Source of the DNA: Heptranchias perlo | Taxonomy: Eukaryota | Length of the DNA stretch: 64,000 nt | Assembly: GCF_035084215.1 (NCBI RefSeq) | Contig: NC_090354.1 | Span: forward strand, 24,614,001-24,678,000 | Direction: 5' to 3' | Shown here: positions 1 through 64,000 of the stretch, piece by piece | How positions within the stretch are numbered: the first letter of the stretch is position 1 | Layout: every line of letters starts with the position of its first letter | Made by a program: the position numbers and the translations under genes | The notes under the pieces: generated by a model | Told to the model about the DNA's origin: nothing | Database searches by the model: none | What the model saw: the letters and a program-made list of their open reading frames with translations, nothing else

Positions 1-1175
1 AGCAGTGGTCTTAATACTGACCCCTAAGTGATACCACTGCACACTTCCATCCAGTCTGAAAAACAACCACTCAACGCTACTCTCTGCTTTCTGTCACATA
101 GCCAATTTCGTATCCATGCCACCACTGCCCCTTTAATTCCATGGGCTTCAATTTTGCTAACAAATCTATTATGTGGTATTTTATTGAAGGCCTTTTTAAA
201 GCCCATGGACACGACATTAACCGTACCACCTTCATTAACTCTCTCCGTTACTTTGTTAAACAACTCAATCAATTTAGTCAAACATGGTTTGCCTTTAACA
301 AATCCATGTTGGCTGTCATTTATTAACCAATATTTTTCCAAGTAACAATTCATTTTGTCTCTGATCGTTGTCTTGAAACGTTTCCCCACCTCCAACATTA
401 GACTGACTGGCCTGTAGTTCCCTGGTTTATGCCTCGCCCCTTTTTTTGACGAGGGTGTAACATTTGCAATCCTCCAGTCCTCTGGCACCCCTCCCACATG
501 TAAGGAAGATTGGAAGATTCTGGCTAGAGCTTCCATTATCTCCATCCTTTACATCCCTCAGCAACCTGGGATGCATTCAATCCGGCATGGGTGACTTTTC
601 TACTTTGAGCACTGCCAACATTTTAAGTGCCTCCTCTTTATCTATTTTTATCCTATTCAATTTCTCTACTACATCCTCGTTTACTGTGACATTGACAGCG
701 TCCTCTTCTTTAGTGAGGACAGATGCAAAGTGGTCATTTAGTCCATCACCCATGCACTCTGCCTCCACAAGAAGGCCCCTAATCAGTCACACCTATCCTT
801 TGACTAACCTTTTACTATTTATATGCTTATAAAAAACATTTGTGTTCCCTTTTATGTTACCTGCTAATCTATTCTCCTACAATGTCTTTGCCCCTCTTAT
901 TTCCTTTTTCATTTCTCCTCCGTACTTTTTGTATTCAGCTTGGTTCTTGACTGATGGTTTGGATGCCCTTCCTTCACCCTCATGGGAATGTGTCTAGTCT
1001 GTACCCAAATGATCTCCTCTTTGAAGGCCCCCGTTGTTTATTTACTTTTTTACCTGCTAATCTGTGAATCGAATCCACCTGGGACTGATCCCCTTTCAAC
1101 TCAGTGAAATTAGTCCTCCTCCAGTTGAGTATTTTCACGTTTGATTGTTCCTTGTCCTTTTCCATATCTACTCTA
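1..1175 (-). mobile_element. Decayed CR1 LINE (ORF2/RT) in intron 2 of copy 0
   Basis: ORF 24..545: [49 protein letters not shown], all CR1 RT motifs; frameshifted. Confidence 0.9.
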
Positions 1176-1227
1176 ATCCTAAATGGATTCAGGCCTCCTC
1201 TAATGTCATTGTGTGTATTTTGCTCAG

Positions 1228-1663
1228 ACCCAGGACAGGATCCAGATTGTCCATCAAACACTGCATCACATCAACCAGATCTACAGTATGAACCTGGACT
1301 CAGTCACATGGCCCCAGGACAAGGTGGAAAACTTTCAGCTTCTCTTGGATCGGCAGCTCGAAGAGCTAGAGGAATGTGTCAAGAAACCGGTCTCAGAGTC
1401 CAGGCCGAGGAGAAACGATTCTATTCACAACTACTTCAGGAATCTGGAAACATTTCTCAAACAGAAGGTGGGACAATTGACTGTGTGATTATTGACAGTT
1501 CATTTCACCCAATTTAAATCTGTTCATTCTCTAATGTATTTCCCTGAATATTTCTCTTTTTTAGAGATTCAGTGTCTGCGCCTGGGAAATAATCCGCGCC
1601 GAGACCAGGGCCCGTTTACAACAGATCCTTTTCATAATGGCACAAATCAGAAGAAGGAAGTGA
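1228..1663 (+). CDS. IFN: Type I interferon copy 0 (divergent paralog), 3' part only: join(1228..1467,1565..1663); exons 1-2 lie upstream of the window
   Basis: Acceptor tgctcag|ACC at 1228, donor AAG|gtggga after 1467, acceptor ttttag|AGA at 1565, stop TGA 1661-1663. Translation [80 protein letters not shown] / [46 protein letters not shown] is the type I IFN signature. Confidence 0.93.
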
Positions 1664-2129
1664 AGACTTTGCAAAGACAATAGAGAATGGGAACAATTAA
1701 TATTTATTTAAAAGTCTTTCTATTTATAAAAAATATTTATATTTCAACAGACATTATATTGTAGTGCTGTAATGAGGCGATTTGCAGCCAAGTTTCTGAT
1801 GGAGAACAAGGAATGTCTTGATATTTTTCTATTTTCAATTATTTATTTTAATTTATTGATATTTATTGTTGTGATATGTTCCTGTGATGAATGTTAAATG
1901 TTTCACTGGGGGGAGATTGAGAAAATCCCGTTTCTGTTCCTTCGTTTATGGACTGGCAGCTGCTACAATGAAAATTTTCATTTTAGGTTCGCACTATAGG
2001 GCACCTTATTCACTGGCTGGTTTTCCAGTGTCAGCTCTCTGTACTTGCCCTCCCGGCTGACACTACTTTTGCTCTTCATCTCATCTGACTTCAGTCATAT
2101 TTATTGTCATGATGTCTTCATACAATAAA
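1664..2129 (+). promoter_or_regulatory. 3'UTR with AU-rich elements and poly(A) signal, copy 0
   Basis: ATTTA clusters at ~1700-1870; AATAAA at 2124-2129, duplicated at 2556-2561. Confidence 0.7.
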
Positions 2130-2132
2130 ATG

Positions 2133-2552
2133 TAAGGAATCTTACAACACCAGGTTATAGTCCAACAATTTTATTTTAAAATCACAAGCTTACGGAGATT
2201 ATCCCCTTCATCAGGTGAATGAGTGAAAGATTCTCAAATCGCATATCTTATATTAGGCTGGGACAGCATCACACCAATCAAAAGGTGTCGTTGTTGTTCA
2301 AACAGGCCAGTCACGGAGAACAGCACGTCCGAGTTCACTGGATATACATTGTGTCAATTACACAGACAGAAAGAAAGAGACCCAAATTGCAGTAAGAGAG
2401 AGAGAATATTAAAACACAAAACTTTTTTTCCCCCGTGGATAATCTCCGAAAGCTTGTGATTTTAAAATAAAATTGTTGGACTATAACCTGGTGTTGTAAG
2501 ATTCCTTACATTTGTCCACCCCAGTCCATCATCGGCATCTCCACATCATGGC
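2133..2552. mobile_element. Penelope-like element remnant with 77-bp inverted arms and a 12-bp flanking direct repeat
   Basis: 2128-2204 is the reverse complement of 2437-2513 (1 mismatch). Flanked by TACAATAAAATG at 2121-2132 and 2553-2564. The minus strand reads CTGATGA-AGGGG-ATAAT-CTCC-G(T)AA-GCTT, a hammerhead-like core. Confidence 0.7.
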
Positions 2553-2721
2553 TACAATAAAATGATACAGTTTGTACACAATGTGTAAAGTCAAAAATAA
2601 GAAGAGTAATCTTGAAGATTTTCCAATGTCACATTTAATACTGACTTTAAATGCACTGAATATATAAAATATTATATTTTATGTATATGAAAGGTATTAT
2701 TAATTTTACAATGTTGTTAGC

Positions 2722-2776
2722 TTGGCTCAGCAGTAACGCTCTGAGTCAGAAAGTTGTTGTTTCAAGCCCTACTCCA
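2722..2776 (+). mobile_element. tRNA-derived SINE head fragment (homologs at ~13867-13920, ~28466, ~43111, ~58017)
   Basis: TTGGCTCAG...CTCTGAGTCAGAA.GTTG..G.TTCAAGCCC.ACTCCA has A-box and B-box-like spacing; no full cloverleaf. Confidence 0.55.
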
Positions 2777-2959
2777 AAGCAAAACTATTTCATTGCCATT
2801 CAGCTTTGTGAGGCTCCTTATTCCAGTTGCTGATCTTCCAGTGATAACTCTCTGCTCTCGGTTGCCCTGCCAATACCCAGCTCGGTTACTGGGTTTCAGA
2901 GTGTAGTTGGGATTTCAAGGGTTGGGCTCCAGACCGATGGTCCCTGACTGCCTCCTTCC

Positions 2960-3161
2960 ACCTCCATAACATCACTCGACTCCACCCCGCCTCAGCTCAT
3001 CTGCTGCCGAAACCCTCATCCATATCTTTGTTACCTCTAGACTTGACAGTGCTCTCCTGGTCAGCCTCCCATCTTCCACCCTCCATAAACTTGAGCTCAA
3101 TCAAAACTCTGCTGCCCGTATCCTAACTCGCACCAAACCTTGTTTACCCATCACCCCTGTG
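2960..3161 (+). mobile_element. L2-type LINE RT C-terminal fragment
   Basis: Conceptual translation with frameshifts: LHNI.RL....SSSAAETLIH.FVTSRLD..LL..LPSSTLHKLE..NSAARILTRTK....ITPV. Absent from units 1-4. Confidence 0.7.
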
Positions 3162-3591
3162 TAAACTGTGTTCAAAAATAAATGTTAATTTATTGATATT
3201 AAGAGTTGGGGAATAGACAATATTTTTCTGAACTGGAAACTTTTTATACTGAATGAAAATGAGGGTGTAAATAAATTGTTTTCAATATTATAATTTAATG
3301 GATGATATTCATTTCCTATTTGTGTTTGTCAGATTCTCATACTATAAATGCTCTGGATTCTCCTACCTGCTGCCTGTTACTTTAACTCTTTCTCTGCTAT
3401 ATTACTCTCCCTTCACTGTCTGATTGTCCCTATCCAGTCTAAGCCTGTGATCCTTTTTTGAACCCAATGGACCAGATTTTTGAACTCCAAGACAGTAACA
3501 CAGTTTTACTCTTCTGCTACTCAACTCCTTATTCTTCACCTGAATGAGAGAGGATCAGGGCTGAGGTGTGGAGCAGGAAAGGGTAATTCAA

Positions 3592-4325
3592 AGATAGAAT
3601 CATAGAATGATATAGCTCTGAAGGAGGCTATTCGGCCCATCGTGCCTGTGCCGGCGCTTTGAATGAGCGATCCAATTAGGCCTACTTTCTTTAAGTATTT
3701 ATCCAATTCCATTTTGAAAGTTATTATTGAATCTGTATCCATCACCCTTTCAGGCAGTGCATTCCAGATCATAACAATTTACTGCATAAAAAAAATTCTC
3801 CTCATCTTGCCTCTGGTTCTTTTGCCCATTATCTTATATCTGTGTCCTCTGGTTACCAACCTTCCTGCCACTGGAAACAGTTTCTCCTTATTTAATCTAT
3901 CAAAACCGTTCATGATTTTGAACATCCCTATTAAATCTTCCCTTAATCTTCTCTGCTCTAACAAGAACAATCCCAGCTTCTCCAGCTTCTCCACGTAACT
4001 GAAGTCCCGTATCCCTGATACCATTCTAGTAACTCTCTTCTGCACCCTCTCTAAGGCCTTGACATCCTTCCTGTGTTATGTTGCCAGAATGTCCTCCTGA
4101 TGTCTGTTATTATCCTCCTCACTGTATATACATTTTTGAGTTTCGTGTCATCTGCAAACTTTGAAATTGTGCTCTATATACCCAGGTCCAGGTCATTAAT
4201 AAAATGATAAAGAGCAATGGTCCTAATACTGACCTCTTGGAACTATTGTATATTTCACCCCATTCTGAAAAACAACCATTCACCACTATTCTCTGCTTCA
4301 TATCCATAGCCCATTACATATCCAT
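3592..4325 (-). mobile_element. Decayed CR1 3' fragment
   Basis: ATAGAATCATAGAAT tail (reverse of the ATTCTATG repeat); ORFs [24 protein letters not shown]. Confidence 0.85.
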
Positions 4326-5410
4326 TCTTATAATTGGAGACATTAAATGGAAAGAGACATTCTGAGATACTGAGAGGGGAGGAAGCTTGGTGGATCATAC
4401 GCAGAGTATAGAAGAGGAAATCAGATAATGAGCGGAAAGGACATCAGGCAATGAGTGGGGAGGGGAATGATTGGAGAGTGGGAATGAAAGTCTCTTATGT
4501 GGCATCTTATCCTGCAGCTTCTGAAAATCCATAACCATAACACTGAATACATTCCTTTCTTTATATGTGTGGCTTTGTTGAAAAAGTTAATTAAATTATC
4601 CAAACACAACCTGTCCTTTACTGCCCTTAATGGGCCCACATCTTTTCAAGTGTTCACTAATTTCATCCCAGATTATGAACTCAATATATTGGCCTGTCGC
4701 TGAGTTAAGATTAAAAGGCCTATTATTTCTTGCCACCCTCCAATCCTTTCATCTTTCAGCCACGTTAAAGTTTCAAACTCCCTTCCCCGTGCCCCATTTT
4801 TACTCTCTTTACACTTTCTTTTATATATTTATCTCAATACTTCCATTCTACATCCTCATTTTCAAATGAATAATACTGATGAGGGATCTTTGCCATTTAT
4901 TCACACTCAAGTGTAACATGTCCTCATTTATCTATATGTGCTCCCGGCCCTGCACAGACTATCATTACACTTTTTATTAACAAATTTCACCAGGCTTTAC
5001 CCACAGTCAGTTGATCAATATACATTTTTGATATGCAAGATTGGGAGACTTCAGAAACTCATTCCACAGAATCACCTCATTACCTGGAGTGAACCTTTAC
5101 CTTAGTTTTAGTATTCCCAGAAGGTGAAGAGCTCAAACTCAGCTCCAGATAGTCCCAGTGAGTGGAGACCGGAGTTCCGGCTGTGAATTCTACGCTGTCA
5201 TCCAGCCAGCTACTGGTGTCCGGTGGGTGTGGGTACTCCCCCTTTGTATGGGTTGTGGGAGCCCAAAAAGCCTTCCCGTTGTATAGGATCAATGACATTA
5301 TCAGCTGGTATAAAGGTGGTTACGGACATGGAAAGAATGTACCAGTGCGGCCTGTCAGACTGTGAATCCTTCCACGACTGCACACTATTCCCTCCAATGG
5401 GAGAATGTGA

Positions 5411-6503
5411 ATCATAGAAGTTACAACATGGAAACAGGCCCTTCGGCCCAACATGTCCATGTCGCCCAGTTTATACCACTAAGCTAGTCCCAATTGCCTG
5501 CACTTGGCCCATATCCCTCTATATCCATCTTACCCATGTAACTGTCCAAATGCTTTTTAAAAGACAAAATTGTACCCGCCTCTACTACTGCCTCTGGCAG
5601 CTCGTTCCAGACACTCACCACCCTTTGAGTGAAAAAATTGCCCCTCTGGACCCTTTTGTATCTCTCCCCTCTCACCTTAAATCTATGCCCCCTCGTTATA
5701 GACTCCCCTACCTTTGGGAAAAGATTTTGACTATCTACCTTATCTATGCCCCTCATTATTTTATAGACTTCTATAAGATCACCCATTAACCTCCTACTCT
5801 CCAGGGAAAAAAGTCCCAGTCTGTCTAACCTCTCCCTGTAAGTCAAACCATCAAGTCCTGGTAGCATCCTAGTAAATCTTTTCTGCACTCTTTCTAGTTT
5901 AATAATATCCTTTCTATAATAGGGTGACCAGAACTGTACACAGTACTCCAAGTGTGGCCTCACCAATGCCCTGTACAACTTTAACAAGACATCCCAAATC
6001 CTGCATTCAATGTTCTGACCAATGAAACCAAGCATGCCGAATGCCTTCTTCACCACCCTATCCACCTGTGACTCCACTTTCAAGGAGCTATGAATCTGTA
6101 CTCCTAGATCTCTTTGTTCTATAACTCTCCCCAACGCCCTACCATTAACGGAGTAGGTCCTGGCCCGATTCGATCTACCAAAATGCATCACCTCACATTT
6201 ATCTAAATTAAACTCCATCTGCCATTCATCGGCCCACTGGCCCAATTGATCAAGATCCCGTTGCAATCCCAGATAACCTTCTTCACTGTCCACAATGCCA
6301 CCAATCTTGGTGTCATCTGCAAACTGACTAACCATGCCTCCTAAATTCTCATCCAAATCATTAATATAAATAACAAATAACAGTGGACCCAGCACCGATC
6401 CCTGAGGCACACCGCTGGAAACAGGCATCCAGTTTGAAAAACAACCCTCTACAACCACCCTCTGTCTTCAGTCGTCCAGCCAATTTTGTATCCAATTGGC
6501 TAC
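5411..6503 (-). mobile_element. Young 5'-truncated CR1 LINE with uninterrupted 324-aa RT C-terminal frame (5484..6458)
   Basis: SGVPQGSVLGPLLF.IYINDLD...FADDTK...RPHLEYCVQFWSP...TRGH..K...WN.LP; 3' tail TTCTATGAT on the minus strand. Confidence 0.95.
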
Positions 6504-7379
6504 GAAAATATCACCCTCATGGCCAGAGGCTGCAACTACATCATGACAGTTGAAATATTAAACTTGAATTGCAAATGTGGACATCGCAATTTACAATGGG
6601 AAATGTTGACAATAAACTTCACCAAAATTTGTGACAACAGGAAGTAAGAGTTGTGGCCAAAATATTAGTCGATCTCCCATAGTGATTCACATGGGGAGTT
6701 CAATGGGCAGGTTTGCCCCCATATTCGTCCCCTTTGGATCCCTTACCATTTCATCTTCCCACCACTCCCTCCTCTACCTCCTACCAACTCACTCCCAACA
6801 ATATTTTCATTTGAACTATCTGAGCCAGTGGCCAGATTATGAAATTAGACTGTAAAGTTCAGATCGGCAAGAGATATAAATACCGGCATAGCAGTTTAGA
6901 ATGGAACAAAGTTAACACAAAAGGTTTGACACAAATGTGACATCACGAAGTCAAGTTATTTAGCAGGAAGTGTGCACAAATGTAAATGTATTCATACATT
7001 ATAGAAAATGTGCTCATAAGAGTCCTTGCTATTTCCTTGTGTGTTGCCCACCAGTGTTTTTCATACTCCCTCCTAAACTTCCTGATACCCCTTTCGCCTC
7101 CCTTCTGAACTATTAATAATTCTTACAGCATTAGCCTAATATTATAGACTTTATAAAATTTTGGTTTTACCTAAAGCTCTCTCCATAACCATTCACCCCA
7201 GGATTGGATGGGCAATTAAAATTGCAACACAGTAACTCCTCAATGTGATTGTTTAATTCAAGCCCAAATCACTCACTGCCGCTGTCCACAGGTGGTGCTG
7301 GTGGGATTCGGTCCCAGATTCACTCATGGAGAAGTTTTTGTTTGTAGTTACAGCTGAGAGTGATTTTGTGATGTTTCCC

Positions 7380-8436
7380 CAGTAACCGGGGTATCCCGGA
7401 TATCCCAAACCTTTTCCCAGCTCCCCCTCACTCCCTCTCAGGGTGATCCGTTCTGTTTACAAACACTCCTCAATTTCGGAAATGACGAGACTCGTCACTT
7501 TCCCTGAGGCACTTTCGCTTTCGGTGAAATTGACACAAGGCTCATTTTCACAGACAAACTGACACGGACACTTTCCCGGGAGAGAGAAAAGAAAGAAACG
7601 ATGAAAGAAAAGGAGTCGGTTCTTCCTTCGGATTCAGAGTCCGAGCAGATCAAATATTCTTGGAGAACAAAATCTCAAGAAACCTCCAAAAAAACAACCG
7701 AGAAATGAGGAACTTTTTATACTTAAAGAGCAGAATCTCCGACAGGGGAATCGGACAGACAGCATCAGACCGTGACCCTGCACTGTGAGCCGGGCTCTCT
7801 GCAATGTCCAGCCCGCGAAGTGTGAACAGTAAAAGCACGATGTGAGCACACCGGGGAGAGAGTGGATTTAAAAGGGAATCGCTCTCCATGGAGCCGAATG
7901 TCAGCACTAAAAGCCGCGGCACCGGGATCACCGCTGTCGGTGTCACTATAACCCGGATTATAAAATACAGCCCCCAATACATGTCCGCACTCCCCCAATA
8001 CAGACTCTGCCCCCGACACCACTTCAGTGCTGCCTTGATTCGAATCCAGACAACATTGAGCTGGGACCGAGCGCTGGTTGTGATCTTCGATGGGGGATTT
8101 TCCAGTCGCTGGTTCACGAATCTCCAGCTTTTAGATTCCTCACCTCAGAAAGGAACCGCACAAATTATTGCTCTCCTGCGGCCAGATTTCACTTTTCGAA
8201 TGTAATCCAAACATTCCCAGTCTCTCCTCTTAAAGCCGACAGCATGGCAGTGAGAGCTCCCAGCAGTATCCAGCCACACACCCACAGGACTCGGCAGCTC
8301 AGGCAACCGCTCCGGGATCACAAGCGGCGACATTTCGACTTCCAGAGTTTCATTCAGAACCGTTTTCGGAGCTGAACCGCGATCCGCTCAGTTTCTCATC
8401 CTTCAAATCGGCGTTTTACCCATGGGTCGGTTGAAC
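7380..8436 (+). promoter_or_regulatory. IFN promoter/5' region, copy 1 (IRF/ISRE-like and NF-kB-like sites)
   Basis: GGGGTATCCC 7388-7397 and GGGATTTTCC 8094-8103 match GGGRNWYYCC. ACTTTCGCTTTC 7511-7522 (reverse GAAAGCGAAAGT) and TTTCACTTTTC 8187-8197 (reverse GAAAAGTGAAA) are IRF-E/ISRE-like. GAAA repeats at ~7586-7612; TATAAAA 7959-7965; TTAAAG ~8230; locally CpG-rich. Confidence 0.75.
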
Positions 8437-11400
8437 ATGGATTTGGCGAGTGTTTGGAGATTTTGGATTGTGTGGGTCTTGTTTTCCGGGACCCTGAGTC
8501 TGGGCTGTGAGAGGCTGCAGTTACAGCAAGTTCTCAACAGAGAGACTCTGAGCAAACTGAATGAAATGGTGAGTTTAAACAGCATCAAAAGTCGGAACCG
8601 AACTATACAGGGTCTGTTTGTTATGAAAAGTTATATCAGGAGAAATAGTTTGGGGTTTTGTAACTTTGTCCAATTAATATCAACTGAGTCTTCAGTATGA
8701 ATTTGACGTCTTTATGGTTAGAGTGACTCTACTGTTACACTCGGTACACTCATTGATAGTGTCCTACAGCAAGAGTTCCCTGAAACCTGGAGGGGTAATT
8801 AGACCCCTGGTTGGAACAGAGGAATTAGACCTTGAGGCGACAGGGAGAATCGGGTAAAGAAGAGATGGGAATCAGGGGCTGAGTGGAGAGGGAACGTGAT
8901 CCTGATGGAAGACGTGGAATCAGACCATGAGGGGAGAAGGGAACTGAAAAACTGATGAACTGGGCAATCTTATATTGAGGGGAGGTTGAGTCAGATTCTA
9001 TAGGTTGACTCTTTTGAGTGGAGAAAGGAAGTGAATGACTGAAGGGGGGGGGGGGGTAATCTTATATTGAGGGGGGAGATTGAATCAGACCCCGGGGGAG
9101 TTGAATCAGATTCTAAGTGAAGGAGGGAATCAGTTCTGAGGAGAGAACGAAAACCGAACAGTGAGGAGTGGGGTACCCTGATATTAAGGAGGGAATCAGA
9201 TCTGAGGAGAGAATGGGAACTAGATACTGAGGAGACGGGAAGTCATGAATTGAGGAAAGAGAGGGAATCAGATATTGAGGGGTGGGAGAAATCGAGATTG
9301 AGGGGAATCAGATATTAAGGGAAGAGGGGAATGATGGTTTGAGTGGGAAACAGAAACGGAGGGATGGTGGAGATGAGACCAAATGGAGAGTGGGAGAATC
9401 AGATACAGAGGAGAGGGGAAATCAGGCCCTGGGTGGGGGGGGGGGGGTGGCACACCCTGATATAGAGAGGGGAGAATCAGAGACTGAGGGTAGAGGGAAA
9501 CCAATATTGTCTGGAAAGGGAGAATCTGATGTTGAGGGAAGGGAGCAATCAGACCCCGAGGGTAGAAAGGAAATGAAACACTGAAACACTGAGAGGGGTA
9601 ATTATATTGCGGGAGGGTGAATCAGACTCGGCGGGGGTGGGGGTGGGAGAACAGAAGAGACACTGAGGGGAGAGGGGGACACCCACAGGACTCGGCAGCT
9701 CCGGCGGTCGCTCAGTTTCTGATCCTTCAGATCGGCTCTTTACCCTGGGTCGTTTGAGCATGGTTTTGGCGAGTATTTGGAGATGTTGCATTGTGTGGGT
9801 CTTGTCCTGGACCTTGAGTCTGGTCTGCGAGAGGCTGCAGTTACCGCAAGTTCGAAACACACAGAATCTCAAGAAACTGAATGAAATGATGTGTTTAAAC
9901 AGCATGCAGAGCCGGATTCGAAACACACAAGGCCGGTTTGTTGTAAAAACTCATATCAGGAGAAATAGTTTGGCGTTTTATAACTTTATTCAATTAAAAG
10001 TCACTGATTCTCCTGTATTTCTCTCTGGGCTGTCTGTGACGGTGATGATCTTCTGTTTCAGGGCGGTCCCTTTCCCCGTCAGTGTGTTAAAGAGAGGCTC
10101 TCGCTGAAAACCAAGTCCTTGAACCTGGTGAAACTTTCAGGGGGTTTACAGGTGAGCGAACACTGGATATTATTTTATATTATTCAAGCAAGAGTTTGCT
10201 AGAAACTATGAGTAAGATCAACAATCTCATCAGAACTTTAATCAGGAAATTCAAACCCCGTGTTGGCCGCCCATTGATGTGAAAATGGCAGAAATATTCA
10301 CTCGCTCCAGCTCACTCTCTCTATCTCACTCCCTCTAATTATCTTACTCCGTCTAACCTCCTCAATCCATCCAACCATCTCACTCCTAATAATTCCATTT
10401 CCTTTAACTATCTGACTCCCTGTATTCATCTCACTCCGTCTTATCATCTCACTCCTAAACTGCGATGATTGGCTATGTGGTATGCATCATCACGGGCAGG
10501 TTAAATCATAGATTCATAGAATGATCCAGCACAGAAGGAGGCCATTTTGCCCATCGTGCCTGTGTCAGGTCTTTGAAAGAGCAATCCAATTAGTCCCACT
10601 CTCCTGCCCATTCCCCACAGCCCTGAAAAATATGCCCCTTCAATTGATACAGTTCCATTTTGAAAGTTATCATTGAATCTGCTTCCACCACCCTTTCAGG
10701 CAGTGCATTCCAGATCATAACAACTCGCTGCATAAAAACATTTCTTATCATCTCGCATCTGGTTCATTTGCCAATTGCCTTTAATCTGTGCCCTTTAGTT
10801 ACTGACCCATCTGCCACTGGAAAAGTTTCTCCTTATTTACTCTATCAAAACCCTTTCAACACCTCTATTAAAACTTACCTTAACCATCTCTGCTCAAGAG
10901 AACAACTCCCGATCTTCTAGTCACTCTACATACCTGAAGTCCCTCATCCCTGGTACCATTCTAGTCAATCTCTGCTGCACCATCTCTAAGGTTTTGGCAT
11001 CCTTCCGAAAGAGTGGTGCCCAGAATTGGACACAATATTACAGCTGGGGCTGAAACATTGATTTATAAAGGTAAAACACATTGTCCTTGCTTTTGTACTC
11101 TATGCATCTGTTTTTAAAGCTCAGGATCCTGTAAACTTTTTTAACAGTCTTCTCAACTTGTCCTGCCATCTCAAAGATTTGAGTACGTAAACCCCCAGGC
11201 CTCTCTGTTCCCGTCCCCCTTCAAAATTGTAACATTTAATTTATATTGCCTCTCCTCATTCATCCTACCAAACTGCATCACTTCACACTTCTCTGTGTTA
11301 AATTTCATCTGCCATGTGTCTGCCCATTTCACCAGTTTGTCTATGTTGTCCTGAAGTCTGTTACTATCCTCCTCACTGTTTCCTACAGTCTTGAGTTTCA

Positions 11401-13430
11401 TGTCATCTGTACACTTTGAAGTTATGCACTATATACGCAAGTCCAGGACATTAAAATATATCAATAAGAGCAGCGGTCCTAACACTGACTCCTGGGGAAC
11501 ACCACTTTACACTTCCATCCAGTCTGAAAAACAACCGTTCACCACTGCTCTCTTCTTTCTGTACCTTAGCCAATTTTACATTCATGCTGCAACTACCCCC
11601 TTAATCCCATGAGCTTCAGTTTTGTTAACAAGTCGACTATGTGATACTTTATCAAATGCCTTTTTAAAGTCCATATACACATCAACCACACGACCCTCAT
11701 CAACTCTCTCTTACTTCATCAAAGAACTCAATCAGGTTACTTAAACACAATTTGCCTTTAATAAATCCATGCTGCCTGTCATTTATTAACCCATTTTTTT
11801 CCAAGTGACAATTAATTTTGTCTAATTTTATTGTCTCTAAAAGTTGCCCCATCACCATTGTTAGGCTGACTGGCCTGTTGTTGCCGGGTTTATCCCTCTC
11901 CCCCTTTTTTGTTACATTTGCAATCCTCCAGTCCTCTGGCATTGCTCCCATATCTAAGGAGGATTGGAAGATTGTGGCTGGAGCCTCCGTTATCTCCAAC
12001 CTTACTTCCCTCAGCAACCTAGAATGCATCCCATCTGGACCGGGTGACTTCTCTATTTTAAAAGCTGCTAACCTTTTAAGTACCTCCTTTTAATCTATTT
12101 TTATCCTATCCAATTTCTCTACTCCTTCCTCCTTTACTTTGATATTGGCAGCACCCCCTTCTTTTTTGAAGAAAGATGCAAAGAACTCGTTCAGTCCATC
12201 AGCCATTCCCTCTGCCACCACAAGATCTCCTTTTTTGGTCCCTGATCAGTTCCACCATTCTATTAACTACCCTTTTACTATTTATTTGCTTATGAAAGAC
12301 TTTTATGTTACCCATTAATCTGTTCCAATATACTCTCTTTGCCCCCTTTTTTTCCTTTTTCAGTCCTCCCCTGTACTCTGTATTCAGCTTGGTTCTCCAC
12401 TTTATTATCATACTGGTAGTTATAATAAGCCTCCTTTTTTTGTTTAAGTTTTATCTCCATATCTTTAGCCATCCAGGGACCTCAAGCTTTGGATGCCCTT
12501 CCTTTCCCCCAAATGGGAATGTGTCGAGTCTGTATCCAAACTATCTCCTCTTTGAAGGCCCCGATTGATCATTTACTGTTTTACCTGCCAATCTTTAAAT
12601 CCAATCCACCTGGGCCAGATCCCCTTTCAACTCACTGAAATTAGTTCTCCTGCAGTTGAGTATTTTCATGTTTCATTGTTCCGTGTCCTTGTCCATAACC
12701 GCTCTAAAGGGGTTAAATTAGCCCACAGCGGAATGTGGTAGGAACCAGTTATGTATTAACCCAGTAATATTGCCAACATCAATCCATGTGCCGTAGCTTA
12801 AATTTTTGAAAAAGAAAAAACATCTCTCGGCTGTGGTTTTAAATTCAGACACTTTACACATTTACACCATCATTAAAATGGGAAATAGCTGAGCTGCGGT
12901 GATGGGCTGTTAGGTTTGCCCAATATCGGGCCGGTTAAATAGGAACAGACCCCCTCTAATGTCCTTGTGTGTATTTTGCTCAGACCCAGGACAGGATCCA
13001 GATTGTCCATCAGACACTGCGTCACTTCATCAAGATCTACAGCATGAACCTGGACTCAGTCACATGGCCCCAGGACAAGGTGGAAAACTTCCGGCTTCTC
13101 CTGGATCGGCAGCTCGAAGAGCTGGAGGAATGTGTCAAGAAACCGGGCTCAGAGTCCAGGCCCAGGAGAAACGCCGCCATTCACAAATACTTCAGGAAAC
13201 TGAGAAAATTTCTCAAACAGAAGGTGGGACAATTGATATTTGACTGTTTGGTTACTGACAGATAGTTCATTTCACCCAATTTAAATCTGTTCATTCTCTA
13301 ATGTATTTTCCTGAATATTTCTCTTTTTCAGAGATTCAGTGTCTGCGCCTGGGAAATAATCCGCGCTGAGACCAGGGCCCGTTTACAACAGATCCTTTTC
13401 ATAACGGCACAAATCAGAAGAAGAAACTGA
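8437..13430 (+). CDS. IFN: Type I interferon copy 1, 186 aa: join(8437..8568,10062..10151,12984..13223,13332..13430)
   Basis: Exon 1 [23 protein letters not shown]^[21 protein letters not shown]|gtgagt (in-frame upstream ATG at 8422 adds MGRLN). Exon 2 ttcag|[30 protein letters not shown]|gtgagc. Exon 3 TQDRIQ...ELEECVKK...[14 protein letters not shown]|gtggga. Exon 4 [32 protein letters not shown]. All introns phase 0 GT-AG; signal peptide ending SLG/C; 4 mature Cys; CAWE motif. Confidence 0.95.
8790..9677 (+). repeat. Purine-rich degenerate minisatellite (GGAATCAGA-containing units, poly-G runs) in intron 1; also ~23290-24272, ~37890-38865, ~52950-53825
   Basis: Repeated G(G/A)GAATCAGA..(T)GAGG motif about every 25 bp; long G runs; ~95-bp sub-duplication in units 2 and 3 only. 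Confidence 0.75.
9760..9888 (+). pseudogene. Duplicated IFN exon 1 (exon 1b) with lost splice donor, unit 1
   Basis: [43 protein letters not shown] aligns to exon 1. It is followed by ATGTGT where exon 1 has GTGAGT. Flanking 5'UTR and intron homology spans ~9678-10012. Confidence 0.85.
10305..10460 (+). repeat. CT-rich ~19-bp degenerate tandem repeat (ATCTCACTCC) in intron 2; present in all units
   Basis: Recurrent atctcactcc / atcttactcc / atctgactcc. Confidence 0.6.
10505..12700 (-). mobile_element. Decayed CR1 in intron 2 (also ~25103-27300, ~39693-41890, ~54653-56850)
   Basis: AATCATAGATTCATAGAAT tail; RT fragments [32 protein letters not shown]. Confidence 0.9.
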
Positions 13431-13688
13431 AGACTTTCCAAAGACATGTTTAATAGAGACTGGCAACAATTAATATTTATTTAAAAGACCATCTATTTAT
13501 TAAAAAAAATTATATTTTAAAAGATGTTACCTTGTGTTGCTGTAAACAAGCGATTTGCAGCTAGGTGACTGATGAAGAAGAAGGAATGTCTTGATATTTT
13601 TCTATATTTGTTTATTTATTTTAATTTATTGATATTTATTGGTGTAATATTTATCTTGATGAAATGTTAAAGGTTTGACTACAATAAA
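13431..13688 (+). promoter_or_regulatory. 3'UTR with AU-rich elements and poly(A) signal, copy 1 (equivalents end at AATAAA 28284, 42929, 57835)
   Basis: Multiple ATTTA/TTATTTATT motifs (e.g. ATATTTATTTAAA, TTATTTATTTTAATTTATTGATATTTATT); AATAAA at 13683-13688. Typical cytokine mRNA instability elements. Confidence 0.8.
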
Positions 13689-14549
13689 ATTATACACTTT
13701 TTACACAATGTGTAAAGACAAAAATGAGAAGAGTAAACATGAAGATTTTCCAATGACTTGTTTAATTCAGACTAAGAATGATGATACTTTATGTTAAAGG
13801 CACTGAATTTCTAAAATATATTTTATGTACATGAAAAGTATTATTAATTTTACAATGTTGTCAATTTAGCTCAGCGGTAACACTCTGAGTCATAAGGTTG
13901 TTAGTTCCAGCCCCATTCCATAGGGAAACTGTTCCATTGCCATTCAGCTTTGTGAGGCTCCTTATTCCAGTTGCTGATCTTCCAGTGACAACTCTCTGCA
14001 CTGGATTGCCCTGCCAATACCCAGCTCGGTCACTGGATTACAGAGTGAAGTCAGGATTTCAAAGGTTGGGCTCCAGACTGATGCCCCCTGACCTTAACCC
14101 TGACCCGCTCTGACCTTTTAGTTTCTGCTCTCCCAGCGGCCAGCACTTCAACTCGTCTCAGGGTCATCTTAATTTATTGATATTTATCATCGTGATCTCT
14201 TCAACTAATGAAATGTTAAAGTTTTATACAATGCGTAATGTGAGTTCAAAAAGAAATATTAATTTATTGATATTTATTAAGAGTTGGGGAATAGACAATG
14301 TTTTTCTAAACTGAAAACTTTTTATACTGAATGAAAACGTGTGTGAAAATAAATTGTTTTAATGATAACACTTTTACTGGAGTGATATTCATTTCCCATT
14401 TGTATCTGTCAGTTTCTCATTATAAATGCTCTGGATTCTCCTCCCTGCTGCCTGTTACCGTGACTCCCTCTCCTCTGTATTATCTTCTCTCCACTGTCTG
14501 ATTGTTCCTCCCCGATCAAAGCATGTCAACCCCATTTGAACCCAATTTA

Positions 14550-15150
14550 CCATAAGGACATAAGAAATTAGAACATAAGAAATAGAAGCTGGAGTAGACC
14601 ATACAGCCCCTCGAGCATGCTCCGCCATTCAGCATGGCTGATCTTTGACATCAACTCCATTTTCCCGCCCGATCCACATATCACTTTACTCCCTTGAGTC
14701 CAAAAATCTATCTATCTCAGCCGTGAATATACACATCCTCTGCCCTCTGGGTTAGAGAATTCCAAAGATTCACAACCTTCCAAGTGAAGAAATTCCTCCT
14801 CATCTCAGTCCTAAATGCCCGACCCCTTCACCTGCAACTATGCCCCGTCCTTCTAGACTCTCCAGCCAGGGGAAATAACCTCTCAGCACCTACCCTGTCA
14901 AGCCCCCTCAGAATCTTATGTGCTTCAATGAGAGCACCTCTCATTCTTCTAAAATCCAGAGAGTACAGCCAGCCAACCTGAAAATGACCCATTTATACCT
15001 ACTCTCTGTTTTCTGTCTCTTCATCAATCATCCATGCTTACTAATATATTACCCCCAACCCTATGAACCCTTATCTTGCGTAACAACCTTTTAGGTGGCA
15101 CCTTATCGAATGCCTTTTGAAAATACAAATATATTACATCCACTGGTTCC
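14550..15150 (-). mobile_element. CR1 3' fragment of a different subfamily (ACATAAGA tail), in all units
   Basis: ACATAAGAAATTAGAACATAAGAAATAG tail, then reverse-strand CR1 3' sequence (GAAGAAATTCCTCCTCATCTC, CTACCCTGTCAAGCCCC). Confidence 0.7.
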
Positions 15151-15444
15151 ACTCTATCTCCTAGATACTACCACAGTTTTTCTTTTCAGCTATTCAACCC
15201 AATATTCCCTATTCTCCCTCTAAATGAGAGATGATCGAGCCTGAGGTGTTGAGCAGGAAAGGGGGAATTGATTCATAGAAGCATACAATCATAGAATCAT
15301 ACAGTACAATAGAGGCCATTCAGCCCATCATGCCTCTGCCAGCCCTTTGGTAGTGATATCCAATTAGTCCCATGCTCCAGCCCTTTCCCCATAGCCCTGA
15401 AAATGTTATTACCTTAAATCTGGGAGCTCTGATTACCGACTCTT

Positions 15445-18400
15445 AGAATCATATAGAATGGTTACAGCACAGAAGGATGCCATTCGGCCCATCGAACCAG
15501 TGCTGGCTCTTTGTAAGAGCAATCCAGTTAGTCACATTCCCCCACTCTTTCCCCATAGCCCTGCAAATTTTTCCCTTCAAGTATTTATACAATTCCTTTT
15601 TGAAAGCTATGATTGAATCCACTTCCACCACCCTTTTCGGCAGCGCATTCCAGATCATAACAACTCGCTGCATAAAAATAGCTTTCCTCATGTCACCTTT
15701 GGTTCTTTTGCCAATCACCTGAATCTGTATCCTTTGGTTCTCGACCCTTCTGCCAATCGGAACTGTTTCTTTTTATTTACTTTATCTAAACCCTTCATGA
15801 TTTTGAATGTTTCAATCAAATATCTGCTCCAAGGGGAACAACTGCAGCTTCTCCAGTCTATCCAGGTAACTGAAGTCACTCCTCTCTGGAACCATTCTGG
15901 TAAATCTTTCTGCACCCTCTCTAAGGCCTTCACATCCTTCCCAAAGTGCGGTGGCCAGAATTGGACACAATACTCCAGTTGTGGCTGAAACAGTGTTTCA
16001 TAAATGTTCAACATAACATCCTTGCATTTGTACTCTATGACTCTATTTTTAAAGTTCAGGATCCCACTTGCCTTTTAAACCACTTTCTCAAGCTGTCCTG
16101 CCACCTTCAAAGATTTCTGCACATATACCTCCAGGTCTCTATATTCTTGCTCCTCTTTTAGAATTGTACCGTTTAGTTTATTTTGCCTCTCCTCATCTTT
16201 CTTGCCAAAATGCATCACTTTGCACTTCTCTGCACTAAATTTCTTCTGCCATGTCTTCGCCCATTCCACCAGTCTGTCTATGTCCTTTTGAATTCTATTA
16301 TTATCCTCCTCCCTATTTCCCACACTACCAAGTTTTGTGCCATCTGCAAATTTTGAAATTGGGCCCTGTACACCTAAGTCCAAGTCATTAATATATATCA
16401 AAAAAGCAGTGGACATAATACCGACCCCAGGGGAACACCACTGTATACCTTCCGCCAGTCCAAAAAACAACAGTTCACCACTACTCTCTGTGTCCTGTCA
16501 CTTGGCCAATTTTGTATACATGCTGATGCTGCTCCTTTTATTCCATGGGCTTCAGTTTTGCTGACAAGCCTATTATGTGGCACTTTATCAAGTGCCTTTT
16601 GAAAGTCCATATACACAACATCAATCGCATTGCCCTCGTCAACCCTCACCAGCCTTTCTAGTAGCTCCTCTTTATCAATTTTTAGCCCATCCAGTATCGC
16701 AACTACCTCCTCTCCTACTGTGACTTTGGCAGCATCTGCTTCCTTGGTAAAGACAAATGCAAGGTTCTCATTTAGAACGTGGCCATGCCCTCTGCCTCCA
16801 TGTGTAGATCTCATTTTTGGTCCCTAATTGACTCCATCCCTCATCTTATTACCCGTTTACTATTTATATGCCTATAGAAGATTTTGAATTCCCTTTTATG
16901 TTAGCCGCTAATCTGTTCTCATACTCTCTCTTTGCCCCTCTTATTTCCTTTTTCACTTCTCCTCTGTACTTTCTATATTCCACCTGGTTCTCTCTTGTAT
17001 TATCAACCTGACATCTGTCATACTGTCTATTTCTGTTTCATCTTACTCTACCTCTTCTGTCACGCAGGGAGCGCTGGCTTTGATTTCCCTACCTTTCCCC
17101 CTCGTGGGAATGTACCAAGACTGTACCCGAACCATCTCCTCTTTAAAAGTCGCCCATTGTTCAATTACAGTTTTGCCTGCCAATCTTTGATTCCAATTTA
17201 TCCGTCCAGATCCGTTCTCAACCCACAGAAATTGGCCCTCCTCCAGTTAAGTATTTTTAATCCAGATTGCTCCTTCTCCTTTTCCAAAACTAATCTAAAC
17301 CTTATGATCATTGTTCCTTAGATGATCCCCCACTAAAATTTACTCTACTCGACCCACTTCATTCCCTAGAACTAGATCCAGCAATGCCTCCTTCCTCGTT
17401 GGCCAGAAATATACTGATCAAGAAAGTTCTTCTAAACACACTTAAGAAATTCCATCCCCTCTTTGCCATTTAAACTATTACTATCCCACACTATATTAGG
17501 ATGTTTGAAGTCCCCATTGTCACTACTCTATAGTTCTTCCACCTCTCTGTAATTTCCCTGCAAATTTCCTCCTCTATATCATTCACACTAGTTGGCGGCC
17601 TAAAGAATACACCCAGTAGTGTAATGGCACCTCTATTGTTTATATCTCTAACCAAATAGATTCTGTCCTTGACCCCCTCAAGGACATCCTTTTTCTCCAG
17701 CACTGCAATATTCTCCTTAATCATACTGCCACCAATCCCCCACCCCACCTCCTTTTCTTACTTCAGATCTTTCCTGAACACCGTGTATCCAGGAATATTT
17801 AATACCCAATCCTGCCCTTTTTTGAGCCAGGTCTCCATTATCGCCACTACATCATATTCCCATGTGACTATTTGCACCTGCAGCTCACCAACCTTATTTA
17901 CCAGGCTTCGTGCCTTCACACACACACACACACTCTCAACCTATCTTAGACCTTCTCATCTTATCTCTTATACCGATCCCACCTAACACTGTACTATTTC
18001 TTACTCTAGTTCTATCTGTCACTCACAATCCTTTGTGCACTTTGTTTCTCCTTTCTAATGCTTCTTGCTGGTGACCATCACCTTGCAAAATTAGTTTAAA
18101 CCCTCCCCCACAGCACTGGTGACCCACCCCATGTGGACATTGGTCCCAGGTCTATTGAGGTGCAATCTGTTCATCTTGAACAGTTCCCTCCTGCCCCAGA
18201 ACTGGTCCTGATGCCCCAAGAATCTGAAGCCCTCCCTCTTGCACCATATCTCTAGTCATGCATAAACTTGCCTTATCTTCCTCTTTCTGTATTCACTGGC
18301 GCATGGCACTGGGAGTAATCCAGAGATTACTACCTTTGAGGTCCTGCTTTTTAACTTCCTCCCTCGATCCTGAAACTCTGACCGCAGGACCTCATCCCCT

Positions 18401-19320
18401 TTCTTTCCTTTGTTGTTGGAACCCACACACGGACCACGACTTCTGGCTGTTTCTATTCCCCCCACAGAATCTTCTGCACCCTCTCCATGATGTCCTTCCT
18501 GGTACCAGGGAGGCAACACAACATGTGGGACTCAAGTCGGCGATCACAGAAACGACCGTCTGTCCCATTGACTATCGAATCCCCGATGACTACTGCAGTT
18601 CTACACTTCACTCTGCCCCACTGTGCAATCCTTTGCCCCATGGTGCCACGCTCAGGACTGCACTCCTTTGAGGTGTAGTCACCCTCACTGGTATTCAATC
18701 CTGAATTGAATACCAGTGAGAGTGCCACACACCCAGAAGATTCTTGCACTGCCTGCCTCTTCCTATCAGTTCGGTCGGCCACCCACTTGCTATCCTGAAC
18801 TCTCTGTACCTGCAGAGTGACCACCTGCTGCAATGTACGATCCATGAAACCTTCAGCCTTCCTTATGCTCTGCAGTGACTCCAGCTGCCTCTCAATCTCA
18901 GAAACCCTCAGCTTAAGCTCGAGAAACTAGAGGCATTTCCTGCACGTGTGGCCCTCAAGGATACATGAAGCATCCTGAAACTCCAACACGGCACAGGGAT
19001 TGCAGGCAATGAGTCTCAACTGTCAGTCCATTATATTTAGAAAGCTTCATTTTGCAAACTCCCTTTGGATACTTGCTTATTGTTAATTTACTTATTGTTA
19101 CTTATCCCAATTAACCTACCCTTAATCCGTGGTCACTCAGAGCTCCTCCTCTCTGTTCACTGTGACGTCACTGTGATGTCACTCCCTCTGTTCTTCATGA
19201 ATGGGAAAGGGTTCCTCCCCTGGTGCTCAGCACCGCTTCTCACAACTCTGCTCCGCTCCTGCTTTTGTACTGATACCTGGGGCCTCCCATGGTGCTCAGC
19301 ACGTCTTCTTCTGACTGAGT
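15445..19320 (-). mobile_element. Near full-length decayed CR1 LINE (ORF1 esterase-like + APE endonuclease + internally deleted RT), unit 1
   Basis: ORF1 AVVIGDSIV.GTD..FC....CCLPG (GDSL/SGNH-like); endonuclease LGVFFRPP...VVTMGDF.HPNI.W; RT DVVYMDFQKA.DKVPH.RL, SKFADGTKL, LEYCVQFW; 3' tail AGAATCATATAGAAT. The 5' boundary is approximate. Confidence 0.88.
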
Positions 19321-19810
19321 TATTCATCTATTTGGAGATAATGGGGGGAAAATTGGATAAGGGCCGTTTTTGGGTGCAAGTAGTGCGATGCGCTATTACC
19401 CCACCCCCAATGACCCCTGAGCAGGCAGGACATAAGTTTCTGCCGGCCGGAGGACTCACCTGCAATCAACGTTCCATTCCGGGCCTTGGACCTGCAATCA
19501 ATGCAATTTGCATTTTCCACCACTGGGGCGAGCTCAATCTCTGAAAGGGAGGATGTTTCTTCGAAATCTCTGAAAGTAGTTGGTATCTGTTATTTGCTGA
19601 AAATAACAGTCTGCTGTCTGCATGGAGTCTGAACAGAGTTCAGAGGTCGCACACATAAAATACAGGTGCAGGTCCCATCCTTATGTTTACACACTGTAAG
19701 TTATGTTAAAACATTGAATAAAAGTTGGGCACAACTAAATCCAACATCCTAAGATCTGCACTTCGGACCTCACCAATCTGCCAATCTGAGTTGGTACCAG
19801 GCCTGCAAGA

Positions 19811-20039
19811 ATGCGTGCACCAAGGTTCTCTGCTGATGCACTAGAGACCTTGGTGCAAGGGGTGGACAGAAGGAGGGACATCCTATACAAGTGGGGGAGG
19901 GGGGGTGCAAGAAGCACTCCAGACATATATCCAAAGGCAGTGGGAGACAGTGGGGGACGAATTTAATACCAGGCACAAAACATCATGAACATGGATGCAG
20001 TGCAGGAAGAAGTTCAATGCTTTGACATGAGTGGTCAAG
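19811..20039 (+). mobile_element. Myb/SANT-like DNA-binding domain remnant, probably from a PIF/Harbinger transposon (also 34412-34640, 49050-49281, 63966-end)
   Basis: MRAPRFSADALETLVQGVDRRRDILY...QWETVGDEFNTR...*TWMQCRKKFNALT*VVK|gtgagt, with TGA stops and a poly-G frameshift. Confidence 0.7.
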
Positions 20040-20299
20040 GTGAGTGAGGCCAACTGTCTAGTGGCATCCCCTACGAACTGCACCACGCACTACACCCCTC
20101 ATCACCCACATACCTACAAACTCTTTCCATCTCTACTCAATACTTCCAATCAGATGCTTCCTCTCACCCTTAAACATTACCACTGTCGCAAGCCGCCCAC
20201 CCACAACTCACAGGCCACACACACTGGTAGCTATTCAACCATGACAGGCACATCAACCAGACATCCCGCTTTCTTGTAGGAGAAGGTAGCGCATACCAG

Positions 20300-21035
20300 G
20301 AGGCAGCAAGTGGGAGTGGCATTTAGCCCCTCAAGCCTGTTCCACCATTCAATGAGATCATGGTGGACCTGTGACCTAACTCCATGTACCTGCCTTAGCC
20401 TCATATACCTTCATACCCTTGGTTCACAAAAATCTATCAATATCAGCTTTAACATTCACAAGTGAGCTGGCATCAACTGCCGTTTGCAGAAGAGCGATCC
20501 AAACATCTCCCACCCTTTGCGTGTAGAAGCATTTCCTAACTTCACTCCTGCACACTCAGGCTCTAAATGTTAGGCTATGTCCCCGGATCCTAGTATTCAA
20601 GGCTAGGAGACCTCCAAAAACAGTTACAAATGTCTCGGCAGCAAGAAGCAATAATCCAGCCACTAACCTGTAAATCCTGCATAGTCCCTTTAAATAGCAA
20701 TCGAGGGGGGTCCTCCAGGCTTCAGCACGTCTGCCATTGGAAACAGTTTCTCCACATTTATTCCATAAGAACCGTTCATGATTCTGAACATCTATATTAT
20801 TCTTCTCTTAACCTTCTCTGCTCTAAGGACAACAACCCCAGCTTCTCTAGTCTCTCCATGTAACTGATGTCCCTCATCCCTGATACCATTCTAGTCAATC
20901 ACCACTGCACCCTCTCTAAGACCTTGACGTTCTTCTTAAGTATGGTGCCCAGAATTGGACATAATTCTCCAACTGAGGCCTAACCAGTGATTTATAAAGG
21001 TTCAGCATAACTTTCTTACTTTCATATCCATTCTA
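20300..21035 (-). mobile_element. Decayed CR1 3' fragments (in units 1-3)
   Basis: Reverse-strand CR1 3' motifs (CCCCTCAAGCCTGTTCCACCATTCAATGAGATCATGG; GGAAACAGTTTCTCC; CCCAGAATTGGACA). Confidence 0.7.
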
Positions 21036-21879
21036 AAATTGAAGGCATTAAGTAGAAAAGGAAATTCCGAGATACCTAGTGGGGAGGGGATTTGGAGGAT
21101 CAGTCAGGGACGATAGAAGGGAAAATGAGACAATGAGTGGAAGGGACATCAGGCAATGAGTGGGGAGGGGAATCAGTGGAAAGTGGGAATGAAAATCACT
21201 TGTGTGACATTTTATCCTACACATTTTGAAAATCTATAACTATAACTCTGACTACATTTCTTTATTTATATCTGTGACTTCCTTGAAAAAGTTAAATAAT
21301 TATCCAAACACAACCTGTCCATTACAGATTCATGATGACTGCCCCGAATGACCCCATGTCTTTTCAAGTATTCATAAATTTCTTCCCAGATTGTGGACTC
21401 CATAAATTGGCCTATAGCTGAGTTAAGAAGAAAGGGACTTACTATTTCATGCCACCCTCCAATCCTTTCATCTTTCAGCCACATTAACGTTTCATCCTCC
21501 GTGTGTGTTGCCCACCAGTGCTTTTCAGACTCCCTTTTACACTTCCTGATCCCCTTTTCGCCTCCCTTCTGAACTTTAAATAATTATTAAAACATTAGCC
21601 TATTTTATAGGCAATTACTACATTTCAGTTTTACTCTTAGCTCTCCCGATAACCATTGATCCCCAGCCTTAGAAGGTCAATCAAAAACTAAACGATTTGA
21701 TGAAAAGGTTTTCACCAAAACAGTATCTCTTTAAGTTGCTGTCATGTGATTGTTTAATTCAAGCCCAAATCACTCACTGCCGCTGTCCACAGGTGGTGCT
21801 GGTGAGATTCGGTCCCAGATTCACTCATGGAGAAGTTTTTGTTTGTAGTTACAGCTGAGAGTGATTTTGTGATATTCCC

Positions 21880-22936
21880 GAGTAACCGGGGTATCCCGGA
21901 TATCCCAAACCTTTTCCCAGCTCCTCCTCACTCCCTCTCAGGGTGATCCGTTCTGTTTACAAACACTCCTCAATTTCGGAAATGACGAGACTCGTCACTT
22001 TCCCTGAGGCACTTTCGCTTTCGGTGAAATTGACACAAGGCTCATTTTCACACACAAACTGACACGGACACTTTCCCGGGAGAGAGAAAAGAAAGAAACG
22101 ATGAAAGAAAAGGAGTCGGTTCTTCCTTCGGATTCAGAGTCCGAGCAGATTAAATATTCTTGGAGAACAAAATCTCAAGAAACCTCCAAAAAAACAACCG
22201 AGAAATGAGGAACTTTTTCTACTGAAAGAGCAGAATCTCCGACAGGGGAATCGGACAGACAGCATCAAACCGTGACCCTGCACTGTGAGCCGGGCTCTCT
22301 GCAATGTCCAGCCCGCGAAGTGTGAACGGTAAAAGCACGATGTGAGCACACCGGGGAGAGAGTGGATTTAAAAGGGAATCGCTCTCCATGGAGCCGAATG
22401 TCAGCACTAAAAGCCGCGGCACCGGGATCACCGCTGTCGGTGTCACTATAACCCGGATTATAAAATACAGCCCCCAATACATGTCCGCACTCCCCCAATA
22501 CAGACTCTGCCCCCGACACCACTTCAGTGCTCCCTTGATTCGAATCCAGACAACATTGAGCTGGGACCGAGCGCTGGTTGTGATCTTCGATGGGGGATTT
22601 TCCAGTCGCTGGTTCACGAATCTCCAGCTTTTGGATTCCTCACCTCAGAAAGGAACCGCACAAATTATTGCTCTCCTGCGGCCAGATTTCACTTTTCGAA
22701 TGTAATCCAAACATTCCCAGTCTCTCCTCTTAAAGCCGACAGCATGGCAGTGAGAGCTCCCAGCAGTATCCAGCCGCACACCCACAGGACTCGGCAGTTC
22801 AGGCAACCGCTCCGGGATCACAAGCGGCGACATTTCGACTTCCAGAGTTTCATTCAGAACCGTTTTCGGAGCTGAACCGCGATCCGCTCAGTTTCTCATC
22901 CTTCAAATCGGCGTTTTACCCATGGGTCGGTTGAAC
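21880..22936 (+). promoter_or_regulatory. IFN promoter, copy 2
   Basis: Same motifs at offset +14500. Confidence 0.75.
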
Positions 22937-25900
22937 ATGGATTTGGCGAGTGTTTGGAGATTTTGGATTGTGTGGGTCTTGTTTTCCGGGACCCTGAGTC
23001 TGGGCTGTGAGAGGCTGCAGTTACAGCAAGTTCTCAACAGAGAGACTCTGGGGAAACTGAATGAAATGGTGAGTTTAAACAGCATCAAAAGTCGGAACCG
23101 AACTATACAGGGTCTGTTTGTTATGAAAAGTTATATCAGGAGAAATAGTTTGGGGTTTTGTAACTTTGTCCAATTAATATCAACTGAGTCTTCTGTATGA
23201 ATTTGACGTCTTTATGGTTAGAGTGACTCTACTGTTACACTCGGTACACTCATTGATAGTGTCCTACAGCAAGAGTTCCCTGAAACCTGGAGGGGTAATT
23301 AGACCCCTGGTTGGAACAGAGGAATTAGACCTTGAGGCGACAGGGAGAATCGGGTAAAGAAGAGATGGGAATCAGGGGCTGAGTGGAGAGGGAACGTGAT
23401 CCTGATGGAAGACGTGGAATCAGACCATGAGGGGAGAAGGGAACTGAAAAACTGATGAGGTGGGTAATCTTATATTGAGGGGAGTTTGAGTCAGATTCTA
23501 TAGGTAGAACAGATAAGATATGGAGTGGAGAAAGGAAGTGAATGACTGAAGGGGGGGGTAATCTTATATTGAGGGGAGGTTGAGTCAGATTCTATCGGTA
23601 GAACAGATAAGATATGGAGTGGAGAAAGGAAGTGAATGACTGAAGGGGGGGGGGGGTAATCTTATATTGAGGGGGGAGATTGAATCAGACCCCGGGGGAG
23701 TTGAATCAGATTCTAAGTGAAGGAGGGAATCAGATCTGAGGAGAACGAAAACCGAACAGTGAGGAGTGGGGTACCCTGATATTAAGGAGGGAATCAGATC
23801 TGAGGAGAGAATGGGAACTAGATACTGAGGAGACGGGAAGTCATGAATTGAGGAAAGAGAGGGAATCAGATATTGAGGGGTGGGAGAAATCGAGATTGAG
23901 GGGAATCAGATATTAAGGGAAGAGGGGAATGATGGTTTGAGTGGGAAACAGAAACGGAGGGATGGTGGAGATGAGACCAAATGGAGAGTGGGAGAATCAG
24001 ATACAGAGGAGAGGGGAAATCAGGCCCTGGGTGGGGGGGGGGGGGGACATCCTGATATAGAGAGGGGAGAATCAGAGACTGAGGGTAGAGGGAAACCAAT
24101 ATTGTCTGGAAAGGGAGAATCTGATGTTGAGGGAAGGGAGCAATCAGACCCCGAGGGTAGAAAGGAAATGAAACACTGAAACACTGAGAGGGGTAATTAT
24201 ATTGCGGGAGGGAGAATCAGACTCGGCGGGGGTGGGGGTGGGAGAACAGAAGAGACACTGAGGGGAGAGGGGGACACCCACAGGACTCGGCAGCTCCGGC
24301 GGTCGCTCAGTTTCTGATCCTTCAGATCGGCTCTTTACCCTGGGTCGTTTGAGCATGGTTTTGGCGAGTATTTGGAGATGTTGCATTGTGTGGGTCTTGT
24401 CCTGGACCTTGAGTCTGGTCTGCGAGAGGCTGCAGTTACCGCAAGTTCGAAACACACAGAATCTCAACAAACTGAATGAAATGATGTGTTTAAACAGCAT
24501 GCAGAGCCGGATTCGAAACACACAAGGCCGGTTTGTTGTAAAAACTCATATCAGGAGAAATAGTTTGGCGTTTTATAACTTTATTCAATTAAAAGTCACT
24601 GATTCTCCTGTATTTCTCTCTCTGGGCTGTCTGTGACGGTGATGATCTTCTGTTTCAGGGCGGTCCCTTTCCCCGTCAGTGTGTTAACGAGAGGCTCTCG
24701 CTGAAAACCAAGTCCTTGAACCTGGTGAAACTTTCAGGGGGTTTACAGGTGAGCGAACACTGGATATTATTTTATATTATTCAAGCAAGAGTTTGATGGA
24801 AACTATGAGTAAGATCAACAACCTCATCAGAACCTTAATCAGGAAATTCAAACCCCGTGTTGGCCGCCCATTGATGTGAAAATGGCAGAAATATTCACTC
24901 GCTCCAGCTCACTCTCTCTATCTCACTCCCTCGAATTATCTTACTCCGTCTAACCTCCTCAATCCATCCAACCATCTCACTCCTAATAATTCCATTTCCT
25001 TTAACTATCTGACTCCCTGTATTCATCTCACTCCGTCTTATCATCTCACTCCTAAACTGCGATGATTGGCTATGTGGTATGCATCATCACGGGCAGGTTA
25101 AATCATAGATTCATAGAATGATCCAGCACAGAAGGAGGCCATTTTGCCCATCGTGCCTGTGTCAGGTCTTTGAAAGAGCAATCCAATTAGTCCCATTCTC
25201 CTGCCCATTCCCCACAGCCCTGAAAAATATGCCCCTTCAATTGATACAGTTCCCTTTTGAAAGCTATCATTGAATCTGCTTCCACCACCCTTTCAGGCAG
25301 TGCATTCCAGATCATAACAACTCGCTGCATAAAAACATTTCTTATCATCTCGCATCTGGTTCATTTGCCAATTGCCTTTAATCTGTGCCCTTTAGTTACT
25401 GACCCATCTGCCACTGGAAACAGTTTCTCCTTATTTACTCTATCAAAACCCTTTCAACACCTCTATTAAAACTTATCTTAACCATCTCTGCTCAAGAGAA
25501 CAACTCCCGATCTTCTAGTCACTCTACATACCTGAAGTCCCTCATCCCTGGTACCATTCTAGTCAATCTCTGCTGCACCATCTCTAAGGTTTTGGCATCC
25601 TTCCTAAAGAGTGGTACCCAGAATTGGACACAATATTACAGCTGGGGCTGAAACATTGATTTATAAAGGTAAAACACATTGTCCTTGCTTTTGTACTCTA
25701 TGCATCTGTTTTTAAAGCTCAGGATCCTGTAAACTTTTTTAACAGTCTTCTCAACTTGTCCTGCCATCTCAAAGATTTGAGTACGTAAACCCCCAGGCCT
25801 CTCTGTTCCCGTCCCCCTTCAAAATTGTAACATTTAATTTATATTGCCTCTCCTCATTCATCCTACCAAACTGCATCACTTCACACTTCTCTGTGTTAAA

Positions 25901-28031
25901 TTTCATCTGCCATGTGTCTGCCCATTTCACCAGTTTGTCTATGTTGTCCTGAAGTCTGTTACTATCCTCCTCACTGTTTCCTACAGTCTTGAGTTTCATG
26001 TCATCTGTACACTTTGAAATTGTGCACTATATACGCAAGTCCAGGACATTAAAATATATCAATAAGAGCAGCGGTCCTAACACTGACTCCTGGGGAACAC
26101 CACTTTACACTTCCATCCAGTCTGAAAAACAACCGTTCACCACTGTTCTCTTCTTACTGTACCTTAGCCAATTTTACATTCATGCTGCAACTACCCCCTT
26201 AATCCCATGAGCTTCAGTTTTGTTAACAAGTCGACTATGTGATACTTTATCAAATGCCTTTTTAAAGTCCATATACACAACATCAACCACACGACCCTCA
26301 TCAACTCTCTCTTACTTCATCAAAGAACTCAATCAGGTTACTTAAACACAATTTGCCTTTAATAAATCCATGCTGCCTGTCATTTATTAACCGATTTTTT
26401 TCCAAGTGACAATTAATTTTGTCTAATTTTATTGTCTCTAAAAGTTGCCCCTACACCATTGATAGGCTGACTGGCCTGTTGTTGCCGGGTTTATCCCTCT
26501 CCCCCTTTTTTGTAACATTTGCAATCCTCCAGTCCTCTGGCATTGCTCCCATATCTAAGGAGGATTGGAAGATTGTGGCTGGAGCCTCCGTTATCTCCAA
26601 CCTTACTTCCCTCAGCAACCTAGAATGCGTCCCATCTGGACCGGGTGACTTCTCTATTTTAAAAGCTGCTTATCTTTTAAGTACCTCCTTTTAATCTATT
26701 TTTATCCTATCCAATTTCTCTACTCCTTCCTCCTTTACTTTGATATTGGCAGCATCCCCTTCTTTTTTGAAGAAAGATGCAAAGTACTCGTTCAGTCCAT
26801 CAGCCATTCCCTCTGCCACCACAAGATCTCCTTTTTTGGTCCCTGATCAGTTCCACCATTCTATTAACTACCCTTTTACTATTTATTTGCTTATGAAAGA
26901 CTTTTATGTTACCCGTTAATCTGTTCCAATATACTCTCTTTGCCCCCTTTTTTTCCTTTTTCAGTCCTCCCCTGTACTCTGTATTCAGCTTGGTTCTCCA
27001 CTTTATTATCATACTGGTAGTTATAATAAGCCTCCTTTTTTTGTTTAAGTTTTATCTCCATATCTTTAGCCATCCAGGGACCTCAAGCTTTGGATGCCCT
27101 TCCTTTCCCCCAAATGGGAATGTGTCGAGTCTGTATCCAAACTATCTCCTCTTTGAAGGCCCCTATTGATCATTTACTGTTTTACCTGCCAATCTTTAAA
27201 TCCAATCCACCTGGGCCAGATCCCCTTTCAACTCACTGAAATTAGTTCTCCTGCAGTTGAGTATTTTCATGTTTCATTGTTCCGTGTCCTTGTCCATAAC
27301 CGCTCTAAAGGGGTTAAATTAGCCCACAGCGGAATGTGGTAGGAACCAGTTATGTATTAACCCAGTAATATTGCCAACATCAATCCATGTGCCGTAGCTT
27401 AAATTTTTGAAAAAGAAAAAACATCTCTCGGCTGTGGTTTTAAATTCAGACACTTTACACATTTACACCATCATTAAAATGGGAAATAGCTGAGCTGCGG
27501 TGATGGGCTGTTAGGTTTGCCCAATATCGGGCCGGTGAAATAGGAACAGACCCCCTCTAATGTCCTTGTGTGTATTTTGCTCAGAACCAGGACAGGATCC
27601 AGATTGTCCATCAGACACTGCGTCACTTCATCAAGATCTACAGCATGAACCTGGACTCAGTCACATGGCCCCAGGACAAGGTGGAAAACTTCCGGCTTCT
27701 CCTGGATCGGCAGCTCGAAGAGCTGGAGGAATGTGTCAAGAAACCGGGCTCAGAGTCCAGGCCCAGGAGAAACGCCGCCATTCACAAATACTTCAGGAAA
27801 CTGAGAAAATTTCTCAAACAGAAGGTGGGACAATTGATATTTGACTGTTTGGTTACTGACAGATAGTTCATTTCACCCAATTTAAATCTGTTCATTCTCT
27901 AATGTATTTTCCTGAATATTTCTCTTTTTCAGAGATTCAGTGTCTGCGCCTGGGAAATAATCCGCGCTGAGACCAGGGCCCGTTTACAACAGATCCTTTT
28001 CATAACGGCACAAATCAGAAGAAGAAACTGA
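22937..28031 (+). CDS. IFN: Type I interferon copy 2, 186 aa: join(22937..23068,24659..24748,27585..27824,27933..28031)
   Basis: Same splice sites and frame as copy 1; differences ETLG, CVNER, NQDR. Confidence 0.95.
24355..24483 (+). pseudogene. Duplicated IFN exon 1b, unit 2
   Basis: As unit 1 (NLNKLNEM); donor replaced by ATGTGT. Confidence 0.85.
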
Positions 28032-30044
28032 AGACTTTCCAAAGACATGTTTAATAGAGACTGGCAACAATTAATATTTATTTAAAAGACCATCTATTTA
28101 TTTAAAAAAATTATATTTTAAAAGATGTTACCTTGTGTTGCTGTAAACAAGCGATTTGCAGCTAGGTGACTGATGAAGAAGAAGGAATGTCTTGATATTT
28201 TTCTATATTTGTTTATTTATTTTAATTTATTGATATTTATTGGTGTAATATTTATCTTGATGAAATGTTAAAGGTTTGACTACAATAAAATTATACACTT
28301 TTTACACAATGTGTAAAGACAAAAATGAGAAGAGTAAACATGAAGATTTTCCAATGACTTGTTTAATTCAGACTAAGAATGATGATACTTTATGTTAAAG
28401 GCACTGAATTTCTAAAATATATTTTATGTAATGAAAAGTATTATTAATTTTACAATGTTGTCAACTTAGCTCAGCGGTAACACTCTGAGTCAGAAGGTTG
28501 TTGGTTCCAGCCCCATTCCATAGGGAAACTGTTCCATTGCCATTCAGCTTTGTGAGGCTCCTTATTCCAGTTGCTGATCTTCCAGTGACAACTCTCTGCA
28601 CTGGATTGCCCTGCCAATACCCAGCTCGGTCACTGGATTACAGAGTGAAGTCAGGATTTCAAAGGTTGGGCTCCAGACTGATGCCCCCTGACCTTAACCC
28701 TGACCCGCTCTGACCTTTTAGTTTCTGCTCTCCCAGCGGCCAGCACTTCAACTCGTCTCAGGGTCATCTTAATTTATTGATATTTATCATCGTGATCTCT
28801 TCAACTAATGAAATGTTAAAGTTTTATACAATGCGTAATGTGAGTTCAAAAAGAAATATTAATTTATTGATATTTATTAAGAGTTGGGGAATAGACAATG
28901 TTTTTCTAAACTGAAAACTTTTTATACTGAATGAAAACGTGTGTGAAAATAAATTGTTTTAATGATAACACTTTTACTGGAGTGATATTCATTTCCCATT
29001 TGTATCTGTCAGTTTCTCATTATAAATGCTCTGGATTCTCCTCCCTGCTGCCTGTTACCGTGACTCCCTCTCCTCTGTATTATCTTCTCTCCACTGTCTG
29101 ATTGTTCCTCCCCGATCAAAGCATGTCAACCCCATTTGAACCCAATTTACCATAAGGACATAAGAAATTAGAACATAAGAAATAGAAGCTGGAGTAGACC
29201 ATACAGCCCCTCGAGCATGCTCCGCCATTCAGTATGGCTGATCTTTGACATCAACTCCATTTTCCCGCCCGATCCACATATCACTTTACTCCCTTGAGTC
29301 CAAAAATCTATCTATCTCAGCCGTGAATATACACATCCTCTGCCCTCTGGGTTCGAGAATTCCAAAGATTCACAACCTTCCAAGTGAAGAAATTCCTCCT
29401 CATCTCAGTCCCAAATGCCCGACCCCTTCACCTGCAACGATGCCCCGTCCTTCTAGACTCTCCAGCAAGGGGAAAGAACCTCTCAGCACCTACCCTGTCA
29501 AGCCCCCTCAGAATCTTATGTGCTTCAATGAGAGCACCTCTCATTCTTCTAAAATCCAGAGATTACAGCCAGCCAACCTGAAAATGACCCATTTATACCT
29601 ACTCTCTGTTTTCTGTCCGTTCATCAATCATCCATGCTTACTAATATATTACCCCCAACCCCATGAACCCTTATCTTGCGTAACAACCTTTTAGGTGGCA
29701 CCTTATCGAATGCCTTTTGAAAATACAAATATATTACATCCACTGGTTCCACTCTATCTCCTAGATACTACCACAGTTTTTCTTTTCAGCTATTCAACCC
29801 AATATTCCCTATTCTCCCTCTAAATGAGAGATGATCGAGCCTGAGGTGTTGAGCAGGAAAGGGGGAATTGATTCATAGAAGCATACAATCATAGAATCAT
29901 ACAGTACAATAGAGGCAATTCAGCCCACCATACCTGTGCCAGCCCTTTGGTAGAGATACCCAATTAGTCCCATGCTCCAGCCCTTTCCCCATAGCCCTGA
30001 AAATGTTATTACCTTAAATCTGGGACCTCTGATTACCGACTCTT

Positions 30045-33000
30045 AGAATCATATAGAATGGTTACAGCACAGAAGGATGCCATTCGGCCCATCGAACCAG
30101 TGCTGGCTCTTTGTAAGAGCAATCCAGTTGGTCACATTCCCCCACTCTTTCCCCTTAGCCCTGCAAATTTTTCCCTTCAAGTATTTATACAATTCCTTTT
30201 TGAAAGCTATGATTGAATCCACTTCCACCACCCTTTTCAGCAGCGCATTCCAGATCATAACAACTCGCTGCATAAAAATAGCTTTCCTCATGTCACCTTT
30301 GATTCTTTTGCCAATCACCTGAATCTGTATCCTTTGGTTCTCGACCCTTCTGCCAATCGGAACTGTTTCTTTTTATTTACATCATCTAAACCCTTCATGA
30401 TTTTGAATGTTTCAATCAAATATCTGCTCCAAGGGGAACAACTACAGCTTCTCCAGTCTATCCAGGTAACTGAAGTCACTCCTCTCTGGAACCATTCTGG
30501 TAAATCTTTCTGCACGCTCTCTAAGGCCTTCACATCCTTCCTAAAGTGCGGTGGCCAGAATTGGACACAATACTCCAGTTGTGGCTGAAACAGTGTTTCA
30601 TAAATGTTCAACATAACTTCCTTGCATTTGTACTCTATGACTCTATTTATAAAGTTCAGGATCCCACTTGCCTTTTAAACCACTTTCTCAAGCTGTCCTG
30701 CCACCTTCAAAGATTTCTGCACATATACCTCCAGGTCTCTATATTCTTGCTCCTCTTTTAGAATTGTACCGTTTAGTTTATTTTGCCTCTCCTCATCTTT
30801 CTTGCCAAAATGCATCACTTTGCACTTCTCTGCACTAAATTTCTTCTGCCATGTCTTCGCCCATTCCACCAGTCTGTCTCTGTCCTTTTGAATTCTATTA
30901 TTATCCTCCTCCCTATTTCCCACACTACCAAGTTTTGTGCCATCTGCAAATTTTGAAATTGGGCCCTGTACACCTAAGTCCAAGTCATTAATATATATCA
31001 AAAAAGCAGTGGACATAATACCGACCCCAGGGGAACACCACTGTATACCTTCCGCCAGTCCAAAAAACAACAGTTCACCACTACTCTCTGTGTCCTGTCA
31101 CTTGGCCAATTTCATATACATGCTGCTGCTGCTCCTTTTATTCCATGGGCTTCAGTTTTGCTGACAAGCCTATTATGTGGCACTTTATCAAGTGCCTTTT
31201 GAAAGTCCATATACACAACATCAATCGCATTGCCCTCGTCAACCCTCACCAGCCTTTCTAGTAGCTCCTCTTTATCAATTTTTAGCCCATCCAGTATCGC
31301 AACTACCTCCTCTCCTACTGTGACTTTGGCAGCATCTGCTTCCTTGGTAAAGACAAATGCAAGGATCTCATTTAGAACGTGGCCATGCCCTCTGCCTCCA
31401 TGTGTAGATCTCATTTTTGGTCCCTAATTGACTCCATCCCTCATCTTATTACCCGTTTACTATTTATATGCCTATAGAAGATTTTGAATTCCCTTTTATG
31501 TTAGCCGCTAGTCTGTTCTCATACTCTCTCTTTGCCCCTCTTATTTCCTTTTTCACTTCTCCTCTGTACTTTCTATATTCCACCTGGTTCTCTCTTGTAT
31601 TATCAACCTGACATCTGTCATACTGTCTATTTCTGTTTCATCTTACTCTACCTCTTCTGTCACGCAGGGAGCTCTGGCTTTGGTTTCCCTACCTTTCCCC
31701 CTCGTGGGAATGTACCAAGACTGTACCCGAACCATCTCCTCTTTAAAAGTCGCCCATTGTTCAATTACAGTTTTGCCTGCCAATCTTTGATTCCAATTTA
31801 TCCGTCCAGATCCGTTCTCAACCCACAGAAATTGGCCCTCCTCCAGTTAAGTATTTTTAATCCAGATTGCTCCTTCTCCTTTTCCAAAACTAATCTAAAC
31901 CTTATGATCATTGTTCCCTAGATGATCCCCCACTAAAATTTACTCTACTCGACCCACTTCATTCCCTAGAACTAGATCCAGCAATGCCTCCTTCCTCATT
32001 GGCCAGAAATATACTGATCAAGAAAGTTCTTCTAAACACACTTAAGAAATTCCATCCCCTCTTTGCCATTTAAACTATTACTATCCCACACTATATTAGG
32101 ATGTTTGAAGTCCCCCATTGTCACTACTCTATAGTTCTTCCACCTCTCTGTAATTTCCCTGCAAATTTCCTCCTCTATATCATTCACACTAGTTGGCGGC
32201 CTAAAGAATACACCCAGTAGTGTAATGGCACCTCTATTGTTTATATCTCTAACCAAATAGATTCTGTCCTTGACCCCCTCAAGGACATCCTTTTTCTCCA
32301 GCACTGCAATATTCTCCTTAATCATACTGCCACCAATCCCCCACCCCACCTCCTTTTCTTACTTCAGATCTTTCCTGAACACCGTGTATCCAGGAATATT
32401 TAATACCCAATCCTGCCCTTTTTTGAGCCAGGTCTCCATTATCGCCACTACATCATATTCCCATGTGACTATTTGCACCTGCAGCTCACCAACCTTATTT
32501 ACCAGGCTTCGTGCCTTCACACACACACACACACTCTCAACCTATCTTAGACCTTCTCATCTTATCTCTTATACCGATCCCACCTAACACTGTACTATTT
32601 CTTACTCTAGTTCTATCTGTCTCTCATAATCCTTTGTGCACTTTCTTTCTCCTTTCTAATGCTTCTTGCTGGTGACCATCACCTTGCAAAATTAGTTTAA
32701 ACCCTCCCCCACAGCACTGGTGACCCACCCCATGTGGACATTGGTCCCAGGTCTATTGAGGTGCAATCTGTTCATCTTGAACAGTTCCCTCCTGCCCCAG
32801 AACTGGTCCTGATGCCCCAAGAATCTGAAGCCCTCCCTCTTGCACCATATCTCTAGTCATGCATAAACTTGCCTTATCTTCCTCTTTCTGTATTCACTGA
32901 CGCATGGCACTAGGAGTAATCCAGAGATTACTACCTTTGAGGTCCTGCTTTTTAACTTCCTCCCTCGATCCTGAAACTCTGACCGCAGGACCTCATCCCC

Positions 33001-33920
33001 TTTCTTTCCTTTGTTGTTGGAACCCACACACGGACCATGACTTCTGGCTGTTTCTATTCCCCCGACAGAATCTTCTGCACCCACTCCATGATGTCCTTCC
33101 TGGCACCAGGGAGGCAACACAACATGTGGGACTCAAGTCGGCGATCACAGAAACGACCGTCTGTCCCATTGACTATCGAATCCCCGATGACTACTGCAGT
33201 TCTACACTTCACTCTGCCCCACTGTGCAATCCTTTGCCCCATGGTGCCACGCTCAGGACTGCACTCCTTTGAGGTGTAGTCACCCTCACTGGTATTCAAC
33301 GCTGAATTGAATACCAGTGAGAGTGCCACACACCCAGAAGATTCTTGCACTGCCTGCCTCTTCCTGTCAGTTCGGTCTGCCACCCACTTGCTATCCTGAA
33401 CTCTCTGTACCTGCAGAGTGACCACCTGCTGCAATCTACGATCCATGAAACCTTCAGCCTTCCTTATGCTCTGCAGTGACTCCAGCTGCCCCTCAATCTC
33501 AGAAACCCTCAGCTTAAGCTCGAGAAACTAGAGGCATTTCCTGCACGTGTGGCCCTCAAGGATACATGAAGCATCCTGAAACTCCAACACGGCACAGGGA
33601 TTGCAGGCAATGAGTCTCAACTGTCAGTCCATTATATTTAGAAAGCTTCATTTTGCAAACTCCCTTTGGATACTTGCTTATTGTTAATTTACTTATTGTT
33701 ACTTATCCCAATTAACCTACCCTTAATCCGTGGTCACTCAGAGCTCCTCCTCTCTGTTCACTGTGACGTCACTGTGATGTCACTCCCTCTGTTCTTCATG
33801 AATGGGAAAGGGTTCCTCCCCTGGTGCTCAGCACCGCTTCTCACAACTCTGCTCCGCTCCTGCTTTTGTACTGATACCTGGGGCCTCCCATGGTGCTCAG
33901 CACGTCTTCTTCTGACTGAG
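30045..33920 (-). mobile_element. Near full-length decayed CR1, unit 2
   Basis: Duplicate of 15445-19320. Confidence 0.88.
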
Positions 33921-36480
33921 TTATTCATCTATTTGGAGATAATGGGGGGAAAATTGGATAAGGGCCGTTTTTGGGTGCAAGTAGTGCGATGCGCTATTAC
34001 CCCACCCCCAATGACCCCTGAGCAGGCAGGACATAAGTTTCTGCCGGCCGGAGGACTCACCTGCAATCAACGTTCCATTCCGGGCCTTGGACCTGCAATC
34101 AATGCAATTTGCATTTTCCACGACTGGGGCGAGCTCAATCTCTGAAAGGGAGGATGTTTCTTCGAAATCTCTGAAAGTAGTTGGTATCTGTTATTTGCTG
34201 AAAATAACAGTCTGCTGTCTGCATGGAGTCTGAACAGAGTTCAGAGGTCGCACACATAAAATACAGGTGCAGGTCCCATCCTTATGTTTACACACTGTAA
34301 GTTATGTTAAAACATTGAATAAAAGTTGGGCACAACTAAATCCAACATCCTAAGATCTGCACTTCGGACCTCACCAATCTGCCAATCTGAGTTGGTACCA
34401 GGCCTGCAAGAATGCGTGCACCAAGGTTCTCTGCTGATGCACTAGAGACCTTGGTGCAAGGGGTGGACAGAAGGAGGGACATCCTATACAAGTGGGGGAG
34501 GGGGGGTGCAAGAAGCACTCCAGACATATATCCAAAGGCAGTGGGAGACAGTGGGGGACGAATTTAATACCAGGCACAAAACATCATGAACATGGATGCA
34601 GTGCAGGAAGAAGTTCAATGCTTTGACATGAGTGGTCAAGGTGAGTGAGGCCAACTGTCTAGTGGCATCCCCTACGAACTGCACCACGCACTACACCCCT
34701 CATCACCCACATACCTACAAACTCTTTCCATCTCTACTCAATACTTCCAATCAGATGCTTCCTCTCACCCTTAAACATTACCACTGTCGCAAGCCGCCCA
34801 CCCACAACTCACAGGCCACACACACTGGTAGCTATTCAACCATGACAGGCACATCAACCAGACATCCCGCTTTCTTGTAGGAGAAGGTAGCGCATACCAG
34901 GAGGCAGCAAGTGGGAGTGGCATTTAGCCCCTCAAGCCTGTTCCACCATTCAATGAGATCATGGTGGACCTGTGACCTAACTCCATGTACCTGCCTTAGC
35001 CTCATATACCTTCATACCCTTGGTTCACAAAAATCTATCAATATCAGCTTTAACATTCACAAGTGAGCTGGCATCAACTGCCGTTTGCAGAAGAGCGATC
35101 CAAACATCTCCCACCCTTTGCGTGTAGAAGCATTTCCTAACTTCACTCCTGCACACTCAGGCTCTAAATGTTAGGCTATGTCCCCGGATCCTAGTATTCA
35201 AGGCTAGGAGACCTCCAAAAACAGTTACAAATGTCTCGGCAGCAAGAAGCAATAATCCAGCCACTAACCTGTAAATCCTGCATAGTCCCTTTAAATAGCA
35301 ATCGAGGGGGGTCCTCCAGGCTTCAGCACGTCTGCCATTGGAAACAGTTTCTCCACATTTATTCCATAAGAACCGTTCATGATTCTGAACATCTATATTA
35401 TTCTTCTCTTAACCTTCTCTGCTCTAAGGACAACAACCCCAGCTTCTCTAGTCTCTCCATGTAACTGATGTCCCTCATCCCTGATACCATTCTAGTCAAT
35501 CACCACTGCACCCTCTCTAAGACCTTGACGTTCTTCTTAAGTATGGTGCCCAGAATTGGACATAATTCTCCAACTGAGGCCTAACCAGTGATTTATAAAG
35601 GTTCAGCATAACTTTCTTACTTTCATATCCATTCTAAAATTGAAGGCATTAAGTAGAAAAGGAAATTCCGAGATACCTAGTGGGGAGGGGATTTGGAGGA
35701 TCAGTCAGGGACGATAGAAGGGAAAATGAGACAATGAGTGGAAGGGACATCAGGCAATGAGTGGGGAGGGGAATCAGTGGAAAGTGGGAATGAAAATCAC
35801 TTGTGTGACATTTTATCCTACACATTTTGAAAATCTATAACTATAACTCTGACTACATTTCTTTATTTATATCTGTGACTTCCTTGAAAAAGTTAAATAA
35901 TTATCCAAACACAACCTGTCCATTACAGATTCATGATGACTGCCCCGAATGACCCCATGTCTTTTCAAGTATTCATAAATTTCTTCCCAGATTGTGGACT
36001 CCATAAATTGGCCTATAGCTGAGTTAAGAAGAAAGGGACTTACTATTTCATGCCACCCTCCAATCCTTTCATCTTTCAGCCACATTAACGTTTCATCCTC
36101 CGTGTGTGTTGCCCACCAGTGCTTTTCAGACTCCCTTTTACACTTCCTGATCCCCTTTTCGCCTCCCTTCTGAACTTTAAATAATTATTAAAACATTAGC
36201 CTATTTTATAGGCAATTACTACATTTCAGTTTTACTCTTAGCTCTCCCGATAACCATTGATCCCCAGCCTTAGAAGGTCAATCAAAAACTAAACGATTTG
36301 ATGAAAAGGTTTTCACCAAAACAGTATCTCTTTAAGTTGCTGTCATGTGATTGTTTAATTCAAGCCCAAATCACTCACTGCCGCTGTCCACAGGTGGTGC
36401 TGGTGGGATTCGGTCCCAGATTCACTCATGGAGAAGTTTTTGTTTGTAGTTACAGCTGAGAGTGATTTTATGATATTCCC

Positions 36481-37536
36481 GAGTAACCGGGGTATCCCGG
36501 ATATCCCAAACCTTTTCCCAGCTCCCCCTCACTCCCTCTCAGGGTGATCCGTTCTGTTTACAAACACTCCTCAATTTCGGAAATGACGAGACTCGTCACT
36601 TTCCCTGAGGCACTTTCGCTTTCGGTGAAATTGACACAAGGCTCATTTTCACAGACAAACTGACACGGACACTTTCCCGGGAGAGAGAAAAGAAAGAAAC
36701 GATGAAAGAAAAGGAGTCGGTTCTTCCTTCGGATTCAGAGTCCGAGCAGATTAAATATTCTTGGAGAACAAAATCTCAAGAAACCTCCAAAAAACAACCG
36801 AGAAATGAGGAACTTTTTCTACTTAAAGAGCAGAATCTCCGACAGGGGAATCGGACAGACAGCATCAGACCGTGACCCTGCACTGTGAGCCGGGCTCTCT
36901 GCAATGTCCAGCCCGCGAAGTGTGAACAGTAAAAGCACGATGTGAGCACACCGGGGAGAGAGTGGATTTAAAAGGGAATCGCTCTCCATGGAGCCGAATG
37001 TCAGCACTAAAAGCCGCGGCACCGGGATCACCGCTGTCGGTGTCACTATAACCCGGATTATAAAATACAGCCCCCAATACATGTCCGCACTCCCCCAATA
37101 CAGACTCTGCCCCCGACACCACTTCAGTGCTCCCTTGATTCGAATCCAGACAACATTGAGCTGGGACCGAGCGCTGGTTGTGATCTTCGATGGGGGATTT
37201 TCCAGTCGCTGGTTCACGAATCTCCAGCTTTTGGATTCCTCACCTCAGAAAGGAACCGCACAAATTATTGCTCTCCTGCGGCCAGATTTCACTTTTCGAA
37301 TGTAATCCAAACATTCCCAGTCTCTCCTCTTAAAGCCGACAGCATGGCAGTGAGAGCTCACAGCAGTATCCAGCCAAACACCCACAGGACTCGGCAGCTC
37401 AGGCAACCGCTCCGGGATCACAAGCGGCGACATTTCGACTTCCAGAGTTTCATTCAGAACCGTTTTCGGAGCTGAACCGCGATCCGCTCAGTTTCTCATC
37501 CTTCAAATCGGCGTTTTACCCATGGGTCGGTTGAAC
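36481..37536 (+). promoter_or_regulatory. IFN promoter, copy 3
   Basis: Same motifs at offset ~+29100. Confidence 0.75.
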
Positions 37537-40500
37537 ATGGATTTGGCGAGTGTTTGGAGATTTTGGATTGTGTGGGTCTTGTTTTCCGGGACCCTGAGTC
37601 TGGGCTGTGAGAGGCTGCAGTTACAGCAAGTTCTCAACAGAGAGACTCTGGGGAAACTGAATGAAATGGTGAGTTTAAACAGCATCAAAAGTCGGAACCG
37701 AACTATACAGGGTCTGTTTGTTATGAAAAGTTATATCAGGAGAAATAGTTTGGGGTTTTGTAACTTTGTCCAATTAATATCAACTGAGTCTTCAGTATGA
37801 ATTTGACGTCTTTATGGTTAGAGTGACTCTACTGTTACACTCGGTACACTCATTGATAGTGTCCTACAGCAAGAGTTCCCTGAAACCTGGAGGGGTAATT
37901 AGACCCCTGGTTGGAACAGAGGAATTAGACCTTGAGGCGACAGGGAGAATCGGGTAAAGAAGAGATGGGAATCAGGGGCTGAGTGGAGAGGGAACGTGAT
38001 CCTGATGGAAGACGTGGAATCAGACCATGAGGGGAGAAGGGAACTGAAAAACTGATGAGGTGGGTAATCTTATATTGAGGGGAGTTTGAGTCAGATTCTA
38101 TAGGTAGAACAGATAAGATATGGAGTGGAGAAAGGAAGTGAATGACTGAAGGGGGGGGTAATCTTATATTGAGGGGAGGTTGAGTCAGATTCTATCGGTA
38201 GAACAGATAAGATATGGAGTGGAGAAAGGAAGTGAATGACTGAAGGGGGGGGGGTAATCTTATATTGAGGGGGGAGATTGAATCAGACCCCGGGGGAGTT
38301 GAATCAGATTCTAAGTGAAGGAGGGAATCAGATCTGAGGAGAACGAAAACCGAACAGTGAGGAGTGGGGTACCCTGATATTAAGGAGGGAATCAGATCTG
38401 AGGAGAGAATGGGAACTAGATACTGAGGAGACGGGAAGTCATGAATTGAGGAAAGAGAGGGAATCAGATATTGAGGGGTGGGAGAAATCGAGATTGAGGG
38501 GAATCAGATATTAAGGGAAGAGGAGAATGATGGTTTGAGTGGGAAACAGAAATGGTGGAGATGAGACCAAATGGAGAGTGGGAGAATCAGATACAGAGGA
38601 GAGGGGAAATCAGGCCCTGGTGGCGGGGGGGGGGGGGGCATCCTGATATATAGAGGGGGGAATCAGAGACTGAGGGTAGAGGGAAACCAATATTGTCTGG
38701 AAAGGGAGAATCTGATGTTGAGGGAAGGGAGCAATCAGACCCCGAGGGTAGAAAGGAAATGAAACACTGAAACACTGAGAGGGGTAATTATATTGCGGGA
38801 GGGTGAATCAGACTCGGCGGGGGTGGGGGTGGGAGAACAGAAGAGACACTGAGGGGAGAGGGGGACACCCACAGTACTCGGCAGCTCCGGCGGTCGCTCA
38901 GTTTCTGATCCTTCAGATCGGCTCTTTACCCTGGGTCGTTTGAGCATGGTTTTGGCGAGTATTTGGAGATGTTGCATTGTGTGGGTCTTGTCCTGGACCT
39001 TGAGTCTGGTCTGCGAGAGGCTGCAGTTACCGCAAGTTCGAAACACACAGAATCTCAAGAAACTGAATGAAATGATGTGTTTAAACAACACCCAGAGCCG
39101 GATTCGAAACACATAAGGCCGGTTTGTTGTAAAAACTCATATCAGGAGAAATAGTTTGGCGTTTTATAACTTTATTCAATTAAAAGTCACTGATTCTCCT
39201 GTATTTCTCTCTCTGGGCTGTCTGTGACGGTGATGATCTTCTGTTTCAGGGCGGTCCCTTTCCCCGTCAGTGTGTGAACGAGAGGCTCTCGCTGAAAACC
39301 AAGTCCTTGAACCTGGTGAAACTTTCAGGGGGTTTACAGGTGAGCGAACACTGGATATTATTTTATATTATTCAAGCAAGAGTTTGCTGGAAACTATGAG
39401 TAAGATCAACAACCTCATCAGAACCTTAATCAGGAAATTCAAACCACGTGTTGGCCGCCCATTGATGTGAAAATGGCAGAAATATTCACTCGCTCCAGCT
39501 CACTCTCTCTATCTCACTCCCTCTAATTATCTTACTCCGTCTAACCTCCTCAATCCATCCAACCATCTCACTCCTAATAATTCCATTTCCTTTAACTATC
39601 TGACTCCCTGTATTCATCTCACTCCCTCTAACCATCTCACTCCTAAACTGCGATGATTGGCTATGTGGTATGCATCATCACGGGCAGGTTAAATCATAGA
39701 TTCATAGAATGATCCAGCACAGAAGAAGGCCATTTTGCCCATCGTGCCTGTGTCAGGTCTTTGAAAGAGCAATCCAATTAGTCCCACTCTCCTGCCCATT
39801 CCCCACAGCCCTGAAAAAAATGCCCCTTCAATTGATACAGTTCCCTTTTGAAAGTTATCATTGAATCTGCTTCCACCACCCTTTCAGGCAGTGCATTCCA
39901 GATCATAACAACTCGCTTCATAAAAACATTTCTTATCATCTCGCATCTGGTTCATTTGCCAATTGCCTTTAATCTGTGCCCTTTAGTTACTGACCCATCT
40001 GCCACTGGAAACAGTTTCTCCTTATTTACTCTATCAAAACCCTTTCAACACCTCTATTAAAACTTACCTTAACCATCTCTGCTCAAGAGAACAACTCCCG
40101 ATCTTCTAGTCACTCTACATACCTGAAGTCCCTCATCCCTGGTACCATTCTAGTCAATCTCTGCTGCACCATCTCTAAGGTTTTGGCATCCTTCCTAAAG
40201 AGTGGTGCCCAGAATTGGACACAATATTACAGCTGGGGCTGAAACATTGATTTATAAAGGTAAAACACATTGTCCTTGCTTTTGTACTCTATGCATCTGT
40301 TTTTAAAGCTAAGGATCCTGTAAACTTTTTTAACAGTCTTCTCAACTTGTCCTGCCATCTCAAAGATTTGAGTACGTAAACCCCCAGGCCTCTCTGTTCC
40401 CGTCCCCCTTCAAAATTGTAACATTTAATTTATATTGCCTCTCCTCATTCATCCTACCAAACTGCATCACTTCACACTTCTCTGTGTTAAATTTCATCTG

Positions 40501-42676
40501 CCATGTGTCTGCCCATTTCACCAGTTTGTCTATGTTGTCCTGAAGTCTGTTACTATCCTCCTCACTGTTTCCTACAGTCTTGAGTTTCATGTCATCTGTA
40601 CACTTTGAAATTATGCACTATATACGCAAGTCCAGGACATTAAAATATATCAATAAGAGCAGCGGTCCTAACACTGACTCCTGGGGAACACCACTTTACA
40701 CTTCCATCCAGTCGGAAAAACAACCGTTCACCACTGCTCTCTTCTTTCTGTACCTTAGCCAATTTTACATTCATGCTGCAACTACCCCCTTAATCCCATG
40801 AGCTTCAGTTTTGTTAACAAGTCGACTATGTGATACTTTATCAAATGCCTTTTTAAAGTCCATATACACAACATCAACCACACGACCCTCATCAACTCTC
40901 TCTTACTTCATCAAAGAACTCAATCAGGTTACTTAAACACAATTTGCCTTTAATAAATCCATGCTGCCTGTCATTTATTAACCGATTTTTTTCCAAGTGA
41001 CAATTAATTTTGTCTAACTTTATTGTCTCTAAAAGTTGCCCCATCACCATTGTTAGGCTGACTGGCCTGTTGTTGCCGGGTTTATCCCTCTCCCCCTTTT
41101 TTGTAACATTTGCAATCCTCCAGTCCTCTGGCATTGCTCCCATATCTAAGGAGGATTGGAAGATTGTGGCTGGAGCCTCCGTTATCTCCAACCTTACTTC
41201 CCTCAGCAACCTAGAATGCATCCCATCTGGACCGGGTGACTTCTCTATTTTAAAAGCTGCTTATCTTTTAAGTACCTCCTTTTAATCTATTTTTATCCTA
41301 TCCAATTTCTCTACTCCTTCCTCCTTTACTTTGATATTGGCAGCATCCCCTTCTTTTTTGAAGAACGATGCAAAGTACTCGTTCAGTCCATCAGCCATTC
41401 CCTCTGCCACCACAAGATCTCCTTTTTTGGTCCCTGATCAGTTCCACCATTCTATTAACTACCCTTTTACTATTTATTTGCTTATGAAAGACTTTTATGT
41501 TACCCATTAATCTGTTCCAATATACTCTCTTTGCCCCCCTTTTTTTCCTTTTTCAGTCCTCCCCTGTACTCTGTATTCAGCTTGGTTCTCCACTTTATTA
41601 TCAGCCTGGTAGTTATAATAAGCCTCCTTTTTTTGTTTAAGTTTTATCTCCATATCTTTAGCCATCCAGGGACCTCAAGCTTTGGATGCCCTTCCTTTCC
41701 CCCAAATGGGAATGTGTCGAGTCTGTATCCAAACTATCTCCTCTTTGAAGGCTCCGATTGATCATTTACTGTTTTACCTGCCAATCTTTAAATCCAATCC
41801 ACCTGGGCCAGATCCCCTTTCAACTCACTGAAATTAGTTCTCCTGCAGTTGAGTATTTTCATGTTTCATTGTTCCGTGTCCTTGTCCATAACCGCTCTAA
41901 ATGGTTTGACATTCTTCTGTCTATTCGACAGAAGGATTAGTCTGCTAAAATAAAGGGGTTAAATTAGCCCACAGCGGAATGTGGTAGGAACCAGTTATGT
42001 ATTAACCCAGTAATATTGCCAACATCAATCCATGTGCCGTAGCTTAAATTTTTGAAAAAGAAAAAACATCTCTAGGTTGTGGTTTTAAATTCAGACACTT
42101 TACACATTTACACCATCATTAAAATGGGAAATAGCTGAGCTGCGGTGATGGGCTGTTAGGTTTGCCCAATATCGGGCCGGTGAAATAGGAACAGACCCCC
42201 TCTAATGTCCTTGTGTGTATTTTGCTCAGACCCAGGACAGGATCCAGATTGTCCATCAGACACTGCGTCACTTCATCAAGATCTACAGCATGAACCTGGA
42301 CTCGGTCACATGGCCCCAGGACAAGGTGGAAAACTTCCGGCTTCTCCTGGATCGGCAGCTCGAAGAGCTGGAGGAATGTGTCAAGAAACCGGGCTCAGAG
42401 TCCAGGCCCAGGAGAAACGCCGCCATTCACAGATACTTCAGGAAACTGAGAAAATTTCTCAAACAGAAGGTGGGACAATTGATATTTGACTGTTTGGTTA
42501 CTGACAGATAGTTCATTTCACCCAATTTAAATCTGTTCATTCTCTAATGTATTTTCCTGAATATTTCTCTTTTTCAGAGATTCAGTGTCTGCGCCTGGGA
42601 AATAATCCGCGCTGAGACCAGGGCCCGTTTACAACAGATCCTTTTCATAACGGCACAAATCAGAAGAAGAAACTGA
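37537..42676 (+). CDS. IFN: Type I interferon copy 3, 186 aa: join(37537..37668,39250..39339,42230..42469,42578..42676)
   Basis: Same splice sites and frame; variants ETLG, CVNER, TQDR, IHRY. Confidence 0.95.
38946..39074 (+). pseudogene. Duplicated IFN exon 1b, unit 3
   Basis: As unit 1; donor replaced by ATGTGT; the read-through frame hits an early TAA (CAA>TAA). Confidence 0.85.
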
Positions 42677-44687
42677 AGACTTTCCAAAGACATGTTTAAT
42701 AGAGACTGGCAACAATTAATATTTATTTAAAAGACCATCTATTTATTAAAAAAAATTATATTTTAAAAGATGTTACCTTGTGTTGCTGTAAACAAGCGAT
42801 TTGCAGCTAGGTGACTGATGAAGAAGAAGGAATGTTTTGATATTTTTCTATATTTGTTTATTTATTTTAATTTATTGATATTTATTGGTGTAATATTTAT
42901 CTTGATGAAATGTTAAAGGTTTGACTACAATAAAATTATACACTTTTTACACAATGTGTAAAGACAAAAATGAGAAGAGTAAACATGAAGATTTTCCAAT
43001 GACTTGTTTAATTCAGACTAAGAATGATGATACTTTATGTTAAAGGCACTGAATTTCTAAAATATATTTTATGTAATGAAAAGTATTATTAATTTTACAA
43101 TGTTGTCAACTTAGCTCAGTGGTAACACTCTGAGTCAGAAGGTTGTTGGTTCCAGCCCCATTCCATAGGGAAACTGTTCCATTGCCATTCAGCTTTGTGA
43201 GGCTCCTTATTCCAGTTGCTGATCTTCCAGTGACAACTCTCTGCACTGGATTGCCCTGCCAATACCCAGCTCGGTCACTGGATTACAGAGTGAAGTCAGG
43301 ATTTCAAAGGTTGGGCTCCAGACTGATGCCCCCTGACCTTAACCCTGACCCGCTCTGACCTTTTAGTTTCTGCTCTCCCAGCGGCCAGCACTTCAACTCA
43401 TCTCAGGGTCATCTTAATTTATTGATATTTATCATCGTGATCTCTTCAACTAATGAAATGTTACAGTTTTATACAATGCGTAATGTGAGTTCAAAAAGAA
43501 ATATTAATTTATTGATATTTATTAAGAGTTGGGGAATAGACAATGTTTTTCTAAACTGAAAACTTTTTATACTGAATGAAAACGTGTGTGAAAATAAATT
43601 GTTTTAATGATAACACTTTTACTGGAGTGATATTCATTTCCCATTTGTATCTGTCAGTTTCTCATTATAAATGCTCTGGATTCTCCTCCCTGCTGCCTGT
43701 TACCGTGACTCCCTCTCCTCTATTATCTTCTCTCCACTGTCTGATTGTTCCTCCCCGATCAAAGCATGTCAACCCCATTTGAACCCAATTTACCATAAGG
43801 ACATAAGAAATTAGAACATAAGAAATAGAAGCTGGAGTAGACCATACAGCCCCTCGAGCATGCTCCGCCATTCAGTATGGCTGATCTTTGACATCAACTC
43901 CATTTTCCCGCCCGATCCACATATCACTTTACTCCCTTGAGTCCAAAAATCTATCTATCTCAGCCGTGAATATACACATCCTCTGCCCTCTGGGTTCGAG
44001 AATTCCAAAGATTCACAACCTTCCAAGTGAAGAAATTCCTCCTCATCTCAGTCCCAAATGCCCGACCCCTTCATCTGCAACTATGCCCCGTCCTTCTAGA
44101 CTCTCCAGCAAGGGGAAAGAACCTCTCAGCACCTACCCTGTCAAGCCCCCTCAGAATCTTATGTGCTTCAATGAGAGCACCTCTCATTCTTCTAAAATCC
44201 AGAGATTACAGCCAGCCAACCTGAAAATGACCCATTTATACCTACTCTCTGTTTTCTGTCCGTTCATCAATCATCCATGCTTACTAATATATTACCCCCA
44301 ACCCTATGAACCCTTATCTTACGTAACAACCTTTTAGGTGGCACCTTATCGAATGCCTTTTGAAAATACAAATATATTACATCCACTGATTCCACTCTAT
44401 CTCCTAGATACTACCACAGTTTTTCTTTTCAGCTATTCAACCCAATATTCCCTATTCTCCCTCTAAATGAGAGATGATCGAGCCTGAGGTGTTGAGCAGG
44501 AAAGGGGGAATTGATTCATAGAAGCATACAATCATAGAATCATACAGTACAATAGAGGCAATTCAGCCCACCATGCCTGTGCCAGCCCTTTGGTAGAGAT
44601 ATCCAATTCGTCCCATGCTCCAGCCCTTTCCCCATCGCCCTGAAAATGTTATTACCTTAAATCTGGGACCTCTGATTACCGACTCTT

Positions 44688-47600
44688 AGAATCATATAGA
44701 ATGGTTACAGCACAGAAGGATGCCATTCGGCCCATCGAACCAGTGCTGGCTCTTTGTAAGAGCAATCCAGTTGGTCACATTCCCCCACTCTTTCCCCATA
44801 GCCCTGCAAATTTTTCCCTTCAAGTATTTATACAATTCCTTTTTGAAAGCTATGATTGAATCCACTTCCACCACACTTTTCGGCAGCGCATTCCAGATCA
44901 TAACAACTCGCTGCATAAAAATAGCTTTCCTCATGTCACCTTTGGTTCTTTTGCCAATCACCTGAATCTGTATCCTTTGATTCTCGACCCTTCTGCCAAT
45001 CGGAACTGTTTCTTTTTATTTACTTTATCTAAACCCTTCATGATTTTGAATGTTTCAATCAAATATCTGCTCCAAGGGGAACAACTACAGCTTCTCCAGT
45101 CTATCCAGGTAACTGAAGTCACTCCTCTCTGAAACCATTCTAGTAAATCTTTCTGCACGCTCTCTAAGGCCTTCACATCCTTCCTAAAGTGCGGTGGCCA
45201 GAATTGGACACAATACTCCAGTTGTGGCTGAAACAGTGTTTCATAAATGTTCAACATAACTTCCTTGCATTTGTACTCTATGACTCTATTTTTAAAGTTC
45301 AGGATCCCACTTGCCTTTTAAACCACTTTCTCAAGCTGTCCTGCCACCTTCAAAGATTTCTGCACATATACCTCCAGGTCTCTATATTCTTGCTCCTCTT
45401 TTAGAATTGTACCGTTTAGTTTATTTTGCCTCTCCTCATCTTTCTTGCCAAAATGCATCACTTTGCACTTCTCTGCACTAAATTTCTTCTGCCATGTCTT
45501 CGCCCATTCCACCAGTCTGTCTATGTCCTTTTGAATTCTATTATTATCCTCCTCCCTATTTCCCACACTACCAAGTTTTGTGCCATCTGCAAATTTTGAA
45601 ATTGGGCCCTGTACACCTAAGTCCAAGTCATTAATATATATCAAAAAAGCAGTGGACATAATACCGACCCCAGGGGAACACCACTGTATACCTTCCACCA
45701 GTCCAAAAAACAACAGTTCACCACTACTCTCTGTGTCCTGTCACTTGGCCAATTTCGTATACATGCTGCTGCTGCTCCTTTTATTCCATGGGCTTCAGTT
45801 TTGCTGACAAGCCTATTATGTGGCACTTTATCAAGTGCCTTTTGAAAGTCCATATACACAACATCAATCGCATTGCCCTCGTCAACCCTCACCAGCCTTT
45901 CTAGTAGCTCCTCTTTATCAATTTTTAGCCCATCCAGTATCGCAACTACCTCCTCTCCTACTGTGACTTTGGCAGCATCTGCTTCCTTGGTAAAGACAAA
46001 TGCAAGGATCTCATTTAGAACGTGGCCATGCCCTCTGCCTCCATGTGTAGATCTCATTTTTGGTCCCTAATTGACTCCATCCCTCATCTTATTACCCGTT
46101 TACTATTTATATGCCTATAGAAGATTTTGAATTCCCTTTTATGTTAGCCGCTAGTCTGTTCTCATACTCTCTCTTTGCCCCTCTTATTTCCTTTTTCACT
46201 TCTCCTCTGTACTTTCTATATTCCACCTGGTTCTCTCTTGTATTATCAACCTGACATCTGTCATACTGTCTATTTCTGTTTCATCTTACTCTACCTCTTC
46301 TGTCACGCAGGGAGCTCTGGCTTTGGTTTCCCTACCTTTCCCCCTCGTGGGAATGTACCAAGACTGTACCCGAACCATCTCCTCTTTAAAAGTCGCCCAT
46401 TGTTCGATTACAGTTTTGCCTGCCAATCTTTGATTCCAATTTATCCGTCCAGATCCGTTCTCAACCCACAGAAATTGGCCCTCCTCCAGTTAAGTATTTT
46501 TAATCCAGATTGCTCCTTCTCCTTTTCCAAAACTAATCTAAACCTTATGATCATTGTTCCCTAGATGATCCCCCACTAAAATTTACTCTACTTGACCCAC
46601 TTCATTCCCTAGAACTAGATCCAGCAATGCCTCCTTCCTCGTTGGCCAGAAATATACTGATCAAGAAAGTTCTTCTAAACACACTTAAGAAATTCCATCC
46701 CCTCTTTGCCATTTAAACTATTACTATCCCACACTATATTAGGATGTTTGAAGTCCCCCATTGTCACTACTCTATAGTTCTTCCACCTCTCTGTAATTTC
46801 CCTGCAAATTTCCTCCTCTATATCATTCACACTAGTTGGCGGCCTAAAGAATACACCCAGTAGTGTAATGGCACCTCTATTGTTTATATCTCTAACCAAA
46901 TAGATTCTGTCCTTGACCCCCTCAAGGACATCCTTTTTCTCCAGCACTGCAATATTCTCCTTAATCATACTGCCACCAATCCCCCACCCCACCTCCTTTT
47001 CTTACTTCAGATCTTTCCTGAACACCGTGTATCCAGGAATATTTAATACCCAATCCTGCCCTTTTTTGAGCCAGGTCTCCATTATCGCCACTACATCATA
47101 TTCCCATGTGACTATTTGCACCTGCAGCTCACCAACCTTATTTACCAGGCTTCGTGCCTTCACACACACACACACACTCTCAACCTATCTTAGACCTTCT
47201 CATCTTATCTCTTATACCGATCCCACCTAACACTGTACTATTTCTTACTCTAGTTCTATCTGTCTCTCACATTCCTTTGTGCACTTTGTTTCTCCTTTCT
47301 AATGCTTCTTGCTGGTGACCATCACCTTGCAAAATTAGTTTAAACCCTCCCCCACAGCACTGGTGACCCACCCCATGTGGACATTGGTCCCAGGTCTATT
47401 GAGGTGCAATCTGTTCATCTTGAACAGTTCCCTCCTGCCCCAGAACTGGTCCTGATGCCCCAAGAATCTGAAGCCCTCCCTCTTGCACCATATCTCTAGT
47501 CATGCATAAACTTGCCTTATCTTCCTCTTTCTGTATTCACTGGCGCATGGCACTGGGAGTAATCCAGAGATTACTACCTTTGAGGTCCTGCTTTTTAACT

Positions 47601-48570
47601 TCCTCCCTTGATCCTGAAACTCTGACCGCAGGACCTCATCCCCTTTCTTTCCTTTGTTGTTGGAACCCACACACGGACCACGACTTCTGGCTGTTTCTAT
47701 TCCCCCCACAGAATCTTCTGCACCCTCTCCATGATGTCCTTCCTGGTACCAGGGAGGCAACACAACATGTGGGACTCACATCGGCGATCACAGAAACGAC
47801 CGTCTGTCCCTTTGACTATCGAATCCCCGATGACGACTGCAGTTCTACACTTCACTCTGCCCCACTGTGCAATCCTTTGCCCCATGGTGCCACGCTCAGG
47901 ACTGCACTCCTTTGAGGTGTAGTCACCCTCACTGGTATTCAATGCTGAATTGAATACCAGTGAGAGTGCCACACACCCAGAAGATTCTTGCACTGCCTGC
48001 CTCTTCCTATCAGTTCGGTCGGCCACCCACTTGCTATCCTGAACTCTCTGTACCTGCAGAGTGACCACCTGCTGCAATGTACGATCCATGAAACCTTCAG
48101 CCTTCCTTATGCTCTGCAGTGACTCCAGCTGCCCCTCAATCTCAGAAACCCTCAGCTTAAGCTCGAGAAACTAGAGGCATTTCCTGCACGTGTGGCCCTC
48201 AAGGATACATGAAGCATCCTGAAACTCCAACACGGCACAGGGATTGCAGGCAATGAGTCTCAACTGTCATTCCATTATATTTAGAAAGCTTCTTTTTGCA
48301 AACTCCCTTTGGATACTTGCTTATTGTTAATTTACTTATTGTTTACTTATCCCAATTAACCTACCCTTAATCCGGGGTCACTCAGAGCTCGTCCTCTCTG
48401 TTCACTGTGGCGTCACTGTGATGTCACTCCCTCTGTTCTTCATGAATGGGAAAGGGTTCCTCCCCTGGTGCTCAGCACCGCTTATCACAACTCTGCTCCG
48501 CTCCTGCTTTTGCACTGATACCTGGGGCTCCTCCTATGGTGCTCAGCACCTCTTCTTTTGACTGAGTTAT
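44688..48570 (-). mobile_element. Near full-length decayed CR1, unit 3
   Basis: Duplicate of 15445-19320. Confidence 0.88.
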
Positions 48571-50818
48571 TCATCTATTTAGAGATAATGGGGGGAAAAT
48601 TGGATAAGGGCCGTTTTTGGGTGCAGGTAGTGCGATGCGCTATTACCCCACCCCCAATGACCCCTGAGCAGGCAGGACGTAAGTTTCCACCGGCCGGAGG
48701 ACTCACCTGCAATCAACGTTCCATTCTGGGCCTTGGACCTGCAATCAATGCAATTTGCATTTTCCACCACTGGGGCGAGCTCAATCTCTTAAAGGGAGGA
48801 TGTTTCTTCGAAATCTCTGAAAGTAGTTGGTATCTGTTATTTGCTGAAAATAACAGTCTGCTGTCTGCATGGAGTCTGAACAGAGTTCAGAGGTCTCACA
48901 CATAAAATACAGGTGCAGGTCCCATCCCTATGTTTACACACTGTAAGTTATGTTAAAACATTGAATAAAAGTTGCGCACAACTAAATCCAACATCCTAAG
49001 ATCTGCACGTCGGACCTCACCAATCTGAGTTGGTACCAGGCCTGCAAGAATGCGTGCACCAAGGTTATCTGCTGATGCACTAGAGACCTTGGTGCAAGGG
49101 GTGGACAGAAGGAGGGACATCCTATACAAGTGGGGGGGGGGGGGGGGTGCAAGAAGCATTCCAGACATATATCCAAAGGCTGTGGGAGGCAGTGGGGGAC
49201 GAATTTAATGCCAGGCACAAAACATCATGAACATGGATGCAATGCAGGAAGAAGTTCAATGCTTTGACATGAGTGGTCAAGGTAAGTGAGGCCAACTGTC
49301 TAGTGGCATCCCCTATGAACTGCACCATGCACAACACCCCTCATCACCCACATACCTACAAACTCTTTCCATCTGTATTCAATACTTCCAATCAGCTGCT
49401 TCCTCTCACCCTTAAACATTACCACTGTCGCAAGCCGCCCACCCACAACTCACAGGCTACACACACTGGTAGCTATTCAACCATGACAGGCACATCAACC
49501 AGAAATCCCGCTTTCTTGTAGGAGAAGGTGGCGCATACCAGGAGGCAGCAAGTGGGAGTGGCATTTAGCCCCTCAAGCCTGTTCCACCATTCAATGAGAT
49601 CATGGTGGACCTGAGACCTAACTCCATATACCTGCCTTAGCCCCATATGCCTTAATACCCTTGGTTCACAGAAATCTATCAATCTCAGCTTTAACATTCA
49701 CAAGTGAGCTCACATCAACTGCCGTCTGCAGAAGAGTGTTCCAAACATCTTTGCGTGTAGAAGCATTTCCTAACGTCACTCCTGCACACTCAGGCTCTAA
49801 ATGTTAGGCTATGTCCCCGGGTCCTAGTATTCAAGGCTAGGAGACCTCCAAAAACAGTTACAAATGTCTCGGCAGCAAGAAGCAATAATCCAGCCACTAA
49901 CCTGTAAATCCTGCATAGTCTCTTTAAATAGCAATCGAGGGGGGTCCTCCAGGCTTCAGCACGTCTGCCATTGGAAACAGTTTCTCCACATTTATTCCAT
50001 AAGAACCGTTCATGATTCTGAACATCTATATTATTCTTCTCTTTACCTTCTCGGCTCTAAAGACAACAACCCCAGCTTCTCTAGTCTCTCCATGTAACTG
50101 ATGTCCCTCATCCCTGATACCATTCTAGTCAATCACCACTGCACCCTCTCTAAGACCTTGACGTTCTTCTTAAGTATGGTGCCCAGAATTGGACATAATT
50201 CTCCAACTGAGGCCTAACCAGTGATTTATAAAGGTTCAGCATAACTTTCTTACTTTCATATCCATTCTAAAATTGAAGGCATTAAGTAGAAAGGGAAATT
50301 CCGAGATACCTAGTGGGGAGGGGATTTGGAGGATCAGTCAGGGATGACAGAAGGGAAAATCAGACAATGAGTGGAAGGGACATCAGGCAATGAGTGGGGA
50401 GGGGAATCAGTGGAAAGTGGGAATGAAAATCATTTGTGTGACATTTTATCCTACACATTTTGAAAATCTATAACTATAACTCTGACTACATTCCTTTATT
50501 TATATCTGTGACTTCCTTGAAAAAGTTAAATAATTATCCAAACACAACCTGTCCATTACAGATTCATGATGACTGCCCCTAATGACCCCATGTCTTTTCA
50601 AGTATTCATAAATTTCTTCCCAGATTATGGACTCCATAAATTGCCCTATAGCTGAGTTAAGACGAAAGGGACTTACTATTTCATGCCACCCTCCAATTCT
50701 TTCATCTTTCAGCCACATTAACGTTTCATCCTCCGTGTGTATTGCCCACCAGTGCATTTCAGACTCCCTTTTACACTTCCTGGTCCCCTTTTCGCCTCCC
50801 TTCTGAACTTTTAATAAT

Positions 50819-51256
50819 CATAGGGAGAGGTTAGACAGACTGGGACTTTTTTCCCTGGAGAGTAGGAGGTTAAGGGGTGATCTTGTAGAAGTCTATAAAA
50901 TAATGAGGGGCATAGATAAGGTAGATAGTCAAAATCTTTTCCCAAAGGTAGGGGAGTCTATAACGAGGGGGCATAGATTTAAGGTGAGAGGGGAGAGATA
51001 AAAAAGGGTCCAGAGGGGCAATTTTTTCACTCAAAGGGTGGTGAGTGTCTGGAACGAGCTGCCAGAGGCAGTCGTAGAGGCGGGTACAATTTTGTCTTTT
51101 AAACAGCATTTGGACAGTTACATGGGTAAGATGGGTATAGAGGGATATGGGCCAAGTGCAGGAAATTGGGACTAGCTTAGTGGTATAAACTGGGCGACAT
51201 GGACATGTTGGGCCGAAGGGCCTGTTTCCATGTTGTAACTTCTATGATTCTATGAT
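50819..51256 (+). mobile_element. Young 5'-truncated CR1 insertion unique to the unit 3/4 junction
   Basis: Near-identical reverse complement of 5411-5837; ends TTGTAACTTCTATGATTCTATGAT; absent at the homologous sites ~21585 and ~36186. Confidence 0.93.
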
Positions 51257-51540
51257 TAGCCTATTTTATAGGCAATTATTAAATTTCAGTTTTACTCTTA
51301 GCTCTCCCGATAACCATTGATCCCCAGCCTTAGAAGGTCGATCAAAAACTAAACGATTTGATGAAAAGATTTTCACCAAAACAGTATCTCTTTAAATTGC
51401 TGTCATGTGATTGTTTAATTCAAGCCCAAATCACTCACTGCCGCTGTCCACAGGTGGTGCTGGTGAGATTCGGTCCCAGATTCACTCATGGAGAAGTTTT
51501 TGTTTGTAGTTACAGCTGAGAGTGATTTTATGATATTCCC

Positions 51541-52596
51541 GAGTAACCGGGGTATCCCGGATATCCCAAACCTTTTCCCAGCTCCCCCTCACTCCCTCTC
51601 AGGGTGATCCGTTCTGTTCACAAACACTCCTCAATTTCGGAAATGACGAGACTCGTCACTTTCCCTGAGGCACTTTCGCTTTCGGTGAAATTGACACAAG
51701 GCTCATTTTCACAGACAAACTGACACGGACACTTTCCCGGGAGAGAGAAAAGAAAGAAACGATGAAAGAAAAGGAGTCGGTTCTTCCTTCGGATTCAGAG
51801 TCCGAGCAGATTAAATATTCTTGGAGAACAAAATCTCAAGAAACCTCCAAAAAACAACCGAGAAATGAGGAACTTTTTCTACTGAAAGAGCAGAATCTCC
51901 GACAGGGGAATCGGACAGACAGCATCAAACCGTGACCCTGCACTGTGAGCCGGGCTCTCTGCAATGTCCAGCCCGCGAAGTGTGAACAGTAAAAGCACGA
52001 TGTGAGCACACCGGGGAGAGAGTGGATTTAAAAGGGAATCGCTCTCTATGGAGCCGAATGTCAGCACTAAAAGCCGCGGCACCGGGATCACCGCTGTCGG
52101 TGTCACTATAACCCGGATTATAAAATACAGCCCCCAATACATGTCCGCACTCCCCCAATACAGACTCTGCCCCCGACACCACTTCAGTGCCCCCTTGATT
52201 CGAATCCAGACAACATTGAGCTGGGACCGAGCGCTGGTTGTGATCTTCGATGGGGGATTTTCCAGTCGCTGGTTCACGAATCTCCAGCTTTTGGATTCCT
52301 CACCTCAGAAAGGAACCGCACAAATTATTGCTCTCCTGAAGCTCGATTTCACTTTTCGAATGTAATCCAAACATTCCCAGTCTCCCCTCTTAAAGCCGAC
52401 AGCATCGCAGTGAGAGCTCCCAGCAGTATCCAGCCACACACCCACAGGACTCGGCAGCTCAGGCAACCGCTCCGGGATCACAAGCGGCGACATTTCGACT
52501 TCCAGAGTTTCATTCAGAACCGTTTTCGGAGCTGAACCGCGATCCGCTCAGTTTCTCATCCTTCAAATCGGCGTTTTACCCATGGGTCGGTTGAAC
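51541..52596 (+). promoter_or_regulatory. IFN promoter, copy 4
   Basis: Same motifs at offset ~+44160, with a cluster of substitutions next to the proximal IRF site. Confidence 0.75.
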
Positions 52597-55500
52597 ATGG
52601 ATTTGGCGAGTGTTTGGAGATTTTGGATTGTGTGGGTTTTGTTTTCCGGGACCCTGAGTCTGGGCTGTGAGAGGCTGCAGTTACAGCAAGTTCTCAACAG
52701 AGAGACTCTGAGGAAACTGAATGAAATGGTGAGTTTAAACAGCATCAAAAGTCGGAACCGAACTATACAGGGTCTGTTTGTTATGAGAAGTTATATCAGG
52801 AGAAATAGTTTGGGGTTTTGTAACTTTGTCCAATTAATATCAACCGAGTCTTCAGTATGAATTTGACGTCTTTATGGTTAGAGTGACTCTACTGTTACAC
52901 TCGGTACACTCATTGATAGTGTCCTACAGCAAGAGTTCCCTGAAACCTGGAGGGGTAATTAGACCCCTGGTTGGAACAGAGGAATTAGACCTTGAGGCGA
53001 CAGGGAGAATCGGGTAAAGAAGAGATGGGAATCAGGGGCTGAGTGGAGAGGGAACGTGATCCTGATGGAAGACGTGGAATCAGACCATGAGGGGAGAAGG
53101 GAACTGAAAAACTGATGAGGTGGGTAATCTTATATTGAGGGGAGGTTGAGTCAGATTCTATAGGTAGACTCTATAGAGTGGAGAAAGGAAGTGAATGACT
53201 GAAGGGGGGGGGGGTAATCTTATATTGTGGGGGGAGATTGAATCAGACCCCGGGGGAGTTGAATCAGATTCTAAGTGAAGGAGGGAATCAGTTCTGAGGA
53301 GAGAACGAAAACCGAACAGTGAGGAGTGGGGTACCCTGATATTAAGGAGGGAATCAGATCTGAGGAGAGAATGGGAACTAGATACTGAGGAGACGGGAAG
53401 TCATGAATTGAGGAAAGAGAGGGAATCAGATATTGAGGGGTGGGAGAAATCGAGATTGAGGGGAATCAGATATTAAGGGAAGAGGGGAATGATGGTTTGA
53501 GTGGGAAACAGAAACGGAGGGATGGTGGAGATGAGACCAAATGGAGAGTGGGAGAATCAGATACAGAGGAGAGGGGAAATCAGGCCCTGGGTGGGGGGGG
53601 GGGGGACATCCTGATATAGAGAGGGGAGAATCAGAGACTGAGGGTAGAGGGAAACCAATATTGTCTGGAAAGGGAGAATCTGATGTTGAGGGAAGGGAGC
53701 AATCAGACCCCGAGGGTAGAAAGGAAATGAAACACTGAGAGGGGTAATTATATTGCGGGAGGGTGAATCAGACTCGGCGGGGGTGGGGGTGGGAGAACAG
53801 AAGAGACACTGAGGGGAGAGGGGGACACCCACAGGACTCGGCAGCTCCGGCGGTCGCTCAGTTTCTGATCCTTCAGATCGGCTCTTTACCCTGGGTCGTT
53901 TGAGCATGGTTTTGGCGAGTATTTGGAGATGTTGCATTGTGTGGGTCTTGTCCTGGACCTTGAGTCTGGTCTGCGAGAGGCTGCAGTTACCGCAAGTTCG
54001 AAACACACAGAATCTCAAGAAACTGAATGAAATGATGTGTTTAAACAGCATGCAGAGCCGGATTCGAAACACACAGGGCCTGTTTGTTGTAAAAACTCAT
54101 ATCAGGAGAAATAGTTTGGCGTTTTATAACTTTATTCAATTAAAAGTCACTGTTTCTCCTGTATTTCTCTCTCTGGGCTGTCTGTAACGGTGATGATCTT
54201 CTGTTTCAGGGCGGTCCCTTTCCCCGTCAGTGTGTTAAAGAGAGGCTCTCGCTGAAAACCAAGTCCTTGAACCTGGTGAAACTTTCAGGGGGTTTACAGG
54301 TGAGCGAACACTGGATATTATTTTATATTATTCAAGCAAGAGTTTGCTAGAAACTATGAGTAAGATCAACAATCTCATCAGAACTTTAATCAGGAAATTC
54401 AAACCCCGTGTTGGCCGCCCATTGATGTGAAAATGGCAGAAATATTCACTCGCTCCAGCTCACTCTCTCTATCTCACTCCCTCTAATTATCTTACTCCGT
54501 CTAACCTCCTCAATCCATCCAACCATCTCACTCCTAATAATTCCATTTCCTTTAACTATCTGACTCCCTGTATTCATCTCACTCCGTCTTATCATCTCAC
54601 TCCTAAACTGCGATGATTGGCTATGTGGTATGCATCATCACGGGCAGGTTAAATCATAGATTCATAGAATGATCCAGCACAGAAGGAGGCCATTTTGCCC
54701 ATCGTGCCTGAGTCAGGTCTTTGAAAGAGCAATCCAATTAGTCCCATTCTCCTGCTCATTCCCCATAGCCCTGAAAAATATGCCCCTTCAATTGATACAG
54801 TTCCCTTTTGAAAGCTATCATTGAATCTGCTTCCACCACCCTTTCAGGCAGTGCATTCCAGATCATAACAACTCGCTGCATAAAAACATTTCTTATCATC
54901 TCGCATCTGGTTCATTTGCCAATTGCCTTTAATCTGTGCCCTTTAGTTACTGACCCATCTGCCACTGGAAACAGTTTCTCCTTATTTACTCTATCAAAAC
55001 CCTTTCAACACCTCTATTAAAACTTATCTTAACCATCTCTGCTCAAGAGAACAACTCCCGATCTTCTAGTCACTCTACATACCTGAAGTCCCTCATCCCT
55101 GGTACCATTCTAGTCAATCTCTGCTGCACCATCTCTAAGGTTTTGGCATCCTTCCTAAAGAGTGGTACCCAGAATTGGACACAATATTACAGCTGGGGCT
55201 GAAACATTGATTTATAAAGGTAAAACACATTGTCCTTGCTTTTGTACTCTATGCATCTGTTTTTAAAGCTAAGGATCCTGTAAACTTTTTTAACAGTCTT
55301 CTCAACTTGTCCTGCCATCTCAAAGATTTGAGTACGTAAACCCCCAGGCCTCTCTGTTCCCGTCCCCCTTCAAAATTGTAACATTTAATTTATATTGCCT
55401 CTCCTCATTCATCCTACCAAACTGCATCACTTCACACTTCTCTGTGTTAAATTTCATCTGCCATGTGTCTGCCCATTTCACCAGTTTGTCTATGTTGTCC

Positions 55501-57582
55501 TGAAGTCTGTTACTATCCTCCTCACTGTTTCCTACAGTTTTGAGTTTCATGTCATCTGTACACTTTGAAATTGTGCACTATATACGCAAGTCCAGGACAT
55601 TAAAATATATCAATAAGAGCAGCGGTCCTAACACTGACTCCTGGGGAACACCACTTTACACTTCCATCCAGTCTGAAAAACAACCGTTCACCACTGTTCT
55701 CTTCTTACTGTACCTTAGCCAATTTTACATTCATGCTGCAACTACCACCTTAATCCCATGAGCTTCAGTTTTGTTAACAAGTCGACTATGTGATACTTTA
55801 TCAAATGCCTTTTTAAAGTCCATATACACAACATCAACCACACGACCCTCATCAACTCTCTCTTACTTCATGAAAGAACTCAATCAGGTTACTTAAACAC
55901 GATTTGCCTTTAATAAATCCATGCTGCCTGTCATTTATTAACCGATTTTTTTCCAAGTGACAATTAATTTTGTCTAATTTTATTGTCTCTAAAAGTTGCC
56001 CCTACACCATTGATAGGCTGACTGGCCTGTTGTTGCCGGGTTTATCCCTCTCCCCCTTTTTTGTAACATTTGCAATCCTCCAGTCCTCTGGCATTGCTCC
56101 CATATCTAAGGAGGATTGGAAGATTGTGGCTGGAGCCTCCGTTATCTCCAACCTTACTTCCCTCAGCAACCTAGAATGCATCCCATCTGGACCGGGTGAC
56201 TTCTCTATTTTAAAAGCTGCTTATCTTTTAAGTACCTCCTTTTAATCTATTTTTATCCTATCCAATTTCTCCACTCCTTCCTCCTTTACTTTGATATTGG
56301 CAGCATCCCCTTCTTTTTTGAAGAAAGATGCAAAGTACTCGTTCAGTCCATCAGCCATTCCCTCTGCCACCACAAGATCTCCTTTTTTGGTCCCTGATCA
56401 GTTCCACCATTCTATTAACTACCCTTTTACTATTTATTTGCTTATGAAAGACTTTTATGTTACCCGTTAATCTGTTCCAATATACTCTCTTTGCCCCCTT
56501 TTTTTCCTTTTTCAGTCCTCCGCTGTACTCTATATTCAGCTTGGTTCTCCACTTTATTATCATACTGGTAGTTATAATAAGCCTCCTTTTTTTGTTTAAG
56601 TTTTATCTCCATATCTTTAGCCATCCAGGGACCTCAAGCTTTGGATGCCCTTCCTTTCCCCCAAATGGGAATGTGTCGAGTCTGTATCCAAACTATCTCC
56701 TCTTTGAAGGCCCCTATTGATCATTTACTGTTTTACCTGCCAATCTTTAAATCCAATCCACCTGGGCCAGATCCCCTTTCAACTCACTGAAATTAGTTCT
56801 CCTGCAGTTGAGTATTTTCATGTTTCATTGTTCCGTGTCCTTGTCCATAACCGCTCTAAAGGGGTTAAATTAGCCCACAGCGGAATGTGGTAGGAACCAG
56901 TTATGTATTAACCCAGTAATATTGCCAACATCAATCCATGTGCCGTAGCTTAAATTTTTGAAAAAGAAAAAACATCTCTCGGCTGTGGTTTTAAATTCAG
57001 ACACTTTACACATTTACACCATCATTAAAATGGGAAATAGCTGAGCTGCGGTGATGGGCTGTTAGGTTTGCCCAATATCGGGCCGGTGAAATAGGAACAG
57101 ACCCCCTCTAATGTCCTTGTGTGTATTTTGCTCAGAACCAGGACAGGATCCAGATTGTCCATCAGACACTGCGTCACTTCATCAAGATCTACAGCATGAA
57201 CCTGGGCTCAGTCACATGGCCCCAGGACAAGGTGGAAAACTTCCGGCTTCTCCTGGATCGGCAGCTCGAAGAGCTGGAGGAATGTGTCAAGAAACCGGGC
57301 TCAGAGTCCAGGCCGAGGAGAAACGCCGCCATTCACAGATACTTCAGGAAACTGAGAAAATTTCTCAAACAGAAGGTGGGACAATTGATATTTGACTGTT
57401 TGGTTACTGACAGATAGTTCATTTCACCCAATTTAAATCTGTTCATTCTCTAATGTATTTTCCTGAATATTTCTCTTTTTCAGAGATTCAGTGACTGCGC
57501 CTGGGAAATGATCCGCGCTGAGACCAGGGCCCGTTTACAACAGATCCTTTTCATAACGGCACAAATCAGAAGAAGAAACTGA
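52597..57582 (+). CDS. IFN: Type I interferon copy 4, 186 aa: join(52597..52728,54210..54299,57136..57375,57484..57582)
   Basis: Same splice sites and frame; variants ETLR, CVKER, NQDR, MNLGS, IHRY, RFSDCAWEMIR. Confidence 0.95.
53906..54034 (+). pseudogene. Duplicated IFN exon 1b, unit 4
   Basis: As unit 1; donor replaced by ATGTGT. Confidence 0.85.
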
Positions 57583-59595
57583 AGACTTTCCAAAGACATG
57601 TTTAATAGAGACTGGCAACAATTAATATTTATTTAAAAGACCATCTATTTATTAAAAAAAATTATATTTTAAAAGATGTTACCTTGTGTTGCTGTAAACA
57701 AGCGATTTGCAGCTAGGTGACTGATGAAGAAGAAGGAATGTCTTGATATTTTTCTATATTTGTTTATTTATTTTAATTTATTGATATTTATTGGTGTAAT
57801 ATTTATCTTGATGAAATGTTAAAGGTTTGACTACAATAAAATTATACACTTTTTACACAATGTGTAAAGACAAAAATGAGAAGAGTAAACATGAAGATTT
57901 TCCAATGACTTGTTTAATTCAGACTAAGAATGATGATACTTTATGTTAAAGGCACTGAATTTCTAAAATATATTTTATGTAATGAAAAGTATTATTAATT
58001 TTACAATGTTGTCAACTTAGCTCAGCGGTAACACTCTGAGTCATAAGGTTGTTGGTTCCAGCCCCATTCCATAGGGAAACTGTTCCATTGCCATTCAGCT
58101 TTGTGAGGCTCCTTATTCCAGTTGCTGATCTTCCAGTGACAACTCTCTGCACTGGATTGCCCTGCCAATACCCAGCTCGGTCACTGGATTACAGAGTGAA
58201 GTCAGGATTTCAAAGGTTGGGCTCCAGACTGATGCCCCCTGACCTTAACCCTGACCCGCTCTGACCTTTTAGTTTCTGCTCTCCCAGGGGCCAGCACTTC
58301 AACTCATCTCAGGGTCATCTTAATTTATTGATATTTATCATCGTGATCTCTTCCACTAATGAAATGTTACAGTTTTATACAATGCGTAATGTGAGTTCAA
58401 AAATAAATATTAATTTATTGATATTTATTAAGAGTTGGGGAATAGACAATGTTTTTCTAAACTGAAAACTTTTTATACTGAATGAAAACGTGTGTGAAAA
58501 TAAATTGTTTTAATGATAACACTTTTACTGGAGTGATATTCATTTCCCATTTGTATCTGTCAGTTTCTCATTATAAATGCTCTGGATTCTCCTCCCTGCT
58601 GCCTGTTACCGTGACTCCCTCTCCTCTGTATTATCTTCTCTCCACTGTCTGATTGTTCCTCCCCGATCAAAGCATGTCAACCCCATTTGAACCCAATTTA
58701 CCATAAGGACATAAGAAATTAGAACATAAGAAATAGAAGCTGGAGGAGACCATACAGCCCCTCGAGCATGCTCCGCCATTCAGCATGGCTGATCTTTGAC
58801 ATCAACTCCATTTTCCCGCCCGATCCAGATATCACTTTACTCCCTTGAGTCCAAAAATCTATCTATCTCAGCCATGAATATACACATCCTCTGCCCTCTG
58901 GGTTAGAGAATTCCAAAGATTCACAACCTTCCAAGTGAAGAAATTCCTCCTCATCTCAGTCCCAAATGCCCGACCCCTTCACCTGCAACGATGCCCCGTC
59001 CTTCTAGACTCTCCAGCAAGGGGAAAGAACCTCTCAGCACCTACCCTGTCAAGCCCCCTCAGAATCTTATGTGCTTCAATGAGAGCACCTCTCATTCTTC
59101 TAAAATCCAGAGATTACAGCCAGCCAACCTGAAAATGACCCATTTATACCTACTCTCTGTTTTCTGTCCGTTCATCAATCATCCATGCTTACTAATATAT
59201 TACCCCCAACCGCATGAACCCTTATCTTACGTAACAACCTTTTAGGTGGCACCTTATCGAATGCCTTTTGAAAATACAAATATATTACATCCACTGGTTC
59301 CACTCTATCTCCTAGATACTACCACAGTTTTTCTTTTCAGCTATTCAACCCAATATTCCCTATTCTCCCTCTAAATGAGAGATGATCGAGCCTGAGGTGT
59401 TGAGCAGGAAAGGGGGAATTGATTCATAGAAGCATACAATCATAGAATCATACAGTACAATAGAGGCAATTCAGCCCACCATGCCTGTGCCAGCCCTTTG
59501 GTAGAGATATCCAATTAGTCCCATGCTCCAGCCCTTTCCCCATAGCCCTGAAAATTTTATTAACTTAAATCTGGGACCTCTGATTACCGACTCTT

Positions 59596-62500
59596 AGAAT
59601 CATATAGAATGGTTACAGCACAGAAGGATGCCATTCGGCCCATCGAACCAGTGCTGGCTCTTTGTAAGAGCAATCCAGTTGGTCACATTCCCCCACTCTT
59701 TCCCCTTAGCCCTGCAAATTTTTCCCTTCAAGTATTTATACAATTCCTTTTTGAAAGCTATGATTGAATCCACTTCCACCACCCTTTTCAGCAGCGCATT
59801 CCAGATCATAACAACTCGCTACATAAAAATAGCTTTCCTCATGTCACCTTTGATTCTTTTGCCAATCACCTGAATCTGTATCCTTTGGTTCTCGACCCTT
59901 CTGCCAATCGGAACTGTTTCTTTTTATTTACTTTATCTAAACCCTTCATGATTTTGAATGTTTCAATCAAATATCTGCTCCAAGGGGAACAACTACAGCT
60001 TCTCCAGTCTATCCAGGTAACTGAAGTCACTCCTCTCTGGAACCATTCTAGTAAATCTTTCTGCACGCTCTCTAAGGCCTTCACATCCTTCCTAAAGTGC
60101 GGTGGCCAGAATTGGACACAATACTCCAGTTGTGGCTGAAACAGTGTTTCATAAATGTTCAACATAACTTCCTTGCATTTGTACTCTATGACTCTATTTT
60201 TAAAGTTCAGGATCCCACTTGCCTTTTAAACCACTTTCTCAAGCTGTCCTGCCACCTTCAAAGATTTCTGCACATATACCTCCAGGTCTCTATATTCTTG
60301 CTCCTCTTTTAGAATTGTACCGTTTAGTTTATTTTGCCTCTCCTCATCTTTCTTGCCAAAATGCATCACTTTGCACTTCTCTGCACTAAATTTCTTCTGC
60401 CATGTCTTCGCCCATTCCACCAGTCTGTCTATGTCCTTTTGAATTCTATTATTATCCTCCTCCCTATTTCCCACACTACCAAGTTTTGTGCCATCTGCAA
60501 ATTTTGAAATTGGGCCCTGTACACCTAAGTCCAAGTCATTAATATATATCAAAAAAGCAGTGGACATAATACTGACCCCAGGGGAACACCACTGTATACC
60601 TTCCGCCAGTCCAAAAAACAACAGTTCACCACTACTCTCTGTGTCCTGTCACTTGGCCAATTTCGTATACATGCTGCTGCTGCTCCTTTTATTCCATGGG
60701 CTTCAGTTTTGCTGACAAGCCTATTATGTGGCACTTTATCAAGTGCCTTTTGAAAGTCCATATACACAACATCAATCGCATTGCCCTCGTCAACCCTCAC
60801 CAGCCTTTCTAGTAGCTCCTCTTTATCAATTTTTAGCCCATCCAGTATCGCAACTACCTCCTCTCCTACTGTGACTTTGGCAGCATCTGCTTCCTTGGTA
60901 AAGACAAATGCAAGGATCTCATTTAGAACGTGGCCATGCCCTCTGCCTCCATGTGTAGATCTCATTTTTGGTCCCTAATTGACTCCATCCCTCATCTTAT
61001 TACCCGTTTACTATTTATATGCCTATAGAAGATTTTGAATTCCCTTTTGTGTTAGCCGCTAGTCTGTTCTCATACTCTCTCTTTGCCCCTCTTATTTCCT
61101 TTTTCACTTCTCCTCTGTACTTTCTATATTCCACCTGGTTCTCTCTTGTATTATCAACCTGACATCTGTCATACTGTCTATTTCTGTTTCATCTTACTCT
61201 ACCTCTTCTGTCACGCAGGGAGCTCTGGCTTTGGTTTCCCTACCTTTCCCCCTCGTGGGAATGTACCAAGACTGTACCCGAACCATCTCCTCTTTAAAAG
61301 TCGCCCATTGTTCGATTACAGTTTTGCCTGCCAATCTTTGATTCCAATTTATCCGTCCAGATCCGTTCTCAACCCACAGAAATTGGCCCTCCTCCAGTTA
61401 AGTATTTTTAATCCAGATTGCTCCTTCTCCTTTTCCAAAACTAATCTAAACCTTATGATCATTGTTCCCTCGATGATCCCCCACTAAAATTTACTCTACT
61501 CGACCCACTTCATTCCCTAGAACTAGATCCAGCAATGCCTCCTTCCTCGTTGGCCAGAAATATACTGATCAAGAAAGTTCTTCTAAACACACTTAAGAAA
61601 TTCCATCCCCTCTTTGCCATTTAAACTATTACTATCCCACACTATATTAGGATGTTTGTAGTCCCCCATTGTCACTACTCTATAGTTCTTCCACCTCTCT
61701 GTAATTTCCCTGCAAATTTCCTCCTCTATATCATTCACACTAGTTGGCGGCCTAAAGAATACACCCAGTAGTGTAATGGCACCTCTATTGTTTATATCTC
61801 TAACCAAATAGATTCTGTCCTTGACCCCCTCAAGGACATCCTTTTTCTCCAGCACTGCAATATTCTCCTTAATCATACTGCCACCAATCCCCCACCCCAC
61901 CTCCTTTTCTTACTTCAGATCTTTCCTGAACACCGTGTATCCAGGAATATTTAATACCCAATCCTGCCCTTTTTTGAGCCAGGTCTCCATTATCGCCACT
62001 ACATCATATTCCCATGTGACTATTTGCACCTGCAGCTCACCAACCTTATTTACCAGGCTTCGTGCCTTCACACACACACACACACTCTCAACCTATCTTA
62101 GACCTTCTCATCTTATCTCTTATACCGATCCCACCTAACACTGTACTATTTCTTACTCTAGTTCTATCAGTCTCTCACAATCCTTTGTGCACTTTGTTTC
62201 TCCTTTCTAATGCTTCTTGCTGGTGACCATCACCTTGCAAAATTAGTTTAAACCCTCCCCCACAGCACTGGTGACCCACCCCATGTGGACATTGGTCCCA
62301 GGTCTATTGAGGTGCAATCTGTTCATCTTGAACAGTTCCCTCCTGCCCCAGAACTGGTCCTGATGCCCCAAGAATCTGAAGCCCTCCCTCTTGCACCATA
62401 TCTCTAGTCATGCATAAACTTGCCTTATCTTCCTCTTTCTGTATTCACTGACGCATGGCACTAGGAGTAATCCAGAGATTACTACCTTTGAGGTCCTGCT

Positions 62501-63475
62501 TTTTAACTTCCTCCCTCGATCCTGAAACTCTGACCGCAGGACCTCATCCCCTTTCTCTCCTTTGTTGTTGGAACCCACACACGGACCATGACTTCTGGCT
62601 GTTTCTATTCCCCCGACAGAATCTTCTGCACCCACTCCATGATGTCCTTCCTGGTACCAGGGAGGCAACACAACATGTGGGACTCAAGTCGGCGATCACA
62701 GAAACGACCGTCTGTCCCTTTGACTATCGAATCCCCGATGACTACTGCAGTTCTACACTTCACTCTGCCCCACTGTGCAATCCTTTGCCCCATGGTGCCA
62801 CGCTCAGGACTGCACTCCTTTGAGGTGCTGTCACCCTCACTGGGATTCAATGCTGAATTGAATACCAGTGAGAGTGCCACACACCCAGAAGATTCTTGCA
62901 CTGCCTGCCTCTTCCTATCAGTTCGGTCGGCCACCCACTTGCTATCCTGAACTCTCTGTACCTGCAGAGTTACCACCTGCTGCAATGTACGATCCATGAA
63001 ACCTTCAGCCTTCCTTATGCTCTGCAGTGACTCCAGCTGCCCCTCAATCTCAGAAACCCTCAGCTTAAGCTCGAGAAACTAGAGGCATTTCCTGCACGTG
63101 TGGCCCTCAAGGATACATGAAGCATCCTGAAACTCCAACACGGCACAGGGATTGCAGGCAATGAGTCTCAACTGTCAGTCCATTATATTTAGAAAGCTTC
63201 ATTTTGCAAACTCCCTTTGGATACTTGCTTATTGTTAATTTACTTATTGTTTACTTATCCCAATTAACCTACCCTTAATCCGTGGTCACTCAGAGCTCCT
63301 CCTCTCTGTTCACTGTGACGTCACTGTGATGTCACTCCCTCTGTTCTTCATGAATGGGAAAGGGTTCCTCCCCTGGTGCTCAGCACCGCTTATCACAACT
63401 CTGCTCCGCTCCTGCTTTTGCACTGATACCTGGGGCTCCTCCCATGGTGCTCAGCACCTCTTCTTCTGACTGAGT
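59596..63475 (-). mobile_element. Near full-length decayed CR1, unit 4
   Basis: Duplicate of 15445-19320. Confidence 0.88.
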
Positions 63476-64000
63476 TATTCATCTATTTGGAGATAATGGG
63501 GGGAAAATTGGATAAGGGCCGTTTTTGGGTGCAAGTAGTGCGATGCGCTATTACCCCACCCCCAATGACCCCTGAGCAGGCAGGACGTAAGTTTCTGCCG
63601 GCCGGAGGACTCACCTGCAATCAACGTTCCATTCCGGGCCTTGGACCTGCAATCAATGCAATTTGCATTTTCCACCACTGGGGCGAGCTCAATCTCTTAA
63701 AGGGAGGATGTTTCTTCGAAATCTCTGAAAGTAGTTGGTATCTGTTATTTGCTGAAAATAACAGTCTGCTGTCTGCATGGAGTCTGAACAGAGTTCAGAG
63801 GTCGCACACATAAAATACAGGTGCAGGTCCCATCCTTATGTTTGCACACTGTAAGTTATGTTAAAACATTGAATAAAAGTTGGGCACAACTAAATCCAAC
63901 ATCCTAAGATCTGCACTTCGGACCTCACCAATCTGCCAATCTGAGTTGGTACCAGGCCTGCAAGAATGCGTGCACCAAGGTTCTCTGCTGATGCACTAGA

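What the first reader, a model, noticed from the sequence alone, without database searches (positions are those of the whole stretch)
1228..57582. Recently expanded tandem array of intron-containing, 4-cysteine type I interferon genes (at least 5 copies)
Seen: four intact spliced 186-aa IFN genes in ~14.6-kb near-identical units, plus an older divergent paralog; the array runs off both window ends. Established: mammalian IFN-alpha arrays are intronless, whereas fish and many amphibian type I IFNs have introns. Inference: this is a lineage-specific, apparently ongoing amplification of whole intron-containing IFN genes, probably in a cartilaginous fish. Such an array is likely copy-number variable and easily collapsed or missed in annotation.
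Basis: partly seen in the sequence, partly recalled or inferred. Interest (0 to 1): 0.85.

Follow-up and report, generated by a model that had tools for sequence, protein, structure and literature searches.

The report
Mosaic shark interferon gene tandem array
A shark chromosome carries four near-identical 14.6-kb copies of an intron-containing antiviral interferon gene, already annotated and of a kind common in sharks, whose back half has likely been exchanged by gene conversion with a far older sister gene, which would mislead family trees built from whole proteins.

Summary
The array is real but largely ordinary. Four units of 14.5-15.1 kb (0.8-1.5% apart) each hold an intact 4-exon, 186-aa, 4-cysteine type I interferon. 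They lie in a 16-gene cluster of about 230 kb next to growth hormone. The spliced proteins match database proteins labelled Heptranchias perlo, so the genes are not missed in annotation. The 3-intron layout is published for cartilaginous fish, and other sharks and rays have similar or larger expansions. Contig depth gives at least as many units as assembled.

Exons 3-4 are almost identical (dS 0.06-0.09) to those of two neighbouring genes whose exons 1-2 (dS about 0.7) belong to a lineage shared by sharks and rays. Trees of the two halves conflict (AU p<0.001), and a unique intron piece suggests transfer into the array. Each copy also uses an upstream duplicate of promoter and exon 1, and its original exon 1 has lost the splice donor. 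Exon 3 encodes helices B-D, the face that binds IFNAR1 in mammals. My literature searches found no description of this half-gene exchange in sharks.

The parts
1228..1467 (+). Exon 3 of older paralog g05 (its exons 1-2 lie 1.5-4.5 kb left of the window)
   Evidence: PF00143 E 9e-13
1565..1663 (+). Exon 4 of g05 with stop
5409..6495 (-). Young non-LTR retroelement 3' fragment just left of the array
   Evidence: RVT_1 E 3e-14; about 98% to other copies
7247..21746 (+). Unit A, 14,500 bp
7247..8867 (+). Upstream promoter + exon 1 cassette, present before 10 genes of the cluster; IRF-E-like (7513), TATA-like (7959) and NF-kB-like (8093) motifs, no chance control
8437..8568 (+). Gene A exon 1 (upstream copy, used): signal peptide + helix A
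9760..9888 (+). Gene A original-position exon 1; donor GT>AT, 70% aa, upstream promoter homology lost
10062..10151 (+). Gene A exon 2: AB loop
10506..12704 (-). Old LINE-like insertion filling intron 2, shared by the 11 L-type genes
   Evidence: weak RVT_1 hit E 0.002
12705..13481 (+). Tract shared at 97% with F-type gene g13: unique intron piece 12705-12935, exon 3, intron 3, exon 4, about 50 bp of 3' UTR
12984..13223 (+). Gene A exon 3 (canonical exons 3+4 fused): helices B, C, D
   Evidence: PF00143 E 5.7e-13
13332..13430 (+). Gene A exon 4: last helix, stop; 7 ATTTA within 300 nt downstream, AATAAA at 13683
21747..36346 (+). Unit B, 14,600 bp; exons 22937-23068, 24659-24748, 27585-27824, 27933-28031; dead exon 1 24355-24483
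36347..51406 (+). Unit C, 15,060 bp; exons 37537-37668, 39250-39339, 42230-42469, 42578-42676; dead exon 1 38946-39074; private young retroelement piece near 50822-51250
51407..64000 (+). Unit D (14,493 bp, ends 1.9 kb past the window); exons 52597-52728, 54210-54299, 57136-57375, 57484-57582; dead exon 1 53906-54034

Best explanation
This is a four-unit tandem array of intact 3-intron, 4-cysteine type I interferon genes in the growth-hormone-linked IFN cluster of a shark, likely produced by unequal crossing-over and likely raising the dose of secreted antiviral interferon, and its genes are mosaics whose exons 3-4 were likely homogenised by gene conversion with an ancient paralog. Shown: the units, gene models, family, fold match, neighbours, and the ten-fold gap in synonymous divergence between the two gene halves. 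Inferred steps: (1) an L-type gene gained an upstream duplicate of promoter and exon 1, and its original exon 1 lost its promoter and donor; (2) a tract of about 0.8 kb from late intron 2 to the 3' UTR was exchanged with the F-type genes g12/g13, at least once from F into the array's ancestor; (3) the 14.6-kb unit then multiplied between the g05 and g10 units and keeps exchanging sequence among copies. The proteins would signal through an IFNAR1/IFNAR2-type receptor after virus sensing (established for the family, untested here).
For: Family and fold: pLDDT 85.8; 16 of 16 matches at E<=0.001 are type I IFNs. Locus: growth hormone exon 159 kb from the cluster and a sodium channel gene 250 kb further. 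Copies real: in run X2, depth is about 15-16 per assembled copy over six window contigs with 31-mer counts of 1 to 7.5, and an exact-match unique contig elsewhere in the locus sits at 7.07. Splicing: exon 3-4 joint (108 nt, GT..AG) in X5 and X7, and array-type exon 2 joined to exon 3 in X7 (runs only guessed to be RNA). Conversion: g12 vs A-D dS 0.69-0.72 in exons 1-2 and 0.06-0.09 in exons 3-4; intron 3 differs by one base; tract with unrelated flanks; F clade 100/100 and 100/98 on the N-half but rejected on the C-half, p-AU 6e-5 and 9e-4. Exchange among units: AB, AC and AD site patterns interleave.
Against: Direction rests on a 35-45 bp diverged homolog that beats shuffles in g01, g04, g05, g10, g11 (g03 by one point) but not in g02 or A-D. 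On the C-half, F is closer to its own species' L genes than to other species' F genes in only 3 of 9 taxa, so recent conversion is not general. No DNA of other sharks was compared. The contig depth figure is a rough measure from one sample and differs two-fold within the locus. No induction data; dosage benefit is assumed; dN/dS among A-D rests on 0.5-4 synonymous changes and says nothing.
Confidence: 0.82

Rival explanations
1. The shared 3' half arose the other way round or once only: g12/g13 are chimeras made when an old F-type 5' half received array-type exons 3-4, and the array genes are plain L-type duplicates.
For: g12/g13 C-halves nest among all the genome's L genes, including g01, g02 and g04/g05/g10, which lack the 283-bp piece; L donors outnumber F 11 to 2.
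Against: The unique intron piece runs on without a break from F-specific intron 2 and sits between the LINE end and the last 48 bp only in g03 and A-D; L genes keep their own diverged homolog upstream of the LINE. Both directions probably occurred.
Confidence: 0.3
2. The 3' halves are alike because purifying selection on helices B-E is stronger than on helix A and the AB loop, with no exchange.
For: C-halves are more conserved than N-halves across species.
Against: Synonymous sites, intron 3 and 231-283 bp of intron 2 are 97-100% identical too, and C-halves group by lineage, not by paralog.
Confidence: 0.03
3. The array is partly an assembly artefact in the other direction: it is collapsed about two-fold, so the animal has about 8-10 units per haplotype.
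For: In X2 the unique flanks of g12 have depth 7.07 and 8.34 and the g12/g13-shared contig 15.4, whereas window sequence has about 15.5 per assembled copy.
Against: The window's unique junction 6616-7272 and the 10-copy cassette scale at the same 15, so a much larger block would have to be doubled; a g12/g13 segment on one haplotype explains the data as well. No genome-wide baseline was measured.
Confidence: 0.25
4. The four units are stacked haplotypes or duplicated reads, and the true copy number is lower.
For: Units differ by only 0.8-1.5%.
Against: Four distinct units with private indels and four different proteins. A contig at depth 7 must be at least one haploid copy, so unit depths of 63-87 mean at least 4-5 units per haploid genome.
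Confidence: 0.04

Closest known systems
Cartilaginous-fish type I IFN cluster at the growth hormone/CD79 locus (elephant shark; PMC5332411, passages seen)
   Same: Tandem genes, 4 exons/3 introns with intron 3 lost, 4-cysteine form, linked to growth hormone.
   Different: 16 genes instead of 3; a four-unit array at 98.5-99% identity; duplicated first exon; half-gene exchange. CD79B was not located here.
Annotated IFN-alpha-like gene sets of other sharks and rays
   Same: Lineage-specific near-identical copies; 90% clusters of 9 (Heterodontus), 10 and 7 (Mustelus), 14 (two Scyliorhinus), 22 (Cetorhinus representative) and 24 (Hypanus representative).
   Different: Which subtype expanded differs (F-type in Mustelus and Scyliorhinus, L-type here); F/L identity in the C-half is 97% here against 59-87% elsewhere.
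Human IFNA cluster with gene conversion (PMC3161012, passages seen)
   Same: Conversion homogenises paralogs within a species; more than 70% of coding bases were involved.
   Different: Those genes are intronless; here the tract follows exon structure, leaves exons 1-2 untouched and joins paralogs older than the shark-ray split.
Teleost IFN genes with alternative 5' ends (PMC5332411, passage seen)
   Same: More than one possible first exon or 5' end.
   Different: Teleost forms drop the signal peptide and stay inside the cell; here both first exons encode a signal peptide, and in A-D one is dead.

Membership tests
Type I interferon | Match to PF00143 above the curated cut-off | tested here: met
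   102-105 bits against cut-off 26.8 for the proteins of A-D
Type I interferon | Helical-bundle IFN fold with a straight last helix | tested here: met
   Model pLDDT 85.8, last helix 158-185 unbroken; best fold matches are carp, zebrafish and human type I IFNs
Type I interferon | N-terminal signal peptide | tested here: inconclusive
   Hydrophobic helix 3-20 before Cys24; no signal-peptide predictor was run
Type I interferon | Virus-inducible, signals through IFNAR1/IFNAR2, antiviral | not testable with these tools
   Only promoter-like motifs without a chance control and AU-rich 3' UTR motifs
Cartilaginous-fish type I IFN genes | 4 exons/3 introns, canonical intron 3 lost | tested here: met
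   definition from PMC5332411; joints
Cartilaginous-fish type I IFN genes | Linked to growth hormone and CD79 | tested here: inconclusive
   Growth hormone met; the ITAM search for CD79 found nothing anywhere and is uninformative
4-cysteine (4C) type I IFN | Four conserved cysteines in the mature peptide | tested here: met
   Cys 24, 52, 124, 159; disulfide pairing not measured
IFN-f lineage of PMC6640115 | Groups with teleost and amphibian IFN-f in a family tree | not tested
   No teleost IFN-f sequences were in hand; the paper itself gives PP 0.53
Gene conversion tract | Segment far more alike at neutral sites than its flanks, with conflicting trees | tested here: met

The most novel reading that the evidence does not exclude
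Shark and ray type I interferons evolve as two-part modules. Two N-terminal lineages (F and L; helix A plus AB loop, the IFNAR2-facing part) have been kept apart since before sharks and rays split because they address different IFNAR2-type chains, while the exon made by loss of intron 3 (helices B-D, the IFNAR1-facing part) is repeatedly copied across paralogs so that all ligands track one evolving IFNAR1. This array would be the latest product: an L front end on an F-derived back end, behind a newly spread promoter cassette.
Probability: 0.25. Interest if true: 0.72.

Novelty: new variant of a known kind. Interest (0 to 1): 0.45.

Why it matters
The array alone adds one more case of a common pattern. 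The mosaic structure matters more. PMC6640115 (sections read) favours birth-death over concerted evolution for type I IFNs and stresses how unstable their trees are; here both processes act on different halves of the same gene, so whole-protein trees of shark IFNs mix two histories. It also defines two elasmobranch IFN lineages that automatic names hide, and gives natural chimeras (g12 and gene A are 98% identical in exons 3-4 but 60% in exons 1-2) with which receptor choice can be tested directly.

Tried and rejected
Searches used exon 3 in the wrong frame; their results are void and were repeated. ITAM search for CD79B: no match anywhere, uninformative. The ORF listing upstream was cut and only served to find the growth hormone exon. 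No RNA holder is on record; X5-X7 are guessed RNA. They did not cover F-type exons 1-2, which is no evidence of silence. Positive selection among A-D: too few changes to test. A working alternative donor for the dead exon 1: three donor-like sites in frame, two too close to the acceptor and one weak; not supported. No second IFN locus was found in the genome (16 of 16 exon-3 matches and all 18 PF00143 matches lie on C33), but only top candidates are scored, so a distant locus is not excluded. Genomic DNA of other sharks was not compared, which leaves tract boundaries and direction outside this genome open. Literature: searches returned nothing; 49 one unrelated paper; others listed no paper on half-gene exchange or large IFN arrays in sharks. 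PMC6603160 and PMC13176653 (term look-ups) do not treat shark IFNs. Subscription journals are mostly not held, and the supplements of PMC6640115 (Table S2, trees) were not read and may bear on novelty. Earlier scan findings: none.
Full report
OBSERVATION. A self-comparison shows repeats at about 14.6 kb spacing and 97.6-98.9% identity. Aligned end to end, units A-D measure 14,500, 14,600, 15,060 and 14,493 bp and differ by 0.83-1.47% substitutions and 10-24 indels. Each holds a gene of four exons (132, 90, 240, 99 nt) with GT-AG introns, giving 186 aa with Cys at 24, 52, 124 and 159. The four proteins all differ (7 codons with amino-acid changes, 4 silent-only). The window's left end holds exons 3-4 of an older paralog, g05.

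IDENTITY. Exon 3 alone matches PF00143 at E 5.7e-13 and zebrafish IFN best among solved structures; whole proteins score 102-105 bits. The predicted model (pLDDT 85.8) matches type I IFNs only (16 of 16 at E<=0.001). All 33 hits are shark or ray proteins. Gene models A, B and C are identical to database proteins labelled Heptranchias perlo, and D differs by five upstream residues, so the genes are annotated. PMC5332411 (passages) states that cartilaginous-fish IFN genes have 4 exons and 3 introns, with intron 3 lost, and lie in tandem beside growth hormone and CD79. A growth hormone exon lies 159 kb from the cluster and a sodium channel gene beyond it.

THE CLUSTER. The window is G000:C33:24,614,001-24,678,000. 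Sixteen exon-3 matches span about 225 kb. Of 14 genes modelled, 13 have at least one intact form and g11 is broken; g15 and g16 were seen exon by exon only. The 14.6-kb array has exactly four units, sits between the 93-94% identical g05 and g10 units, and has a fifth inverted copy (g03, 96-97%) to the left. Sites that pair A with B, A with C and A with D interleave along the unit, as expected from repeated unequal exchange. The mechanism is inferred.

IS THE COPY NUMBER REAL? Contigs of runs from one sample were laid on the window and compared with 31-mer counts in the assembled region. In X2, depth was 14.9 at count 1.0, 62.7 at 4.0, 69 at 4.2, 65.5 at 4.35, 86.7 at 5.4 and 117 at 7.5; two further contigs gave 68.7 at 3.8 and 32.9 at 1.6. 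X1 was noisier (32-74 per copy). About 45 kb beyond the window, unique flanks of g12 had depth 7.07 and 8.34, and the part shared by g12 and g13 had 15.4. A sequence that is present has at least one haploid copy, so the units are at least as many as assembled. Either the g12/g13 segment is on one haplotype, or the array block is collapsed two-fold. The tool warns that these depths are rough, and X1/X2 may be the assembly's own sample.

EXPRESSION. In runs only guessed to be RNA, the exon 3-4 joint (108 nt, GT..AG) appears in X5 and X7, and an X7 contig joins array-type exon 2 to exon 3. An X5 contig of depth 2.62 lies exactly on exon 2; a row of the same depth carries a base typical of the upstream exon 1, 15 bases from the end of that exon. 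I infer one spliced contig; the joint row itself was not displayed.

NOT RARE. Clusters at 90% identity hold 9, 10, 7, 14 and 9 members for Heterodontus, Mustelus (two), Scyliorhinus (two species) and Chiloscyllium, and 22 and 24 for Cetorhinus and Hypanus representatives (members not listed). PMC6640115 (abstract, passages, sections 16 and 21) already notes a lineage-specific expansion in cartilaginous fishes.

MOSAIC LAYER 1: EXONS 3-4. Genes g12 and g13 (F-type) are 75-77% and 64-70% identical to the L-type genes in exons 1 and 2, but 97-98% identical to A-D in exon 3. For g12 against A-D, dS is 0.69-0.72 in exons 1-2 and 0.06-0.09 in exons 3-4, and intron 3 differs by one base, which selection cannot explain. 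The tract runs from 279-331 bp before exon 3 to about 50 bp after the stop, with unrelated flanks. Both junction types occur in X2 contigs. Trees: with 24 of the 33 proteins (partial, fused and own-species rows left out) and 11 own models, the 9 F-type N-halves form one group (100/100), rejected for the C-halves (p-AU 6.4e-5). With 35 rows picked by hand from 103, rays included and signal peptides removed, 11 F rows group at 100/98 and are rejected on the C-half (p-AU 9e-4); there ray F joins ray L (95/91), sawshark F joins sawshark L (98/95) and this genome's genes join each other (91/92). The F label was set from N-terminal sequence, so the first result is partly by construction; the conflict is not. 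Against generality: on the C-half, F is nearer its own species' L than another species' F in 3 of 9 taxa (97 vs 82 here, 83 vs 75, 82 vs 80), while on the N-half it is nearer foreign F in 9 of 9.

DIRECTION. All 11 L genes share an old LINE-like insertion in intron 2. In g01, g02, g04, g05, g10 and g11 it is followed directly by the last 48 bp; in g03 and A-D a 231-283 bp piece intervenes that is 98-100% identical to g13's intron and has 7 full matches in the genome, all in this locus. L genes keep a diverged 35-45 bp homolog of that piece's end just upstream of the LINE; it beats 100 shuffles clearly in g01, g04, g05, g10 and g11, by one point in g03, and not in g02 or A-D. I read the piece in A-D as imported from F (about 65%). 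Exchange the other way is also needed to explain why all L genes are closer to F in exon 3 than in exons 1-2.

MOSAIC LAYER 2: FIRST EXON. Ten of the 11 L genes have two copies of exon 1. The downstream copy sits 169-176 bp before exon 2, as the single exon 1 of g01 does. In g03 and A-D it has GT>AT at the donor and has lost upstream homology beyond 52 bp; in g02, g04 and g05 both copies are intact. The 1.6-kb upstream cassette is 94-99% identical among the ten genes, whose intron 2 is 80-99% identical, consistent with later spread or homogenisation, though constraint on a promoter could contribute. It carries IRF-E-like, TATA-like and NF-kB-like motifs (consensus recalled; no chance control).

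STRUCTURE AND FUNCTION. In the model, exon 1 is signal peptide plus helix A, exon 2 the AB loop, exon 3 helices B-D and exon 4 the last helix. [quoted passage not shown] The split between kept and exchanged halves thus roughly follows the two receptor faces, but the last helix is exchanged too, and short intron 3 and tract length alone could explain the pattern. This is a hypothesis.

VERDICT. The array is a new member of a known kind and was overrated as such. The half-gene exchange between two ancient lineages and the replaced first exon are well supported in this genome and were not found in the nine literature searches run (one search concerned receptor contacts). Conversion in IFN clusters is known in primates (PMC3161012, passages). 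Novelty: new variant of a known kind; interest 0.45.

Noticed in passing
L042, L043, L044 (G000:C11:61.80, 61.87, 61.94 Mb): Three tandem copies, 97-99.5% identical over 3 kb, of a class II cytokine receptor domain whose one tested exon matches IFNAR1 best (E 4.7e-7, IL-10RB 4.5e-4): a possible recent amplification on the receptor side.
   Followed up: partly
L018:2760-6230 (g12 and flanks): Contig depth here is half that of the window per assembled copy: one-haplotype segment, allelic g12/g13, or a collapsed array.
   Followed up: partly
window 7848-8527: Contigs of X6 (guessed RNA) cover the cassette from upstream of the TATA-like motif at 7959 into exon 1; start site unclear, may be DNA.
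   Followed up: no
G000:C33:24,740,556-24,778,174 (g14, g15, g16): Three more divergent IFN genes (exon 3 45-46% aa to A); g14 has an L-like exon 1 (77% aa) on a very divergent 3' half and five cysteines, possibly another chimera.
   Followed up: no
G000:C33:24,692,543-24,697,769 (g11): Broken IFN gene: frameshift in the upstream exon 1, stop and frameshift in exon 3, deletion in exon 4.
   Followed up: partly
window 15441-18926, - strand, and matching places in B-D: Old, decayed LINE-like element in the spacer of every unit; retroelement pieces fill much of each unit.
   Followed up: partly
exon 3, codons 138-140 (window 1417-1425 in g05): A potential N-glycosylation site is present in g02, g05 and g10 but absent in A-D.
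   Followed up: no
L033:775-1319: Exons of a gene between growth hormone and the IFN cluster that look like RDM1 (recalled resemblance, no call tested it; seen).
   Followed up: no

Follow-up and report, generated by a model that had tools for sequence, protein, structure and literature searches.

The 64,000-nucleotide stretch of Heptranchias perlo contig NC_090354.1 analysed here, called the window below, contains on self-comparison four tandem units of about 14.6 kb each, approximately 98.5% identical to one another, with the 3' end of an older paralog, denoted copy 0, lying ahead of them (Table 1). In an exon-wise tree, exons 3 and 4 of copy 0 pair with the Heptranchias protein P0012 (SH-aLRT 97). 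Each unit encodes a protein in four exons of 44 (49), 30, 80 and 32 codons with GT-AG borders and all junctions in phase 0, one cysteine lying in exon 1 and three cysteine positions in exons 2–4. Exon 3 matches Pfam family PF00143 (interferon alpha/beta) with 49.8 bits, the cut-off being 26.8, and all ten PDB matches are named interferons. Among 61 candidates 33 homologues were retained, all of them named cartilaginous-fish proteins; those of Heptranchias perlo reach 95–96% identity, and the closest named proteins are its P0004, P0003 and P0012. On every testable sequence feature the gene carried by the units is a cartilaginous-fish type I interferon (IFN). According to the available part of the description of these genes (PMC5332411), they comprise four exons and three introns, encode four cysteines and have lost intron 3. 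The units share with that description the four coding exons, the phase-0 junctions, the four cysteines, the CAWE motif, the PF00143 match and the arrangement in a tandem cluster, but differ from it in that intron 1 holds a second exon 1 together with a probable second exon-2 remnant. An Rfam scan of positions 1–22900 gave no match, and tblastn with 75 named proteins revealed no convincing relic of other interferon exons beyond those already mapped.

Table 1. Features of the interferon array, with unit 1 (U1) in detail; positions are those of the window
Feature	Position	Strand	Remarks
Copy 0	1228..1663	+	exon 3 1228-1467, exon 4 1565-1663; exons 1-2 outside window
Predicted promoter region, U1	7378..8277	+	motif scan: NF-kB-like 7388/7397, 8094; IRF-like ~7513, 7587, 8187; TATA-like TTAAAG 8230
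Exon 1a, part homologous to 1b	8278..8568	+	5'UTR and signal-peptide/helix-A exon; donor GTGAGT at 8569
First copy of intron 1	8569..8741	+	173 bp; ends CAC where live acceptor has CAG; probable dead acceptor
Probable decayed exon-2 remnant (pseudo-exon 2a)	8742..8790	+	28/45 aligned identity; cut off by GA-rich tract
GA-rich minisatellite at junction	8791..9678	+	GAATCAG core 11 times in 8869-9619; length varies between units; IRF-core-like words 9566-9578
Truncated 5'UTR copy of 1b	9679..9759	+	cryptic acceptor CAG 9728-9730, exon start would be 9731
Exon 1b, probable pseudoexon	9760..9888	+	43-codon frame; donor lost (ATGTGT, 9889-9894); candidate GC donor in frame at 9769
Second copy of intron 1	9889..10061	+	173 bp (175 in U2-U4); live acceptor
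Exon 2, U1	10062..10151	+	30 codons; Cys2
Exon 3, U1	12984..13223	+	80 codons; Cys3; Pfam PF00143 E=5.7e-13
Exon 4, coding part, U1	13332..13430	+	CAWE motif, Cys4, stop
Unit 1 (U1)		+	1a ends 8568, 1b 9760-9888, exon 2 10062-10151
Unit 2 (U2)	22922..24748	+	1a 22922-23068, 1b 24355-24483, exon 2 24659-24748
Unit 3 (U3)	37522..39339	+	1a 37522-37668, 1b 38946-39074, exon 2 39250-39339
Unit 4 (U4)	52582..54299	+	1a 52582-52728, 1b 53906-54034, exon 2 54210-54299

Scanning of the 900 bp before exon 1a with NF-kB, IRF and TATA motif patterns gave three NF-kB-like matches and TATA-like words; the three IRF cores also present were reached by 47 of 500 shuffles, so that the IRF counts alone are not above those of shuffled sequence. 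The CpG observed/expected ratio of this region is 0.86. Exon 1a, 93% identical to exon 1 of Heptranchias P0004/P0012, has in-frame ATG codons at 8422 and 8437, the latter encoding the Met conserved in the family, and its donor would form a duplex of -9.2 kcal/mol with the 5' end of the U1 snRNA. We infer an mRNA composed of exons 1a, 2, 3 and 4, spliced from 8568 to 10062 with 1b skipped, whose product would be a normal secreted four-cysteine interferon of 186 amino acids (191 from the upstream ATG).

The original prediction, which drew attention to this locus, was that every unit carries a second, diverged copy of the 5'UTR and first exon shortly upstream of exon 2, with its splice donor destroyed. 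Such a copy is indeed found in all four units, separated from exon 2 by 175 bp except in U1, where the gap measures 173 bp, and the GTGAGT that follows the end of 1a at 8568 is replaced by ATGTGT after 9888. The ATG and the open 43-codon frame are likewise present in each unit; however, they do not amount to independent fourfold support, since with units about 98.5% identical the presence of 1b and its open frame represent one event. Aligned over 314 columns, the blocks of 1a and 1b share 82.2% identity (UTR 45/51, coding part 112/129, intron 101/130), and at the 5' edge of the 1b block positions 9679–9701 match 8278–8300 in 23 of 23 nucleotides. Compared with 1a, exon 1b retains the family-conserved Met and lacks the upstream in-frame ATG (a 1-nt difference at the position of 8422), one codon and about 77 nt of 5'UTR. 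The intronic part of the homology had been estimated at about 120 bp; it is strong over the first 130 bp but probably runs on in weaker form across the tail of the intron and into exon 2.

Whether 1b can be used as an exon depends in the first place on its donor. The U1 snRNA duplex predicted at this site is -1.3 kcal/mol, versus -8.8 to -11.1 kcal/mol at the three live donors of unit 1; the nine in-frame GT sites scored 3' of the 1b ATG in this unit range from -1.3 to -4.4 kcal/mol, none of them a strong donor, and the GTs nearest to the end of 1b (9891 and 9893) are out of frame. The usable in-frame donor sought as the mark of a functional first exon is thus lacking in 1b, apart from a GC candidate after three codons, at 9769, which is in frame with a duplex energy of -6.7 kcal/mol. 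Splicing from this site would attach three residues to exon 2, with loss of helix A and of Cys1, and the same GC is also present in 1a according to the alignment. Read-through of 1b into exon 2 was rejected because the gaps of 173 and 175 bp are not multiples of three and stop codons intervene, the frame ending after 115, 93, 56 and 93 amino acids in U1 to U4, respectively. As, in addition, the only Met in exons 2–4 is residue 51 of 142, no route is predicted from the sequence to a signal-less transcript that would keep the mature peptide.

The coding part of 1b differs from 1a by 13 non-synonymous and 4 synonymous changes, corresponding to a dN/dS of 0.85 calculated on only 17 differences, and no purifying selection on the frame is apparent: of the twelve residues that differ, eight are absent from all 34 B/C-type exon 1s of sharks and rays, B/C type being the name used here for an exon 1 whose cleavage site carries Gly-Cys-Glu/Asp. 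The changes affect positions occupied by Gly in 34 of 34 and by Leu in 34 of 34 of these relatives (Gly to Val and Leu to Arg), the Val falling at the predicted -1 cleavage position, and introduce into helix A a Pro not seen in the 34 sequences. The designation of 1b as a signal-peptide exon is an overstatement, because its -1 residue is Val instead of Gly. Its coding changes look neutral. When an exon of the size of 1b was subjected to 10% neutral substitution, the ATG and an open frame were kept in 39% of 5000 simulations; the open frame is consequently no sign of function and was discarded as evidence of selection. A role of 1b as a working alternative first exon under selection, whose second signal peptide would be spliced to exon 2 by way of a non-canonical donor, is extremely improbable. 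The open frame, the strong ATG context (A at -3 and G at +4) and the persisting hydrophobic stretch (KD 10-mer 1.99 vs. 2.05) are what one would expect of such an exon, but the G at donor position +1 is lost, the nearest GTs are out of frame, the Val, Pro and Arg substitutions are without precedent among the 34 relatives, and the frame itself is expected by chance. No database protein sharing three 5-mers with 1b was found, which is weak evidence that none uses it.

The sequence preceding 1b had been described as a GA-rich repeat rather than a promoter. It is a minisatellite of 72% purine with a CpG observed/expected ratio of 0.36, and the motif scan detected neither NF-kB nor TATA motifs in the 900 bp before 1b, but IRF-core-like words are present at 9566–9578, and in all four units, so that the description holds only in part. 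Four IRF cores were counted in these 900 bp, a number that 5 of 500 dinucleotide shuffles attained; among Markov resamples, 39 and 46 of 1000 did so. In addition, a cryptic acceptor that would start an exon at 9731 has 11 of 15 pyrimidines, versus 10 of 15 for that of exon 2, and is one of two candidates per intron with at least 10 of 15; a further AG lies just upstream of it, and the 1a frame would meet a stop after eight codons. These elements could in principle support a use of 1b in which a weak, IRF-responsive start within the GA tract, followed by splicing from the GC donor at 9769, yields a signal-less isoform, or in which splicing of 1a to the 9731 acceptor tunes interferon output through nonsense-mediated decay (NMD). 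In favour of this are the modestly enriched IRF-like cores in four of four units, the in-frame GC site with its U1 pairing, the pyrimidine-rich and scarce acceptor, the retained ATG context and the fact that teleost interferons make non-secreted isoforms, as described in parts of PMC3828176 and PMC5127012. However, an isoform made from the GC donor would be missing helix A and Cys1, in contrast to the trout iIFN1a/b, which are described in the available part of PMC3828176 as extending the mature peptide at its N-terminus; the GC site is shared with 1a, the flank has a low CpG ratio and matches neither the NF-kB nor the TATA motif, the coding differences look neutral, a second AG precedes the acceptor, and conservation among units is uninformative at 98.5% identity. 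We regard such a use as improbable, and the idea that 1b gives rise to alternative isoforms finds no support, in view of the missing strong in-frame donor, the out-of-frame read-through and the neutral appearance of the coding changes. Exon 1b is very probably a non-functional pseudoexon.

Examination of the sequence behind 1a revealed features newly recognised here, namely what are probably an inactivated acceptor and a degenerated exon 2, located 173 bp after the 1a donor and hence at native spacing. The first copy of intron 1 matches the intron behind 1b at 101 of 130 positions in its first 130 bp and at 24 of 41 in its tail, and 10 of the 15 nucleotides immediately before 8742 are pyrimidines. 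The following approximately 49 bp, whose end point was picked after inspection of the alignment, resemble the start of exon 2. With 3000 segments of the window as controls, homologous loci excluded, four scoring schemes were applied to the intron tail plus remnant, and its score was reached by 3, 4, 3 and 20 segments, respectively. When the remnant was scored by codons, with frameshifts tolerated, against 45 exon-2 sequences, its best value was reached by 12 of 2000 segments and 5 of 2000 shuffles. An attempt to assign the remnant to a paralog type gave no assignment, its best scores being to ray sequences. On the other hand, a pooled profile built from 50 of the 75 named proteins gave no significant score (11/200 and 22/200 shuffles, 18/300 and 16/300), and tblastn with the 75 proteins did not detect the remnant. 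Homology continuing past it into intron 2 is unsupported, the corresponding score being reached by 256–616 of 3000 controls. Taken together, a decayed exon 2 at 8742–8790 is likely, and suggests that 1a once had an exon 2 of its own.

As a candidate for an expanded patch of the downstream gene's upstream flank, the GA-rich tract that cuts off this remnant was compared with such patches (21080–21200 and 4370–4490); the scores were reached by 10–17 and 4–14 of 300 Markov controls, and minus-strand purine tracts scored 54–56 versus 58–60. A pairing of this tract with the CT tract of intron 2, which would loop out 1b and exon 2, was also considered and rejected, its energy of -129.7 kcal/mol being matched by 15 of 30 shuffles.

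Taking these elements together, the 5' end of the gene would consist of two tandem cassettes, each made of exon 1, intron 1 and exon 2, that have undergone complementary losses. The upstream cassette would have kept promoter, exon 1a and donor while losing its acceptor and its exon 2, of which 8742–8790 would be the remnant; the downstream cassette, which starts inside the 5'UTR and presumably has no promoter, would have kept its acceptor and exons 2–4 and lost its donor. A single splice path, from 1a to exon 2, would then remain, with transcription driven by the 1a promoter. Two histories can produce such an arrangement. Fusion genes arise from unequal crossover in tandem arrays, and the original prediction was of this kind: 1b would be the original first exon of the body of the gene, 1a and its promoter having been recruited from a neighbouring paralog. 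Otherwise, an internal tandem duplication of one gene, from the 5'UTR to the middle of exon 2, may have been followed by complementary decay and by homogenisation of 1a with its neighbours through gene conversion, which would make its closeness to them merely apparent; 1b is equally dead in this case, and only the history differs. The presence at the junction of remnants from both parents (1b certainly, the exon-2 remnant probably) is expected equally from internal duplication.

Separate trees for exon 1 and for the following exons had been proposed as a means to decide, sisterhood of 1a and 1b counting against a chimera. The trees include 44 of the 75 named proteins, chosen because exon 1 is complete and recognisable in them; of the 31 others most are partial or have unusual gene models, and these were left out together with one record lacking a name. 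In the exon-1 protein tree (44 columns), 1a groups with Heptranchias P0012/P0004 (94/86) and 1b with four exon 1s of the sawshark Pristiophorus (86/89), the sequence nearest to 1b being Pristiophorus P0006 with 11 differences, versus 12 for 1a. The exon-2 tree places the units with Heptranchias P0004/P0012 (92) and not with Pristiophorus. Thus the exon-1 tree does split 1a from 1b, but AU tests reject neither their sisterhood (p=0.129) nor a clade of 1a, 1b and the Heptranchias sequences (p=0.321). The four residues of 1b that are not private (Ile6, Cys9, Cys10 and Thr35) occur together in Pristiophorus P0006, P0013 and P0017, and with the two Cys columns excluded 1b no longer groups with the sawshark. 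When this codon pair was simulated, both cysteines arose by chance in 0.1–0.4% of runs, a frequency before correction for the number of sites; Cys at position 10 is found in 7 of 34 exon 1s in all, three of them ray sequences, which indicates that convergence happens at this position. Moreover, Heptranchias P0003 combines a divergent exon 1 with exons 3–4 that cluster with the units, and the incongruence between exon-wise trees points to gene conversion among paralogs, which could fake the observed pattern and weakens the sister test as proposed.

Jukes–Cantor (JC) distances between 1a and 1b are 0.13 in the UTR, 0.15 in the coding part and 0.27 in the first 130 bp of the intron. Those between copy 0 and the units amount to 0.14–0.22 in seven non-coding blocks, with 0.05 in intron 3 and 0.08 in the tail of intron 2. 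The tree position of 1b together with this copy 0-like divergence fits recruitment of 1a from a neighbour, and the grouping of 1b with sawshark sequences rather than with 1a mildly favours a fusion of older paralogs. The intron tail plus remnant shows a JC distance of 0.58 (ts/tv 10/25), far above that of the exon (0.15) and of the first 130 bp of the intron (0.27); this higher divergence is neither predicted nor accounted for by either simple model. Internal duplication would imply a remnant no more diverged than the intron, contrary to what is seen, and would require the Cys-Cys match to Pristiophorus to be convergent at the above frequency per codon pair. It has the advantage that one junction accounts for everything, that the second copy begins abruptly within the 5'UTR at 9679 in the manner of a duplication breakpoint, that the AU tests leave 1a plus 1b unrejected, and that conversion is evident from P0003; tandem exon duplications are furthermore given for 7–17% of metazoan genes in the available part of PMC3342872. 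We consider this history rather unlikely. The chimera proposal accordingly receives modest support from the tree, from the divergence similar to that between copy 0 and the units, and from the exon-2 remnant, tempered by the AU tests, by the dependence on two cysteines, by the placement of exon 2 with Heptranchias and by conversion. Cassettes with complementary losses that stem from a fusion of older paralogs, rather than from internal duplication, are on balance the explanation to which we incline. By this fusion, a deletion or an unequal crossover would have joined the 5' part of one paralog in the array to the body of its neighbour, a paralog of older divergence, leaving 1b as the displaced first exon of the downstream gene, and the fused unit would then have been amplified to at least four copies.

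In teleosts, alternative 5' interferon transcripts originate from upstream promoters or from 5' introns and keep the mature peptide, the genes concerned being two-cysteine group I genes, as far as described in parts of PMC3828176 and PMC5127012; the trout iIFN1a/b in particular arise by 5' intron splicing (PMC3828176, in part). The shark gene shares with these IFNa/IFN-phi1 genes an extra 5' sequence, in an intron-containing type I interferon gene, that could potentially be used differently. It differs from what these sources describe in that the extra sequence is an exon-1 duplicate lying downstream of the live exon and devoid of a donor, and that no route to a whole mature peptide without signal is predicted. 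Because the mature peptide is lengthened and not shortened in the trout isoforms, the anatomy of 1b is not matched by the teleost case, and a teleost-style intracellular isoform from 1b is unsupported. A further possibility is that 1b represents the fossil first exon of an ancient squalomorph interferon paralog, still active in sawsharks, that has been kept as a regulatory element: an IRF-responsive start in the minisatellite and/or the 9731 acceptor would give non-secreted or NMD-bound transcripts, and the donor would have been lost under selection against a 158-nt poison cassette. This scenario is highly doubtful; if it were true, sharks would have independently evolved a counterpart of the teleost switch between secreted and intracellular interferon.

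With tandem exon duplication, which the available part of PMC3342872 ties generally to mutually exclusive splicing, and with internal partial duplication that leaves a pseudoexon, the locus shares a duplicated exon-intron cassette of which one copy is silenced by splice-site loss, in this case within a tandem array; it differs by its complementary losses, which would leave a single splice path. IFN1 genes are known for rapid birth and death, a history that is debated for the family (PMC6640115, in part). The titles and abstracts searched, in a collection without most subscription journals, contain no description of the present exon arrangement, and no paper on interferon in Heptranchias was among them.

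The best reading of exon 1b is that of a relic left by a rearrangement within a tandem array of immune genes, of relevance mainly to specialists of interferon evolution. Unless transcripts containing it are found, it brings neither a new protein nor a new mechanism, and its resemblance to an intact first exon lying 173 bp before exon 2 makes it an annotation trap. If fusion of older paralogs holds, the locus would be a sequence record of a promoter and first-exon swap in an interferon gene of a tandem array; shark interferons would then be mosaic at the level of exons, and trees of whole proteins would mix exons with different histories.

Comparison of the spacer between copy 0, the 3' end (exons 3-4) of an older paralog, and the first unit, U1, with the spacer that separates successive units reveals homology block by block, with JC distances of 0.14-0.21 between the compared blocks. 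Just upstream of the promoter, identity jumps to about 98.6%, and this step is where the recent amplification has its left breakpoint (see Table).

Table. Positions of the features discussed, in window coordinates.
Feature	Unit or region	Position
Spacer	copy 0 to U1	1663-7240
Spacer	inter-unit	13430-21750
Left amplification breakpoint	just upstream of promoter	about 7243
Interspersed-repeat copy		1-1176
Interspersed-repeat copy		10504-12708
Interspersed-repeat copy		15441-17299
429-bp segment	before U1	5409-5837
429-bp segment	before U4	50822-51250
94-bp tandem expansion	U2, GA tract	23429-23674
94-bp tandem expansion	U3, GA tract	38029-38272
Exons 3-4	U4	57136-57582
Upstream in-frame ATG	1a	8422-8436
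5'UTR	1b	9709-9759 (part read in frame)

Self-comparison of the window also revealed large interspersed-repeat copies, approximately 72-77% identical, that sit in intron 2 and in the spacer, one of them at the same position in intron 2 of copy 0; we take them to resemble reverse-strand LINE fragments. The same comparison identified two copies of a 429-bp segment in opposite orientation, with an identity of 98.4%; both are intergenic and upstream of a unit, which suggests a putative young mobile-element insertion.

Among the units, U2 and U3 have in common a 94-bp tandem expansion (2.6 copies) of the GA-rich minisatellite between 1a, the working exon 1, and 1b, its dead-donor copy, whereas the tracts of U1 and U4 are without it. 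When the units are compared, 8 sites vary in the 1b intron vs. 3 in that of 1a. At the protein level, U4 is the most divergent unit across exons 3-4, its differences including an Ile to Met replacement after the CAWE motif.

Concerning the 5' end, the upstream in-frame ATG of 1a adds 5 residues, whereas the Heptranchias gene models take the second Met as their start (186 aa); this upstream ATG may be specific to the species of the window. The Heptranchias model P0060 (120 aa) lacks exon 1 and begins at a Met within exon 2, and may point to a further copy whose first exon cannot be used. Finally, in-frame translation of the 1b 5'UTR gives a sequence similar to the N-terminal extension (Ser-Asp-Pro) of the Narcine model P0050, suggesting that the UTR is conserved as far as rays and that some ancestral bases are kept by 1b.
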